From Torpedo marmorata (taxonomy: Eukaryota): a stretch of DNA of 64,000 nt. The notes beneath the pieces are model-generated. The model made no database searches. It saw nothing but the letters and a program-made list of their open reading frames with translations, and was not told the origin of the DNA. The stretch lies in contig OZ360229.1 in the NCBI GenBank assembly GCA_977017645.1, positions 89,528,001-89,592,000 on the forward strand, written 5' to 3'. A program made the position numbers and the translations under genes. Shown piece after piece: positions 1-64,000 of the stretch (position 1 is the stretch's first letter; each line of letters begins with the position of its first letter).

Positions 1-536
1 ATCGTATCGAACAAACCACTTCACATCGAACAAACCACTTCGCCAACTAGGCCGACCAGATCACTAGAAGTGGGAGAAAGAGTGTTGGTACGAGATTACA
101 GAGATAATAAAGAAACTTGGGTAAGGGGCTTTATCATTAAGAAACTAAGCCTCTGTTCGTATTCCATACAAGTGGGAAGCGACACATCGACCAATTGAGA
201 GCAGTAGAAGATCCAATGATGACAGTACCAACAGAGGAGCCCCAAGATTTTCCAGTTTGGGTCAACGATGACACCCCAGTTATATCACCAAAGGATACGG
301 ATCTAGAGAGACGGGGAAGCAGTCCAGCCCAAGGCCTAAATAATGCTCATCGAAAACCAAGCTCCCAATCCCAGCGACCCGAGGAGGAGGTCTTCCCCGA
401 GAAGGCAAAGAGTCCAGAAAAAGCAAAGAGTCCCGAGAAGGCAAAGAATCCAGGGGTCCCGACGGACTCGGGAGCCCCGCCAAGATCACAAAGGCAACGA
501 CGCCCTCCGGAACGTCTGAGGGACTATGTACCATGA
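1..536 (+). mobile_element. Gypsy LTR retrotransposon, 3' end of pol (post-integrase C-terminal region), frameshifted
   Basis: Translates RSLEVGERVLVRDYR..W..G.I....SYSI, then (frameshift) KRHIDQLR, and ends RSQRQRRPPERLRDY. This pattern is typical of Gypsy integrase C-termini. It is followed by a PPT and an LTR. Confidence 0.8.
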
Positions 537-567
537 CTGGGACACTTGACATGTTATCACATTACGA

Positions 568-628
<61 letters not shown>
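568..628. repeat. (TG)n(TA)n compound microsatellite
   Basis: Directly visible. Confidence 0.97.
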
Positions 629-630
<2 letters not shown>

Positions 631-717
631 TGTTGTCGTAGTTTCATCATAATACTCTTTAGTCACTGTAGTTTAACATACTTGTTACCTGGGCATGTTT
701 AATCGCATATATTCTGT

Positions 718-886
718 GGGGGAGAAAGAGTGTTGTGGATACACGCAGGCTTGGTACGCCGCGTATGACGTCATGACGTACATATATAGTGTGGCGCAGG
801 AAACCATCTTTAGTTTAGTAATAAAGAATGAATGAAGCACCACGTCTCCGTGTGCTTGTGTAGATCTCAGCCTAGAATATACTACA
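718..886 (+). mobile_element. Polypurine tract (718-730) and short 3' LTR (731-886) of the Gypsy element
   Basis: GGGGGAGAAAGAG is immediately followed by TGTTGTG...TACTACA. Internal TATA-like TATATAG and AATAAA are present. Confidence 0.7.
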
Positions 887-1589
887 ATAATGAGCAATTA
901 ATAGTTGAGAAGACTGTAGGAACCAGCTGCATCAGTACTATTGCTCCCCTCCCCCCCAAACACACAGTAAATCTTCTTCAAATCATACTACAAAATGATT
1001 TATATCCATCTAATCAAATGGAAATACCTCAGTCAGGGCAACCTAAATCATCTGCTCAATTCCCAATCCTATCCCAAGGGTACAACCTCCTGCTTCAAAA
1101 AATGACAGTAGTAACAATTTGCTGAAATGGTCAATAAAACAGACGCAGAAAGTACAATGCTTTTTTTTCCTCATTCTCTCCTGACAATGGTCAGTCAGAA
1201 CAAGGGTAATTGCTACAGTCATGCTCATTTCCAAACTGAAGAGAAATCCCATCTGGATTTCTACACATGAACAGTGTCTAGTTACTTGCACCATCAAGTG
1301 CATGTGGACAGCAAGTACAGAATTCCAATTCTCTCCAAGCCAAATATTTTCAGGTGATCAAAGTCTAGAAAAGCACCATTAAAAGTGGCAACTAGGCCAA
1401 AGGAAAGGAGCAATGCAAAATGAAAACTGGATTCATCAAATCAGGCCACAACTTTGATATTAAAAACAAAACGGGGGCTGGGAAGGGGGAAGCAACATTG
1501 AAAATGATACACCTGAAGATTAATTACAAAATGACATTTCTATTTCTCCTCATGCCATCATGTCAATGCCAGTCCACGGAGCAATCCCA

Positions 1590-1826
1590 TTACCCACAAA
1601 TTTTCCCTATGACCTATTCTCTTCACATTCCCATTAACTCTCCCCAGTTTCTACCTCACCGACACACGAAGCTCAATTTGGGGAAATTAATTGACCAACC
1701 CACACTTTTAGGATGTGGATGGAAACCAGAGCACCCAGGAGAACATACAAATTACACAGCTCCAGAGATGAGATTTGAACCTGGGTTGCTGGACCTACAA
1801 GGCAGCTGCTTTACTAGTTGTGCCAC
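1590..1826 (-). mobile_element. Old, degraded V-SINE/HE1-like tRNA-derived SINE
   Basis: GGAAACCAGAGCACCCAGGAGAAC is the reverse complement of the V-domain. A tRNA-like head (TTTGAACCTGGG...TGTGCCAC) follows. Confidence 0.6.
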
Positions 1827-1847
1827 TAGTTATACAGTTATACTAGT

Positions 1848-2741
1848 TCTACTCATTATACACCCATGACTGTGGCCAGGCACAATTCCAATGCCATCTA
1901 CAAGTTTGCCGATGACACCATAGTTGTCGGCAGAATCACAAATGGCAATGAGGAAGCGTACAGGAGGGAGATAGATCAGCTCGTTGAATGGTGTAACGAT
2001 AACAACCTTAAGCTCAACGTCAGCAAAACCAAGGAGATGATTGTGGACTTCAGGAGGAAATCAGGGGAACACGACCCAGTCCTCATCGAGGGCTCGGTAG
2101 TGGAGAGGGTCAAGAACTTCAAATTCCTGGGTGTCAACATCTCCGAGGATCTGACCTGGAGCCTCCACGTTGATGCAATCACAAAGAAGGCTTGCCAGCT
2201 GCAATACTTTGTGAGGTGTCTGAGGAGATTTGGTATGTCACCGAAGACTCTTGTAAACTTCTACAAGTGTACCGTGGAGAGCATTCTGGCTGGTTGCATC
2301 ACTGCCTGGTATGGAGGCGCCAACTCTCAGGACAAGAGTAAACTCCAGAGGGTTGTCAACTCGGCCTGTGACATCACAGGTACCAAACTTCACTCCATCG
2401 AGGACATCTACATGAGGCGCTGTCTTAAAAAAGCAGCCTCTATCCTCAAAGACCCCCACCACCCAGCCCATGCCCTCTTCACTCTGCTACCATTGGGAAA
2501 AAGGTCCAGGAGCCTAAAGACGAGCACTCAACGGCACAAGGACAGCTTCTTCCCCGCTGCCATCAGATTCCTGAATAATCAATGAACCAAAGACACTGCC
2601 TTACTTTTCGTGCACTATTACTTATAATTTTCTATAGTAATGTCGTAAGATGGTTATATGAATGTTAATTGCACTATGATGCTGCCGCAAAACACCGAAT
2701 TTCATGACTTGTTCATGATAATAAAATTCTGATTCTGATTC
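1848..2741 (+). mobile_element. 5'-truncated Rex1/Babar-clade LINE (RT C-terminus, ORF 1866-2585)
   Basis: YKFADDT, LNVSKTKEMIVDFRR, FKFLG, DPHHPAHALF..LP.GKR and SFFPAAIRFLN motifs. 3' tail is AATAAA+(ATTCTG)n. Confidence 0.9.
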
Positions 2742-2832
2742 TACTGCCCATTGTCAAATTACACACTTAGTAACTTTTCCATAATGTTGGGTTTTATGGG
2801 TTATGCACAGGGTACATTAGGACACATTTATC

Positions 2833-4705
2833 ACAAGATATAGGAGCAGAAGTAGGCCAATCGGCCCGTCAAGTCTGCTCTGCCACTTTATTATGAGCTA
2901 ATCCATCCTCCCATTCAGCCCCACTCCCCGGCCTTCTTCCCGTAACCCTTGATGCCCTGACTACAAATACCTGTCAATCTCCGCCTTAAATACACCAGTG
3001 GCAACATTCCACAGACTCGCGACCCACTTGCTAAAGAAATATCTCCACATCTGTTTTAAATTGACGTCCTTTTATCCTGAAGTTGTGCCCTCTCGTCCTA
3101 GACTCCCCTACCATGGGAAACAACCTTGCCTCATCTACTCTGATCAGGCCTTTCAGCATTCAAAATGTCTGAGGTCCCCCCTCATCCTTCTGTACTCCAA
3201 CGAGTACAATCCAAGAGCCGACCAACGTTCCTCATATGTTAACCCTTTCATTCCTGTTATCATTCTAGTAAATCTTCTCTGAAACCTCTCCAACGTCAGC
3301 ACATCCCTTCTCAAATAAGGCACCCAAAACTGTACACAATACTCCAAGTAAGGTCTCACCAGTGCCCTATAGAGTCTCAACATTACATCCCTGCTCTTGT
3401 ATGCTATTACTCTAGAAATGAATGACAACATTGCATTCGCCTTCTTCACCAGTGACTCAACGGGGAAGTTAAATGTTAGCGTATCCTGCACGAGGACTCC
3501 CAAGTTCCTTTGCACCTCCAAATTATGAATTTTCTCCCCATCTAAATAATAGTCTGCCCGTTTATTTCTTCTACCAAAGTGTATGATCGTACACTTTCCA
3601 ACATTTTATTTCATCTGCCACCTCTTTGCCCATTCTCCTAATCTATCCATCTCCCTGCAATCTTTCTGTATCTTCAGTGCCACCTGCCCTACCATATATT
3701 TTGGTATCATCTGCAAATTTAGCCACAAAGCCATCTATTCCATAATCCAAATCATTTATATACAACGTAAAAAGAAGTGGCCCCAAAACCAACCCCTGTG
3801 GAAGACCACTGGTAACCGGTAGCCAACCAGAATAGGATCCCTTTATTCGAACTCTGTTTCCTGCCAATCAGCCAATGCTCTACCCATGCTAGTATCCTTC
3901 CTGTAATTCCATGGGCTCTCATCTTGTTTATGTGTGGCACCTTGTCGAAGGTCTTTTGAAAATCCAAATACACAACATCCACTGCGTCTCCTCTGTCTAT
4001 CCTACTTATGATCTCTTCAGAAAATTGTAGTAGGTTTGTCAGGCATAATTTTCCTTTAAGGAAACCATGAAGACTTGGGCCTATCTTGTCATGCGCCTCA
4101 AGGTACTCCGTAACCTCATCCTTGACAATGGACTCCAACAGCTTTCCAACCACTGGCTAATAGGTCTATAATTTCCTTTCTGCTGCCTCCCTCCCTTCTT
4201 AAACAGTGGAGTGACATTAATGATCCTCAGTCCACCGGAACCACATCAGAATCCATTGATTCCTGGAAGATCATTACCAATGCCTCCACAATCTCTTCAG
4301 CTACCTCCTTCAAAACACGAGGGTGCATTCCATTCGGTCCGGGAGACTTGTCTACCCTTAGACCATTTAGCTTCTCTCGTGATCTTGATTGCACTCACTT
4401 CTCTTCCCAAAGACCCTTGATGGTTTCTGGGAAGAGAAGACATCAGTGTGCTACTGATGCCTTCCACAGTGAAGAATGATCCAAAATGTTCATTCAGTTC
4501 CTCTGCCATTTCCTTGTCTCCCATGACAATTTCTCCAGTGTCATTCTCTATCGGTCCTATGTCTACATTTGTCTTTCTTTTACTCTTTATATTTTTAAAA
4601 AAGCTTTTAGCATCCTCTGATCTTATTTGCTAACCTTTCATAATTCATCTTTTCCTTCCTAATCACCTTTTTAGTTGTCTTCTAAGTTTTTAAAAAGCTT
4701 CCCAG
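2833..4705 (-). mobile_element. CR1-clade (HER1-like) LINE, frameshifted ORF2
   Basis: ORF fragments YLDFQKTFDKVPH, GLPQGLVLGPLLF, KFADDTK and LVRPYLEYCVQFW on the minus strand. 3' end near 2835. Confidence 0.92.
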
Positions 4706-4712
4706 TTTTAAA

Positions 4713-4970
4713 GGGCGGCATGGGGTTGGCGTAGCGGTTAGCGCCACGCCTTTACAGCGCCAGCGATCAGGACCGGACCAGGGTTTGAATCCCACGCTGT
4801 CTGTAAGGAGTTTGTACGTTCTCCCCGTGTCTGCGTGGGTTTTCTCCGGGGGCTCCGGCTTCTTCCCACCATTCAAAAACGTACCGGGGGTGCAGGTTAA
4901 TGGGTGTAAATGGGGCGGCACGGACCCGTGGGCCGAAATGGCCTGTTACCATGCTGTATGTCTAAAAAAA
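4713..4970 (+). mobile_element. V-SINE (HE1-like) tRNA-derived SINE
   Basis: A/B-box-like head (TGGCGTAGCGG, GGTTTGAATCC), V-domain GGAGTTTGTACGTTCTCCCCGTGTCTGCGTGGGTTT, and CR1-like tail GGGCCGAAATGGCCTGTTACCATGCTGTA. Confidence 0.9.
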
Positions 4971-5211
4971 GAGCCAAGCTTCCTTCTTTATTGTACAAGA
5001 ACGGACAAAGTAATTCCCAAGGAACACATGGGAAGATTACTTTTAACATTCATTCTATGAGATGGTTCATTAACTTAATATTTTATTTAAATCATCTATG
5101 AGATGCAGGGTTTCAAGTAAAACTATGTATGAAAACCACCGCTGAAATCATGCAATATGCCTCTGCCAAAAGTTAGATAGACACCATCTTGAATGACCAG
5201 TTCAGACTTAC

Positions 5212-5396
5212 CTGCCTGTATCGTAACAAGTGACTGGTTGTTCGAGAGTTTAGCAATGCAGTCAAGACTTGCTTTAGAGAGATCTGCAGTTCCTTGCCTA
5301 GTGCCAGCCGCCATTCTGCAGGATGTTGCTCCGTACAATTTATGCATGTGTATGCCACACTTTCTGGAAGATTTGACAAGATTTCATACATCTCAT
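5212..5396 (-). CDS. KMT2A: KMT2A exon 15 equivalent (end of PHD3, start of bromodomain)
   Basis: 185 nt, AG/GT flanks, phase 1 to 0. (D)EMYEILSNLPESVAYTCINCTEQHPAEWRLAL..ELQISLKQVLTALLNSRTTSHLLRYRQ. Confidence 0.97.
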
Positions 5397-6821
5397 CTGG
5401 ATGAAGATAAAATCAATGGTAAAAATTGTCATGCATAACAAGGCAAAATTTTGATTTTAACAGAACAGATTCTATAAAATTTTCAAACCAATATATGGGG
5501 AATATGCATGAGTTTTGAAAACAGTGCAAAACAAAGGGTGCAAAGCACTCATGCAGCTACATGTTGATCTAAAAAAGTCCTCGGACCTTTAATTTTCCTG
5601 TCAACTGAACTGATTCTAGCCAATCAGTCCATTGTGCAGTACAAAAGTGGGAATCAGCGAGGCAATCAAACTTGTGTTTGATTTTTTTTATTGGGTCTAC
5701 TTCATGAGACATGAGTACTAACATGGAAATTCAGAATTGGGCAGTCACGAGAGAAAGATAGAAGTGGAAAAGGTACAAGTCCTTAGAGAAAATAAGTGTC
5801 TTGGATAAAAATGGGATAAAATATGTCACGTTAGACAAGTTCAAAGGAGATTCAGCATGTATTTAAAATTGATCACTGCGGACTCCCTAAATTTGTACGT
5901 GAACATCGTGCCATCTGCCAATTATACAGTATTCATCTTGGGACAATTCCTGACATTAACGGTCACCAGGCTTAAGAATGCACCATTCTCTCGACTGCTG
6001 CAGGAGCTATTAATAATTTTAATTATCCATATTATTGGGGCAAGTAGGTCCCATATGAAAGAAAACTAGGGAAGGGTGAGGGGGAAAAGGGAGAAAAAAA
6101 AATTGCTATATTTCATTTATTATAAAAACAGGCCATTCAGATCCATTAGCCTGTACAGCCGTTTGATTACATCATTTTGATTGGACTCTTAACTAATCAT
6201 TCTGGTACCATAATCATTTTTGCCCTCACCCAACAAAAGCACTGCCAGTTAACTTTAAAAAATCAAGCAGAGAACAGCAAAGAATATGGGCAGAGGAAGA
6301 CTGAACTAATGCTGCAATATAACTTATCCAACCAATGAGTCAATTAAGATGTGTCTTTTTGTTAAAAGATGCATTTTAATACATTTTATATCAAAATTCC
6401 TTTAAATGTATCAAAAGATCTCCCCAAAATCCAGTTAAATATAGAACAAAAACCTGCAAATACAAATTAAAAATGGCATTTTCATTTTGATAACTCATTA
6501 AAATTTAAAATTCTAACAACTTCCAGGCAAAAAAAAGCAGCTTGTAGTTTTATAACAAACTAAACAGGAGCAGAATGTTATATAAAACTAGAAGAAAAAT
6601 ATTATGGATTTTAACTTCAGATGGTCAGAAAGCATGTGGACTATTCACATAAAAAACTGAACATGAACTTGAGAGGCTACTTACTGTTATGCATTTATAA
6701 TTTGTACTGAGAACTCAAAACAAATGAAATCTAAACCATGCAAAAACGCAAACTATCAATTGCATCTTCTCAGTGGGTTGTCAACATTCAACCAGAAAAC
6801 AAATTCTGCGCTTTAAAATAC

Positions 6822-6935
6822 CTGACAAGCTTTCACACTTTGCATGAACCCAACGATCACATTTTCCACACTGCATCATCTTGCTTTCATAATCATCATC
6901 ATCGTAGCACTTGTCACACAATGGGCAGAAATTTC
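6822..6935 (-). CDS. KMT2A: KMT2A exon 14 equivalent (PHD3)
   Basis: 114 nt, AG/GT, phase 1 to 1. GNFCPLCDKCYDDDDYESKMMQCGKCDRWVHAKCESLS. Confidence 0.97.
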
Positions 6936-8106
6936 CTAAAAATAAACACCAATTTACATCAACATAGTGTGTATCCTTCCAGTATCCTTGATAATCCCCA
7001 ACACTGCTGACATAAGCTGTATTCATAATTTATGAAAATGGTGAGCATTCTATTGCTCAACATGTACAAGATTCAAATATTATAAGGCATAAATAATGGA
7101 GCTAATCGACCAGCTGCTAGGTTTTACCATTAGAGTTAAGGTGACGCACTTAGGAAAACAAAAATAGCTCCTTGCATCCATTTTCGGGAACAAATAGAAG
7201 GGAATCACTGAGTAAAACTCGCTCGAGTTGAATTCAATTAAATCAGAACTTTACTTATTGTCACTGGAAACAATTACACCTTTTTAATTCACTCTGAATG
7301 GTATAGGTTCCAGCTTACTCGTTAGTTTTCTGTTTATGTGCTATTGGGCACAGCATGCTACCTAATGAATGTCTTATCCTCCTCAACTGTGATAGTGTCA
7401 TCACACAATTTAATCTATGACCCTGAACCCAACCCAAATAATGAATCAAAACCAAGAAATGAGGAAGAATTAAAGTCTACTTGGAGTACCAGTGTACAAG
7501 CTGTAAAAGTTACTTATGTTGCTTTCTCCCAGACATCATTAGCTGAATCCTTTTTCCTTCGAGGTAAAAACTTGAAAGAATCATAGCGATGTGAGACTTC
7601 CAAATAGATAATCCTTGGATTGTCATTTGGCTTCCACTACAATATAATGACTTACACTACAATGCAGCTTTCAATGAGATTTTAATATCTCTCATATGCA
7701 AGTTTCTATAATACACAAAACATCTATACAGTAAGCTAAAGTTTCTAACAGGCAAGATCCCTCCCACAACCCCAGCATGAAAATGCATAGGAGTCAGTAT
7801 ACCCATGATTCATGACCTTACTAATCACAACTTTTTTTTATATAAATAGAGGCAACAGTAGTAACATGACTGAAAATCACGAGTTCTTTCAACCCTCATT
7901 TGTTGTCTTAAAGGGTCTATCACTTAAGAACACAATTTTATATTTTCCAAACAGTACAAATCACTACTTTGACACATTATCTACCTTGTTGTGAGCAAAG
8001 CTGTTAGTAATCTGCATTCCATTGTTTGAAAATGACTATAACTGCTGCATTATAATAGATATCCAGGAATGACCACATGGTAAACAAAATAAATTCACAT
8101 GCTTAC

Positions 8107-8227
8107 CTTTATCAAAAAGCTTTGCACATTCATGACATAAAGAAAAATCATGTGACCACTGTGCATCCCAGCCTTTCCCTGGCGTTGTAGCTCCACAACT
8201 CTTACATCGTACACATTTGGTGCATAT
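8107..8227 (-). CDS. KMT2A: KMT2A exon 13 equivalent
   Basis: 121 nt, AG/GT. ICTKCVRCKSCGATTPGKGWDAQWSHDFSLCHECAKLFDK. Not in the ORF track; read manually. Confidence 0.97.
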
Positions 8228-9321
8228 CTACAGCGGAGGAGATCTTTATTAGAAAACATTAAGGTGGTGTCAAATTAAAACAGAAAATGAAATAAGCAAA
8301 CAGAGCAACACCATCTATCTGAAAGAGATGCAATCGAAGTGAAAAAATGGTGACATCTAAAGGATAAACAATCTGTTCTGATAAAGGATCCAAACCAAAA
8401 GGTTAGCCTTCATTTTTCAGATTATGATCAACTCACTGTGCATTTTCAATATTCTCTATTTTTTTCAGATTTATGGACTTTAATATCTTAACACAACTCA
8501 AACAATTTAAAGTCAAAGCTAAAGGGTTTATCAATTTCTCTTCCTGTGCCTGGTTGGGAGACCAATGCTAAAAATCCATTGAGCTCAAATCTGACCCTCA
8601 AACTCTACCAACATTTAAATTGACATTTAAATTGAAATTTATGTACTAATGTTTCTTGCTTGCAAGATGATAGCTCCAGCAACACTAATAAACTACGTTG
8701 GAACCTCCAAATTTGACACTGCTTCAGTAAAAATGTTTTGGCAGGCTTAGGAGCTATGGAAATATTTTGAAAGAATTGTTATTCAGTTGCATGTTACTGA
8801 GACACATCAATGCACTGCTTCACCATGCTGCCCTTGGTTAATTAATTTGGTTCCATGCAGGTAACAGGAGGAATCTTATTGGCAGTTGCAAAAAAATAAA
8901 ACCTGGACTTCATTTGCTCATGCGGACGCAGAGAAAAAGAAGAACAGTAATCAATCAGCCAGCAGGAAGAAAACAAAGTGGAATCTTTATCCAGTGGCAA
9001 CAGAAATGGAAATTTGTAGAATATCAAAGCAGGGACCTTTGAGAAGGAAGAGTCAAATCAAGGCTGCTTTGAAATATTAAACTGAACTTCAATGAAATTT
9101 TCCTCACCAAGAGCTGGGCTAATCCTGTAGTAAATATTCCATAATGAAGAACTACATTAATATTTTAACAATTATTTATTTGATTAGTACATCTTCATGA
9201 TGTCAAGTCATTTTATCTGTGCATTCCACATTAAAATAGAAAGCAATAGACATGTTCACATTTTGAAGAAATTAAGTGAAGATAAGACAGAAACAACTCT
9301 GCATCAATTAATAAGGCTCAC

Positions 9322-9417
9322 CCAGACTTTCTTTTTCTTAGTTGGTTTTGTTGGGTAATTTGGTCCCAGGCACTCGGGATGATAGCTGTTTCGGCACTTG
9401 CCACACTCAAGAAGCTG
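9322..9417 (-). CDS. KMT2A: KMT2A exon 12 equivalent (PHD2)
   Basis: 96 nt, AG/GT. QLLECGKCRNSYHPECLGPNYPTKPTKKKKVW. Confidence 0.97.
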
Positions 9418-10756
9418 CTGTGTTTAAAAAAAAAAGTTTTAAGAATTGATATTTTATTTTTCTTGCGATTCAGTACTAGAAACTAACCATTCAGATAATT
9501 TTCCTTCCTTCTCCATCACTGTTCCACTTGCACTCTACTTACATTCTCATTAACATAGAGTTCACTCCAGGATTAACCATGAGTAGGCAAAAATAAATAA
9601 AAAATGGCTAGTTACACAATCCATCAACTATAAAAGCAAAAGACAAGCTACAGTTTTGAGTGCAAACTCCTAAGTAGAAAACTAGCCAAAGAATGAATAG
9701 AAAATCACAAGGAAATCTAGTAAAACTACTTTTATCTGATAACAAATTGGTGCTATATAGATAGTGGACAAAACTCACTCTTTAATCAGATACATGTACA
9801 GGTGACAACTGAACTGCGGCAGTTCAGGTCACAGAAAAATGGCTTATGTGAAATCTACAAATGACTACCAAAAATTCTGGGATATGGAACAAAAATGTGC
9901 TCTTACAAAATTTATCTGAGAAAGTAAATTAAATAAACATTATTTTTCAATTTGCACTTCTCGTTACAGAAAATCATGTTATGAACTGTTTACTACGAAC
10001 AACCCCCCCACTCCAATACATGGGTCACCTTACTATTATACTCCTGATTTCATTTGGGACATTATGGAGAAGCACTTCCCCAGGTGGTATAAATTCCAGT
10101 AAAAAACATAAATGCTGGAGAAACTCAGCAGGTCTACAGATTTTTGTGATTTACTACAGTATAAATTCCAGGGTTTGGCACCTCTTGGCTTTGCCCTCAA
10201 TTGCAACAGGAGACATTGAAGGCAGGTCCTGACTTCTCTAGAGCTGATATATGCAACCAGGAACACTCAGAATGGTGAAGTAAACAGCTCAACTTAAAAT
10301 GGGAGAACATGCGTATATTTTGCAAATAATAAATATTTACTTTGGAAAAAAATAACTGATTCTGTAAGAAATGTGATTTTTCTTGTAGTGGGAGGGGGAG
10401 AGGTGGTTGAGAAGGCAAGAAGATATCCTAAAAATTTGAGTTAGCTTAAGGCTTAACTTCGCGGTGTTTTATTTTAATTTTTTTAAATGTGAAAATCATC
10501 CTCATGACATTTTTGTTCCATTCTTGCAGTCATTGTAATGTACATGGATGAGGGAAGGAAAAGAATAAAATTCCAAAATCTTTTGGTACTCCTTCTACTG
10601 CAGACAATGAAAATCGTTCTTGGAGTATACTACTCAAGTTTAATGTTGTGGACGATTTTAAATGATGAATTAAGACCAAGTCGAAATTTTGCCTAAATCC
10701 AACCAAAATGACTCATCGGAAATGTTCATACATAGCTCACTATCTGATACCATTAC

Positions 10757-10903
10757 CTTTGATGATTTATTTTGTCGGCAACAAACATGGCAGAACTTGC
10801 AACGCCGGCAACACCAATTCTCCCACTGTTCCTCTAAGGGGCGTTCATTCTCCTCCAAGCAGAAGAGGTGGAAGGGTTCGCAGCATACCTGACAGTAAAT
10901 AAA
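10757..10903 (-). CDS. KMT2A: KMT2A exon 11 equivalent (PHD1/PHD2)
   Basis: 147 nt, AG/GT. FIYCQVCCEPFHLFCLEENERPLEEQWENWCCRRCKFCHVCCRQNKSSK. Confidence 0.97.
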
Positions 10904-10959
10904 CTGCAAAAGAATTGAAATGGAGAAAAATCAGTAATCATCACACTTAAAGCAAAAAA

Positions 10960-11655
10960 ACCTGCACAGATACAGCACCTTTCACAAGATCCCAAAGCAT
11001 TTTATTGCTACCAACATAGTTGTTAAGATAGCTTTGGGTGCACTGTAGAAAATAAGGTTGTCAATTCACACACAGCAAGTTCCCTCAAACAATTATGAGA
11101 TAAGAGACACAATTTATTTTAGTGATAACGATAGAGATAAATAGTGACTGGGGAAATTACATTGCAAATCTTCCACAAAATAGTTTCCTGGCATCTTTTA
11201 AATCCACCTAAATATAAATGGGACATCCTTTTAACATCTCATCCACAAATCGATGACCCTAACTGCATATAGTGTTCCCTCAGTCGTATTGCGATGTTTG
11301 CTTTGATTTTGCATCCAAATCCATGGGAAGAGAGTAAAACACAATGCTGGAGAAACTCAGCAGGTCAAACAGTGTCCTTTATATAGCAAAGATATAAATA
11401 CATAACCGACGTTTCAGGCTTGAGCCCTTCATCAAGGTAAGATGAAGGGCCTTGATGAAGGGCTCAAGCCCGAAAAGTCAGTTACCGGTATGTATTTTTA
11501 TCCTTGCTATATAAAGGACATTGTTTGACCTGCTGAGTTTCTCCAGCATTGTGTTTTACTTCAACCACCGTGTCTGCAGACTTTCGTGTTTTACTTCCAT
11601 GGGAAGGGATTTGTGGGTACATCCTAACTCAAAGATGAACACATTATCACAGTGC
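10960..11655 (-). mobile_element. Ancient Deu-domain SINE (SacSINE1-like), interrupted by a Penelope-type insertion
   Basis: Blocks such as CACACAGCAAGTTCCC, ATCTTTTAAATCCACCT, TTTAACATCTCATCC and TCCCTCAGT resemble the reverse complement of the Deu-SINE consensus as recalled. The sequence resumes after the duplication at 11596-11606. Confidence 0.55.
11331..11595. mobile_element. Penelope-like element remnant: inverted pseudo-LTR pair
   Basis: About 105-bp inverted arms (11333-11437 and 11450-11560), flanked by the 11-bp direct repeat TCCATGGGAAG (11320-11330, 11596-11606). The same GCTGGAGAAACTCAGCAGGT motif is linked to GIY-YIG sequence at 24.5-25.1 kb. Confidence 0.8.
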
Positions 11656-12150
11656 ATTACCTTGAATTAAGTAAACAGTATTAATCAGCATTTTTGCAAG
11701 TTCCACAGCTTAAATAAATGTGCTGATGTGCAAGCCACTATAAAGTCCACTGAGAAATTTACAGATGATAACCAAAAGACTTTTACTTTCCATTGCAATT
11801 CAGTAATTAGTAGTTCAAATGTCATGTAGCAACAAACACACCAGAGGTATTCATCATGTTAAGATAAGGCAATAACTTCGTTTCTCACTACCATTTTCCT
11901 AAGCTTTTCGATGCTCCAAGTATGAACACTCTTTTCTAACCACTGCATTTAAATTTTCCTGTAAACTTCATCCTGCCTGTTATTTAAATGAAAAGATCTA
12001 ATAAGCTGTAATTAGATTCCTCTAAAAATCAGTTTTGAGGTATGCTGCTCTAAACAGAGGTTTGCTTCCTTCAACACATTGAGTAATACTTGATATCAAA
12101 TCCAAATTAACCTACAATTACGGTAAATAAGCACAAGCAGGAAACTATAC

Positions 12151-12264
12151 CTCAACATGTCCGCTGCTGGCGCAGAGGAAGCACACCACCCTAGGAGTGA
12201 TGGGTACAGATGTCAGGATGCTAAGTCCACCCATTTCCCACACATTTTCCACATCACAGTCCTC
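12151..12264 (-). CDS. KMT2A: KMT2A exon 10 equivalent (start of PHD1)
   Basis: 114 nt, AG/GT. EDCDVENVWEMGGLSILTSVPITPRVVCFLCASSGHVE. Confidence 0.97.
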
Positions 12265-13050
12265 CTACAAAAAGTCAGTAGAATTATATCAGAAAATAAA
12301 CAGCACACTTAAATTGTTCTGTAGATACGATTTAGTTAATGCGTCATGGCTATTCAAGTGTATCAACATTCGTAACTCTTCAAATCCAAATTCATGCGAC
12401 AGATTTTTGAATAGAGTCCCATTGTAAATACCTTTATTCAAATAGACCTTCACAAGAAGAATATCCAGTACATTTTACAATAAATATGATCACGTGATAG
12501 ATATGAAAATGGAATGATCAGGAAGCCAGGATGAATATACATGTACATAGAGAACAGTGACATAGGGCAATGACTACCCCAACCATCCCAGAACATTTTA
12601 GAACTTCAATTGGAGGAGTGCCTTCTAAACTTTGGCACAAACTAGAGTAAACAGGTTTCTTCCCAATCTTTAATTCAGATTACAATGGTGCCCATGAGAA
12701 TTCCCAAAATCATTACCAGCAATTTTCTGCATATTATTGTGAAAAGTAGACATGTTCACAACATGCCTTTATATCATTTCATTCAAAGTCAGAAGTTTTA
12801 AGTAGATCAAATGCACTGTCCTTGAGGTTGGTGGAAGTGGTGGGAGGGCATGGATAAATGCAAATTTCTTACACAATCAATTTTAGAAATTTACCAAGCA
12901 ACATAGTACAAAGTGGTAACTTGGTGTTATGGTGGCAGAATTAACAAAATGAAGAGTCATCATGCACTGATCCATTACACCAATGGAATGTTTCCATGCA
13001 GGAGTCTTCCCTGGTTCAATTGTGCTATGCAATATTTTATCCCTCTACAT

Positions 13051-13311
13051 TAGCCATTCTCAATCTTTTTTTCAGCTATGTTCCTACCCCCCCCCCCCCC
13101 CCACACTCTGCTCAAAGTTTATGGGCTCCCTTCCCCGTGAAGAAGTCAAGTTTTGGTTTCTTCTGTACTTCCAATTACATTTTTTTTAAAACAGAAAAAA
13201 AAATGTTTAGGTTGCATGGAGTGAAAAATAAATCAAGGCTTTTACTAAAATGTGCTGTGGCCCCTGGGGTGGGGGGGGGGGGGCGCGTAGGGCCCCCTTT
13301 GAGAATGGCTG
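13051..13311. mobile_element. Non-autonomous hAT (Charlie-like) MITE
   Basis: TIR (T)AGCCATTCTCAA / TTGAGAATGGCTG. 8-bp TSD CTCTACAT/CTCTAAAT. Second copy at 35623. Confidence 0.85.
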
Positions 13312-13500
13312 CTCTAAATTATTGTCTTTTGCTTCACAGTTAGTAAGAAATATGTTGAAAAGCTTGCAAGCATGCTTTTAGAAATGGGCACTGATTAATG
13401 GAGGGAAGAAAATATAAATGAAAATTGCATTCTACATTTCCCAGGGCTAACGTGGTCAATAGTCACAGCAAATGTGAACCCTTAGATTTCTTATTTCTAC

Positions 13501-13629
13501 CTTGAAATCCACTCTGATCCTGTGGACTCCATCTGCCAATAGCTTCTGTTTTCCACAACTGACATTTGTGAACGTGGTGAGCAGATTCAGAGTACTGGGT
13601 TCAAACTTACTGACAGGAATCACTTTGTC
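13501..13629 (-). CDS. KMT2A: KMT2A exon 9 equivalent
   Basis: 129 nt, AG/GT. DKVIPVSKFEPSTLNLLTTFTNVSCGKQKLLADGVHRIRVDFK. Confidence 0.96.
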
Positions 13630-13894
13630 CTAAAAATAAGAAGTAATGAAATCAATAAGTCTAATCTGCATTAAGATGCCATCTATTACTAATTATAAAA
13701 GCAGTGCCTGTGTAGGTAACACTACTAAAAAAAAAATCAAAACATTTCTAAATGAAATCCTTTACCCGGGGTCAACATTTCCAAAGCATACAATTTCTGT
13801 AAGTTCAAATACGATAGATCTCAATGCAAACTAATTTCTGAACAATAAATAAAATGAATGTCACTTGAATCTGGTTTATTTCAACCCCCTCCCC

Positions 13895-14068
13895 CAACCA
13901 ATTAGTTTTTCCTATCCTAATCCAGAGGAGTTGAGACCATCTGCAGAGATTCAGTTGCTGTCCCAGCTGAGATCAGCTCAATCAGCATGCATTAGGAATT
14001 GAAACAGAAAGCTTATCATCTGCATGACTCAGTATTACAAAATACAGTTTTATCCTGGGGAGCATTGC
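13895..14068 (-). mobile_element. Ancient LF-SINE-like fragment
   Basis: The minus strand reads TACTGAGTCATGCAGA...TGCTGATTGAGCTGATCTCAGCTGGG...TGGTCTCAACTCCTCTGGATTAGG..GGAAAAA, colinear with the LF-SINE 5' region as recalled. Confidence 0.55.
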
Positions 14069-14757
14069 GGAATGAATTTAATATAATTGGTGCAGGCAAA
14101 TTACTTTTCCAACTGAGTGAAATAAAAACAGAACCTTCAGTTCCAGAACTATACAGGTAGCAAGTGAAACCCTTTGGTTCACATTTCAACAGCAGGGAAA
14201 TTTTTTGAATATTTTAGAATCAGTATTTGGGGAAGGTGGTACGAGAAACTTGTTTTGTAGGCAACTTAGAGCTGACCTCTGTAACAAAATGCTTCAAGCT
14301 CAACATGTTCCTACTACCTCACACTGTAATGCATTTGGGCAAGAACAAGATTCCAAACTTGCTTTATCTCATGCATTGTTCCATTTGTTAGCCGTGTACC
14401 ACTACCATGAGGTTTTGTATTTCGACCACCTAAATGTCAATCATTTCTGAAACCTACCCTAATAATGAACATTTGCCCAAACAACTCTCCAATGAACAAA
14501 CAGCTAGAGGAAATCAATGGCACGAGGCGCACCTGTGCAGATGTAGTCACGACCTGACCATCCCTTTGCCTCCATATGTGCTGCTGGAGCCGCTGAGTTC
14601 CTCTTGCTATTTATTTTTTGCTCTAATGTCTTCAACTATGCAATTGTCTACAAGATTTCTCTCCAATACCCTCAAGTTCTCTTTCCAATAGCCCCAAGCC
14701 ATCTATTAGATCCTCTCTCCAAATCCTATCTCACTCACATTCACTCCCAAAAACATA

Positions 14758-14997
14758 GGGCAGCGCGGTTGGCGTAGCGGTTAGCGCAACGCCTCTGCAG
14801 CGCCAGCGATCGGGACCGGGGTTCGAATCCCGCGCTGTAAGGAGTTTGTACGTTCTCCGTGGGTTTTCCCCGAGGGCTCCGGTTTCATCCCACCGTTCGA
14901 AACGTACCGGGGGGTGTAGGTGAATTGGGTGTTAATTGGGCGGCACGGACTCATGGGCCGAAATGGCCTGTTACCGTGCTGTATGTCTAAATTTAAA
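14758..14997 (+). mobile_element. V-SINE (HE1-like), young CpG-rich copy
   Basis: Intact TGGCGTAGCGG and GGTTCGAATCC boxes, V-domain and CR1-like tail. Confidence 0.9.
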
Positions 14998-17900
14998 ATT
15001 TTAAATAATTTATAAATTATAAATCATAGAAGTTCCTTGCATAGTCCCAAAGGCATACATACCACAATTTGAGATAAGGATGCTATTTCAGTTCCTTTTT
15101 GAGTACATTTAATTTAGTAATATGAACGGAAGACTAGGAGTTAATATAATGCCTCACCTTTACTGTCTACGTAGTGGAAGTTGACCTAAACTAGACTTAA
15201 AAATATTTACTTTCCAAAGCAAGTGTATCTTAAAATTTGTTAAAACAGATCTATTTTGCGATCTGATTTTATTTTGTTCCAGTGGAGAAATGCCAGGTCT
15301 TCACTTCACAGATGTCCAGAAATCAAATTCAGACTACACCAGACTAAATCGAATTCCAGCACAGGTCCACAACCAATCACTCAATTGTACAGCATATTAT
15401 CATGTTCTGCAGAAAAACTGCTCAAATAAATCACTGAATGAAATAATGTGCTCTCAATCAAAAAAATTAGTGAATAACTTAACTGTAAAGAGTGTCACAG
15501 TCTTGGAAGTCAACTCCACTCATCACGAGCACTCAAAGAATACTAGCACTCACCAATCCAATGTTAATAGCAATAAACTATCATTTTTTTTCCCCCAGAG
15601 ATGAGCATCTAGGTCCTCATGAACTAATGCAGTTCATTCCACTTCAAATCAATGGACACGCTACAATGGAAAGTTCCTTAGAGATAGGCAAATTATTTAA
15701 CTGTGAATCAGGTAATATAACCTCTAACATTCATTTGCGTTTACACTGCCTCGTGCCTATCGTACATCATAACGAACGGGGGTCCAACCAAAAGCCAATT
15801 ACAGTCGGAGCATCAAAACAGTAGCCTTTCGCATCATCTAGAACAATACATTTGAAACTTCATTCTGCCAAACTAGGAAGCATTAACATTTTTCTTCATC
15901 AATGCTCCTTAACTCAACTTTGCTATTAGGAGCCAACAGTGAAATGGAATTGTGTAGAATAAAATTAAATCAGAGCTGGCCTTTCCTACTAAAGGAAATA
16001 AACAAAAATAGTTAGCGTTATCGGCAAAAAGCTAAAAAGCATAATGCTCTTTCAAAGAATGTACACGATATCCAATTTTAATAAAACAGATAAGGTTTCA
16101 TTTAATGAACAGGAGGGAAAGAAAACACCATCTTAGACTCAAATGGATTGATAAATGAAAAATTATTTCAGTACTCACAGCAGTTTTACTCATTGCAAAG
16201 CACAATTGGGGTTTAATATTTCCTCATCTCTCTTCTAGTCTCTTTTCTGTGCTTCACCTTTTATGCATTATATTTTCCTTCTCCACTCTCCTATTTAGAT
16301 CTCAGTTGAAACTTTCTAATTCATGACTTCTGTGTTGACTGTCTTTCTTCATGCTCTTCTCAGTGTCCCTTGTTCTCATTTATTCTGACTCAGTTTTCTC
16401 CTCTTAATTTTCATACTTTGATTCTTTCTTTCAGTACTCCCTCTGCCCGCTCAACAGAAACCTTCCATCAAGCAGCCTGGCAGTCTATAGAGATTTTAGT
16501 ATGAATTCACTGCCTCGTAAAAGTGGAAGAACATGTGGTTAAGTCCAATTTATCAAATACAGAGCCCCTACCCGAGCCAAGCTGCAGAAGACATTAATCC
16601 TGAGGGAGTGAAGGAATCTTCAACAGAAAAATCAACCTGAGCAACATTTGTACACCTTCCCGCAGAATGACAGAGCAGCTCAGGCAAAGAGCTGAAAGAA
16701 ACCCATCCTGGTCAATAAAAGTGAGAAGCACTACTGTTAAAAAACATCAACTCCACTGCCCTTTTTTCTTTTTAAATCAGTGAAATGTGAATACAAGATA
16801 AAGCACCCTAGATGGAATATTTCAATGCACTGTGGGAAAAACATGTTAGTATCATGTTTACAGGCTAGAAAAAGGCATGTGTGTTTAATACACTGTTCCT
16901 TAACATTAACTCAAACTTCAGGATCTAAGTCAGCAGAAACCATCGAGATGGCAGCGATTCTCTGCCAAGAAAAGATGAATCTTAGATTTGGATGGCTCTA
17001 CAAAAAAAAAAAATGCAATTTTGAAAAGCCCAATTAAAGCCAAAGCAGGAATTGTGTGCACGTTAGCAATGAAACCCTCTTTAAAAAAAATTCTGTGTTC
17101 GTTGCTCAAAGTAAACACCCTTTACATGACGAGCATATTTGAGGTTTCAGTTTACAATTTTAACAAGACCAGAAAAGAAATCATTTCTCTCATAATGAAA
17201 TAAAGTCATATTGAACAAGTAAACGAGAAGTGACAATGCTTCTACCAAAAGTAATAAAAGCTGAGCTTTAAGAAATAGCATTCCCTGAGGCGAGCTGGAA
17301 TTTTGGAGTGTAGACTGGGAAATAATAGATTTGGTCTCCATGAGCTTTCATTATGGGAAGTTAGCTTCTGATTTCCTGCTGTACTTCACCAATAAGACAA
17401 GACTTGGTTTCTGGGTAATTTTAAAAATTAACTACAAAGAAAGTAGCCACACTGGATTACATTTCAAAGATGTCCACATAGATAAAGACATTACTTAGAA
17501 CTGGATTAAGGGATATAGGCCTAGAATGTGCTGTCAACTGCTCTCAGCCAGGGCAACAGTTGGGATGCTACAAATGGTCTCAGTATCCCTGTCACAAATG
17601 TAAAAAGAAAATTATCAAGTAAAACGTCTGTAATGCTCCATACAGTCAAGGAGTTTATGGCACTCACTGTCTGGATTCGCATACATTAAAATGCACATTT
17701 GGCAATGCACCAGGAAACTGCCAGCCTTAGTGGAATTGTACCTGCACAAAGTAGGAGGTGGGGAGGAAATAAGGGAATTCATTTTAAAACAAGGTAATCT
17801 CCCTTTCAAACTATAAAGTTTCTACGTGAACCAAAATCAACAACACTACAAGTTTGCCCAATCCCATCAAATGATTCTCCACAGGTGGATAACACTAAGG

Positions 17901-18581
17901 AAGACATCAGGAAGAAAAATGATGCTTTCCTTCAAGTAGTGAATGGTCCCAAGGAGAATCAACAACAGGCTTCTCTTGTACATCCAGACAGACTCTGATA
18001 ACACATGCTGTACTTGTGCATGGCATGATGAAAAAGAGAAAGGGGCGAGGAAGACATGACTACAAACTAAAAGATGCAGTTATACAAGCTTTACAATTGG
18101 ATGTTCCTGAACAGAACTCAGCACAACACAAGTGTGGTCTACCAATGCGAGTACACATCTGACCTATGGTCTACAGTTACCTGTTATAACTCTACTGGTT
18201 GGAAAACTGCAGTAAAAATATCTGGCACATTGAGCATCACATATCTGAATCCCAGTTTATGTTACATTACATTGCACTGGGAATTGTAAATTGTGAAATC
18301 TAACCTGCGTAATACTGAAGGAACCTTTTGGCCTCAACATGAAACAGAGTTTAAGGCACTGTTCTGCTATTCATCTGGAACACAATAGTACAGCAAAAAG
18401 ACCAACTGATGTCTGGGACCTATAGAAGACACCTTAGGCAAATTAATTATTAAAAGTCTTGATACCGTGGCATACTTATTAATGTCACCAGAAGAACCTA
18501 GGAGAACACATGTATGCCAGAATGTTTGGAATTGATCTTTAATGTAGAATTAAAAACCTAAGATGAAAGTTTAAATCTCAC

Positions 18582-18658
18582 CTTTTCTTTCGGCTTTTTA
18601 GTTTTTAACTGAATATTGAAACGAGCAGGGGGTTTCTTCTGCTTGATCAGCTCTAGTG
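18582..18658 (-). CDS. KMT2A: KMT2A exon 8 equivalent
   Basis: 77 nt, AG/GTGAG, phase 1 to 0 as required to join exons 7 and 9. (A)LELIKQKKPPARFNIQLKTKKPKEK. Confidence 0.88.
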
Positions 18659-19019
18659 CTGGGGAAACAAAGATTTTATTAAATGATAAGCCAAGATGAA
18701 CCTTTTACTGACCACAGGTTCACACTTTGTGAGGCATTTTCCCCCACTCAATTTGATAAATGCAGTAAAATCCTGTTTTCTGGCAAAAGGCACAGCTGCC
18801 TTTTTTTGACTGAAAACGTCAGCAACTTTGTAGAACCTTTAACAAATATAACCCCATGGTGCTCCCGAATGAGTCAAATAATAAAGGCAGAATATAACTG
18901 AGCCATATGGACCACAAGGTCACACTGTATGTGTTTAATTAAAATGTCACCCAGTGCAGCATTTGGGGTTCTACGAATGGCCTCAGCATTCTACAAGCAG
19001 GCTCCAATCAAGTGAGACT

Positions 19020-19250
19020 CCAGCTTCAGTGACTCGGTCTGGGCATGGCATAGGAACACTCCAAGTCACACACCTTTCTGATGAGGAAAAATATTACCAT
19101 TCCTTCAATATCCCTGGTTCTAAATTCTTGAATACCTTTCCTGAACTTATTGCAGTCCACCTGCTGAAGGTGAGGCTACAAGTCCATAAAGCTAGCCCAC
19201 CACCAACCCACTCAAGGCAAGTTAAGGATGGGCAAGACAGATACTCCTGA
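19020..19250 (+). mobile_element. Old CR1-like LINE 3' fragment (an inverted relative lies at about 33260-33445)
   Basis: CACCACCAACCCACTCAAGGCAAGTTAAGGATGGGCAA-type 3' end, highly degraded. Confidence 0.4.
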
Positions 19251-20212
19251 TAGGTGACAAATGCACTTGTACATTTATTTTGTATGGCCCAGCTTTGTTA
19301 GGCTGAGCTGCCATGTAGTGGCAGGGAAATTAGCTGCATTGTCACCCAAGATCCATCGGGAATTAGAATGTTGAGGCGAGTAGTTTGCTTGCCTGCTCTT
19401 TTTGTTAGGAAATAAAGAACCCTACCAAGGAAGAATTAAATTAAATAAGTAAACTGAAAACAGATCATACATTTCAGGTCAATTACACACCAGCCACTGA
19501 ATTATTTGGCACATAATCCCAATAGCAAATGCACCAATGAATACAAGTAAACAGAATGACTGCATGGAAATTTTCATGCTCTCAGATGAATGATTATGGC
19601 AGCAAATGGAGATGACCACTCTTCAGAAATAGGAGTGATATACAATTTTTTAAAAATCTGATTGTTATGTAAACATGCTACAGAATTTTCCACTACCTGC
19701 CTGCAAGGAGGCTTTCTACAATCCCATCCTGGAAAGAGAATATTTACCTTGGCAAGACAGAACCAGCGTCAATCAGTTCCATGGTGTGAAAAATAATGCT
19801 GCAGCCCTCAGCCAAAAGACACAATCTAGCAAATCACAATGCTGCTTGCAGGGTGGTAGATCTGATTGCAGTGTCACTCTGTTCACACTCACTGCAAGAA
19901 CCTACCAACTACTTCACTCCTCCCACTTGCAAGTACTCAAACCTATATCCAATGTAGAGCAAGGTTTAACAGTCGTTACGCAAACTACAAGCCCATTATG
20001 CCATGCAGGGGTGCAGGTGAAGTGGAGGGAAGTGGCAGCATAGGATGAAAATTTGCACCTTGAAATTTAAACTGTACAATATTGATAAATATGCTTATTT
20101 CAACTGAGTTGGTGTCTTTTCAGAAAAGACTGAGAAGCTTCATAAGAAATTAGTACTAATATTACAGAACAAGAGATTCTACATAAACTTGACCTTGCCA
20201 TGTTCATGTTAC

Positions 20213-20575
20213 CTGATTCAATTTGCGGTGGCTGTTTTTTCTTTGGGTCAATCAACACCGGTTTGACAGATTCTTTCTTTAATTGCACAAGACCAGGTTG
20301 TAGAGGCATAATAGGTTCAGGTGGCTGAGGAAGTTGTTTGCTGGGTTTTCGCAGAGGTGAAACCACTACAGCCTGTTGCAGAGCTTCAGAAGGTGGAGAG
20401 GAGCTGCCTTCCTCAAACTGCTGGTCACTGTGTTGATGAGGAACCTGGTTTACTTTCTGTAAGTGCTCTTGTGAAACACTCTGCGGAGAGCTTTTATGGC
20501 TGATGTCAGTCTGCTGTTTTTCTGGTGGCATCTCCTTTCTATCTTGTATTTTTGTTTTCTTTTCCTTTTTCTTCA
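20213..20575 (-). CDS. KMT2A: KMT2A exon 7 equivalent
   Basis: 363 nt, AG/GT, phase 1 to 1. (V)KKKEKKTK...PKKKQPPQIES. Confidence 0.93.
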
Positions 20576-20838
20576 CTAATAATCAAGGTTAAAGTTTATT
20601 AGGTAAATTTATGAACAGACACAATTCTAATCAAGCTCATAAATTCCTATTTTCTCTCCTAAAGGCATTTACCAAAGATAAAATATAGTTTACTGTGCCT
20701 CAGATACCATATTCAAACAGCCATTCCTTATGCCGGGTTCATGCATTTATTTTTTATTTAACTCTGACCCAGTCCCGCAGCTTAATCTACCAACTAGTGT
20801 CCAGCTCTGGGCAGTTCAGTAGTGTGGACAACACTTAC

Positions 20839-20903
20839 CTTTAACTGGCTTTGGAGGAGGTACTTTGGAAGGCATCCATTGCAGATTCTGACATTTCCGC
20901 ATT
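20839..20903 (-). CDS. KMT2A: KMT2A exon 6 equivalent (end of CXXC)
   Basis: 65 nt, AG/GT. (K)MRKCQNLQWMPSKVPPPKPVK. Confidence 0.97.
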
Positions 20904-21324
20904 CTGCATTTAAAAAGAGGTTGCAAGATGTTATGAAATGGCATAAAATGATACAGATTAACAAACTGTTCCATCCACTTGAGTCTGCGGACACTACGTC
21001 TATAACAGCTTAGTCTCAAATTTGATCGTCTGTCTCAATGGAAACACCTTCACATATTTATCAAGTCAGAAATACTACAAATCATATGCACTGACTCCCT
21101 ACATCGGGGGTTATACACAAATGCATACAGATCCCACAAAACATATTTAGAGAGCCTGAAAGCTCAAAAGGGTCTGGAATAAAGGGCAGACTCTTCTATT
21201 ATTCCAGATTGATTCCCTGCAACTCAAGTTAGCAATTTTTTCTCTGGAGAAGTAAATCTCTGGCCTACTGCAATGCTACAATTGTAGGTAAATTCTATGA
21301 CACACGCATACGTACAGATTATAT

Positions 21325-22960
21325 AAGAATTAGAAGAAGAATTAGACCACGAGACCTCTCACATTTGCTCTGCCTTTCAATAAAATTAAGGCTGATCTTC
21401 TTACCATTTTAACCCTCTCAATCCAGCCTAGCCTGGAAAACTTTAACTCCTTCATTTATCAAAAATACATCTTTCTCTGCCTTAGTTATCACAGACTCTG
21501 CTTCTCTTGTCTCTCCAGAGAAAGGATTCCAAAAGCTCAAGACCACCTGATGGAAACCAGTTCAATGCACTGCAATCATTTAGATAATACTCTTGTTTAT
21601 CTTGCCAAATGATCAATTTCACATTTTCCCCCACATTAAACTCCATTTGCCAGACCATTGCCCATTCATTTAATCTATTTATGTCCCTTCTGTAACCTCA
21701 TGTCCTTTTTACAACTTACCCACTCACAGCAAAATTACCAATCATGCTTTTGGTGCCATCATCCAAGTCATTTACATAAATTATAAATACTTAAACCCAA
21801 AGCACCATCAATCTTGTAACTCACAATTACATCTTCCCAGTTAGAAAACAACTTCTGCCTACTCTGTCTTGTTAGTCGGCCAATCTTCTATACACACCAA
21901 TATACTTACTGCCTCTTGCAATGAATTACTTTCTGAAATAAACTTCAAAACACCTTATAAAATACCTTCAGGAAATCCAAGTGCAGCATATCCATCAGCT
22001 TTCCTTTATTATAGCATTTCCTCAAAGAACGCCAATAAAATGGTCAAACATGGCTTCCCTTTCACAAAACCACGTTTTCTAGCAATGACAGATGTTAAAC
22101 TAACTAGTCAGTGATGTCATGCTTTCTTTCTCCCTTCCTTTATGAATAAAGGAGTTGAATTAACCATTTTCCTAACTAATAAATCTTTCCTGAATCTGTG
22201 AAGTTTTGTAAAATTGAAATCAATACATTAACCACCACATTTTTAAAACCCAGGGTGAAGTTCACACTCCAACAAATTTGCTGAGTTCCACTTTCCTAAT
22301 GATTCTCATTTTTCCTGAGTTCCTTCTCTTCCAATTTCTGATTTACAAACATTTCTGGAATATTACTTGCATTCTCCATTGAGAAGATAGAACACAAAAC
22401 AGTGCAGCACCACAACAGGCCCTTCAGCCCACCATGTCAGCATTGATCATGCTACCAATCTAACTAACCTCACCGTCTGCAACCCTCTATTCACCGCCTG
22501 TTCATGGGTCGGTTGAAATGCCTCTGAAAAGTTGCTATCATATCTGCTTCTACCAAGTCCACTGACCGCATGTTTCAGGCACCTATAACTTGCCTTGCAC
22601 ATCTTTAAATTTTCCCCCTCATCCTAAACCTACGCCCTCTGGTATTTGACATTTTCACTCCAGGAAAAAGACACTGACTAGCTCCCCTAACTATGCCACT
22701 CGTAATTTTATAAACCCCAGCTTCTGTCACTCCAGAGAAAACAATCTAAGTTTGTCCAAACTCTCCAATTCAGGCAACATCCTGGTGAGCCTCTTCTGCA
22801 CCATTTCCAAACACTCTACATAGTTATAGTACGGTAACCTCAACTGCATACAATACTCTAAATGTGGCCTAAAGTTTTATACAGATGCAACATGACTTGC
22901 AAATTTTATACTCAATGTCAATGATGATTGTGAAGATTGATGCAAAATATCTGTTTAATT
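21325..22960 (-). mobile_element. Nested degraded CR1 LINE fragments
   Basis: CR1-like blocks AAACTCCATTTGCCA, ACAGGCCCTTCAGCCCACC (a second 3' end at about 22390) and AACTGCATACAATACTCTAAATGTGGCCT. No open frame. Confidence 0.65.
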
Positions 22961-23599
22961 TGAGTAGCATAGATAAAGCTGAAATGTTATTCGGCTAGAA
23001 CAAACCACATTAAAATCCAATACCAAGCCAAATCAAAACATCCATCTTCAATTTTTATCTAAGTTCAATAAATAGGGATCAAGGAAGAATCCACTGTTGA
23101 CTTTCCCCAACCTAAGCAGAGTTGCAACTGAAAATTTATAGTTGATCAGTTTTCCTGAACGACATCAGTGAAGCAGAATGAACAAGGATAGAATCCGGAA
23201 CTTTCCTGCATTCTGCAAAAAGAATTTGCCAGCAACAGATGTTTGCATTCCTCATCCAACATCTTCACTATGTAAATCAAGGATTAAATATTAAACCGAG
23301 GGTCAGCATGCTATAAACTGGGCATTAAACCTTTCATGGCTCTATTTGAAAAATCTGTATTCCACCACAAATTCATCTGTCAATCCAAACCACAAAACTG
23401 ATCATTCATTTTCTTTACTGTTTAAAAACACAAATTGCATGCAACATAACAATCATATTTGCCTATTGCAGCAAAAAAAAATCATTTGCGAATATGAAAT
23501 ATTTCTCAGATAAGCCACTGCATAGATAAATCTTACCATTTCAGAAAAATATTTAACCCACTCTTGATTTCAAATAGCTGCATATGAAATTTTACTCAC

Positions 23600-23825
23600 T
23601 TGCAGCATTGCTTTTTGACATTTCGACCACCAAACTTGGGCTTATCCAAGCAATTTGTACATTGGCCACAGTCGTCTGGAACTTGGCAGCCTGGACACTG
23701 CCCACACCTACGTGACCTCCTCCCTTTTCGAACAATTGGCTCCTGTGGGACTTTGTGTTTGGCGACTGGTTTAATTACTGGTGTTGGTGGTTCAGCATCC
23801 TCTGACCCAGCTACTGATGATTTAT
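23600..23825 (-). CDS. KMT2A: KMT2A exon 5 equivalent (CXXC domain)
   Basis: 226 nt, AG/GT, phase 1 to 2. (D)KSSVAGSEDAEPP...RKGRRSRRCGQCPGCQVPDDCGQCTNCLDKPKFGGRNVKKQCC. Confidence 0.98.
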
Positions 23826-24494
23826 CTGCAAGACAGAGATGGTTTCATATTGATTGCTTCCTTAAGTGCAAGTGGTTAAAATCTGATCTGATCTGAATTT
23901 CTGTCCGGAGGTGTCGTCCAAGGATACATAGCATTGGCGGGAGATCCTGTTCACCTTGGAAGTGTTTTAATTTCCACTGAGCAACAGTCATCTAAATAAT
24001 CCAAGACTATTTTTTTAAGTTTACAACAGAAGTATTGTCAGGTAAATAAATAAGCACAGGCAATCCCTGCGTTATGGGGAGATTGCATTCCTAGAAAACC
24101 GTCTGCATTGCGATTTTCCGAAACACAAAGCCGTATCATCTTCAATTGTCAAGAAAGTCAAGTTGAAAAAAATTAACTATTTCCTGTATAAATTTGATTA
24201 AATTTTTATTCTGTTCCCAAGATTTACTGGTAATGAATTCAGTAAGGGTACATTTCTGTTATTGAAACTAGTGTAACACAGGGTAGAGGATTTCAAAGGC
24301 TTTTTGCTTACTGCCTTGAATACCCTGCTGGCTACAGGTGTAAAAATTTTGATGTCATCAAGAACCAAAAGAGTGTCTGTTATTTTTAAGGTCATGAACT
24401 AGAGTTTTAAAATTTTAATCTAATCCATCAGATTTATCATAAGACCGAGAAACGTTCATATGGTCAAACAAAAGCAAAATATGAATCTTCTGAG

Positions 24495-25145
24495 TTAAAC
24501 AGGAAAGTCTGCAGATGCTGTGATTGATGTACAATACACATACGTGCTGGAGAAACTCAGCAGGTGACGTAGCATCTATAGGAAGCAAAGGGTTTACTTA
24601 TAGGAAGCAAAGGGTAACCAACATTTCAGACCTGAGCCCGTCGTCAAGGTTTGAGCAAAAAGCAGGCAAGTGCCTGAATAAAAAGGTGGGGGGAGGGGAG
24701 GAGAGGAGGGAGGAAGGGCCAGGGGGAAGAGAACAAGCTAAAAGGTCATAGGTGGATATGGGTGGTAGAAGAGAAACAAATCTGAGAAAGATAGGCAGAG
24801 GAGGTAGCTCTCTAAATGGAGAGGGAAGGGGGTGGGGAGCTGGAGTAAAGGAGACAAAGGGATAGGGAAGAGAGAGACTCAGGAGGGGTTTAACAGAAAC
24901 TGGGGAAGTCAATATTAATACTGTCTAGCTGCAGAGTGCCCAGGCAGAATATTAGGTGTTTTCCCTCCAATTTTCAGATAGCCTTGGTTTGCCAGTGCAC
25001 GAGGCCATGGACAGACATGTCGATGTGAGAATAAATTGTGGAATTAAAGTGATTGGTCACTGGGAGGTCCCTGTTATTGAAGTGGACAGAGCAAAGGTGC
25101 TCAATGAAACTATCTCCCAGTCTGCATCTAAGTGTCACTTCACTT
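24495..25145 (-). mobile_element. Penelope-like retroelement 3' portion (GIY-YIG C-terminus plus pseudo-LTR)
   Basis: RLGDSFIEHLCSV...DLPVTNHFNS..SHIDMSVHGL, followed by a pyrimidine-rich tract and the CTGCTGAGTTTCTCCAGCA terminal motif. Confidence 0.8.
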
Positions 25146-27769
25146 GGAAGGATAGAAGAATGAGAATTAATTTTATTTTTGAAATATATTAGATTCCAAG
25201 GAGGATTCACAAGATGGAAGTTGAAAGTGAGTGCATCTAAAACAGTATTTCAGAATAAGATGTTTTCCATTTAAGAGAGTGAAGAAGAAAAACCTCTCAA
25301 AGGATTAAGACTCTTAAATTCTCTGTTCCAGAAACCACAACACCTGAAGAAATGTTGTGAATAGTTCCACCATGGAATCAAGCCGGGCAAATAAAGGAAA
25401 ATCAAGCAACAGGATCATATCTGGAGCCCATTTCCTGACAGGCCTTAAAGTGGGCTCACTTTGACTCTGGTGATAATGTGAATAAAGTATGAACGATGAC
25501 ATCCTTATCTCCTTAAAATGAGAGTTAATGAGATCAGGCTTCATCGCTGGGCCCAAAAGAAGTCGGGTTCTACACAGGACTTCCTTCAAAATCACAGGAA
25601 ATAGATTTCAAATCACATAACATCTCCACCTTGTAGCTGGCAGAATCACTGAATAGACACTTCACATCAGCTCATTTTTATTTAGTGACTTTAGTGATCA
25701 TCTCATTGATCAAATCTGTCAAACATTAATTTTAAAAAAATAACTCCCCTGAAGGAATCAAAAATGAAAACTGAAAAGTTTGATCACTCAAAATAAATGC
25801 AGACAGAAACTTAAAAATCTAATTCCTACATCGTCAACATCACTCAAAATACAAATGGAAATTGAAACTCATGTTGGACTTTGCCATCATTATTAGTCAC
25901 CTGAGAAAATATCAAAACATTAATGCAGGTGACAATGCACCATAAGAGAACAGAACATGTAATTAGTTAAGAACTAAATCGAAGCCTTTTTACTTTGATA
26001 CCACAAAGATCATACTTCACTAACAGAAATTACACACTTCAGTTTATTTTCACTTATTGGAAAGAAACGGAATACACTTTCTGGGTACCGGTAATTACAT
26101 TTAGCTTTATACATTCTAATAGACTGACATTACACCGAGCAAGTCCAGGCTTGTTCAGATTAGTTTTCCATTGTAAGGAATTCAAGCTTACAGGGAACAA
26201 AGGCTCTGCCTGCCAGCCAGCCTACTTGAGGCAAGACGACTATCTAACAGAAGTCCATAATGGTTCTTAAGACACTTGCACTGACACTATCCTCTTTTCA
26301 CATGGTAACCTAACTGAACATTACAAATTATGCAACTTAATTTAGATCCTACTCTGTCTGGAGCAATCTTCAAGATATTACGATAAAACAGATCATCAGA
26401 AGTTCATCCTCAGTCACATGCACTAAACATACAACAGGGTATGTTGTATTGAGATCATTGAAATTGATCTCAATTTCAGAAAGTTGGTGATACTGAACTT
26501 TTTTGGGTTCTATTTTGTACAAGGGATCGTAATTCGATTGGAACACTGCCCATTTCAGCCTCTTGGCATCAAGTGATCCCAGTTCAGGTACTGCATAATT
26601 AAACACAGATCAATGTTTCCTTCATTCTTTGAATAAACTTAATCACTTCCAGAGAAAGTGTAAATACCCTAAACCAATATGGCTGTTTACATTTGCCACA
26701 AAAACTAACCCTTGGCCTAAAACAAGGACAAAAATGCAAACATGTTTTCAAAGTTTTATTTGGACAAATGCATCCACCTGAGGCAAACACCCAATCATCC
26801 CTGTGGTAAATTAGCTCGCTTTCAAATTCAGTTTAGTATTGCTCAGTTACAACACATTTTTACAATTCAGACTGATTCCAAAGCAAAGCAGTAACTCTGA
26901 AGAGGAAAGGGTCTCACTCCATTTCCCTACTCCATCATATGCAGGGAAAATTCAACCTGGCTTACAAACATTCCACGATCTTTGTAAATCCATCAAGCCA
27001 TAGTTTAAATATTTAAAGTCGTGCATCTCAAATATTTAAATTTTCATCCACTGGAAGACAGCTACGTCCAGACATGAACATAACGCTTCTAGGTATGGCT
27101 GTCCAATTTCAGTCAAACATTGTGAACACTTTTCCACCTGGGTTGAACTGTAATTGCAAAGCAATTTCCAGCTCTCAAATAAAGTTGTAAACCAAATTGT
27201 AGTTACTAACTGTTGTGTTTCATTCATCACTTTTTTTATAACAAATACTGCATGCTCTCCATTCTACTTTTGCAGTGTTATCAAGTTTTTTAAAAATGCC
27301 CAAGTTCAAAAATGTCTTTCATTCAATAAATTAACGAATTTATGGATCTCATTTACAAAGGAGGAACAACCAGTGTTTTACTAAGCAAATAAAACTGTCC
27401 TGTTAAAATGATGCTTGAAACAAAATCAAACTGAGACTTTCTGAAAATGACAGCAATAACGTTGGCATTTTTATACAATTAATTTGAGTTCTATTTGAAC
27501 AGTTGTATATTCTCTGAATGCATGCTTTAATTGGTTCAAAGTAAAGACATGCACTGGAAGTAATAATTCAGTTAGAAATCAGTTGGATCACATCAAAGCC
27601 AATTAATTTATTGCTCAAATTCTGTTAACATTTCACAGAACAAATATGTGCAAACATCACTTTCTAGATAATAACACTTATTAAGGTGATTTAGATGATT
27701 ATACTACAGTAGTTATATTTATAGTTATGGATCAAACAAAGACAAATGAATAGTTTGGAATAATCCGTT

Positions 27770-29016
27770 ATGTGCGTGGAAAGTCATGTTTGACCAATCT
27801 TGTTGAATTTTCTGAAGAGGTGACTAGGAATGTTGATGAGGGTAGAGCAGTGGATGTTGTCTATATGGACTTCAGTAAGGCCTTCGATAAGGTTCCGCAT
27901 GGGAGGTTAGTTAGGAAGGCTCAGTCGTTAGGTATTAATTTGGAGATAGTCAATTGGATTCAACAGTGGTTGGAAGGAAGATGCCAGAGAGTAATAGTGG
28001 ATAATTGTTTGTCAGGATGGAAGCCAGTGACAAGCGGTGAGCCTCAGGGTTCGGTATTGGGACCATTGCTGTTTGTCATATACATTAATGATCTGGAAGA
28101 TGGAGCGGTAAATTGGATTAGTAAATATGCCGATGATACTAAAATAGGGAGAATTGTGGATGAAGAGGGTTTTCAAGGATTGCAGAGGGATGTGAACTGC
28201 TTAGAGAAGTGGGCTGAAAGATGGCAGATGGAGTTTAATGCTGATAAGTGTGAGGTGCTTCATTTTGGAAAGAATAATCAAAGCAAGACATACGTAGTAA
28301 ATGGGAGGGCATTGAAGAATGCAGTGGAGCAGAAAGATCTTGGAATAACGGTGCATTGTTCCCTAAAAGTAGGATCGCATGTGGATAGGGTGGAGAAGAA
28401 GGCCTTTAGTATGCTTGCCTATATAAATCAATGCATAGAATATAGGAGTTTGGAAGTGATGATGAAACTGTACAAGGCATTGGTGAGGCCAAATTTGGAG
28501 TACTGTGTGCAGTTCTGGTCACCAAATTATAGGAAGGATATCAACAAAATAGAGAGAGTGCAGAGAAGATTTACAAGAATGTTGCCTGGGTTTCAGCATC
28601 TGGAATTCAAAGAAAGATTGAACAAATTAGGTCTTTATTCGTTGGAACGTAGAAGGCTGAGGGGAGATTTGATAGAGGAATTTAAGATTATGAGGGGGAA
28701 AGATAGCGTTGATGTGGATAGACTTTTTCCATTGAGAGTAGGAGAGATGGATACAAGAGGTCATGGGTTGAGAGTTGACGGGAAAAGGTTCAGGAGTAAC
28801 ATGAGGGGGAACTTCTTTACTCAGAGAGTGGTTGATGTGTGGAGGCTGGGTCAATTCTGTCAAAAATTGGATACCGGTAGGTATATGGATGGGAGGGGAA
28901 TGGAGGGATATGGGAAGGGTGCTGGTAGGTGGGATTAGAGGAGGGTACTTGGATCGGTGCGGACTAGAAGGGCCGAACTGGCCTGTTTCCGTGCTGTAGT
29001 TGTTATATGGTTATGT
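27770..29016 (+). mobile_element. 5'-truncated CR1 (HER1-like) LINE with a nearly open RT frame (27772-28938)
   Basis: SCLTNL, YMDFSKAFDKVPH, PQGSVLGPLLF, KYADDTK and LVRPNLEYCVQFWSP. Tail GTTATATGGTTAT. Possible 7-bp TSD GTTATGT (27767, 29010). Confidence 0.95.
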
Positions 29017-29208
29017 TCCTCATGCTGAAATTCCAAGTAGAAATATCCCAACCAATTTTTAAGATATCACACTTTTAGTACTCCATGTTTTAGAAAATGT
29101 AATATTATAACTAAATAGATGTTCAGAACCAGAAGCCCATCTACAATTTTAAAATTGTGTCTGAAAAAAAGTCACACTAAGGGCCAATAATGCCTCCAGG
29201 TCCCACTT

Positions 29209-32200
29209 TTTTTTTTTTTTTAATATTTTATTTAAATTTTTAAATCACACATTACATAATATAAATTTGCATATAATTCTTTAAAAAAATTACATGTGAT
29301 TACATTTTCTCCCCCCTCCTTCCCACCCTCCCCTCCCTAACCCCTATATCCCCCTAGTCTAAATTTAAAATAAAATAAAATAATAAAAGAAAAAAGAAAA
29401 GAAAAGATAGAAAAATAGAGTGAGGAGTCAATAAGCTTAAAAACTAATATATCTTAGAGGTTATTTCGCCAGCGGATCTGATATCCAGAGAATTTACAAT
29501 GTTAAACCCATAATCCTCATGTATGGGCCCCAAATTTTCAAAAAGAAATAATATTTATTTCGTAAATTATAAGTAATTTTTTCTAATGGTATACATGACC
29601 GTAACTCTGCATGCCATCGCTCTAAATTTAAATCAACATCCGATTTCCAAGTAATAGCTATACATTTTTTCGAAACTGCTAATACTATACGTAAAAATTC
29701 TACTTGATACATATTTAATCTATGTCTAATACTAAATTTTTTAATATCTCCAAATAAAAATAACATAGGATCCATTGCAATTTCAACATTAAAAATTCTT
29801 TCTAAAAAATTCTTAACTTTCAACCAAAAATCTTGAATTTTTGAACATGACCATGTGCAATGTACAAAAGATCCTATTTCAGTTTTACATCTAAAACACA
29901 TATCTGATAACGCTAGATTAAATTTTTTTAATTTTTTAGGTGTCAAATACAATTGATGAAAAAAATTATATTGTAATCTATATCTCACATTAATAACTTT
30001 TGTCATACTTAATTTACATAAATCTTTCCAATGATTTTCATCTATATTAACATTCAAATCTAATTCCCATTTCAATCTAGACTTATGCACTCCTACTTTA
30101 GACATCTTTCTTTGAAACAACTTATACATTTGTGATATAAATTTATTAACATTGACTTTAGTAATTAATAATTCCAATTCATTTTGCCTTGGTGCTATTA
30201 ACTCATTCCCTAATCTCTCAATCAAAAAAGCTTTAACTTGAAAATAAACTAACATTGTATTATCCAATATATTAAATTTTTCTTTTAACCTCTGGAAAGT
30301 AATAAATCTACCTGCTTCAAAACAATCTTTTAAAGTCTTAATTCCCTTTAAAAACCATAACTTAAGTAACTGATTATCCATAGAAAATGGTAAAAGCGGA
30401 TTCTGATATATTGGTGTATTTAAAGAAATTAATCCTTTTTGACCTATCTCTGTCTACTTGTGACCAAATTTCCAACAAATGTTTAATAATTGGTGTATTT
30501 TTCTTTTTAAGTAATAATAATTTAGAATTCCATTTATAAATAATATCTTCTTTATGTATTTCTCCCATATTATTCAATTCTATATTAATCCAAGCAGAAG
30601 ATTTATTTAAATCAAAGAATTCATTAATAAATTTTAATTGAGCCACTTTATAATAATACTGAAAATTAGGAAGTTGTAACCCTCCCATCTCATAATTCCA
30701 TGTTAATTTATCTATACTTACTCTTGCCAACTTTCCTTTCCATAGAAATTTCCTAATAATAAATTTTAAATCTTTAAAAAATTTATTTGGAATACCATAA
30801 GGAATCGATTGAAAAAGATATTGAATTCTTGGAAAAACATTTTAATACAATTTACTCTTCCCATCAAAGTTATAGGTAAATCTTTCCAAAGCTCTAAATC
30901 TTTTTTTATTTTCATAAATAAAGGAATATAATTTAATTTATACAAATTCTCTAATTTTGTATCAATTTTAACTCCCAAATATTTAATACTCTCTAAAGTC
31001 CATCTAAAATCTGTAACTTCTTTACATCTAGTATAATCCCCTTGGGATAAAGCTAAATTCTCACTTTTATCTGAATTAATTTTATATCCTGATATCTTAC
31101 CATATTCTGTCAATATATTGGCCAATTATTGAAGCGATTTAACAGATTTCGTCATATATATTAATACATCATCTGCAAACAAACTAATCTTATGTTCTTC
31201 CCTACCTACTTTTATTCCCATTATATTTATATCTTCTCTAATCATTTCTGCTAAAGGTTCTATTACCAAGACAAACAAAGCAGGTGACAAAGGACATCCC
31301 TGTCTTGTTGATCTTGATAACAAAAATTTTTGTGATATTTGTCCATTTGTAACTACTTTAGCCGTAGGTTCCTTATATATAGTTTTAATCCAATTTATAA
31401 AATTATCTCCGAATCCAAATTTTTCCAAAACTTTAAATAAAAAATTCCACTCTACTCTATCAAATGCCTTTTCTGCATCTAATGTTACCACCAATGGTAA
31501 ATCTTGTTTCTTCTTATTTATATTAATCAAACTTATCAATCTAGCTATATTATCTTTCGAATATCTATTTTTAATAAATCCAGCTTGATCTGAATGAATT
31601 AAATTTGGTAAATACTTAGCTAATCTATTCGCTAAAATTTTTGCCATTATTTTATAATCAACATTTAATAATGAAATAGGTCTATAAGACTCAGTTTTCA
31701 ACACATCTCTATCCTTCTTTGGTATAACCGTAATTATAGCATTTAAAAATGTCTTTGGTAATAAATGAGTTTCAGTAACTTGATTCAATACCTCCATATA
31801 TAAAGGTATCAATAAATCTTTAAATTCTTTATAAAATTCTACTGGAAACCCGTCATCCCCCGGAGATTTGTTACTTTTCAACGTCGATATTGCATCCGTA
31901 ACTTCTCTCATCGTAAAAGGTAAATCTAAAGAATATTTACTTTGAACATTCAGTTTAGGTAAAGTAATTCTAGATAAAAATCTATTAATCTTCATATCAT
32001 CATGATCAATCTCAGATCTATATAAGTTCTGATAATATTCTTTAAAAGACTCATTTATTTCTTGTGGCTTATAAGTTATTTCTCCAGTATTTCTCTTCCT
32101 TATAGCATTAATAGTTTTAGAAACTTGTTCTTTTTTCAATTGCCATGATAAAACTTTATGTGCCTTTTCCCCTAATTCATAATATCTTTGTTTTGTTCTC

Positions 32201-32741
32201 GTTATCAACTTTTCAGTCTTACGTGTTTGTAATAAATTATAATGTAATTTCCTCCTTACTAAACGATTCCTCTTAAGAATAGACTTATTTCTCTGTAAAT
32301 CCTTTTCCATAAATTCAATTTCCTTCTCTAGTTTTTCCTCTTCTTTCAAATAGTCTTTTTTTATCTTTACTGAATAACTTATTATTAAACCTCTTAAATA
32401 AGCTTTCAAAGCTTCCCATACCATAAATTTATCATTAACCGAATTATTATTTATTCTTAAAAATTCCTGTATTTCTCGTCTCATATATTCACAAAAATCC
32501 TTTCTTTTCAATAAAAAAGAGTCAAATCTCCAATTATATACAGTTTTTTCCTTCTCTGGAATTATACATGTCATTAATAAAGGTGAATGATCCGAAATTA
32601 TTCTTGCTTTATAAGATATCTGTGTTATTCTATCCTGAACTTGTGAAGATAATAAGAACAAGTCAATCCTAGAAAAAGAATGATGTCTAAATGAATAAAA
32701 TGAATAATCTTTCTCTCTAGGTTTCAACTTTCTCCAAATAT
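29209..32741 (-). mobile_element. 5'-truncated L1-clade LINE (end of endonuclease, RT, Cys motif), with frameshifts and a stop
   Basis: SRIDLFL..SDHSP, YRPISLLNVDYK, LDAEKAFDRV, RQGCPLSPALF, LFADD and CFRC..E.GSFVHCTWSC. Poly(A) tail. 14-bp TSD TCCAGGTCCCACTT (29195-29208, 32742-32755). Confidence 0.96.
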
Positions 32742-32799
32742 TCCAGGTCCCACTTGGCAACTTTATTAAGTAAGCAAATAAATATTTTGATAGGCTTAC

Positions 32800-32977
32800 C
32801 ATCGTTTCCCATCGAAGAAAGTATCTTCTCTCGCTCCTCCCATGGCAAGGCACTCAGGGTAGGCATGTCATCAGGAAACACCGCCCTTTTGCGACCAAGT
32901 GCGACAGCAGCCCGTCTGCAAACGTGCTTTATACGAGGGCCTGGTATTGAGGTTTCCGAAGAATCACTTTCTTGACC
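32800..32977 (-). CDS. KMT2A: KMT2A exon 4 equivalent
   Basis: 178 nt, AG/GT. GQESDSSETSIPGPRIKHVCRRAAVALGRKRAVFPDDMPTLSALPWEEREKILSSMGND. Confidence 0.98.
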
Positions 32978-33144
32978 CTAATATAATCAACAAAATATTA
33001 GAACAGATAATTCAGAGAGATGGAGGTAAAAGATAACGCTGGATGCTTTTCATTGTGCATGCAAACCCAGGTGATAATAATGTATAGTATTAATCCCAAT
33101 CTTCTTTGTCAAAGACTTCCTAAAAAGGCCTCTGAACATATTTG

Positions 33145-33210
33145 ACACAGAAATAATGTCATATCAGAAACAATAACACAGAAATAATGTCATATCAGAA
33201 ACAATAACAC
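33145..33210. repeat. Perfect 31-bp tandem duplication
   Basis: ACACAGAAATAATGTCATATCAGAAACAATA x2 plus ACAC. Confidence 0.95.
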
Positions 33211-33933
33211 CTATTCACTGGCAATCATCAATTGTCAATCTCTAACAATATTAAAATTTTATTTTTTCAATATTCATTCTCAGGGTGTACCATTGCCAAA
33301 GTCAGCATTTCTTCCTTATCCTGAAAAGGGCCTTGAGAAAATGGTTGTGATGAGCCTATTCAACAACTACTGTACAGTTTTTGTGCCGAAGGAACACCCA
33401 TGGTGTTGTTAGGTAGGGAAATTCAGAAATTTAACCCAGTAACAATTCTGTGATGCACCAATTGGCCCACCAAGATAATAACTGGCATGATTGTATCATC
33501 ACAATTACATAAACTGCATCTTTACAAAGCTTGATAGTTAGAAACCAGCAAAATAGAATATTCTCTTTGAATGTGGACAAACCCATCAATACACAAGAAA
33601 GACAAGACAGCACATGGTATTTGAGTAAAGGTTCATCAGTTCAATCCCTTATCAGGAAATAACCATGGGATGTATTTGTAGCTAAAATCATGCTGATCTC
33701 TTCCAAGAAGCCAACTCAGGTCTGATGAAGGAATCATGTGAAGAGATCTCCTACCTTCCACAATGTTAAATAGTCTGTGGAACCCTAAATTATCACACTT
33801 GTCGGTATCATTGGGGAGAAGGATGAGGAGGATGGAGGGTTAGAGAAGACGATTGTCTGGAATACACACATTAGGAAATCAGAAATGTTTGAGATATTGG
33901 CACACTAAGTTGGACAAATCCCCAGCACCTGAA

Positions 33934-34180
33934 GGGCGGCACGGTTAGCGTAGCGGTTAGCGCAACGCTGTTACAGCGCCAGCGATCGGCACCGGGGTTC
34001 GAAACCAGCGCTGTCTGTAAGAAGTTTGTAGTTTTCCCCATGTCTGCGTGGGTTTCCACCAGGTGCTCTGGTTTCCTCCCATTGTTCAAGAACGTACCAG
34101 GGGTTGTAGGTCAATTGGGTGTAATTGGGCGACACGGGCTCGAAAGGGCTTGTTACTGTGCTGTATTTCTAAATTTCAAA
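33934..34180 (+). mobile_element. V-SINE (HE1-like)
   Basis: Same head, V-domain and tail as the copy at 4713. Confidence 0.9.
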
Positions 34181-34184
34181 AAAG

Positions 34185-34795
34185 TCTATACCAGGATTCA
34201 ATGGGAAGCAATAGAGAAGATAACTGGGGCTGATAAGCATTTTTGCATCATCTTTAGCCACAGGGGAGGTACCAGTAGACTGGAGGGGAGCTAATATTGT
34301 TCCCAAATTCAAGAAAGGCAGTAGGGATAAGCCAAGAAACAATAGGCCAAGAAGCCTCCACATCCTTCCTGTAATGGGAAAACAAAATTACACACATAGC
34401 CAGGGATTGTTCTCCAGAGACTGAGGGGTGATTTTACAGAAGTTTATACAATTATGAATGGTAAAGATAGGGTAGGTGATCTTTTTCCAAGGGCAGCAGT
34501 GTCTAAAACTAGAAGAAAAAGATTCAAGATGAGGGGGAAATATTTAAAGGAGATCTGAGGGGCAAGTTATTTTTCCCCACAAAGAAGGTGGTGGGTGTAT
34601 GAAACAAGCTGCCAAAGGAAGTGGTAGAGACCGATACCAAAGGAGTTTTAAAAAATTAGGCCGGTACAGGTACAAAAGAATCAAGTAATATGGGCCAAAT
34701 GCAGGAAACTGGGATTAGCGTAGTTAGGTATTTTGGTGAGTATGGGTGAGTCAGGTCAAATGGCCCTTTGCCATATTGTATGACTCTATGACTCC
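34185..34795 (+). mobile_element. Degraded, internally deleted CR1 LINE
   Basis: GACTGGAGGGGAGCTAATATTGTTCC (DWR.ANIVP), AGACTGAGGGGTGAT and a TATGACTCTATGACT tail. Confidence 0.75.
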
Positions 34796-35622
34796 ATATC
34801 TATGTGAAAATAGGAGGAACAAGGAGAAAGTAAGATTTCTTGACTGGACCTCGACAATTGCCAATGCTTCTTCTGCATCTTTCAAAAGACCTCCTTTGCA
34901 GTTACATGGAAAAGTAGAAATGTACAAGAATACAAAAAAAATTATACATGAACCACCAGAGCATTTTTGTCCATACATCTAAGAACAACAAAATCAGGTG
35001 CAAATTAATCAGGCATTTAATATTCTTTGCCTGAACCAAGTTTATTTTGATATCAGTGTAAGCAAACACAAGTTAACAGTGATCAATCACTAACTCATGG
35101 AACTTATTATATTTGGATTTGCCACTCAGTTGCCCTTAGTTAGTCTTAGCTAGCTGCCAAAGGAGTGCACAACTGCCAAGCATGCCAAATCGGACATTTG
35201 CTAATGTTTCATATATCTGATCAGAATCTCCCTCATCACACAATTCAAAATTGTCAGCCAAATATCAGGAAATCAGAATCCACTCTACTGAAGGGCAACA
35301 GTTTTTTTTTACCAGTCAGGATGCAGCCATAAGGACATGACTATGTCGGAAAAACTAAGAGACGAAGGAACAGCAAGTTGAATTTTAGATGTAACATGAT
35401 ATAAATTAATTCACAGATTTGGAGTGAAATATTATTTTATCTGTGATAGTGGCAGATGAGTGGGAAGTAGGATGGAGTTACTGACACAGACGAGTTTGTC
35501 AAGACAAAATTATGGTTGCAGGAAAGAGGGAAATGAGGTGACAATGGGATTTCTCCCAAGAGTCAGTATGGGTCCCACTTTCTCTTCCTGATTGTTACAA
35601 GATAAAATGGTACTAACTAGAT

Positions 35623-35843
35623 CAGCCATTCTCAACCTTTTTTCAGCTATGGCACCCCAGGACTCTGTTCAAAGTTTATGGGCCCCCTTCCCTGTGAAGC
35701 AGTCAAGTTCTGGTTCCTTCCGTACTTCTCTCCTACTGACTACATAAAAAATATGTTATGCGAAGTGAAAAGAGAATAAGCCTTTTACTTAAATGTGCTG
35801 TGGCCCCCAGGGAGGGCCATAGGGCCCCTGTTGAGAATGGCTG
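35623..35843. mobile_element. Non-autonomous hAT (Charlie-like) MITE
   Basis: 14-bp TIR CAGCCATTCTCAAC/GTTGAGAATGGCTG. 8-bp TSD AACTAGAT/GTCTAGAT (TCTAGA-type target). Confidence 0.87.
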
Positions 35844-35968
35844 GTCTAGATGGCCATCTCATGCTTCTGAGTGAATAGCTGCCTATCAGCCCAAAGAAGC
35901 CTTCATGCTACTAAGTCACGTGGTCTCTCTCTAAATACTGGTCAAACAAAGATTGGTCAGACTGGGAT

Positions 35969-36179
35969 TGTCTGATCTCAGAAGCTAAGCAGGCACAGGA
36001 CTGGTCAGTACTTGGAGGGGAGACCGACTAGGAACATCAGGTGCTGTAGGTTTCTGTGAGGGGCGCTGGACAAAATAGCGACCCTTTGTCTGCCTTACGG
36101 TAGACAAAAATTAAAGAATTTCATGTATGTTACATTCTAAATGTAGTATTACGTGACAATAATGGAACCTTTACCTTTA
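35969..36179 (+). mobile_element. 5S rRNA-derived SINE (SINE3-type) with LINE-like tail
   Basis: 35969-36053 matches the 3' two-thirds of vertebrate 5S rRNA (GTCTGATCTC.GAAGCTAAGCAGG...AGTACTTGGA.GGGAGACCG...GGTGCTGTAGG). The tail ends GACAATAATGGAACCTTTACCTTTA. Confidence 0.8.
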
Positions 36180-37861
36180 TCTCGCTGAGTGGACAGCTTT
36201 GGAAGTTTGGGGGGGGTAGGGGACAATATTTTAAACAGTAAACAGGTAGTTGCCAGATTTCACCCAAAATGTACTATAAATGTACCATTATCATCTTCTC
36301 AGCCACTGAGTGGGATCCATGCTCTGTTTTTATGGTCTATTTGTGGTTGCAACAGGTGGCAGATGCCAGTCATGTCTTCCTTATGGAAGTGCAGAAATGT
36401 GTCTTTGTTATTCTCAAAAGCTTTGGATGTAGATATTTTCTTTGAATATCCCAGGAAGAAATTGCTTCCTACCAAAATCTTTGGCGGCACCACCCTCTCT
36501 TCTCTCTCTCCCTTTCCGAGAAGATTATTCTGATTTGGAGAATAAACCCTCAAGTTAGCAAAAAATTCAGCACATGCATATCACTGCTTGTAGAATTTCA
36601 GAGCCATGAAAAATGCAAAAGACTGACAATCATAGTAATTTCAGATTATATCAGTCACCAATTAATTTGCAAACCATTTATATTTCATTTAAATGGGCTC
36701 GGGCAACTGAAAGATGAAAGTGCAAAATTAGCTGGGGTGTTGAGCTTCAAAACTAGTGCCAGTATGCCAATGATAAAAGTATTCCATGAGCTTCCAATGG
36801 AAACATTATACAGATGCTTGCTCTGTCATCATAATATGGCCTCTAGAATAATATTTCCTGAAGAAAATACACACATGACAAAAAAAAAATTGAGCTGTGA
36901 GCACCTTGTAACACACAAAAATAAACCACCCAATAGGACATGACTTCCAGAGATTACATTCAAATAAAATGTCATGACATGTAGGTGCTGGCTGCTGCAC
37001 TTGTATTAACATGCTGTAAAGAAATGATAAGGGCATGTCAAACAGGGTCACTGTCCTTCCATTTTCTTCACTGATATTTGAATGGCCAAATTTTTGTAAT
37101 TGGAATGTCTCCCTGAGTACAAAATTAAAACCCAACTGCATACAGCCAATCTGAAATATGACTTGTGCTCACATACTTATTATCTTTTTCCATAAACTGC
37201 CAGATCAGAGGCATTTGCAGAAAAGTGGAAATTGATTTGCTTTGATGTACCAGACATGTGACATGAAAACATGTAGCAATACAAAGCAAACCACCCTGGG
37301 CTGCATGAAGTACTCAACTGGGTTCAGAGGCAAGAGAATGTAAATAAGATTCTAAATACACCTCACATCACTGAGAACTTTTCATTAACACACAAACTAT
37401 TCGCATACAGTAACACACCACAGAGTGGTGTTAATTGTTGTAAAATGTTTTAGTTAGACTCACTCTAAAGCAATTCTTCAAAGAGTAAATAACATTGGCA
37501 CTTGCAAGTTGCAATGAAAAGAAAGAGCAATAGTGTTAAGTGTGACGAAGCTATACTGGTTTGCCTTACAAGACTTCTTAAAGAAATTAATTACTCATAA
37601 CCATGAATCAAATAATAATATAAAAACTGAAATGGAATGAAACCAACTGATGAAGTATTTCTGATTTAAAAAGAGAGCATTTAAATGTTTTACTGAGGAA
37701 AAAAACGACACAAAAGGAAGATAAAGAGATCAGCTGCATTTTCAGAAGAAATTAAGCAACTATAGAATTAAAAGCAGTATTTAAATAGTGAAATGTTACT
37801 ATTTTCTTAAACAACGTAATTTAAAGATTAATAGATGATCCTTCTAAACAAAAAAAAGTAC

Positions 37862-40512
37862 CTGAGATTTTGTTGGGTTAGCAATTTTTAATGACTTGTT
37901 CTTTTCAATCTTGCAAAGCTGTGCTTTAGCCTTTCTCAAAAGGTTTGCCACCCGCTTATCAGTTGTTGGCATTTTGTCTGCTTGTGCTAGCATGCTACTA
38001 ATAGCGGGTGCAGAATGCTTAAGAGTGCCAGATGAGAGCATGGAGGTTATAGAAGAATGTCGAGGAGACTTATCCTTGTTGCCTATGGATGCAGCTGCAC
38101 TGCTTTCTGTTCCACCAGTTACAGGCGCTATCTCTTCAGTTCCAGGTCGGCCTTTCTTTGAGTTTTTGTTCTTTGTATCGGAGGGAATTGAGGAAGGACC
38201 ATCCCCCAAACTCCCTGTACTTTTATCTGTTGAACTTGACTTTTTGGCTCTCCCTGAAACTTTTTTAATTGAAGAGGAGGCAGCCACATCCTCTGCAGCA
38301 GTTCGGTCCTCATCCACTGCAATTGGGAAAAGGAACAACGGTGCAGGGCTCTGAGGATCTGCCCCCTTACTCTGCAATTTCTTTTCCTTCCTCGTTTCTC
38401 GTTTATTTTCCTTTTCTTTATCTCGTTCTCTGTCTTTTTCTGACCCTTTCTCAGAATCTCTCTCTTTGAGCATATCTTCAGTTTGCTTCTCCCTACTCTT
38501 GACTTTTTCCTTTTGGGCACTGAGTGCTAATGATGGAAACAATGGAGATGATGGACTGGCTGAGTCTGCAGAAAAGCTATCCCCCGGAGTGCTGGTCTGT
38601 CGAGATGCTAGTTTAGTTCTACCATCTTTATCCTTTGATGCGGCTTCAGATTGCACCAAACCACCAAGAGGGGGAGTTAAGGCACCAACTAGTATGGAGC
38701 TTACAGGAGACAAGGATGTTACAGGTGTTTGTGGAGTGATTGGTGACAGATCTGCAGAAATTAGTCGTCCACTTCTGGTTCTCATGGAGTGCGATGGGGA
38801 TTTTGGATCAATCCGGCTTGAAATATGCAACTCTTTGTTCTTCCTTTTGGAAGAATGCCCTTTACCAGAGGCAGAAACTGAAGATCGAACCAGACTGCGG
38901 GGTGATACAGTAACAGACTCAAAAATCCTGGAGTGTGCTTCACTAGGAGTGAATCGTGGAGCACGGAGCAGTGGACTTCTCTTATGAGTATCAAACCTGG
39001 AGGTAGGGTGAAGTGAAGAGAAAAAACGAGGTGGTGGTGTGCTGGAAGATGAATGAAACCTGGATGACAAACCAACATCTTCAGGAGTTAGAGGTGAGGT
39101 TATGAAGTTATCGAATATTGGCTTCCGAATAAGACCTTCTTTGGCATACTTTGCTGAAGAGAAGTACTGATGCGATTCTGGCCTCAGATTTTTGAGGGAC
39201 GTCCACTTAAATGTTGGCTCTCTTAAGATAGACTTCCGTTTTTCTGGCAGGCTTGTTGGTGGTGAAATGAATGGTATGGTTTGAGGCATCAGCCAGGGAG
39301 AATGATCAGATATGTTTGAAGTTTGCTGAAGAGGAGGAGGAGGAGGAGAAAGCAGGGGTGGCGGAGGAGAAGAGGATGTTGGCTGTGGTGAAGAAGTTGG
39401 CAATTTCTTTGTATTATTTGTTTTTTCTGCCATTGAAAATCGGTGACCCTTTTTCTCTATCCCTCCTGGCTCACTGGATTGTGAGGCATTTAAGCAACTG
39501 TGCAAATCAGCTGACTGAGTTGGTTCTTCGGGAAGCGTCTGCAATTCATCAGATACCTGTGAATCAGTGGAGGTAACACTGGGGCTGCTTGATCTTGAAG
39601 AGTCAGAAGATATTTGTGAAGAATGTTGTGAAACAGCACTAGACTTCTCACTAGACCCACAAGATATTGAGCTGAATCGACTTGTTGGAGTTGACTCCAG
39701 ACGTGGAGCTTTGACAGGAGGTACATAGCTGTCATCTTCAATAAATCTTTTTGGAGTCTTAATTATTCTTGAAGAAATAGCACTGATGACTGGCATGATA
39801 AACTGACGTATATTTTTCAGTTGAGGTGAAGCCATGCGTTTCTGAGCACCTTTTTTGGCTCGCTGCAAGAGTTGCTTTGCAATAGTTGCATCAGTCCTTT
39901 TCGTGACAGGAACAACTCTGACTGGTTTGGTTATCCGGCGGGGCCTCTGTCTGACAGCAGACTTCATTTCCTTTGTCATGGATGACTTTTGCGTGTGTGT
40001 GCCATCTTTCTCCTTGCGTAGTCTCTTTTGTTGCTTGGTTTGTGCTGGAACAAGGAGTTTTGAAACAGTCTTCAATCGCTCTGAAGACGGCGGTCTCCCT
40101 CGCTTACGTTCAATCTTGCCCCCATTGCTATTAATCTGTAGTTTAGCTTTCTTTAATTTGGATTGCAAAGGTGACAGTTTAACTACTCTTAGTTTCTTTA
40201 TTTTTGTTACCTGCTGCAACAACACAGGTTTCTTCTTCATTTTCTTTTCTTTTTCATTTTTTTGTTTCTCTGTTTTCCCATTTGCTGTTTCTTTCTTGTC
40301 TTGTGTGACTTGAAGTTTTGGATTGCTTAACACTGGAGGCCGACCCCTCTTTCTCTCACTGGTGTTTAATTCTTGCTTCTTTTCTTTTTCAACAGGCTTC
40401 AACTCAAGCTTGTTTGGAGGTGACAATGCGGAGGACGAATCTGATAATACATCCGAGCTTTGAGAAGAAAAAGTCCGTTGTCTTCCCCGAAGCTTCCTTT
40501 GAGGAGATTCAA
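37862..40512 (-). CDS. KMT2A: KMT2A exon 3 equivalent (large exon: AT-hooks, SNL1/SNL2)
   Basis: 2651 nt, AG/GT, phase 1 to 0. Contains RKRGRPP x2, QFIMPVISAISSRIIKTPKRFIED, KYAKEGLIRKPIFDNF, SPLLRAPRFTPSEAHSRIFESV and KRVANLLRKAKAQLCKIEK. Confidence 0.98.
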
Positions 40513-40929
40513 CTATAAATTAAAGATAATTTTTAATTAGATGTAATGAAAAAATCAACCATTGCAATCTAATCGTTGTAAACATTTTTTAAATCAGCCA
40601 GAGTAACAATGATTAAATGCACCAATGCTGAAAATCCAAGTTTTTAAATCAGTGCAATGTAAACAGAAGTTGCGTACATCTCCAAAAATCAGAAATATGA
40701 TTTGAGAAGAAATTATTCTTATTCTCATGCAAGTCAACTTTTGGAGACTCAGCGACCTCCACTGCTTTGAGCATTTCAACAATTAAAAGAATCTTATTTT
40801 ATTCCTTTTAAGTCCAAAGTGGATCTCATGTTTTAAAAATGAAATTCATTTGCCTTAATTTTGTCAAGTAATGAAAGTAATCAGAGAACACTCCAGAAAT
40901 TAATCAAAAATAAAATCCAAAAATTTCAA

Positions 40930-41195
40930 ATTTAATTTTAATTTTTTAATTTAGACATACAGCACGGTACCAGGCCATTTCAGCCCACGAGTCCGTGCTG
41001 CCAATTTACACCCAATTAACCTACACCCCCAGTTCATTTTGAAGGGTGGGAGGAAACCAGAGCCCCCGGGGAAAACCCACGCAGACACAGGGAGACCATA
41101 CAAACTCCTTACAGACAGCGCGGGATTCAAACTCCAGTCCCAATTGCTGGTGCTGTAAAGGCGTTGCGCTAACCGCTACGCCAACCGTGCCACCC
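40930..41195 (-). mobile_element. V-SINE (HE1-like)
   Basis: Reverse complement of the 4713-type SINE, with an (AAATTA)n-like tail. Confidence 0.9.
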
Positions 41196-41502
41196 TTTAG
41201 GCAATGCATTTCTCCACACTTTCACATTTAACATTCCATTACATCTAATTCCAGACAAAACATTAAAAACGTAGTATAAAGTTGTAACCTCAGTAAAGCT
41301 GAATGTGTAAAATTCCAAATATTTATAACCACTGGATTTAAATTTAATGGCAGTCAAAAGCTTGGAGCAATTACATTTATTACCTATAATATGAGCATAG
41401 CAAATGCAGTGAATGATTCCAAAACCTGAAAATGGTATTATGTCACTTATTGTCCCACTAACACAAGCAACACTTTGAAGCTGGCCGTTATAAAATTCTC
41501 TT

Positions 41503-43365
41503 TTTTTAAAAAAATATTTTATTTAAAATTTTTAAATCACAAAATACATAAAATAAAATATAAAATTATCAAAGTATTTGTGATACATTTTCACCCCCCC
41601 TCCCCAACCCCACTAATCTAATAAAAATAAAAATATAAAATAAAAATAGAAAAAGAAGAAAAAAGAAAGAAAAAGATAGAGTAAGGAGAATACCAATCTA
41701 TAAACTAATTCTATTATGGAGGTCAAGTATGCCAGTAGATCTGATATCCAGAGATCTTCAAATCCTTAAACCAACAACTTTCATATATGGGCTCCAAATT
41801 TTTAAGAAAAAATGATATTTGTTACGTAAATTATAAGTAATTTTTTCAAGTGGTATACACAAACGAAGTTCTGCATGCCATCTTTCTAATCCTAAATCTA
41901 AATCAGATTTCCAAGTAATAGCAATACATTTCTTTGAAACAGCTAAAGCAATTAGCAAAAATTCTATTTGATACATATTTAATTTCATCTTAATACTAAA
42001 TTTTCTAATATCTCCAAACAAAAATATCATAGGATCCATTGGAAATGTAATCTTAAATACTTTATCTAAAATTTTTTAACTTTCAACCAAAAATCATAAA
42101 CTTTTGGACAAAACCATGTAGAATGTACAAAAGACCCTTCCTCTTTATTACATCTAAAACATAAACCTGATAATGTCGGATTAAATTTCTTTAGTTTTTT
42201 AGGTGTTAAATATAATTGATGAAAAAAATTGTATTGTACTAATCTATATCTAACATTAATAATCTTCGTCATACTTAATTTACATAATTCTTTCCAATGA
42301 TTTTCATCTATTCTTACATTCAAATCTAATTCCCATTTTAATCTTGATTTATGAATTCCTACTTTAGGCATTTTCCTCTGAAACAATTTATATATTTGAG
42401 AAATAAATTTATTGACGTCTCCTTTAGTAACTAATAATTCTAATTCATTCTGTCTTGGTAAAATCAAAGCATAACCTAATTTCTCAATCAGAAAAGCTCT
42501 AATTTGATAAGAAAAAAGTGTATTATCCAATATATTAAATTTATCTTTCATTCTTTGAAAAGTAATAAATTTCCCAGGTTCAAAACAATCATTAATTTTC
42601 TTAATTCCTTTTTGAAACCAAATTTTAAATAATTGATTATTAATAGTAAATGGAATAAGTCAATTTTGATATAAAGGCATCCTTGAAGAAATCAATCCTT
42701 TTCCTCCTATTTCCTTATCTGTCTTATTCCATATTTCTAACAAATGTTTAAAAATAGGCAAATTTTTATTTCTTGTTGATATTAATTTAGAATCCCATTT
42801 ATAAATAACTTCTTCTTTGGAATCTTCTCCTATATTATTTAATTCTATTTTAATCCAAGCAGAAAATTTAGTTGAATCAAAAAATTCATTAACAAATTTT
42901 AGTTGAGCTGCTTTATAATAATTTTGGAAAATAGGAAGTTGTGAACCACCCATTTCATAATTCCAAGTTAATTTTTCCATACCTACTCTTGCTAACTTTC
43001 CTTTCCATAAAAATTTTCTAATAATTGAATTTAAATCTTTAAAAGATTTTTGAGGAATTTCATAAGGAATTGATTGAAAAAGATATTGAATTCTTAGAAA
43101 AACATTCATTTTAATACAATTTACTCTTCCCATTAAAGTTATAGGTAAATCTTTCCAATTTTCTAAATCTTTCTTTATTTTCACAAATAATGGTAAATAA
43201 TTTAAGTTGTATAAATTAGCCAATTTTGTGTCAACCTTTATTCCCAAATATTTAATTCCTTCCTTTGCCCATTTAAATTGTGTAATTTCTTTACATCTAC
43301 TATAATCCCCTTGTGATAATGCCATAATTTCACTTTTATCAGAATTAATTTTATATCCAGATATT
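41503..43365 (-). mobile_element. 5'-truncated L1-clade LINE, same family as the 29209 copy
   Basis: IKYLGI, LPITLMGRVNCIKMN, CFRC..EEGSFVHSTWFC. A-rich tail. 15-bp TSD TTATAAAATTCTCTT (41488-41502, 43366-43380). Confidence 0.95.
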
Positions 43366-43649
43366 TTATAAAATTCTCTTGAAGTATATAACTACTTCCA
43401 ATTTATGATACTTTTAAATAAAAGCGGCTGCAAAAATGCTCTCAAATAATTCATGTTTTACTCTTAGAAGACATAGTTAGAGCATTGTGCCATAAGTAGC
43501 AGCAATGTCTGCTGGCTTCAAGCGTGTGGATGGCTTCAAGTGGTGCATGGCCTAAATAGGATCACCATTCCTCTTCCTGCAGTATTGTAGGCCAGCTTCA
43601 TGTAGTAATCAGTCAATTATACCTTCCCAAATCAACATGCCTCTCCACA

Positions 43650-44610
43650 GTGAAGCTAAACAAATTTGCAGATGACACTAAGATTGCAGGTGTTGTGGAC
43701 AGCAAAGAAGGTTTTAAAAGCTTGCAGAGGGATCTGGACCAGCTGGTAAAATGGACTGAAAAATGGCAGATGGAGTTTAATGCAGAAAAGTGTGAGGTGT
43801 TGCATTTTGGAAGGACAAACCAAGAAAGGACATACACGGTAAATGGTAGGGCACTGAGTAGTGCGGTAGAACAGAGGGATCTGGGAATACAGATACCTGT
43901 ACATAATTCCCTGAAAGTGGCATCACAGGTGGATAGGGTTGTAAAGAGAGCTTTTGGCATATTGGCCTTCATAAATCAAAGTATTGAGTACAGGAGTTGG
44001 GATGTTATGTTAAAGTTGTATAAGACATTGATGAGGCCAAATTTGGAATATTGTGTGCAGTTTTGTCACCTAACTACAGGAAAGATATCAATAAGATGGA
44101 AAGAGTAGAGAAGATTTACTTGGATGTTGCTCGGACTTCAGGAACTGAGTTACAGGGAAAGGTTAAACAGGTTAAGACTTTATTCCCTGGAGCATAGAAG
44201 AATGAGGGGAGATTTGATAGTATTTAAGATTATGAGGGGAGATTTGATAGTATTTAAGATTATGAGGGGAATAGACAAGAGTAAATGTAGATTGGCTTTT
44301 TCCACTGAGGGTAGATTATACAAACCAGAGGACATGGGTTAAGGGTGAAAGGGGAAAAGTTTAGGCGGAACATGAGGGGGAACTTCTTCACAAAGAGAGT
44401 GATGGGAGTGTGGAACGAGCTTCCAGCTGAAGTTGTAAATGCGGGCTCAATTTTAACATTTAAGAATTTGGACAGGTACATGGATGGGAGAGGTATGGAG
44501 GGCTATGGGCTGGGTGCAGGTCAATGGGACGAGAAAAAGAGATGGTTCGGCACAGACTAGAGGGGCCGAGGTGGACTGTTTCTGTGCTGTAATTGTTCTA
44601 TGGTTCTATT
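43650..44610 (+). mobile_element. 5'-truncated CR1 LINE
   Basis: KFADDTK, QMEFNAEKCEVLHFG, MRPNLEYCVQF. Tail GTTCTATGGTTCTAT. Internal 30-bp tandem duplication at 44202-44270. Confidence 0.93.
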
Positions 44611-45293
44611 TCAGCCCAGTAAGTGTTTAATAAATAACAAATTATTTATGCCAACACTATTTTAATATATTTGTGAAATTTAATGGGTGAAAAATCTAAT
44701 TGTGTTTGAGAACTGGGGCTATACTAGTTTTATTATCCTCTGAATTTCTCAAGAAGCCATTCCTAATACCTTCCTGCCAAAATATCAAAAATGGGGCCAG
44801 GAAATACTTTCAGTTCTAGTACAGAATTTAAGATCATTCCTTTCTATTATGTCATGAAGATTAAAGAAATGAGTCACTTAGTTGCAATGATTGCATCTCC
44901 AATGAAGCATTAAACAAGGAGGGTAGAAATAAAACAAGAAAGAGGAAAAAATGGCTTTGACTAAGTCACCATCTTTATGTGGCAACACTTACGAGAAAAC
45001 AGGCATGGAGATAACAAATACAGTTTCAGTTTTGATACAATATGTAGAACTATCCAGCTCCCACAGGATGACTAGCCAATTGGTTAGTTCGTGTGTGAGA
45101 TGTTGAAATCTATGAAATTATACTCTGTGGTAATCAGGATCTGCATCACGCAGAAATCGAAGGAACATTGGGAGGCAATTTCAGAATTGTAACTTGAACG
45201 AATGAAATTAAACCTTAAAAACAAACTTTACTGGTTGAATTTTAAAGATTGATGCATTATGTTGAAAGAACATGCGGAAAAGATGACAATTAC

Positions 45294-45372
45294 CTCGCAG
45301 GGATCTGAAATGACACCTTGCAGGGCTCCGTACACTGTTGTCATCTGAGCAGAAACCCAAAAACTGTTCATC
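45294..45372 (-). CDS. KMT2A: KMT2A exon 2 equivalent
   Basis: 79 nt, AG/GT, phase 0 to 1. DEQFLGFCSDDNSVRSPARCHFRSLR (FLGF motif of the LEDGF-binding region). Confidence 0.93.
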
Positions 45373-47131
45373 CTGAATGTAAAATATAATCAAAATATAA
45401 TACTGTATCAGAAAAAAACATTTTAGAAATGCTGATTTCACTTAGATTGATTTTAATGGCAACAAATCATTTTAACTTTTAGAGGATCGTCTAACAGAGT
45501 AACATCATCCTCACAGTGGAGAGGCTCCAACCTCACTTATGCACGGCCAGTAGTTTGATCAACATGCATCTGAATAAAGATTACAGGACAAAGGTCTGAA
45601 AACTAGAATGATAACCACTAACATAATAAATCTGCCAAGCAAGAGAAAAACAAAATTGCTTTGATGACGTCTTTCAAATATTTAGGGGACTAAGTTTATT
45701 GTGCCCAACTAATTTCTTTTCAGTTGCATTGTCAGAACTGGACACAGCAAACTCTGAAAACCTTAAACTATTAAAGATCTGTTTATAAGAAAAACATCTA
45801 AAGTATTGGCTTGCAGTGACTGTTAAGTCTCATTCAAATTAGTTTTCAATATTTATTTCTGGACAAGGTACCATATTTGCAGAGCAGAACAGATTTTCCC
45901 CTCTGTGCAAAAATCAATGCTCAACAGTCATTACAGAAAACAGACAAGCTGCATCAGTCTTTCAAAAGACCCATACTGGCCCTGGATCTACAGGTTTCAG
46001 TGTACAATATCTCCTATAATGAGTAGTCACTGGCACTTCAAATACTTGTTGGTTCCTTTACATGTTATGCCATCTTGTCTGTTCAAGCTAAATTAAATTA
46101 ATGTCACCTGGTTCTCAATAGAGTTTTCTTTTTTGCCTTATGCTCCCATTCTTATTTGCATTGATTAATTTTTATCCACGTTTCACATGTTCTCAAAAAG
46201 GTTCATATTATATTATTCCCCTCACATATTAGATCAAAACTGCAGGAAAAATAGATCCATGAACAGAATGGATGCTGACCCCAGGTCAAATCCTGAAAGA
46301 GGCAGGGGGAGGAGGAACTTGGAGCCAAGTTAAAATAATGAATAATGAAATGTGGTAACCATCTGCAATAAATCAATTTCAACATTAGAAACACATGTAT
46401 TAGAATGTTTAAAAGACAGCTAAGCACTGAAGTCCAATGGGAGTTAAACTTCCATTCTAAATACAACTTCATTCTTTAAATTTTCTCTCAGTAGGCTCTT
46501 CTTGCAATTTCCTGCCCAGTCACCAAGATTGATGGTTACTCTCACTGTACATGGACTCTAATAATTGTTATTAATATTACACGATCACTTCCACAAACCG
46601 AACTCAAATTCTGTGCTCAAATCAAATCTTGTAGACTGAAGTTCTAGATCACTGAGGTTGGATATATCCAGTCCTGTTTCCCCAATGAAAAGGTGAATGG
46701 CTCCTCACATTTCGAGCAGCCACCACTCATTAGCATAATGTAGTTTGCTCAACAATACATCCTCATCCTGCATAGTTTCATTAACCCGAGCAATCCACGT
46801 TTGATTACATAATTCATTTCAATACATTAATTTGTGGCAAGATCTGGAATGGTCAAAGACATGCAAGGGTCATTTTCTTTCCAAATTTCCGTCTCTCAGA
46901 AAATAACAGGACTAAATAGCATTTTTAAGAGGTAAATCATCATCAGTAAACAAATAATTGTAAAATTAGGAAGAGTTAAAGATTCTCCTTTCCCAAAAGT
47001 AACTATAAAAGCAAAAGAAAATGAAATGGAAATTCACAATGCAATAGTCACAAATGGAACAAGGACAGATAAAGCAAGAATTAGCTTATTAGCCAGTATC
47101 TATGATATCCATTTAATTTAGGTTAGAGATA

Positions 47132-47766
47132 AGATTCAAGATTCCTTTATTGTCATGTAATAGTACAGAACATGTAATATTACACAAAATTGGCTTCTGC
47201 CTGCTGAAAGAGTCGCCATTAGTGTCGCCCGGCGGCCCTTACAGTACGAGAGAAAGATAAGGAAGAGTCCCTTCATGCAGTCACTGAGTTTCCGTGGATT
47301 CACCTCCAGCGCTCCCGCAGCCTCTGCAATTGCAGACTCCAGTTCAAACCATCGGCAACCCGAGCTCCAGATCCAAACCTCTAACACAATCAGGAAGCCT
47401 TCAGTGCCATAGGCCCTTCAGGAGCCTTTCTTGCCCTTAGCACCCTCTTGAATCCCAACTCAGATACCTGCTCCCGTGGGCCAGTCCCCAGCAGCCCGCA
47501 GCCTGTGCGGGTCCCATGACCGCAAGTTGCCCACAGCCTATGTGGGCCACTGAGCACCTCGCTGGTCCACTGCCGTGGTCACTGCCTGTAGGGTCCTTCA
47601 ACCGCTGAGCCCTCGCTGGTCTGCTGCCGTGATCACCATTCTGTAGGGTCGTCTCCTCTGCTTCTCCTTCTCAACGTGGGGTGTCATCCCAGTGTCTGAT
47701 GCCCTGCTGCTCCCCAGAGTCTGCAACCCCTCGTGGTTGTTGCTGAACACAGGTGCCACCATCTTG
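47132..47766 (-). mobile_element. GC-rich non-autonomous retroelement (family X) with (GAATCTT)n tail
   Basis: Homologous to 51053-51490 (CAAACCATCGGCAACCCGAGCTCCAGATCC). Starts AAGATGGTGGC and ends GACAATAAAG(GAATCTT)2. Confidence 0.75.
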
Positions 47767-47767
47767 T

Positions 47768-47975
47768 AAACAGGCCCTTCCGCCCATGAGCCTGTGCCGC
47801 CCAAATACACCCATATGACCAATTAACCTAGAATATCTTTGGAACGTGGAAGGAAACTGGAACACCCGGAGGAAATCCACATGATCATGGGGAGAATATA
47901 CAAACTCCTTAAAGACAGCGATGGGTTCAAACCCAGGTTGCTGGCGCTGTAATAGTGTTGCACTAACCATTACAC
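47768..47975 (-). mobile_element. V-SINE (HE1-like) interrupted near its 3' end by family X
   Basis: Head and V-domain are present. The residual tail TATCTCTAACCTAAATTAAA lies at 47112-47131. Confidence 0.8.
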
Positions 47976-48185
47976 TAGAAGTTATCTTTGTCTTTACAGC
48001 ATGAATATAATTTTATTCACTTTAACACCAAGGAGAATGTGCATTTGCAGAGAATTTTCCCTTGTTTTTCAGGAGCAGGAAATATATGTCTTCAATGTGA
48101 GTAGTCTTGCATGCAAGTTTTTATTCCAACATTTTTTGTGATTATTCTAGCTTTAAAAGGTATAATGGTTTGTGGGAAATTAAAG

Positions 48186-48217
<32 letters not shown>

Positions 48218-48974
48218 ATGTCTTGCCAGTGGACAACCCTAATTATTTTACAAATTATTTGTAAACACTGATAGAAAAAGAAAAAGCCATGTTTTCTGTA
48301 CCCACTCAAATCTATCATGCAGAAAAAAGGCTTTACATTATCTATTAATCACACCAACCCACAAGCATCGAGAAAAAAATTCAATTGCCACTGAATTTGT
48401 GAAATGCAAAACCAGGTAGATTACCAAGCATATTTTAGTGGTGTATCATTTCAATGTGGCCTAAATTAGTTGCATTTTCTCTTGTACCCACCTTTACTTC
48501 TGATTTCACATTATTTTGTTCTCCAGTTCAAAATATTTCTTTATAAGCTCTTCCTTATTCTCATTTGATTCCCAATTATGCTATGCAAGACCACATATTC
48601 TTACAGCATTACCTGATGTATGTTTATGCATCTAAATGGCTATAAACATACAGCAATGGATTTAGCGAAAAACAGCTTAAGATCTTCTCAAAGCATAGTG
48701 CAAGCAATCCATTTTCCATCACACAGCCTAAAATAATTTGAGATGAATCGAGGCAGAGTAAGCTTAATGCTCACCAAGCAAATAGATGAGTTATAAAAAG
48801 TTGTTAATGAGTATTGCTATTGAGAGGTAAAAATTCACAGAATGGTTATAGCATGGAAGGAAGCCAGAAATAAAGGACGTAATCCCATTCTCCATCCTTT
48901 CCCAATAGCCTGCAAATTCCTTCCTTTCAGTTACTTATCCAGCTCTCTTATGAACACTACAGTTCAACCTCCCT

Positions 48975-50015
48975 ACACTATTACTCCATCAGTACCGGAG
49001 CACCACAGGGCTGCATTCTTAGTCCCCTGCTCTACTCGCTATACACCAATGACTGTGTGGCTCGGTATGACAACAACACCATTTACAAATTCACTGACAA
49101 TACCATGGTAGCGGTTGTCTGAAAAGGGGTGATGAGTCAGCATACAGGAGGGTGATTGAAAACTTGGCTGAATGGTGCACCAACAACAACCTCACACTCA
49201 ATGTCACCAAAACCAAGGAGCTGATTATTGACTTCAGGAAGGGAAAACTGAATGTGTACAATCCAGTGATCATTGGGGGATCAGAGGTGGAGAGGGTGAG
49301 CAAATTTAAGTTCTTGGGAGTCACTATCTAGGAGGATCTTTCCTGGACCCAACACACTAATGGCATTATGAAGAAAGCACGTCAGCGCCTCCACTTCCTC
49401 AAGAGCTTGCAGAGGTTTGGTATGACATCTTAAACCTTAGCAAATTTCTACAGAGGTGTGGGGAAAGTGCGCTAACCAGCTGCATCACAGTCTGGTACAG
49501 GGACACCAATACCGCTAAGCGGAGAGCCCTACAAAAGGTAGTTGGCACAACCCAGAACATCACAGGGAAAACCCTTCCCACTATCAAGAACATCTACAGG
49601 GAATGTTACCGTCGGAGAGCAGCAACAATCATCAAGGATCCACACCACCCAGCACACGCTCTGTTCTCACTGCTACCATCAGGAAAGAGGTATAGGTGCC
49701 ACAAGACTCACACTACCAAGTTCAGGAACAGCTGCTACCCCACACCCCCCCCCCCCCACTACCATCAGATTCCTCAACAACAAACTCAATCAGGGACCCA
49801 TTTAAGGACTCTTACTTTTGCACTTTATTGATTTTTTCTCTCTGCATTGCAGTTTGTTTACATTTGTTTATTCGTTTACATGTATATGTATCTTCTTGAG
49901 TACAGTTTTTTGCACTACCAATAAGTGGTAATTATCCCTCCCCCACAGGAAAAAGAATCTCAGGGTTGTACGTGATGTCATGTATGTACTCTGATAATAA
50001 ATCTGAACTTTGAAC
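48975..50015 (+). mobile_element. 5'-truncated Rex1/Babar LINE, degraded
   Basis: STGAPQGCILSPLLYSLYT, KTKELIIDFRK, FKFLG and KDPHHPAH.LFSLLPSGKRYR. Tail AATAAATCTGAACTTTGAAC. Confidence 0.9.
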
Positions 50016-50499
50016 TGCTAACAGTGCACCTACACCAAATGAGGAAAAATAAGTTATAATGGTTCATCTTGTAATTATCCAATGAGCTGTTTTAGATGAA
50101 GCACTTGTGAAAATTGGATTATGCAACCCACAATCAAATATCCACTTGTATATCTCTTTCTAAGCACTGTCAACATTCATGTAAACAACGCAGTATAAAA
50201 CATGCTTCCCTGAAAGCAATGATTCTTTTATGATAGCATCACTCCATAGAACTGAACTAAGATCTGGAGTCACAAGTACAAATCAATAACAAATGCAAAA
50301 TTTAAATATAGCTAAATAGTTACTGCTTTTTTTTTTGCTGGATAAAGATTGTGCATAATTGAGAGTTAACGCCTTGGGACCATCTTTAGTGCAATTTATC
50401 TGATGTCATGGAAACTAAGAGTTAAAATACGGCAGATGTACGTGAAATTGAGGGTATACAGCTGAGGGCTGAGTTAATGGCAGTAGCAAGAGAGAAGTA

Positions 50500-50800
50500 T
50501 CTTTCCCTCATCCCTCTGTGTCCATTCTTCCAGCTCCCCACCCCCTTCCCTTCCTTCTCATAACAGAGCTATCTTTCTTAGCCATCTGCCTTATCACTTC
50601 TCAGCTCCTTTCTCTTCTAACCTTCTATCTGTATCCACCCATTACCTCTTACCTGTTAGCCTGTGCTCTTTGCCCCCCAACCCCCCCACCTTTTTATTCA
50701 ATGCTCCTGATGAAAAGTTCAGGCCTGAAATGTCAGCTACCTTCTATTTCCTATGAACGATGTGTAACCTAATGAGTGTCTCCAACGCTTTTGTACACTG
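50500..50800 (+). mobile_element. Penelope-like 3' region/pseudo-LTR, degraded
   Basis: Reverse-complement homolog of 24540-24880, including CTGATGA...GAAATGTC. Confidence 0.65.
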
Positions 50801-51052
50801 CTACTTCAAATAGATTTGCTTTATAAGTAAAGCTGCATTAATTCTATTTTTCTGCTGTCATCACAATATATCACACAACATACTAAACTTTTGCTTTGCA
50901 TAGAATAGGCACAATTTATCTTCCTATCCACCTTTCAATAGATCTTAGTAGTTTAACAGACATGGAGTTTAAGTACCGTATATCAGAATCAGGTTTATTG
51001 TCATGAAATTTGATGTTTTCCCACAGCAGTATGGTGCAGAACAAGGTCCAAA

Positions 51053-51490
51053 AATTCAAGATTCAATTTATTGTCATAGTAATAAAACAGCATCATATTC
51101 CATGAAATTTCTTTTTGCCTGCTGCAAGGCAGACAGATTCGCCACCGGCAGAAATTGCCTAAGCGCCTCTTACATTCCTTACAGTCAGAGAAAGAGAAGC
51201 AAAAGAGAGCCCCCCCAGAGTCACCGAGTGTCCATAGATTCGCCTCCAGTGCTTCCACAGCCACACAGAGTCCAGTCCAAACCATCGGCAACCCGAGCTC
51301 CAGATCCGAACATCCAACACGGTCAGGGCGCCCTCGGTACCCCCTCGCATCCCGGTTCCGATACCTGGTACTCCTCCAGCCAGTTCAAGCCAGCCTCCAG
51401 CAGTCCACAGCCCGGCGTGAGTCCCCCGACAGCAGTCTCCAGCAGCCCACAGCCTCCTCGCCTCGAGTCGCCAGCAGCCCGCCGCATGCA
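51053..51490 (-). mobile_element. Family X non-autonomous retroelement, CpG-rich young copy
   Basis: Homology to 47132-47766. 51057-51209 appears identical to the reverse complement of 61477-61629. Confidence 0.8.
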
Positions 51491-51744
51491 CTGCTTTTGT
51501 AAATACAAGATTTGAAAAAAAAAAACAAAAACAAAAAAAAAAACAAGCAATGCAAAAAAGAGAAAAAAGTGAGGTGGTGTCCAGAGGTTCATTGTCCATT
51601 CAAACATCTAATGGCAGAGGAGAAGCAGCTGTTTTTGTAACAAGTGTGTGCCTTCAGGCTCCTGTACCTCTTCCCTGATGGTAGCAATCAGAAAAGGGCA
51701 TGACCTGTGTGGTGAGGGTCCTTGATGATAGATGCTGCTTTCTT

Positions 51745-51828
51745 TCTTTTTTAAAATCTCTTTATTAATTCCATAAAATCATGGATATAACAGTTCATTC
51801 ACTATATACGTTTACAGAAAAAAAGCAA
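51745..51828 (-). mobile_element. 84-bp retroposed poly(A) fragment (probable extreme 3' end of an L1)
   Basis: 15-bp TSD AGATGCTGCTTTCTT (51730-51744, 51829-51843). AATAAA plus A-rich tail on the minus strand. Confidence 0.8.
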
Positions 51829-52139
51829 AGATGCTGCTTTCTTGAGGTATCGCCTCTTAAAGGTGTCATTAATGGAGAGAAGACTGATGCCCATGATGGC
51901 ACTGTCCAAGTTTCCAAGCCTCTGTAGCCTGTTCCTGTCCTATGCATTGGCTCCTTCATACCAGACAGTGATGTAACCAGTCAGAATGCTCTCCACAGTA
52001 CACCTGTGGAAATTTGCAAGTCTTTGGTGACATACCAAATTTCCTCAAACTCCTAACGAAGTATAGCCGCTGGCGTGCCTTCTTCATAATTGCATTGACA
52101 TGACACTTAGTCTGAATGCAATAGGAGATGCAAAACCTC

Positions 52140-52530
52140 TACAACACATTTCTTCTCTTCCAACCATCCAGGGATCAAAGAGTCTTTCCAAGCAAAGCAG
52201 CTATTTACTTGCACTTCTTCCAAAGTAGTGCACAGCTGTCAGTGCTCATATTGCAATCTCTCCTATACTGGAAAAAACAAAATGGGATCTGATAACGTCC
52301 TTGCAGCGCACCTACATTCAGTCTACAGAGCTGACCTCGAGCTTCCTGTTCGATGTTACCTTAATTCATCATCCCACTCTCCTATTGCTATCACAAGACA
52401 AAACCCAATCAGAAGCAATAGCACTCCATTATACCAAACAAATCTACTGGAGGAACTCAGAAGGTCAAGCAGCATCAGAGGGAGAAAAAGAATGGCTGAA
52501 GTTGCAAGCCAAAACATTTCAACCGGACTG
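52140..52530 (+). mobile_element. Old Penelope-like fragment (GIY-YIG) plus inverted pseudo-LTR piece
   Basis: FTCTSSKVVHSCQCSYCNLSYTG...HLHSV...ELPV..YLNS.SHS, then CTGGAGGAACTCAG.AGGTCA.GCAGCATC. Confidence 0.7.
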
Positions 52531-53687
52531 AGGAAAGTTGTTACAGAACCAATGTAAACAGTACAGGGTGGAAGGAATGAAGCAGGGGCTCCACACGGGA
52601 TTGTAGGGTGATCTTATCAAAGCATTCAAGATCCTTAGGCAATGTGACAGGGAATGTCATCAGATTCCCATTTGGTTTTTCCAGTGTAAGCGCCAAAATC
52701 TGTGGAAGGGAAGAAATGTGTTGTAGAGGGGTTGCATCTCCTATATACATTTCTACGAGTGGGTGAATCTCAAACAAAAGGGTCACGTATTAAATGACTA
52801 TCTCCTAACCTTGTAAGCGAGTTGCATTAGAACTTCTGGTAGAAGGTGATGAACATTTGGAGTTCTCCACCCCAGAGGGTTAGATTATCAGGAGTATTTA
52901 AAGAGAGGAAGCAGATTCAGTTGAAAGATGAGGGAATTGGGGGCTGTGGAGAACTAGTTACAGGACAAGCTTTGGGAAGATCAGCCATAATCAAATTAGA
53001 TGGCAGGGTAATCTGGAGGGGCTGAGTGATTTACTCCTACTTTTTTTGTGCGCACTTTTGGCTCAATTTCAAATCCTACAATTTCAGATAACTTGCTTTG
53101 TCTGTATTAGAACAGGTTAAATCATCCATCTGCTCAGTTTTGCCCTTCCTGAAGCCACGTCCTGCATCTCTGCATTTCACAATTCTTACATTCCTTTGTC
53201 CAAGTTTACAATTAAACGACTAAATACAACTAATTAACTAGAACAGATGGCTGAGAAAGCTATGCTTTGTAGCTGCAATATGGGAACTAGTGGACCCCAT
53301 AGTGGTAAACAGTGACTATATCTGCAGTGTTGGCTGCTCAAGAGACTGGGGTCGATGAGCTGGAGTACAAGCTCCAAATACTTCTACACAACAGGGGGGA
53401 GGAGGGGAGAATGATCTGAACACATATTTCATGAGGCAGTCACTTCCTTTAGATTAACTTTCTCTAAACTACTGAATAATTAGGGATAGGATGAAGGCAG
53501 AAGAGGCATGTAGAGAGAGCCAGAGGAGCCTCATCTGATTACTTTTTCCAAAAGGAACAATGTTCTTGCTCCTGAGGAGCAGAATTGGGAATGCAAGGAG
53601 GATGTGCAAATTATTCAGAACAGAAAGCCATTCAAGAGAGGAGAAAAAATAAATAAATTTATTTATACCCACATTAATAACTACCGG

Positions 53688-54090
53688 TAGTTATTAATGG
53701 GGGTATAAATAAATTTATTTCTCAAATGTATAGATTGTTACAGAAAAAAATGCCTAAACCAGGAATTCATAAATCAAGATTAAAATGGGAATTAGATCTG
53801 AATGTAACAATAGATGAGGAACATTGGAAAGAAATATGTAAACAAAGTATGATGAAGATTATTAACGTTAGATATAACTTAGTGCAATATAATTTTTTTG
53901 CATCCGTTATATTTAACTCCTAAGAAACTAAAAAAATTTAATCCGACATTATCAGGTTTATGTTTTAGATGTAATAGAGAGGAAGGTTCTTTTGTACATT
54001 CTACGTGGTTTTGTCCAAAGATATATGATTTTTGGTTGAAAGTTAAAAAGTTTTCAGATAAAGTATTGAGAATTACACTTGTTATGGACC
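53688..54090 (+). mobile_element. Internal L1 ORF2 fragment (same family as the 29209 and 41503 copies)
   Basis: INKFISQMY.L.QKKMPK.GIHKSRLKWELDLNV and LYLTPKKLKKFNPTLSGLCFRC. Confidence 0.9.
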
Positions 54091-54091
54091 A

Positions 54092-55760
54092 TGACTGACC
54101 ATTTGGACTGCGGATGGTCAGCAGGAAGGATGAAGTCTTTTGGAGTACACACTGGGGCCAGGTACTGAAAGAGTTAACTTCCCCAAGGACTTGGTGTACC
54201 CAGAGAGAGAGAGAGCAGAGAGAGAGAGAGACAGGCTGTGGAAAAGATACTTTGTTGCACTTTTGCAAAAGCAGGTGCAGACCTCTGCAAAAAGCAAACA
54301 GTTGGGAGTTGCAAAGGCTAGAGAACACAGCAAAATCCAGGCTTGTGCATCCCAGAGGAAAAGGCTGGAAGAATAGCACATGGCCTCCTGTCTCAGAGAA
54401 ATCCTGAGTTAAAAGCAACTTCTGTGGAGAACAGACGTGAGATCAGCGAGACCAGCTGTGAGATCCAAGCACACGCCTCAATCAGTGGTATACTGATCTG
54501 AACTCGCAATCCTTATGAAAACACAAGAAGGGAATGTCATCAGAGAAGAAAAACAAGTATTTGTAAGCATAAACAGTCATTGTCTCTCTCCAACGTTCAT
54601 TCAGAAGTACTTCTACCAGCACAGAGCTGAATTTGAAACCTGAACTTAGAGAGTGAATTTTGTGGACTGTATTATTCTTTTTTTGACTGACTTGTTTTTA
54701 TGACTGACCTGGGGTTTTTGGGGAAAGTTTTTCCATTTTTACATAAGGGTTGGGCACAGACTGTAATGGTCTGGGCTTTACACACACACCTTTTAGATAA
54801 GAATAGTGTTTATAGACGTTTATAGTGGGGTTAATTGTTGTGAAATTATATGTTTAATTGGGTTTAATAAATAGTAATTTCAATTTTACCCCTTTTGCAT
54901 TGCGTCTTCTGTCGTTGCTGGTTTGATTTTGTAACAAAATTGGGGGCTCGTCGTGGGATTTGAATCAAAATCCATCTTGGTAATTGAAGGAATCCCAGTT
55001 TGGTTTAAGGCATTCCTTTTGTAAAGCTAATTAAAAGCTAGTGTGTGTGTAACGAAAAACCAGCAACAATGGATGTAGAACATTTTTTGGAATCACCTGA
55101 ATCTGATACTTTAAAAAAGGCGAAAAAGGAACAGTTAGTGGCTATAGCAACAAAGCTGGGCATTGCTTCTGTAAAAGCATCTATGAAAAAGGCAGATTGG
55201 GAGAAAAATTGTCAAATACTATATAAAAGAAAAAAAAGTTTGAGGAGAGCGTGTTAGAGCAGTTTCCCAAGGGTAAACCTTCTGAAAACATAGTTGGAAC
55301 TAAAGAAATTGGAATTGGAGGCAGCCAGGGAACAAAAGAAATTAGAATTGGAGGCAGCCAGGGAACAAAAGAAATTAGACACAGAATTGGAATTGGAACA
55401 AAAGAGATTAGACTTAGAGAACGATGAGAAAAATAGGAGATATGAGCTGGAAAAGATGAGGATGGAAAATGAGAGGAGACAAGAAGAGCACCAAGATCAA
55501 ATTCGTCATCCTGCTGAGGGGTTTTTTGGCTAGTAGAGAAGTTAGGTTGGTTCCTCCATTTGAGGAGGCAGAAATAGATAAGTACTTCCAGCATTTTGAG
55601 AAGGTGGCTGTGAAATTAAAATGGCCACAAGACCAATGGTCTCTTATGTTACAAAGTGTAATAAAAGGAAAAGCTCAGCAAGCTTATTCTACTCTTACCA
55701 CGGAGCAAGCTGCTGATTATGAAACGGTGAAAAAGGTTATACTCCAGGCTTATGAGAACT
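54092..55760 (+). mobile_element. Gypsy LTR retrotransposon 5' part: LTR (ends 54936), tRNA-Pro PBS (54941-54959), frameshifted gag
   Basis: LTR end TGTAACA. PBS TGGGGGCTCGTCGTGGGAT. Gag VPPFEEAEIDKYFQHFEKVA..LKWP...W..MLQ....GKAQQAY..L......DYE.VK..IL.AYE resembles SCAN-associated Gmr1-like gag. The LTR left edge is uncertain (54080-54092). Confidence 0.85.
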
Positions 55761-56272
55761 AAAATACTAAAATGCAGAAACACATGGGTGATAATCTCCA
55801 GATTATTACCTGAGCCACATGCAAACTGACAGTGTAAGCAGGATTAGAGGAGTAAATGTATAATTCAGAGTTGTGTAGTAGAAATGGTTTCCAATTCATG
55901 AAACACTGGCACTAGTAGAGGGAAGGAGAAGGCTGTTCTGTTGGGATGGGCTTTACCGGAATCTCGCTGGGACCAGTGCCCTGGTAAATCGCAGAAATAG
56001 GTTTGTACAGAGAGCTAAATAGGAGGGAGAATGGCTCAGGAGAAAATGAGAGCACAGTGGCACATGATAGTGGGGCAGAAAATGTACATAAAAGAGCAAA
56101 TTCCAAGTTAGTAATATATACCAATAAATCAAAACTTAACAGTCTTTACTTGAATGCACACAGAATTTGCAATGTAATATAGGAGTTGGTAGCAAAAATA
56201 GCAACATACTAGTCGGATTGTAGAGGCATTGTTGCAGTGACCAGGACTGAGTGCTCAATATTGATGGTTATG

Positions 56273-56983
56273 TAGTGAAATCCCCAGTATCCGGCACCTA
56301 TGGGGATTGTGGATGCCGCTTATGCGAATTTTCCAGCTGCCTGAGACACACCCTTACAATGCCTAATACACCTGCGTTAAGAATAAACAGTTTAAGAGAC
56401 AAAAGACAGTGCAAAATGTAAAGTAATTTGAAAAGAAAATCAGTATTGCAGACCTTAATTATGTAAAGTTCACTTTAATCAGGTAATCCCCATAAATTAC
56501 AAAATTTAAATTCAAACCCCAGTCACTGGCGCTGAAACAGCATTGTACTAACCACTGCGCTAACCGTGGCGTCGTCATAATTAACCCCTTCCCCCAAGTT
56601 TACAGATAAAGCCTTACTAATATACGGTACTTAATAATATACTAATAAAGACTCTTACTAGGCAGGGATAGGGAGACACTTTGGGAGAGTCGCCCCAGTG
56701 GCATCGGCCGGCTCTTCATCTTGGGTGACGCCATTTTATTCAAACACAACTTTATTCAAACAGCTGCTGCGGACAGGGCTGAATGTTTGCTCCCATCTTC
56801 ACCAAGGGGTTGTGTGTTGCTTTGGAGAACATTTACTTTTACAATTTTAAACTTTTATTTCAATTTTTATCTTTTCTTATTTATTTTCACCGTTTATTTA
56901 TTTATTTCCTCGGGATTATTTTTTTTTTGCTGGTTGCTTGGGGTTGCCGGTTGCTTGAATTCCGGATACCGGGGAATTTACTG
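56273..56983. mobile_element. Non-autonomous pogo/Tigger-like DNA transposon (contains a V-SINE head at about 56505-56572, minus strand)
   Basis: 22-bp imperfect TIR TAGTGAAATCCCCAGTATCCGG / CCGGATACCGGGGAATTTACTG followed by TA. Interrupts CR1 coding sequence. Confidence 0.75.
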
Positions 56984-57614
56984 TACGTTGTTCGAAAAAA
57001 AAGGTCAAAAGGGAAAAGAGGCAGAGTAGCATTGTTAATCAAGGATAGTATTGTTGAATTGTGATACAGAGGGGGCAGATACTAATATAGAATCAATTTG
57101 GGCAGAAATCATGCATAGCAGGAAAAAGAAAGAGGTCGGAGTAGTCTGGAGGCATGGGGAGGAGCATAACTGGGGAAATACCATGGTCAAGTTTGAAGGA
57201 AACTGCGATTGTCATGGGAGATTTTAACCTACAAACTGACTGAACCAATCAAACTGACAAGGGTATCTTCGAAAAATAATTTCTGAAGTGCGTCTCTAAT
57301 GGAAGAGCAGCATTCTGTACTGGTTTAAGATATTATTGATTTTGATCAAAAAATATCCAAAAAAATTAAAGAATTAGATTATTTTTAAAATATGTTCACA
57401 TTTCACTTTACCCACCAGCTGCCCTTGCCAAACAATTTTATTCAACAAAATTTGAGAAAAGTATTGGCCATACTTAATGCACTAGTAATCCATTGCACTC
57501 AATTCTAGACCTGTAAACATAAAATGAACTCCAAAAACCAAGTTACTAATAGGATGTTTTACACGTCAAGGTGCAATACTGCAATAGTCAAAGCACGAGC
57601 ATGGGTTTTCAAAA

Positions 57615-57850
57615 GGTGGCACGGTTAGCATTGCAGTTAGCGCAACTCTATTAGTGGCTACGACCCGATTTGAATCCGGCACTGTCTGTAAGGAGTTTGT
57701 ACGTTCTCCCCTGTCTGCATGGGCTTCCTCCAGGTGCTCCAGTTTTCTCCCACTCTTCAAAACGTATGGGGATTGTAAATTAATTGATGTATTTTGGGGG
57801 CATGTGGGTAGGAAGGGCTTGTTACCATGCTGCATGTCTAAATTTAAAAA
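57615..57850 (+). mobile_element. V-SINE (HE1-like)
   Basis: Head, V-domain and tail. Confidence 0.88.
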
Positions 57851-58353
57851 TGCATCACAAAAATAAACAACAATTCTCCAGGTTATAAATACTGGTTACT
57901 CGTGTATCCTGGGTTATCTGTAGCACTGGTAATGAATGGTCTCCAATAAAGACTTTAAGAAGTGTATGAGAGTGACTTAGAGTAATTATTTTTATAGATC
58001 ACATTAGTTCCATTACCAATTAGATTGAGGACATCAGGTTGTAAAATTAATTTCACTCGTAGAATTGTGAAATTCTCTCCCTTATAAACAAAATGTCACA
58101 CCTACACAATTTATCAAAGATCTCAGCTGACTCATCCCTTTTTCCAAAGCCAAAAGATATGCAAATTCGCCAGACTTTTAATAACTTACAACATCTGTGA
58201 AGGTCAAAGCTCATGCGTTTTAAAAGTTGATGTCGCATTTATTTAAAATGTCCATGTGTGATATACAAAATGCTATGGCTCAATTTCCAGTGAGTCTTGA
58301 TGCTTCCATAAAAAAATTTAAAACTTGATTCAAACTTATGGTAATATTTTTTG

Positions 58354-58602
58354 AGGTGACATGGTTAGCGTAGCAGTTAGCGCAATGCTGTTACAGCGCC
58401 AACGACCATGGTTCGAATCTAGCGCTGTCTGTTGGGAGTTTGTATGTTCTCCCCGTGTCTGCGTGGGTTTCCTCTGGGTGCTCTGGTTTCCTCCCACCAT
58501 TCCAATCGTACCGGGGTTATAGGCTAATTGGGTATAATTGGGTGGCACGGGTTAGTGGCCGAAAGGACCTGTTTCCGTACTGTATGTCTAAATTTAAATT
58601 TA
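58354..58602 (+). mobile_element. V-SINE (HE1-like)
   Basis: Head, V-domain and tail. Confidence 0.88.
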
Positions 58603-59189
58603 ATGATTCAGATGAAGTGATCCATATTGCAGTGTTGTTGTTGCCAGAAATCCCAAGCTTTGTTACTCTACAACAAGTTACTCCCCAGAGAAAACTTTGA
58701 CTTGTAAATTGAAGGCAGAGCACATTCCATTTTAATCCCTTCAAATCAAAATAAATAATAAACATACAAGAAAGATTCGAAGGCAGTGAATTTGCTCTCA
58801 AAAGGTATGGAAAGACCAATCTCTCACTGTCAATAACCATTAACAAAGACCATAGCTTTGAAAAGCTCTCAAAACTTTCAGAAATAACTATCATTGGACC
58901 TGCAGCTTTAAAATGATACTTCAAGAGTTTGTTTTTTGTTAAAAGTTGTCAGCACAGCACAAGTAACTGATATTGGGGAAAAATATTAATTGCTCCAAAC
59001 ATCCAATTATTGATTCTACTCCATTTCATTAATCACCATTGTGTTTTTGTGAAATAGAATCCATTTCACGTTACTTTGTACATCTACCTGCTGTATTTGT
59101 GCTATATTTTTAAAAACTTGTTTCCCCGTCTCTCCCCATCACAAAAATATAAATAGCACTGACAAAGTGCATCCATTTACAGGATTGAG

Positions 59190-59745
59190 ACTATGATACT
59201 GGGCAGGATCAAAGAAAGAGAATAAACAGATCCTTCCCAAGTTTGCAGGCTGTTATAACTAGCTGTGATCAATGCATGGGCCCTAGCTAGTCATCATACA
59301 TATGAATGATTTGACTGAGGGAACTAAACATTACCGGTATTTCAAATTTGTTGACATTACTAAACAAGGTGCATTTGTAACAGGATTATAAAAAGGCTTC
59401 AAGGGGATATGGTCAAACTCAGTGAGTGGGGAGAACGTTGCAGATGCAATATCATGTTGAAAAATGTGAAATCGCTCAGTTTATTGCATACTGCAGAAAA
59501 ACAGAGTATGTGTTAAATCGCAAGACTGAGCAGCATTGGTTTTCAGAGAACTAGGAGTGCTTGTACACAATTTACTGAAGGCAATTAGGAGGGAAAATAA
59601 TGTTAACTTTTTTCCCCCCAAAACAAGCTGACTGCAGGAAACCAGTCTTATTGCAATTGCATAGGGCCTTGGTGAGACCACATCTGGATTACTGTGTAGT
59701 TATAAATTCCTTGCATAAGAATGTATTTGCTATGGAGGAATTACA
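59190..59745 (+). mobile_element. Highly degraded CR1 RT fragment
   Basis: Y.NDL.EG, KF.D, LSEW...Q.QY.VEKCE and RALVRPHLDYCV remnants. Confidence 0.7.
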
Positions 59746-60722
59746 AATTGCCTTTCCTTTACGAGCTACTAGAACTGAGGTATTACTATCTGCTGCACTT
59801 GTGGAAATAATTTGCCCTAATAACTACTCAAGCCTCAACTTCCTATGTGTTTTAATTATTGTACATCCTCCCATTTAGTGTACAGCTTCTGGAGAGCAAT
59901 CAGAAGAGTACACTGAACAACTTTTGTTTCTAATCACAGCCATGGTAAAATCAATGGCCAAATCTCTTGTTAGACTTGAAATCAGTTAATGAAGCACAAA
60001 CTTCTACAATTAGGACTTTGACGTTCTCACTTGTACCACAGTTTTTATAGATACAGTATTATTAAACCGAACAAATGCTGCCATCTGTGTTCCAGAGACA
60101 AAAGTCACCATGATCATAATTATCTTGTCATCTTTTATATTTTTAAGTGTGCTCTTGAAATTTTGGCAATTGTTGAAATGCAAGTCGAGCACAACATTCC
60201 TCATAGTAATGGTGAAAGGAATAATGCAAAATATATTTTGATTTTATTTCCAAATTCATGTCAGAAAAATTACTGATCTATACAAAATGAATTTTTATTT
60301 TTTTTTAAATTTCATTTATACCCAATTTAGGGCAAAGCAGAATTGAACTTCGATTTTTCAGAAAAAAAGAAATTAATCCAAAGCAAAATACTGCACATGG
60401 TAGAAATCTGAATTTAAGGTGAAAATGCTGGGTATTTGAATAATTTTTTTACCCCACAGATTCTGCCTGACCTGCATTTCTGTCCCATTCAGGTTGCAAC
60501 GTAACAATTATTTTTATCAGTTTAATAACTGCAAAGTAGTTGATTTGGCTGTTTGTCATGTAGAACTACAGCCTGATTGTAGAACTTGTCTTTGTCATAA
60601 AGGACGACCCCCACAATATAGCTATTCGAGTTACACAAATTCACCCTTATACAATTCACTATGTTAAACCCCCGAGATACAGAATAAAATTCACTCTCAC
60701 ACAATTTGTGTGGAAAAATATA

Positions 60723-62403
60723 CAGTGCCCTCCATAATGTTTGGGACAAAGATACAAACAATTCACATGTAATTAAAGTGCACATTCCAGATTTTATTCA
60801 AGTTTATTTGTATACATTTTGGTTTGACAATGTAGAAATTACAGCACTTTTTATACATAGTCCCCTCATTTCAGGGCACCATAATGTTTGGGACATTTGG
60901 CTTCACAGGTGTTTGTGAGTACTCAGGTATGTTTAATTGCTTCATTGGTGCAGATATAAGAGAGCTTGGCTTGCTTCTAAGCTTTGATCACCTTTGGAGT
61001 CTGTAGTTGCCATTTTTCAACATGACGACCAGAGTTGTGCCAATGAAAGTCAAAGAAGCCATTTTGTGGCTGAAAAACAAGAGGAAAACACTAAGAGAAA
61101 TCGCCAAAACCTTAGGATTACCAAAATCAACAGTTTGGAACATTGTTAAGAGAGAGTGTACTGGTGAGCTCAGGAATCGCAAAGGGACTTGTATTCCAAG
61201 GTAGACCTCCACTGCTGATGACAGAAGAATTCTCATCACAATGAAGAAAAATAACCGTATTTCCGACAGATCAAAAACACTCTTCAGGAGGCAGGTGTGG
61301 ATATGTCAAAGACAACTGTTCGCAGTAGACTTCATGAACAGAAATACAGAGGCTACACTGCAAGATGCAAACTACTAGTTATTCACAGAAAGGATGGCCA
61401 GAATAGTTTGCCAAGAATTATTTAAAAGAGCCTGCAGAATTCTGGAAAAAGGTCGTGTGGACAGATGAGACCAATACTCTCTTTTGCTTCTCTTTCTCTG
61501 ACTGTAAGGAATGTAAGAGGCGCTTAGGCAATTTCTGCCGGTGGCGAATCTGTCTGCCTTGCAGCAGGCAAAAAGAAATTTCATGGAATATGATGCTGTT
61601 TTATTACTATGACAATAAATTGAATCTTGGATTAACCTGCATCAGAGTGATGGCAGGAGCAAATTGTGGAGGCATAAAGGAACTGCCCAAGATCCAAAGC
61701 ATACCACCTTTGCCATGGTTTGCATCTTGCAGTGTAACCTCTGTACCGTATTTCTGTTCATGGAGTCTTCTGCGGACAGTCGTCATTGATATATCCACAC
61801 CTGCCTCCTGAAGAGTGTTTCTGATCTGTGGGACATGCGTTTGGAGGTTTTTCTTCATTATGATGAGAATTCTTCTGTCATCAGCAGTGGAGGCCTTCCT
61901 TGGAATACAAGTCCCTTTGCGATTCCTGAGCTCACCAGTGCGCTTTCTTTTTAATCACGGTAATCATAACGTTTGGGTGATGTTTCTTACTGTTTTATTC
62001 TTGTTTTTCAGCCTCAATGGCTTTTTTGACTTTCATTGGCACAACTCTGGTCCTCATGTTGAAAAATAGCAACTACAGACTCCAAAGGTGATCAAAAGCT
62101 TAGAAGCAAACCTAGCTCTCTTATACCAGCACAAATGAAGCAATTAAACAGATCTGAGTACTCACAAATACCTGTGAAGCCAAATGTCCCAAACATTATG
62201 GTGCCCTGAAATGAGGGGACTATGTATAAAAAGTGCTGTAATGTCCACACGGTCAATCTAAAATGCATACAAATAAACTTGAATAAAATCTGGAATGCGC
62301 ACTTTAATTACATGTGAATTGTTTGATTACAAATTGAAAACTGTGGAGCACAGGGACAAATAAAGGAAGAAAGTGTCTGTCCCAAACATTATAGAAGGCA
62401 CTG
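60723..62403. mobile_element. Tc1-family transposon derivative with about 650-bp inverted arms (fold-back), TA-flanked
   Basis: TA|CAGTGCC...GGCACTG|TA. Internal direct repeat CCATAATGTTTGGGACA (IR/DR type). Transposase remnants REIAKTLGLPKSTVWNI and WTDET. The right arm is an inverted copy of the 5' end. Confidence 0.9.
61477..61629 (+). mobile_element. Family X 3' fragment inserted in the Tc1 transposase just after WTDET
   Basis: Reverse complement of 51057-51209. The transposase resumes (INL.QSDG) after it. Confidence 0.88.
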
Positions 62404-62623
62404 TATAGACAAAAATTTTCAACTCTCATGCTCATTTTCAACTTGACAAGTGCATAGGAGACAGCTTTACATGATAGAAATTCCTGATACAGGCCATTTT
62501 CTAGGAATGCATCTCTCCTGTAATATGGGGTCACCTACATTTGTCAGTAAACACTTCCAAAACTCAATGGACATTTTAAACAAACATTCAATCCCCTCCA
62601 TTTTACCTATCGCTTTTAACATA

Positions 62624-62725
62624 GCAAAAAACCAATTCCAAGCCATGAGATATTAGGGCAAAAAACCAATTCCAAGCCATGAGATATTAGGGCAAAAAAC
62701 CAATTCCAAGCCATGAGATATTAGG
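62624..62725. repeat. Perfect 3 x 34-bp tandem repeat
   Basis: GCAAAAAACCAATTCCAAGCCATGAGATATTAGG x3. Confidence 0.97.
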
Positions 62726-64000
62726 ACAGATGACCAACCACTTGATCAATACATTCTACTTAATGTCTTAATGATAAAGGAAGAAGAAAAAAAGAGACAG
62801 AGGTGTACCAGTAGGAAATTCCAGTGTTTGGCAGACTTGCTATGTGAAATATTGCCAATAATAGAGCAGTTCAGGGATCCGCAAGAGACCAGAGTACAGA
62901 AATCTCAGGAGTCTTATTGAACTGGAGGAATTTGGAGATTGGAAGGTAAAGAATTAAGGTAAGATCTGAAAATAAGAAAATCAAAATCAAGGAATATTTA
63001 ATCAGAAACTAACATAAAAGTCAACAATCAGAGGAACAATAGCTCATCTTGGGCAAATTGGCCAAGATTTGACAATTTAATTTGCTCTTCGATAACCTCG
63101 CAACAATTCAGCGTAAGCGGCAGCCTCAATGTAAGCAGCAACCTCAGTTTGGGCACAGGCAAAAATAGAACAAGAGATTAAGTTGCAATCATATTTTTGC
63201 TATTCACTAAACGAGCCCACTTCTCCAACCTCCCCCACCCAAACATACAATCACTGCAATTCAAACAACTTTGGCAAGGTAGGAGATGGCCATTGCTTCC
63301 CATGAAACTTTGCTGGCAGGAGTCACTGGCTTCAACGAGAGTACAGAAGGCAGAAAATATAATTGTTTGTCAATATTTGCAGCCTTTCACACCAAAACCT
63401 ATTTCAATCCAGCCTGAAACAAAAAGTTTTGTCTGAAGAGTTGGAAATGTCCATTGTACAATGACAAAAAAGTAGAAAGCCAGTTTGTCATTATTTAATG
63501 CACTAAGTGATTCAAGGCCATTGCCACCAAATGCTACCAAAACTTATTCTTCTACAAACACAGAACAAATCTATGAATCCTATTTCAACAACTTAAACTT
63601 GTGAAGATGTGCACAAATTCTGGCAGATGAACACCAGAATACTCACTTAAGGCAGCATTCACTTTCTAGAGTCATTTCACACTCAACTAATGGCATTCTT
63701 AAGAAACCAAAAACAGCATGGGAATGTTTGAAAATTTCAATCTAAATTTATCCCTCATTTCGATCTAAATGTATCCTTCATTTCAATTTCTAACCAAATT
63801 GTCAGTTAATTTGGATATTCCTCCATATAAGCAGAATTAAAACTCTCCTTACTCAGAACTTATTGTTTCCATAATACATGCCTAGCACACAAAATGGATC
63901 TCAAGGTACAAATTAAGCGTGTATTTTAGAAATTACAAGTTCAAAGCAAGGATTATTTCAAATCAAGTTTGGATGACAAATAGCTTTCTGATCCCTTCAA

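Follow-up and report, generated by a model that had tools for sequence, protein, structure and literature searches.

Tc1/mariner-superfamily transposons are excised by staggered cuts that leave 3′ overhangs, and the breaks are repaired by end joining; the canonical footprint, exemplified by TACAGTA or TACTGTA of Sleeping Beauty, consists of TA, terminal bases of the element and TA again (excerpts of PMC6943129). Elements of the Passer family have CCGTA ends, short inverted repeats and a TA target duplication (excerpts of PMC9976928 and PMC7386202), with the published target consensus AAGTACTT. Their footprints in HeLa cells measured 0–4 bp, and Passer elements with CCGTA ends have already been listed from skates and a sawfish (excerpts and supplement of PMC9976928). 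Excision sites of DNA transposons have also been counted in natural genomes, namely in rice, where most excisions are imprecise, with 8 of 94 perfect, and where a comparison of two species shows Mariner insertions outnumbering excisions by 2.6–2.8 to 1 (excerpts of PMC4423477). The mechanism and the family considered here are therefore not new; the stop-free six-base product described below is unusual, and we found no published census of such scars. Genomic scars are not reported for Passer in the excerpted passages of PMC9976928 and PMC7386202, and no description of genomic TACCGGTA scars was found in a literature search that left most subscription papers outside its reach.

The window, that is, the whole 64-kb stretch of DNA analysed, contains five copies of TACCGGTA against 0.14, 0.16, and 0.25 expected under Markov models of orders 1–3, the strongest enrichment among all TA-NNNN-TA words of the window, and six copies of TACCGTA/TACGGTA against 1.2–1.7 expected. 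The recurrence of TACCGGTA noted in a preliminary description of this DNA was thus borne out, and all nine coordinates listed there proved right on re-checking. Five of the nine sites (11483, 28872, 53682, 56623, and 61744) are directly supported as scars (Table 1). Taken together, the words are five- or six-base insertions at TA that very probably represent excision scars of Passer elements, the six-base form likely having arisen through CG pairing.

Individual sites differ in the kind of support. The scar at 11483, with A at −3 and T at +3, is absent from the opposite arm of its inverted repeat, as had been proposed, and likewise from most paralogues. At 28872, a stop-free LINE frame (27754–28935, 394 aa), which we take to be CR1-like, spans the scar and reads it as in-frame Thr-Gly, confirming the predicted DTGRY read-through; the insertion itself stands on 11 of 18 paralogues, whereas the pairwise alignment to the copy at 44.4 kb, from which it had been deduced, is ambiguous. 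To the left of the TA at 53682, LINE sequence has given way to the right flank repeated in inverted orientation; of the 14 other listed paralogues, 11 have a plain TA and run on leftwards, and the missing left part of the LINE was not found nearby. The five bases at 61744 are, as claimed, absent from the opposite arm (1/1) of the surrounding fold-back element, which is presumably Tc1-like and which hosts this scar and is not its donor. The sites at 26086, 59332, 12119, and 50974, for which no spanning paralogue was found in the fetched DNA, are candidates. Over 11000–29500, the window was compared with contigs of a public DNA run (X1, which shares a fraction of 0.48 of words), with 12 of 28 indels listed; these contigs show no empty site at the two testable positions: the contig over 12119 has only four gap letters and is therefore not empty there, and the one over 26086 has five, too few for an empty site.

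Table 1. Words interpreted as excision scars, candidate scars and the repeats that carry them in the window
Feature	Position	Strand	Remarks
Inverted-repeat element (host)	11333..11560		end-to-end distance of arms ~228 nt; serves as internal control for 11483 scar
6-nt scar TA-CCGG-TA	11483..11490		right arm of inverted-repeat element; 6 nt absent from 29/34 paralogues
Candidate 5-nt scar TA-CGG-TA	12119..12125		full target signature (A at −3, T at +3)
Candidate 6-nt scar	26086..26093		T at +3 only
6-nt scar	28872..28879	+	LINE frame, near 3′ end; 6 nt missing in 11/18 paralogues
Candidate 5-nt scar TA-CCG-TA	50974..50980		full target signature
Palindrome	53651..53720		35-bp arms, 1 mismatch; centre is the 6-nt scar 53682–53689
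5-nt scar TA-CGG-TA	56623..56629		in repeat copy; 5 nt missing in 2/3 paralogues; full target signature
Candidate 6-nt scar	59332..59339		T at +3 only
Fold-back element, TA-flanked, CAGTG-ended	60723..62403		arms ~620 nt, 87% alike
5-nt scar TA-CCG-TA	61744..61750		right arm of fold-back element

No donor lies inside the window, in agreement with the preliminary description, and the CCG-ended, TA-flanked donor predicted there does exist, in abundance, elsewhere in the genome. A search with the DDE_1 family failed to reveal it, the readable ends among the 30 best loci being of the CAG type; the donor was located by a sequence pattern for CCGTA ends. This TA-flanked family has 43,906 recognisable ends genome-wide, corresponding to at least 22,000 Passer copies, compared with 11 in the one skate row that gives a count in the excerpted part of PMC9976928. 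An intact transposase frame of 449 aa is located 100 kb from the window. The donor measures 2,045 bp including both TA and falls within the 1.6–4.0 kb, with one frame of 400–500 aa, that characterise Passer; its inverted repeats of ~26 bp start with CCGTA, are bordered by TA on both sides and are short (<30 bp), as in that family. The transposase carries a DD35D catalytic triad (D181, D288, and D324, spacing 35) within a DDE_1 domain (PF03184, E 3.6e-28), as well as the DNA-binding motifs BrkDBD (PF09607, E 2.2e-15) and HTH_Tnp_Tc5 (PF03221, E 5.6e-12), a combination that serves to recognise Passer in the excerpted passages of PMC7386202. The donor ends also display the AAG-TA-CTT-type target preference of Passer. 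By its domains, ends, size, and target, the donor is classified as Passer (pogo, DD35D), with which it shares CCGTA ends, TA duplication, short inverted repeats, both DNA-binding motifs, the DD35D triad, and the target type (excerpts of PMC9976928 and PMC7386202). Searching the PDB with the transposase sequence returned no solved relative. Two CCG-ended families are present, and the scars are not assignable to one or the other.

Scars and donors have a target signature in common, A-N-N-TA-N-N-T. The element sits in TA, which it duplicates. The fraction with A at position −3 is 0.90 for donor ends (n = 51), 0.78 for scar half-sites (n = 138) and 0.84 for verified scar half-sites (n = 38), versus 0.32 for background TA. 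Genome-wide, A at −3 together with T at +3 is found at 14,893 of 22,385 family-free sites versus 1,353 of 16,760 control sites. Moreover, a single TA inside a non-autonomous copy occurs in all three states in different copies: L008 is empty, L013 and others are scarred, and four copies are filled, both junctions being visible in three of these. Each filled copy represents an independent insertion into a paralogous TA and is not a proven ancestor of the scarred ones. At the scars, the insertion lies between two TA where the site had one, and the inserted bases are the first or last bases of the resident elements (CCG/CGG ends). We consider it very likely that these words are excision scars of CCG-ended Passer elements. 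None of the three findings that the preliminary description had named as contrary to this view was made: enrichment is present, the motif is not merely repeat consensus and a donor exists.

By analogy with Tc1/mariner chemistry, a three-base cut with CG pairing is the probable route. The transposase would excise the element and leave CCG-3′ on both flanks; the last two bases would then pair (CG with GC, without mismatch), and one base filled in on each side would give TACCGGTA. Alternatively, all three bases would overlap with one C:C mismatch, yielding TACCGTA or TACGGTA. Among five terminal triplets modelled, CCG alone allowed the ends to overlap free of mismatches, and the products it yields are those observed. 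The five-base form is the exact analogue of the Sleeping Beauty-type footprint, whereas the commoner product here has six bases (a four-base footprint), leaves the reading frame intact and introduces no stop; in addition, the scars are counted in a natural genome, the Sleeping Beauty footprint in an assay. The four-base form may be among the footprints already published for Passer in a figure of PMC9976928.

The same Passer donor could instead leave two-base CC overhangs joined end to end (TA-CC-GG-TA), without CG pairing, and the resulting six-base word would be identical. Nematode Tc1 and Tc3 leave two-base overhangs that are joined in this way. Footprints of 0 to 4 bp for Passer and of the first or last 2–4 nucleotides for Tc1/mariner (excerpts of PMC9976928 and PMC6943129) are in line with such a cut. 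However, loss of one overhang should then produce TA-CC-TA or TA-GG-TA, and none of 240 testable TACCTA/TAGGTA sites is a +4 insertion, a weak point since only a few are expected. A two-base cut would also require a mismatched one-base overlap for the five-base form, which is nevertheless about half as common as the six-base form. We regard the two-base cut as unlikely. Still less credible, indeed highly improbable, is loss of the element independently of transposase, by deletion between two-base CG (or TA) repeats during replication or break repair. Both products are obtainable from a filled site in this manner, because the inverted repeat starts with CCGTA and so offers both microhomologies; yet, with no directed cut, a homology of two bases should lead to many deletion lengths, and only +5 and +6 recur, scars of 3, 4, and 7 nt not rising above noise (0 of 62 for TACGTA). 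Furthermore, the CAG-ended elements of the same genome have left canonical five-base scars, as expected of transposase cuts.

That TACCGGTA is merely repeat consensus or chance, with no insertion, holds for many matches (on contig C1, three repeat families account for 32 of the first 50 sites, 10 of 30 selected TACCGTA sites are family sequence, and the five-base words at 22830 and 36096, absent from the preliminary list, are not insertions, with net 0 against 5/5 and 3/3 paralogues) but has a negligible chance of explaining the scars, given that none of the five TACCGGTA sites of the window belongs to these families that 19 of 25 testable family-free sites are +6 relative to paralogues and that the family-free sites carry the target signature of the donor; it is refuted for the family-free class and may apply to 26086 or 59332 singly. 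The other six testable sites are not +6 (two at 0, two at +4, one at +8, and one unclear). For CpG-containing control words, none of 28 testable sites has paralogues without the insert, and 11 of the 30 selected TACCGTA sites are +5. Of the three repeat families, one is an amplified scar in its own right.

The raw genome count of TACCGGTA, 83,690, includes repeat-borne copies and was rejected as a count of scars, many of the matches being repeat-family sequence; the enrichment holds genome-wide once these are excluded. Extrapolation from samples at the start of one contig gives an estimated ~45,000 six-base and ~25,000 five-base scars, or ~2–3 per surviving element. The scars are stereotyped and, by estimate, more numerous than resident elements, a measure that differs from the one used for rice (excerpts of PMC4423477). 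The proposed density of one scar per 7 kb applies locally; the estimated genome-wide mean, ~1 per 90 kb, is about tenfold lower. Among scars, at most 5,152 CpG-decayed forms stand against the 14,893 intact ones, and 13 of 123 donor-end CpGs have decayed; as judged from this sequence decay, the ages of scars and donors agree. Apparent clustering of TACCGGTA on C1 is mostly due to one repeat family. There is no support for local hopping: the spacing of 50 family-free sites follows an exponential distribution (KS p 0.46), and scars are not closer to donors than random (p 0.12); at one cut-off of the three tried, 30 kb, 9 of 49 gaps are shorter versus 4.0 expected (p 0.018). Scars of the CAG type, left by other elements, also occur in the genome, the CAG-ended elements leaving the canonical five-base scar.

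As a rule, genomes keep no record of the excision half of cut-and-paste transposition. Here the scar forms a word that can be counted and has a target signature of its own, so that earlier excisions can be tallied, dated through CpG decay and set against the copies that survive, and the rate of excision and the choice of repair in the germline become testable in a vertebrate-sized genome. It is possible, if rather doubtful, that Passer, owing to the self-complementarity of its cut ends, was a near-precise six-base mutagen in this lineage, leaving more scars than surviving copies, fixed two-residue inserts (+Arg-Tyr, +Pro-Val, and +Thr-Gly) in host proteins and, from same-side ends, occasional palindromes or rearrangements such as that at 53682. 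No premature stop ever results from the six-base product, which makes it a plausible origin for insertions of two residues; it is also relevant to the use of Passer in gene delivery, because a gene would often stay in frame after scarring. The two-residue protein insertions envisaged in the preliminary description occur in LINE copies, and none was seen in host genes among stop-free frames over 71 family-free sites, which by eye resembled LINE or other repeat frames, or noise.

All nine positions at which the preliminary description had placed TACCGGTA (11483, 26086, 28872, 53682, 59332) or the shorter words TACCGTA and TACGGTA (12119, 50974, 56623, 61744) are correct. Both forms exceed expectation in the window under Markov models of order 1-3, TACCGGTA with 5 occurrences versus 0.14-0.25 and the two 7-mers together with 6 versus 1.2-1.7; the CpG depletion is likewise real (0.34 of expectation) and makes these words conspicuous. 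Each site was compared by pairwise BLAST with paralogous repeat copies from fetched genome stretches. The six bases at 11483 are missing from 29 of 34 paralogues and those at 28872 from 11 of 18, although the single control originally offered for the latter aligns ambiguously; the five bases are absent from the one paralogue of 61744 and from two of three at 56623. For 26086, 59332, 12119, and 50974, no spanning paralogue was found in the fetched DNA, and one outside DNA run (gap column taken as letters) contained an empty allele at neither 12119 nor 26086. Two additional 7-mers, at 22830 and 36096, are not insertions by paralogue comparison. The host elements here are presumably CR1, LINE, and Tc1 copies, and the repeats resemble shark or ray repeats.

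The same test was applied to 105 TACCGGTA sites, 34 of them inside three repeat families and 71 outside, most of which were fetched because the motif was present, a choice that does not bias the insertion test. Among the 25 testable family-free sites, 19 had gained six bases, one eight, two four (both within TA runs), and two none, with one unclear, versus 0 of 28 testable control words containing CpG that had gained six. At L087:8433, TACCGGTA is followed one base on by CCGGTA, a possible double scar. That the motif merely belongs to a repeat consensus holds in part: of the first 50 matches on contig C1, 32 lie in the three families (25, 5, and 2). The largest is a young family (L081, L087, L090, L099-L102, and others on C1) with copies about 97-99% alike, whose own sequence bears TACCGGTA and lacks the target signature described below. 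Nevertheless, of the 83,690 matches in the 6.22-Gb assembly (the window spans 89,528,001-89,592,000 of contig C41), the flank class V-TACCGGTA-B, which leaves out all three families, retains 22,385, whereas nine other TA-N-CG-N-TA words within that class average 8,950 (80,552 matches together), which bears out the proposed genome-wide enrichment.

The postulated CCG-ended, TA-flanked donor exists: the TA-CCGTA pattern has 17,596 + 17,681 matches (control, 1,015 + 1,025), most of which face each other in pairs at distances of 0.7-2.3 kb. Among the matches listed, autonomous copies measure about 1.9-2.4 kb and non-autonomous ones, which carry an internal tandem array, 0.8-1.6 kb; in L051-L080, this 27-bp array is open for 200-500 codons in several frames. 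Together with a second CCGTA-ended family, 43,906 recognisable ends were counted (control, 0), implying at least about 22,000 elements. As had been noted, the window itself holds no copy; one lies 5.4 kb past its right end and another, 100 kb to the left, contains an open frame of 449 aa with BrkDBD, HTH_Tnp_Tc5, and DDE_1 domains and DD35D spacing, with which 16 other locus matches share 89.5-98.4% identity. Judged by its sequence, the donor bears the marks of Passer, which are these same domains and spacing (PMC7386202, PMC9976928).

Donor and scars share a target preference. An A three bases outside the TA is found at 0.90 of 51 donor ends versus 0.32 of background TA, at 0.78 of the 138 half-sites of 69 scars (two sites with no net gain left out), and at 0.84 of the 38 verified ones. 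The literature gives the Passer target as AAGTACTT (PMC9976928). Genome-wide, A at -3 plus T at +3 flanks 14,893 of 22,385 family-free sites (66.5%), versus 1,353 of 16,760 (8.1%) in the reversed control. Furthermore, a single TA within a non-autonomous family occurs empty (L008), scarred (L013, L098, L115, and others), and filled by Passer at four genome places, three with both junctions seen; the filled copies carry differing inserts and thus represent independent insertions, which is no proof of descent. This TA, a hotspot for insertion within its own element, also occurs in CpG-decayed form and with deletions of 4 or 8 bases, which may be imprecise excisions. Age links the scars to the donor as well: six-base forms with decayed CpG number at most 5,152, background counted in, versus 14,893 intact, and 13 of 123 donor-end CpGs are decayed in a sample chosen in part for its intact ends.

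In the Tc1/mariner superfamily, the transposase nicks the non-transferred strand a few bases in from the element's end, and the resulting 3' overhangs yield footprints via end joining (PMC6943129). With a 3-base cut, two-base pairing of CCG ends would give TACCGGTA, and three-base overlap with one mismatch would give TACCGTA or TACGGTA, the products observed; of five triplets modelled, only CCG allows mismatch-free overlap. The main rival, a 2-base cut with end-to-end joining, yields the identical six bases. No four-base form was seen, with 0 of 62 TACGTA and 0 of 240 TACCTA/TAGGTA sites having gained four bases. At 53682, where paralogues have a plain TA, 35 bp of the right flank stand as an inverted copy in place of the left one, the only such palindromic scar in 71. 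This fits self-complementary ends and possibly reflects the joining of two same-side ends; fold-back synthesis is an alternative.

Scaling the 14,893 sites by a full-signature share of 0.65-0.80 and a flank-class share of 0.37-0.50 yields between 36,000 and 61,000 six-base scars, with 45,000 as the central value. The matched five-base class has 5,877 matches, of which the first 30 comprise 11 insertions of five bases, 10 repeat-family sequences, 7 without paralogue, and 2 others; the corresponding six-base class is about 6,400 (hand count, 43 of 100 strand readings). The weakly constrained ratio of about 1.8 six-base scars to one five-base scar suggests some 25,000 five-base scars, hence about 70,000 in total, or some two to three for every element still present. 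One scar per 7 kb describes the window, which is a peak, but not the genome, where the estimate is one per about 90 kb. The window's five six-base sites compare with 0.45-0.94 expected (p 1e-4 to 3e-3, uncorrected for the choice of the window for its scars), and its 200-kb neighbourhood holds 8 family-1 donor ends where the genome mean predicts about 1; on C1, local hopping found no support.

The six-base form keeps the reading frame, as proposed: LINE copies are open across scars (394 aa at 28872, 722 aa in L084, 555 aa in L141), and the inserted bases encode Arg-Tyr, Pro-Val, or Thr-Gly, never a premature stop. No host exon was recognised among the 71 sites.

The observation is real; the excision mechanism and the Passer family were already known. 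Published Passer footprints measure 0-4 bp, with the letters given in a figure (PMC9976928), and no genomic census of such scars was found in the literature searched, the nearest being a comparison in rice (PMC4423477).

Features located in the window and in fetched genome stretches (L)
Feature	Location	Remark
Palindrome, 35-bp arms, scar 53682 at centre	window 53651-53720	left LINE flank lost
Fold-back CAGTG-ended element, arms of about 620 nt	window 60723-62403	
Second CCGTA-ended family, 0.9-1.4 kb	L005:5539-6429, L011:5402-6816, L107:853-1802	
Non-autonomous Passer subfamily with co-amplified six-base scar	L013:456-1280	relatives L008, L051, L063, L151, L174, L077, L206-L209
CAG/CTG five-base scars of CAG-ended elements	L149:6715, L151:3448, L159:8890, L105:2664	
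TATGGTA, +5	L009:9713, L146:3510	possibly CpG-decayed TACGGTA scars

Excision scars here are not peculiar to Passer: within 1.06 Mb, five bases had been gained at 5 (3 by stricter rules) of the 62 TACAGTA/TACTGTA sites that could be tested, and it may chiefly be the rarity of CpG that makes the CCG scars conspicuous. A DDE_1 search returned 15,861 first-look candidates; the best matches were rejected as donor, their readable ends being CAG-type, and in L021-L050, CAG-type pogo-like elements fall into at least seven families. The spacer of the fold-back element in the window carries a 157-nt repeat 99% identical to a copy at 51053-51209.
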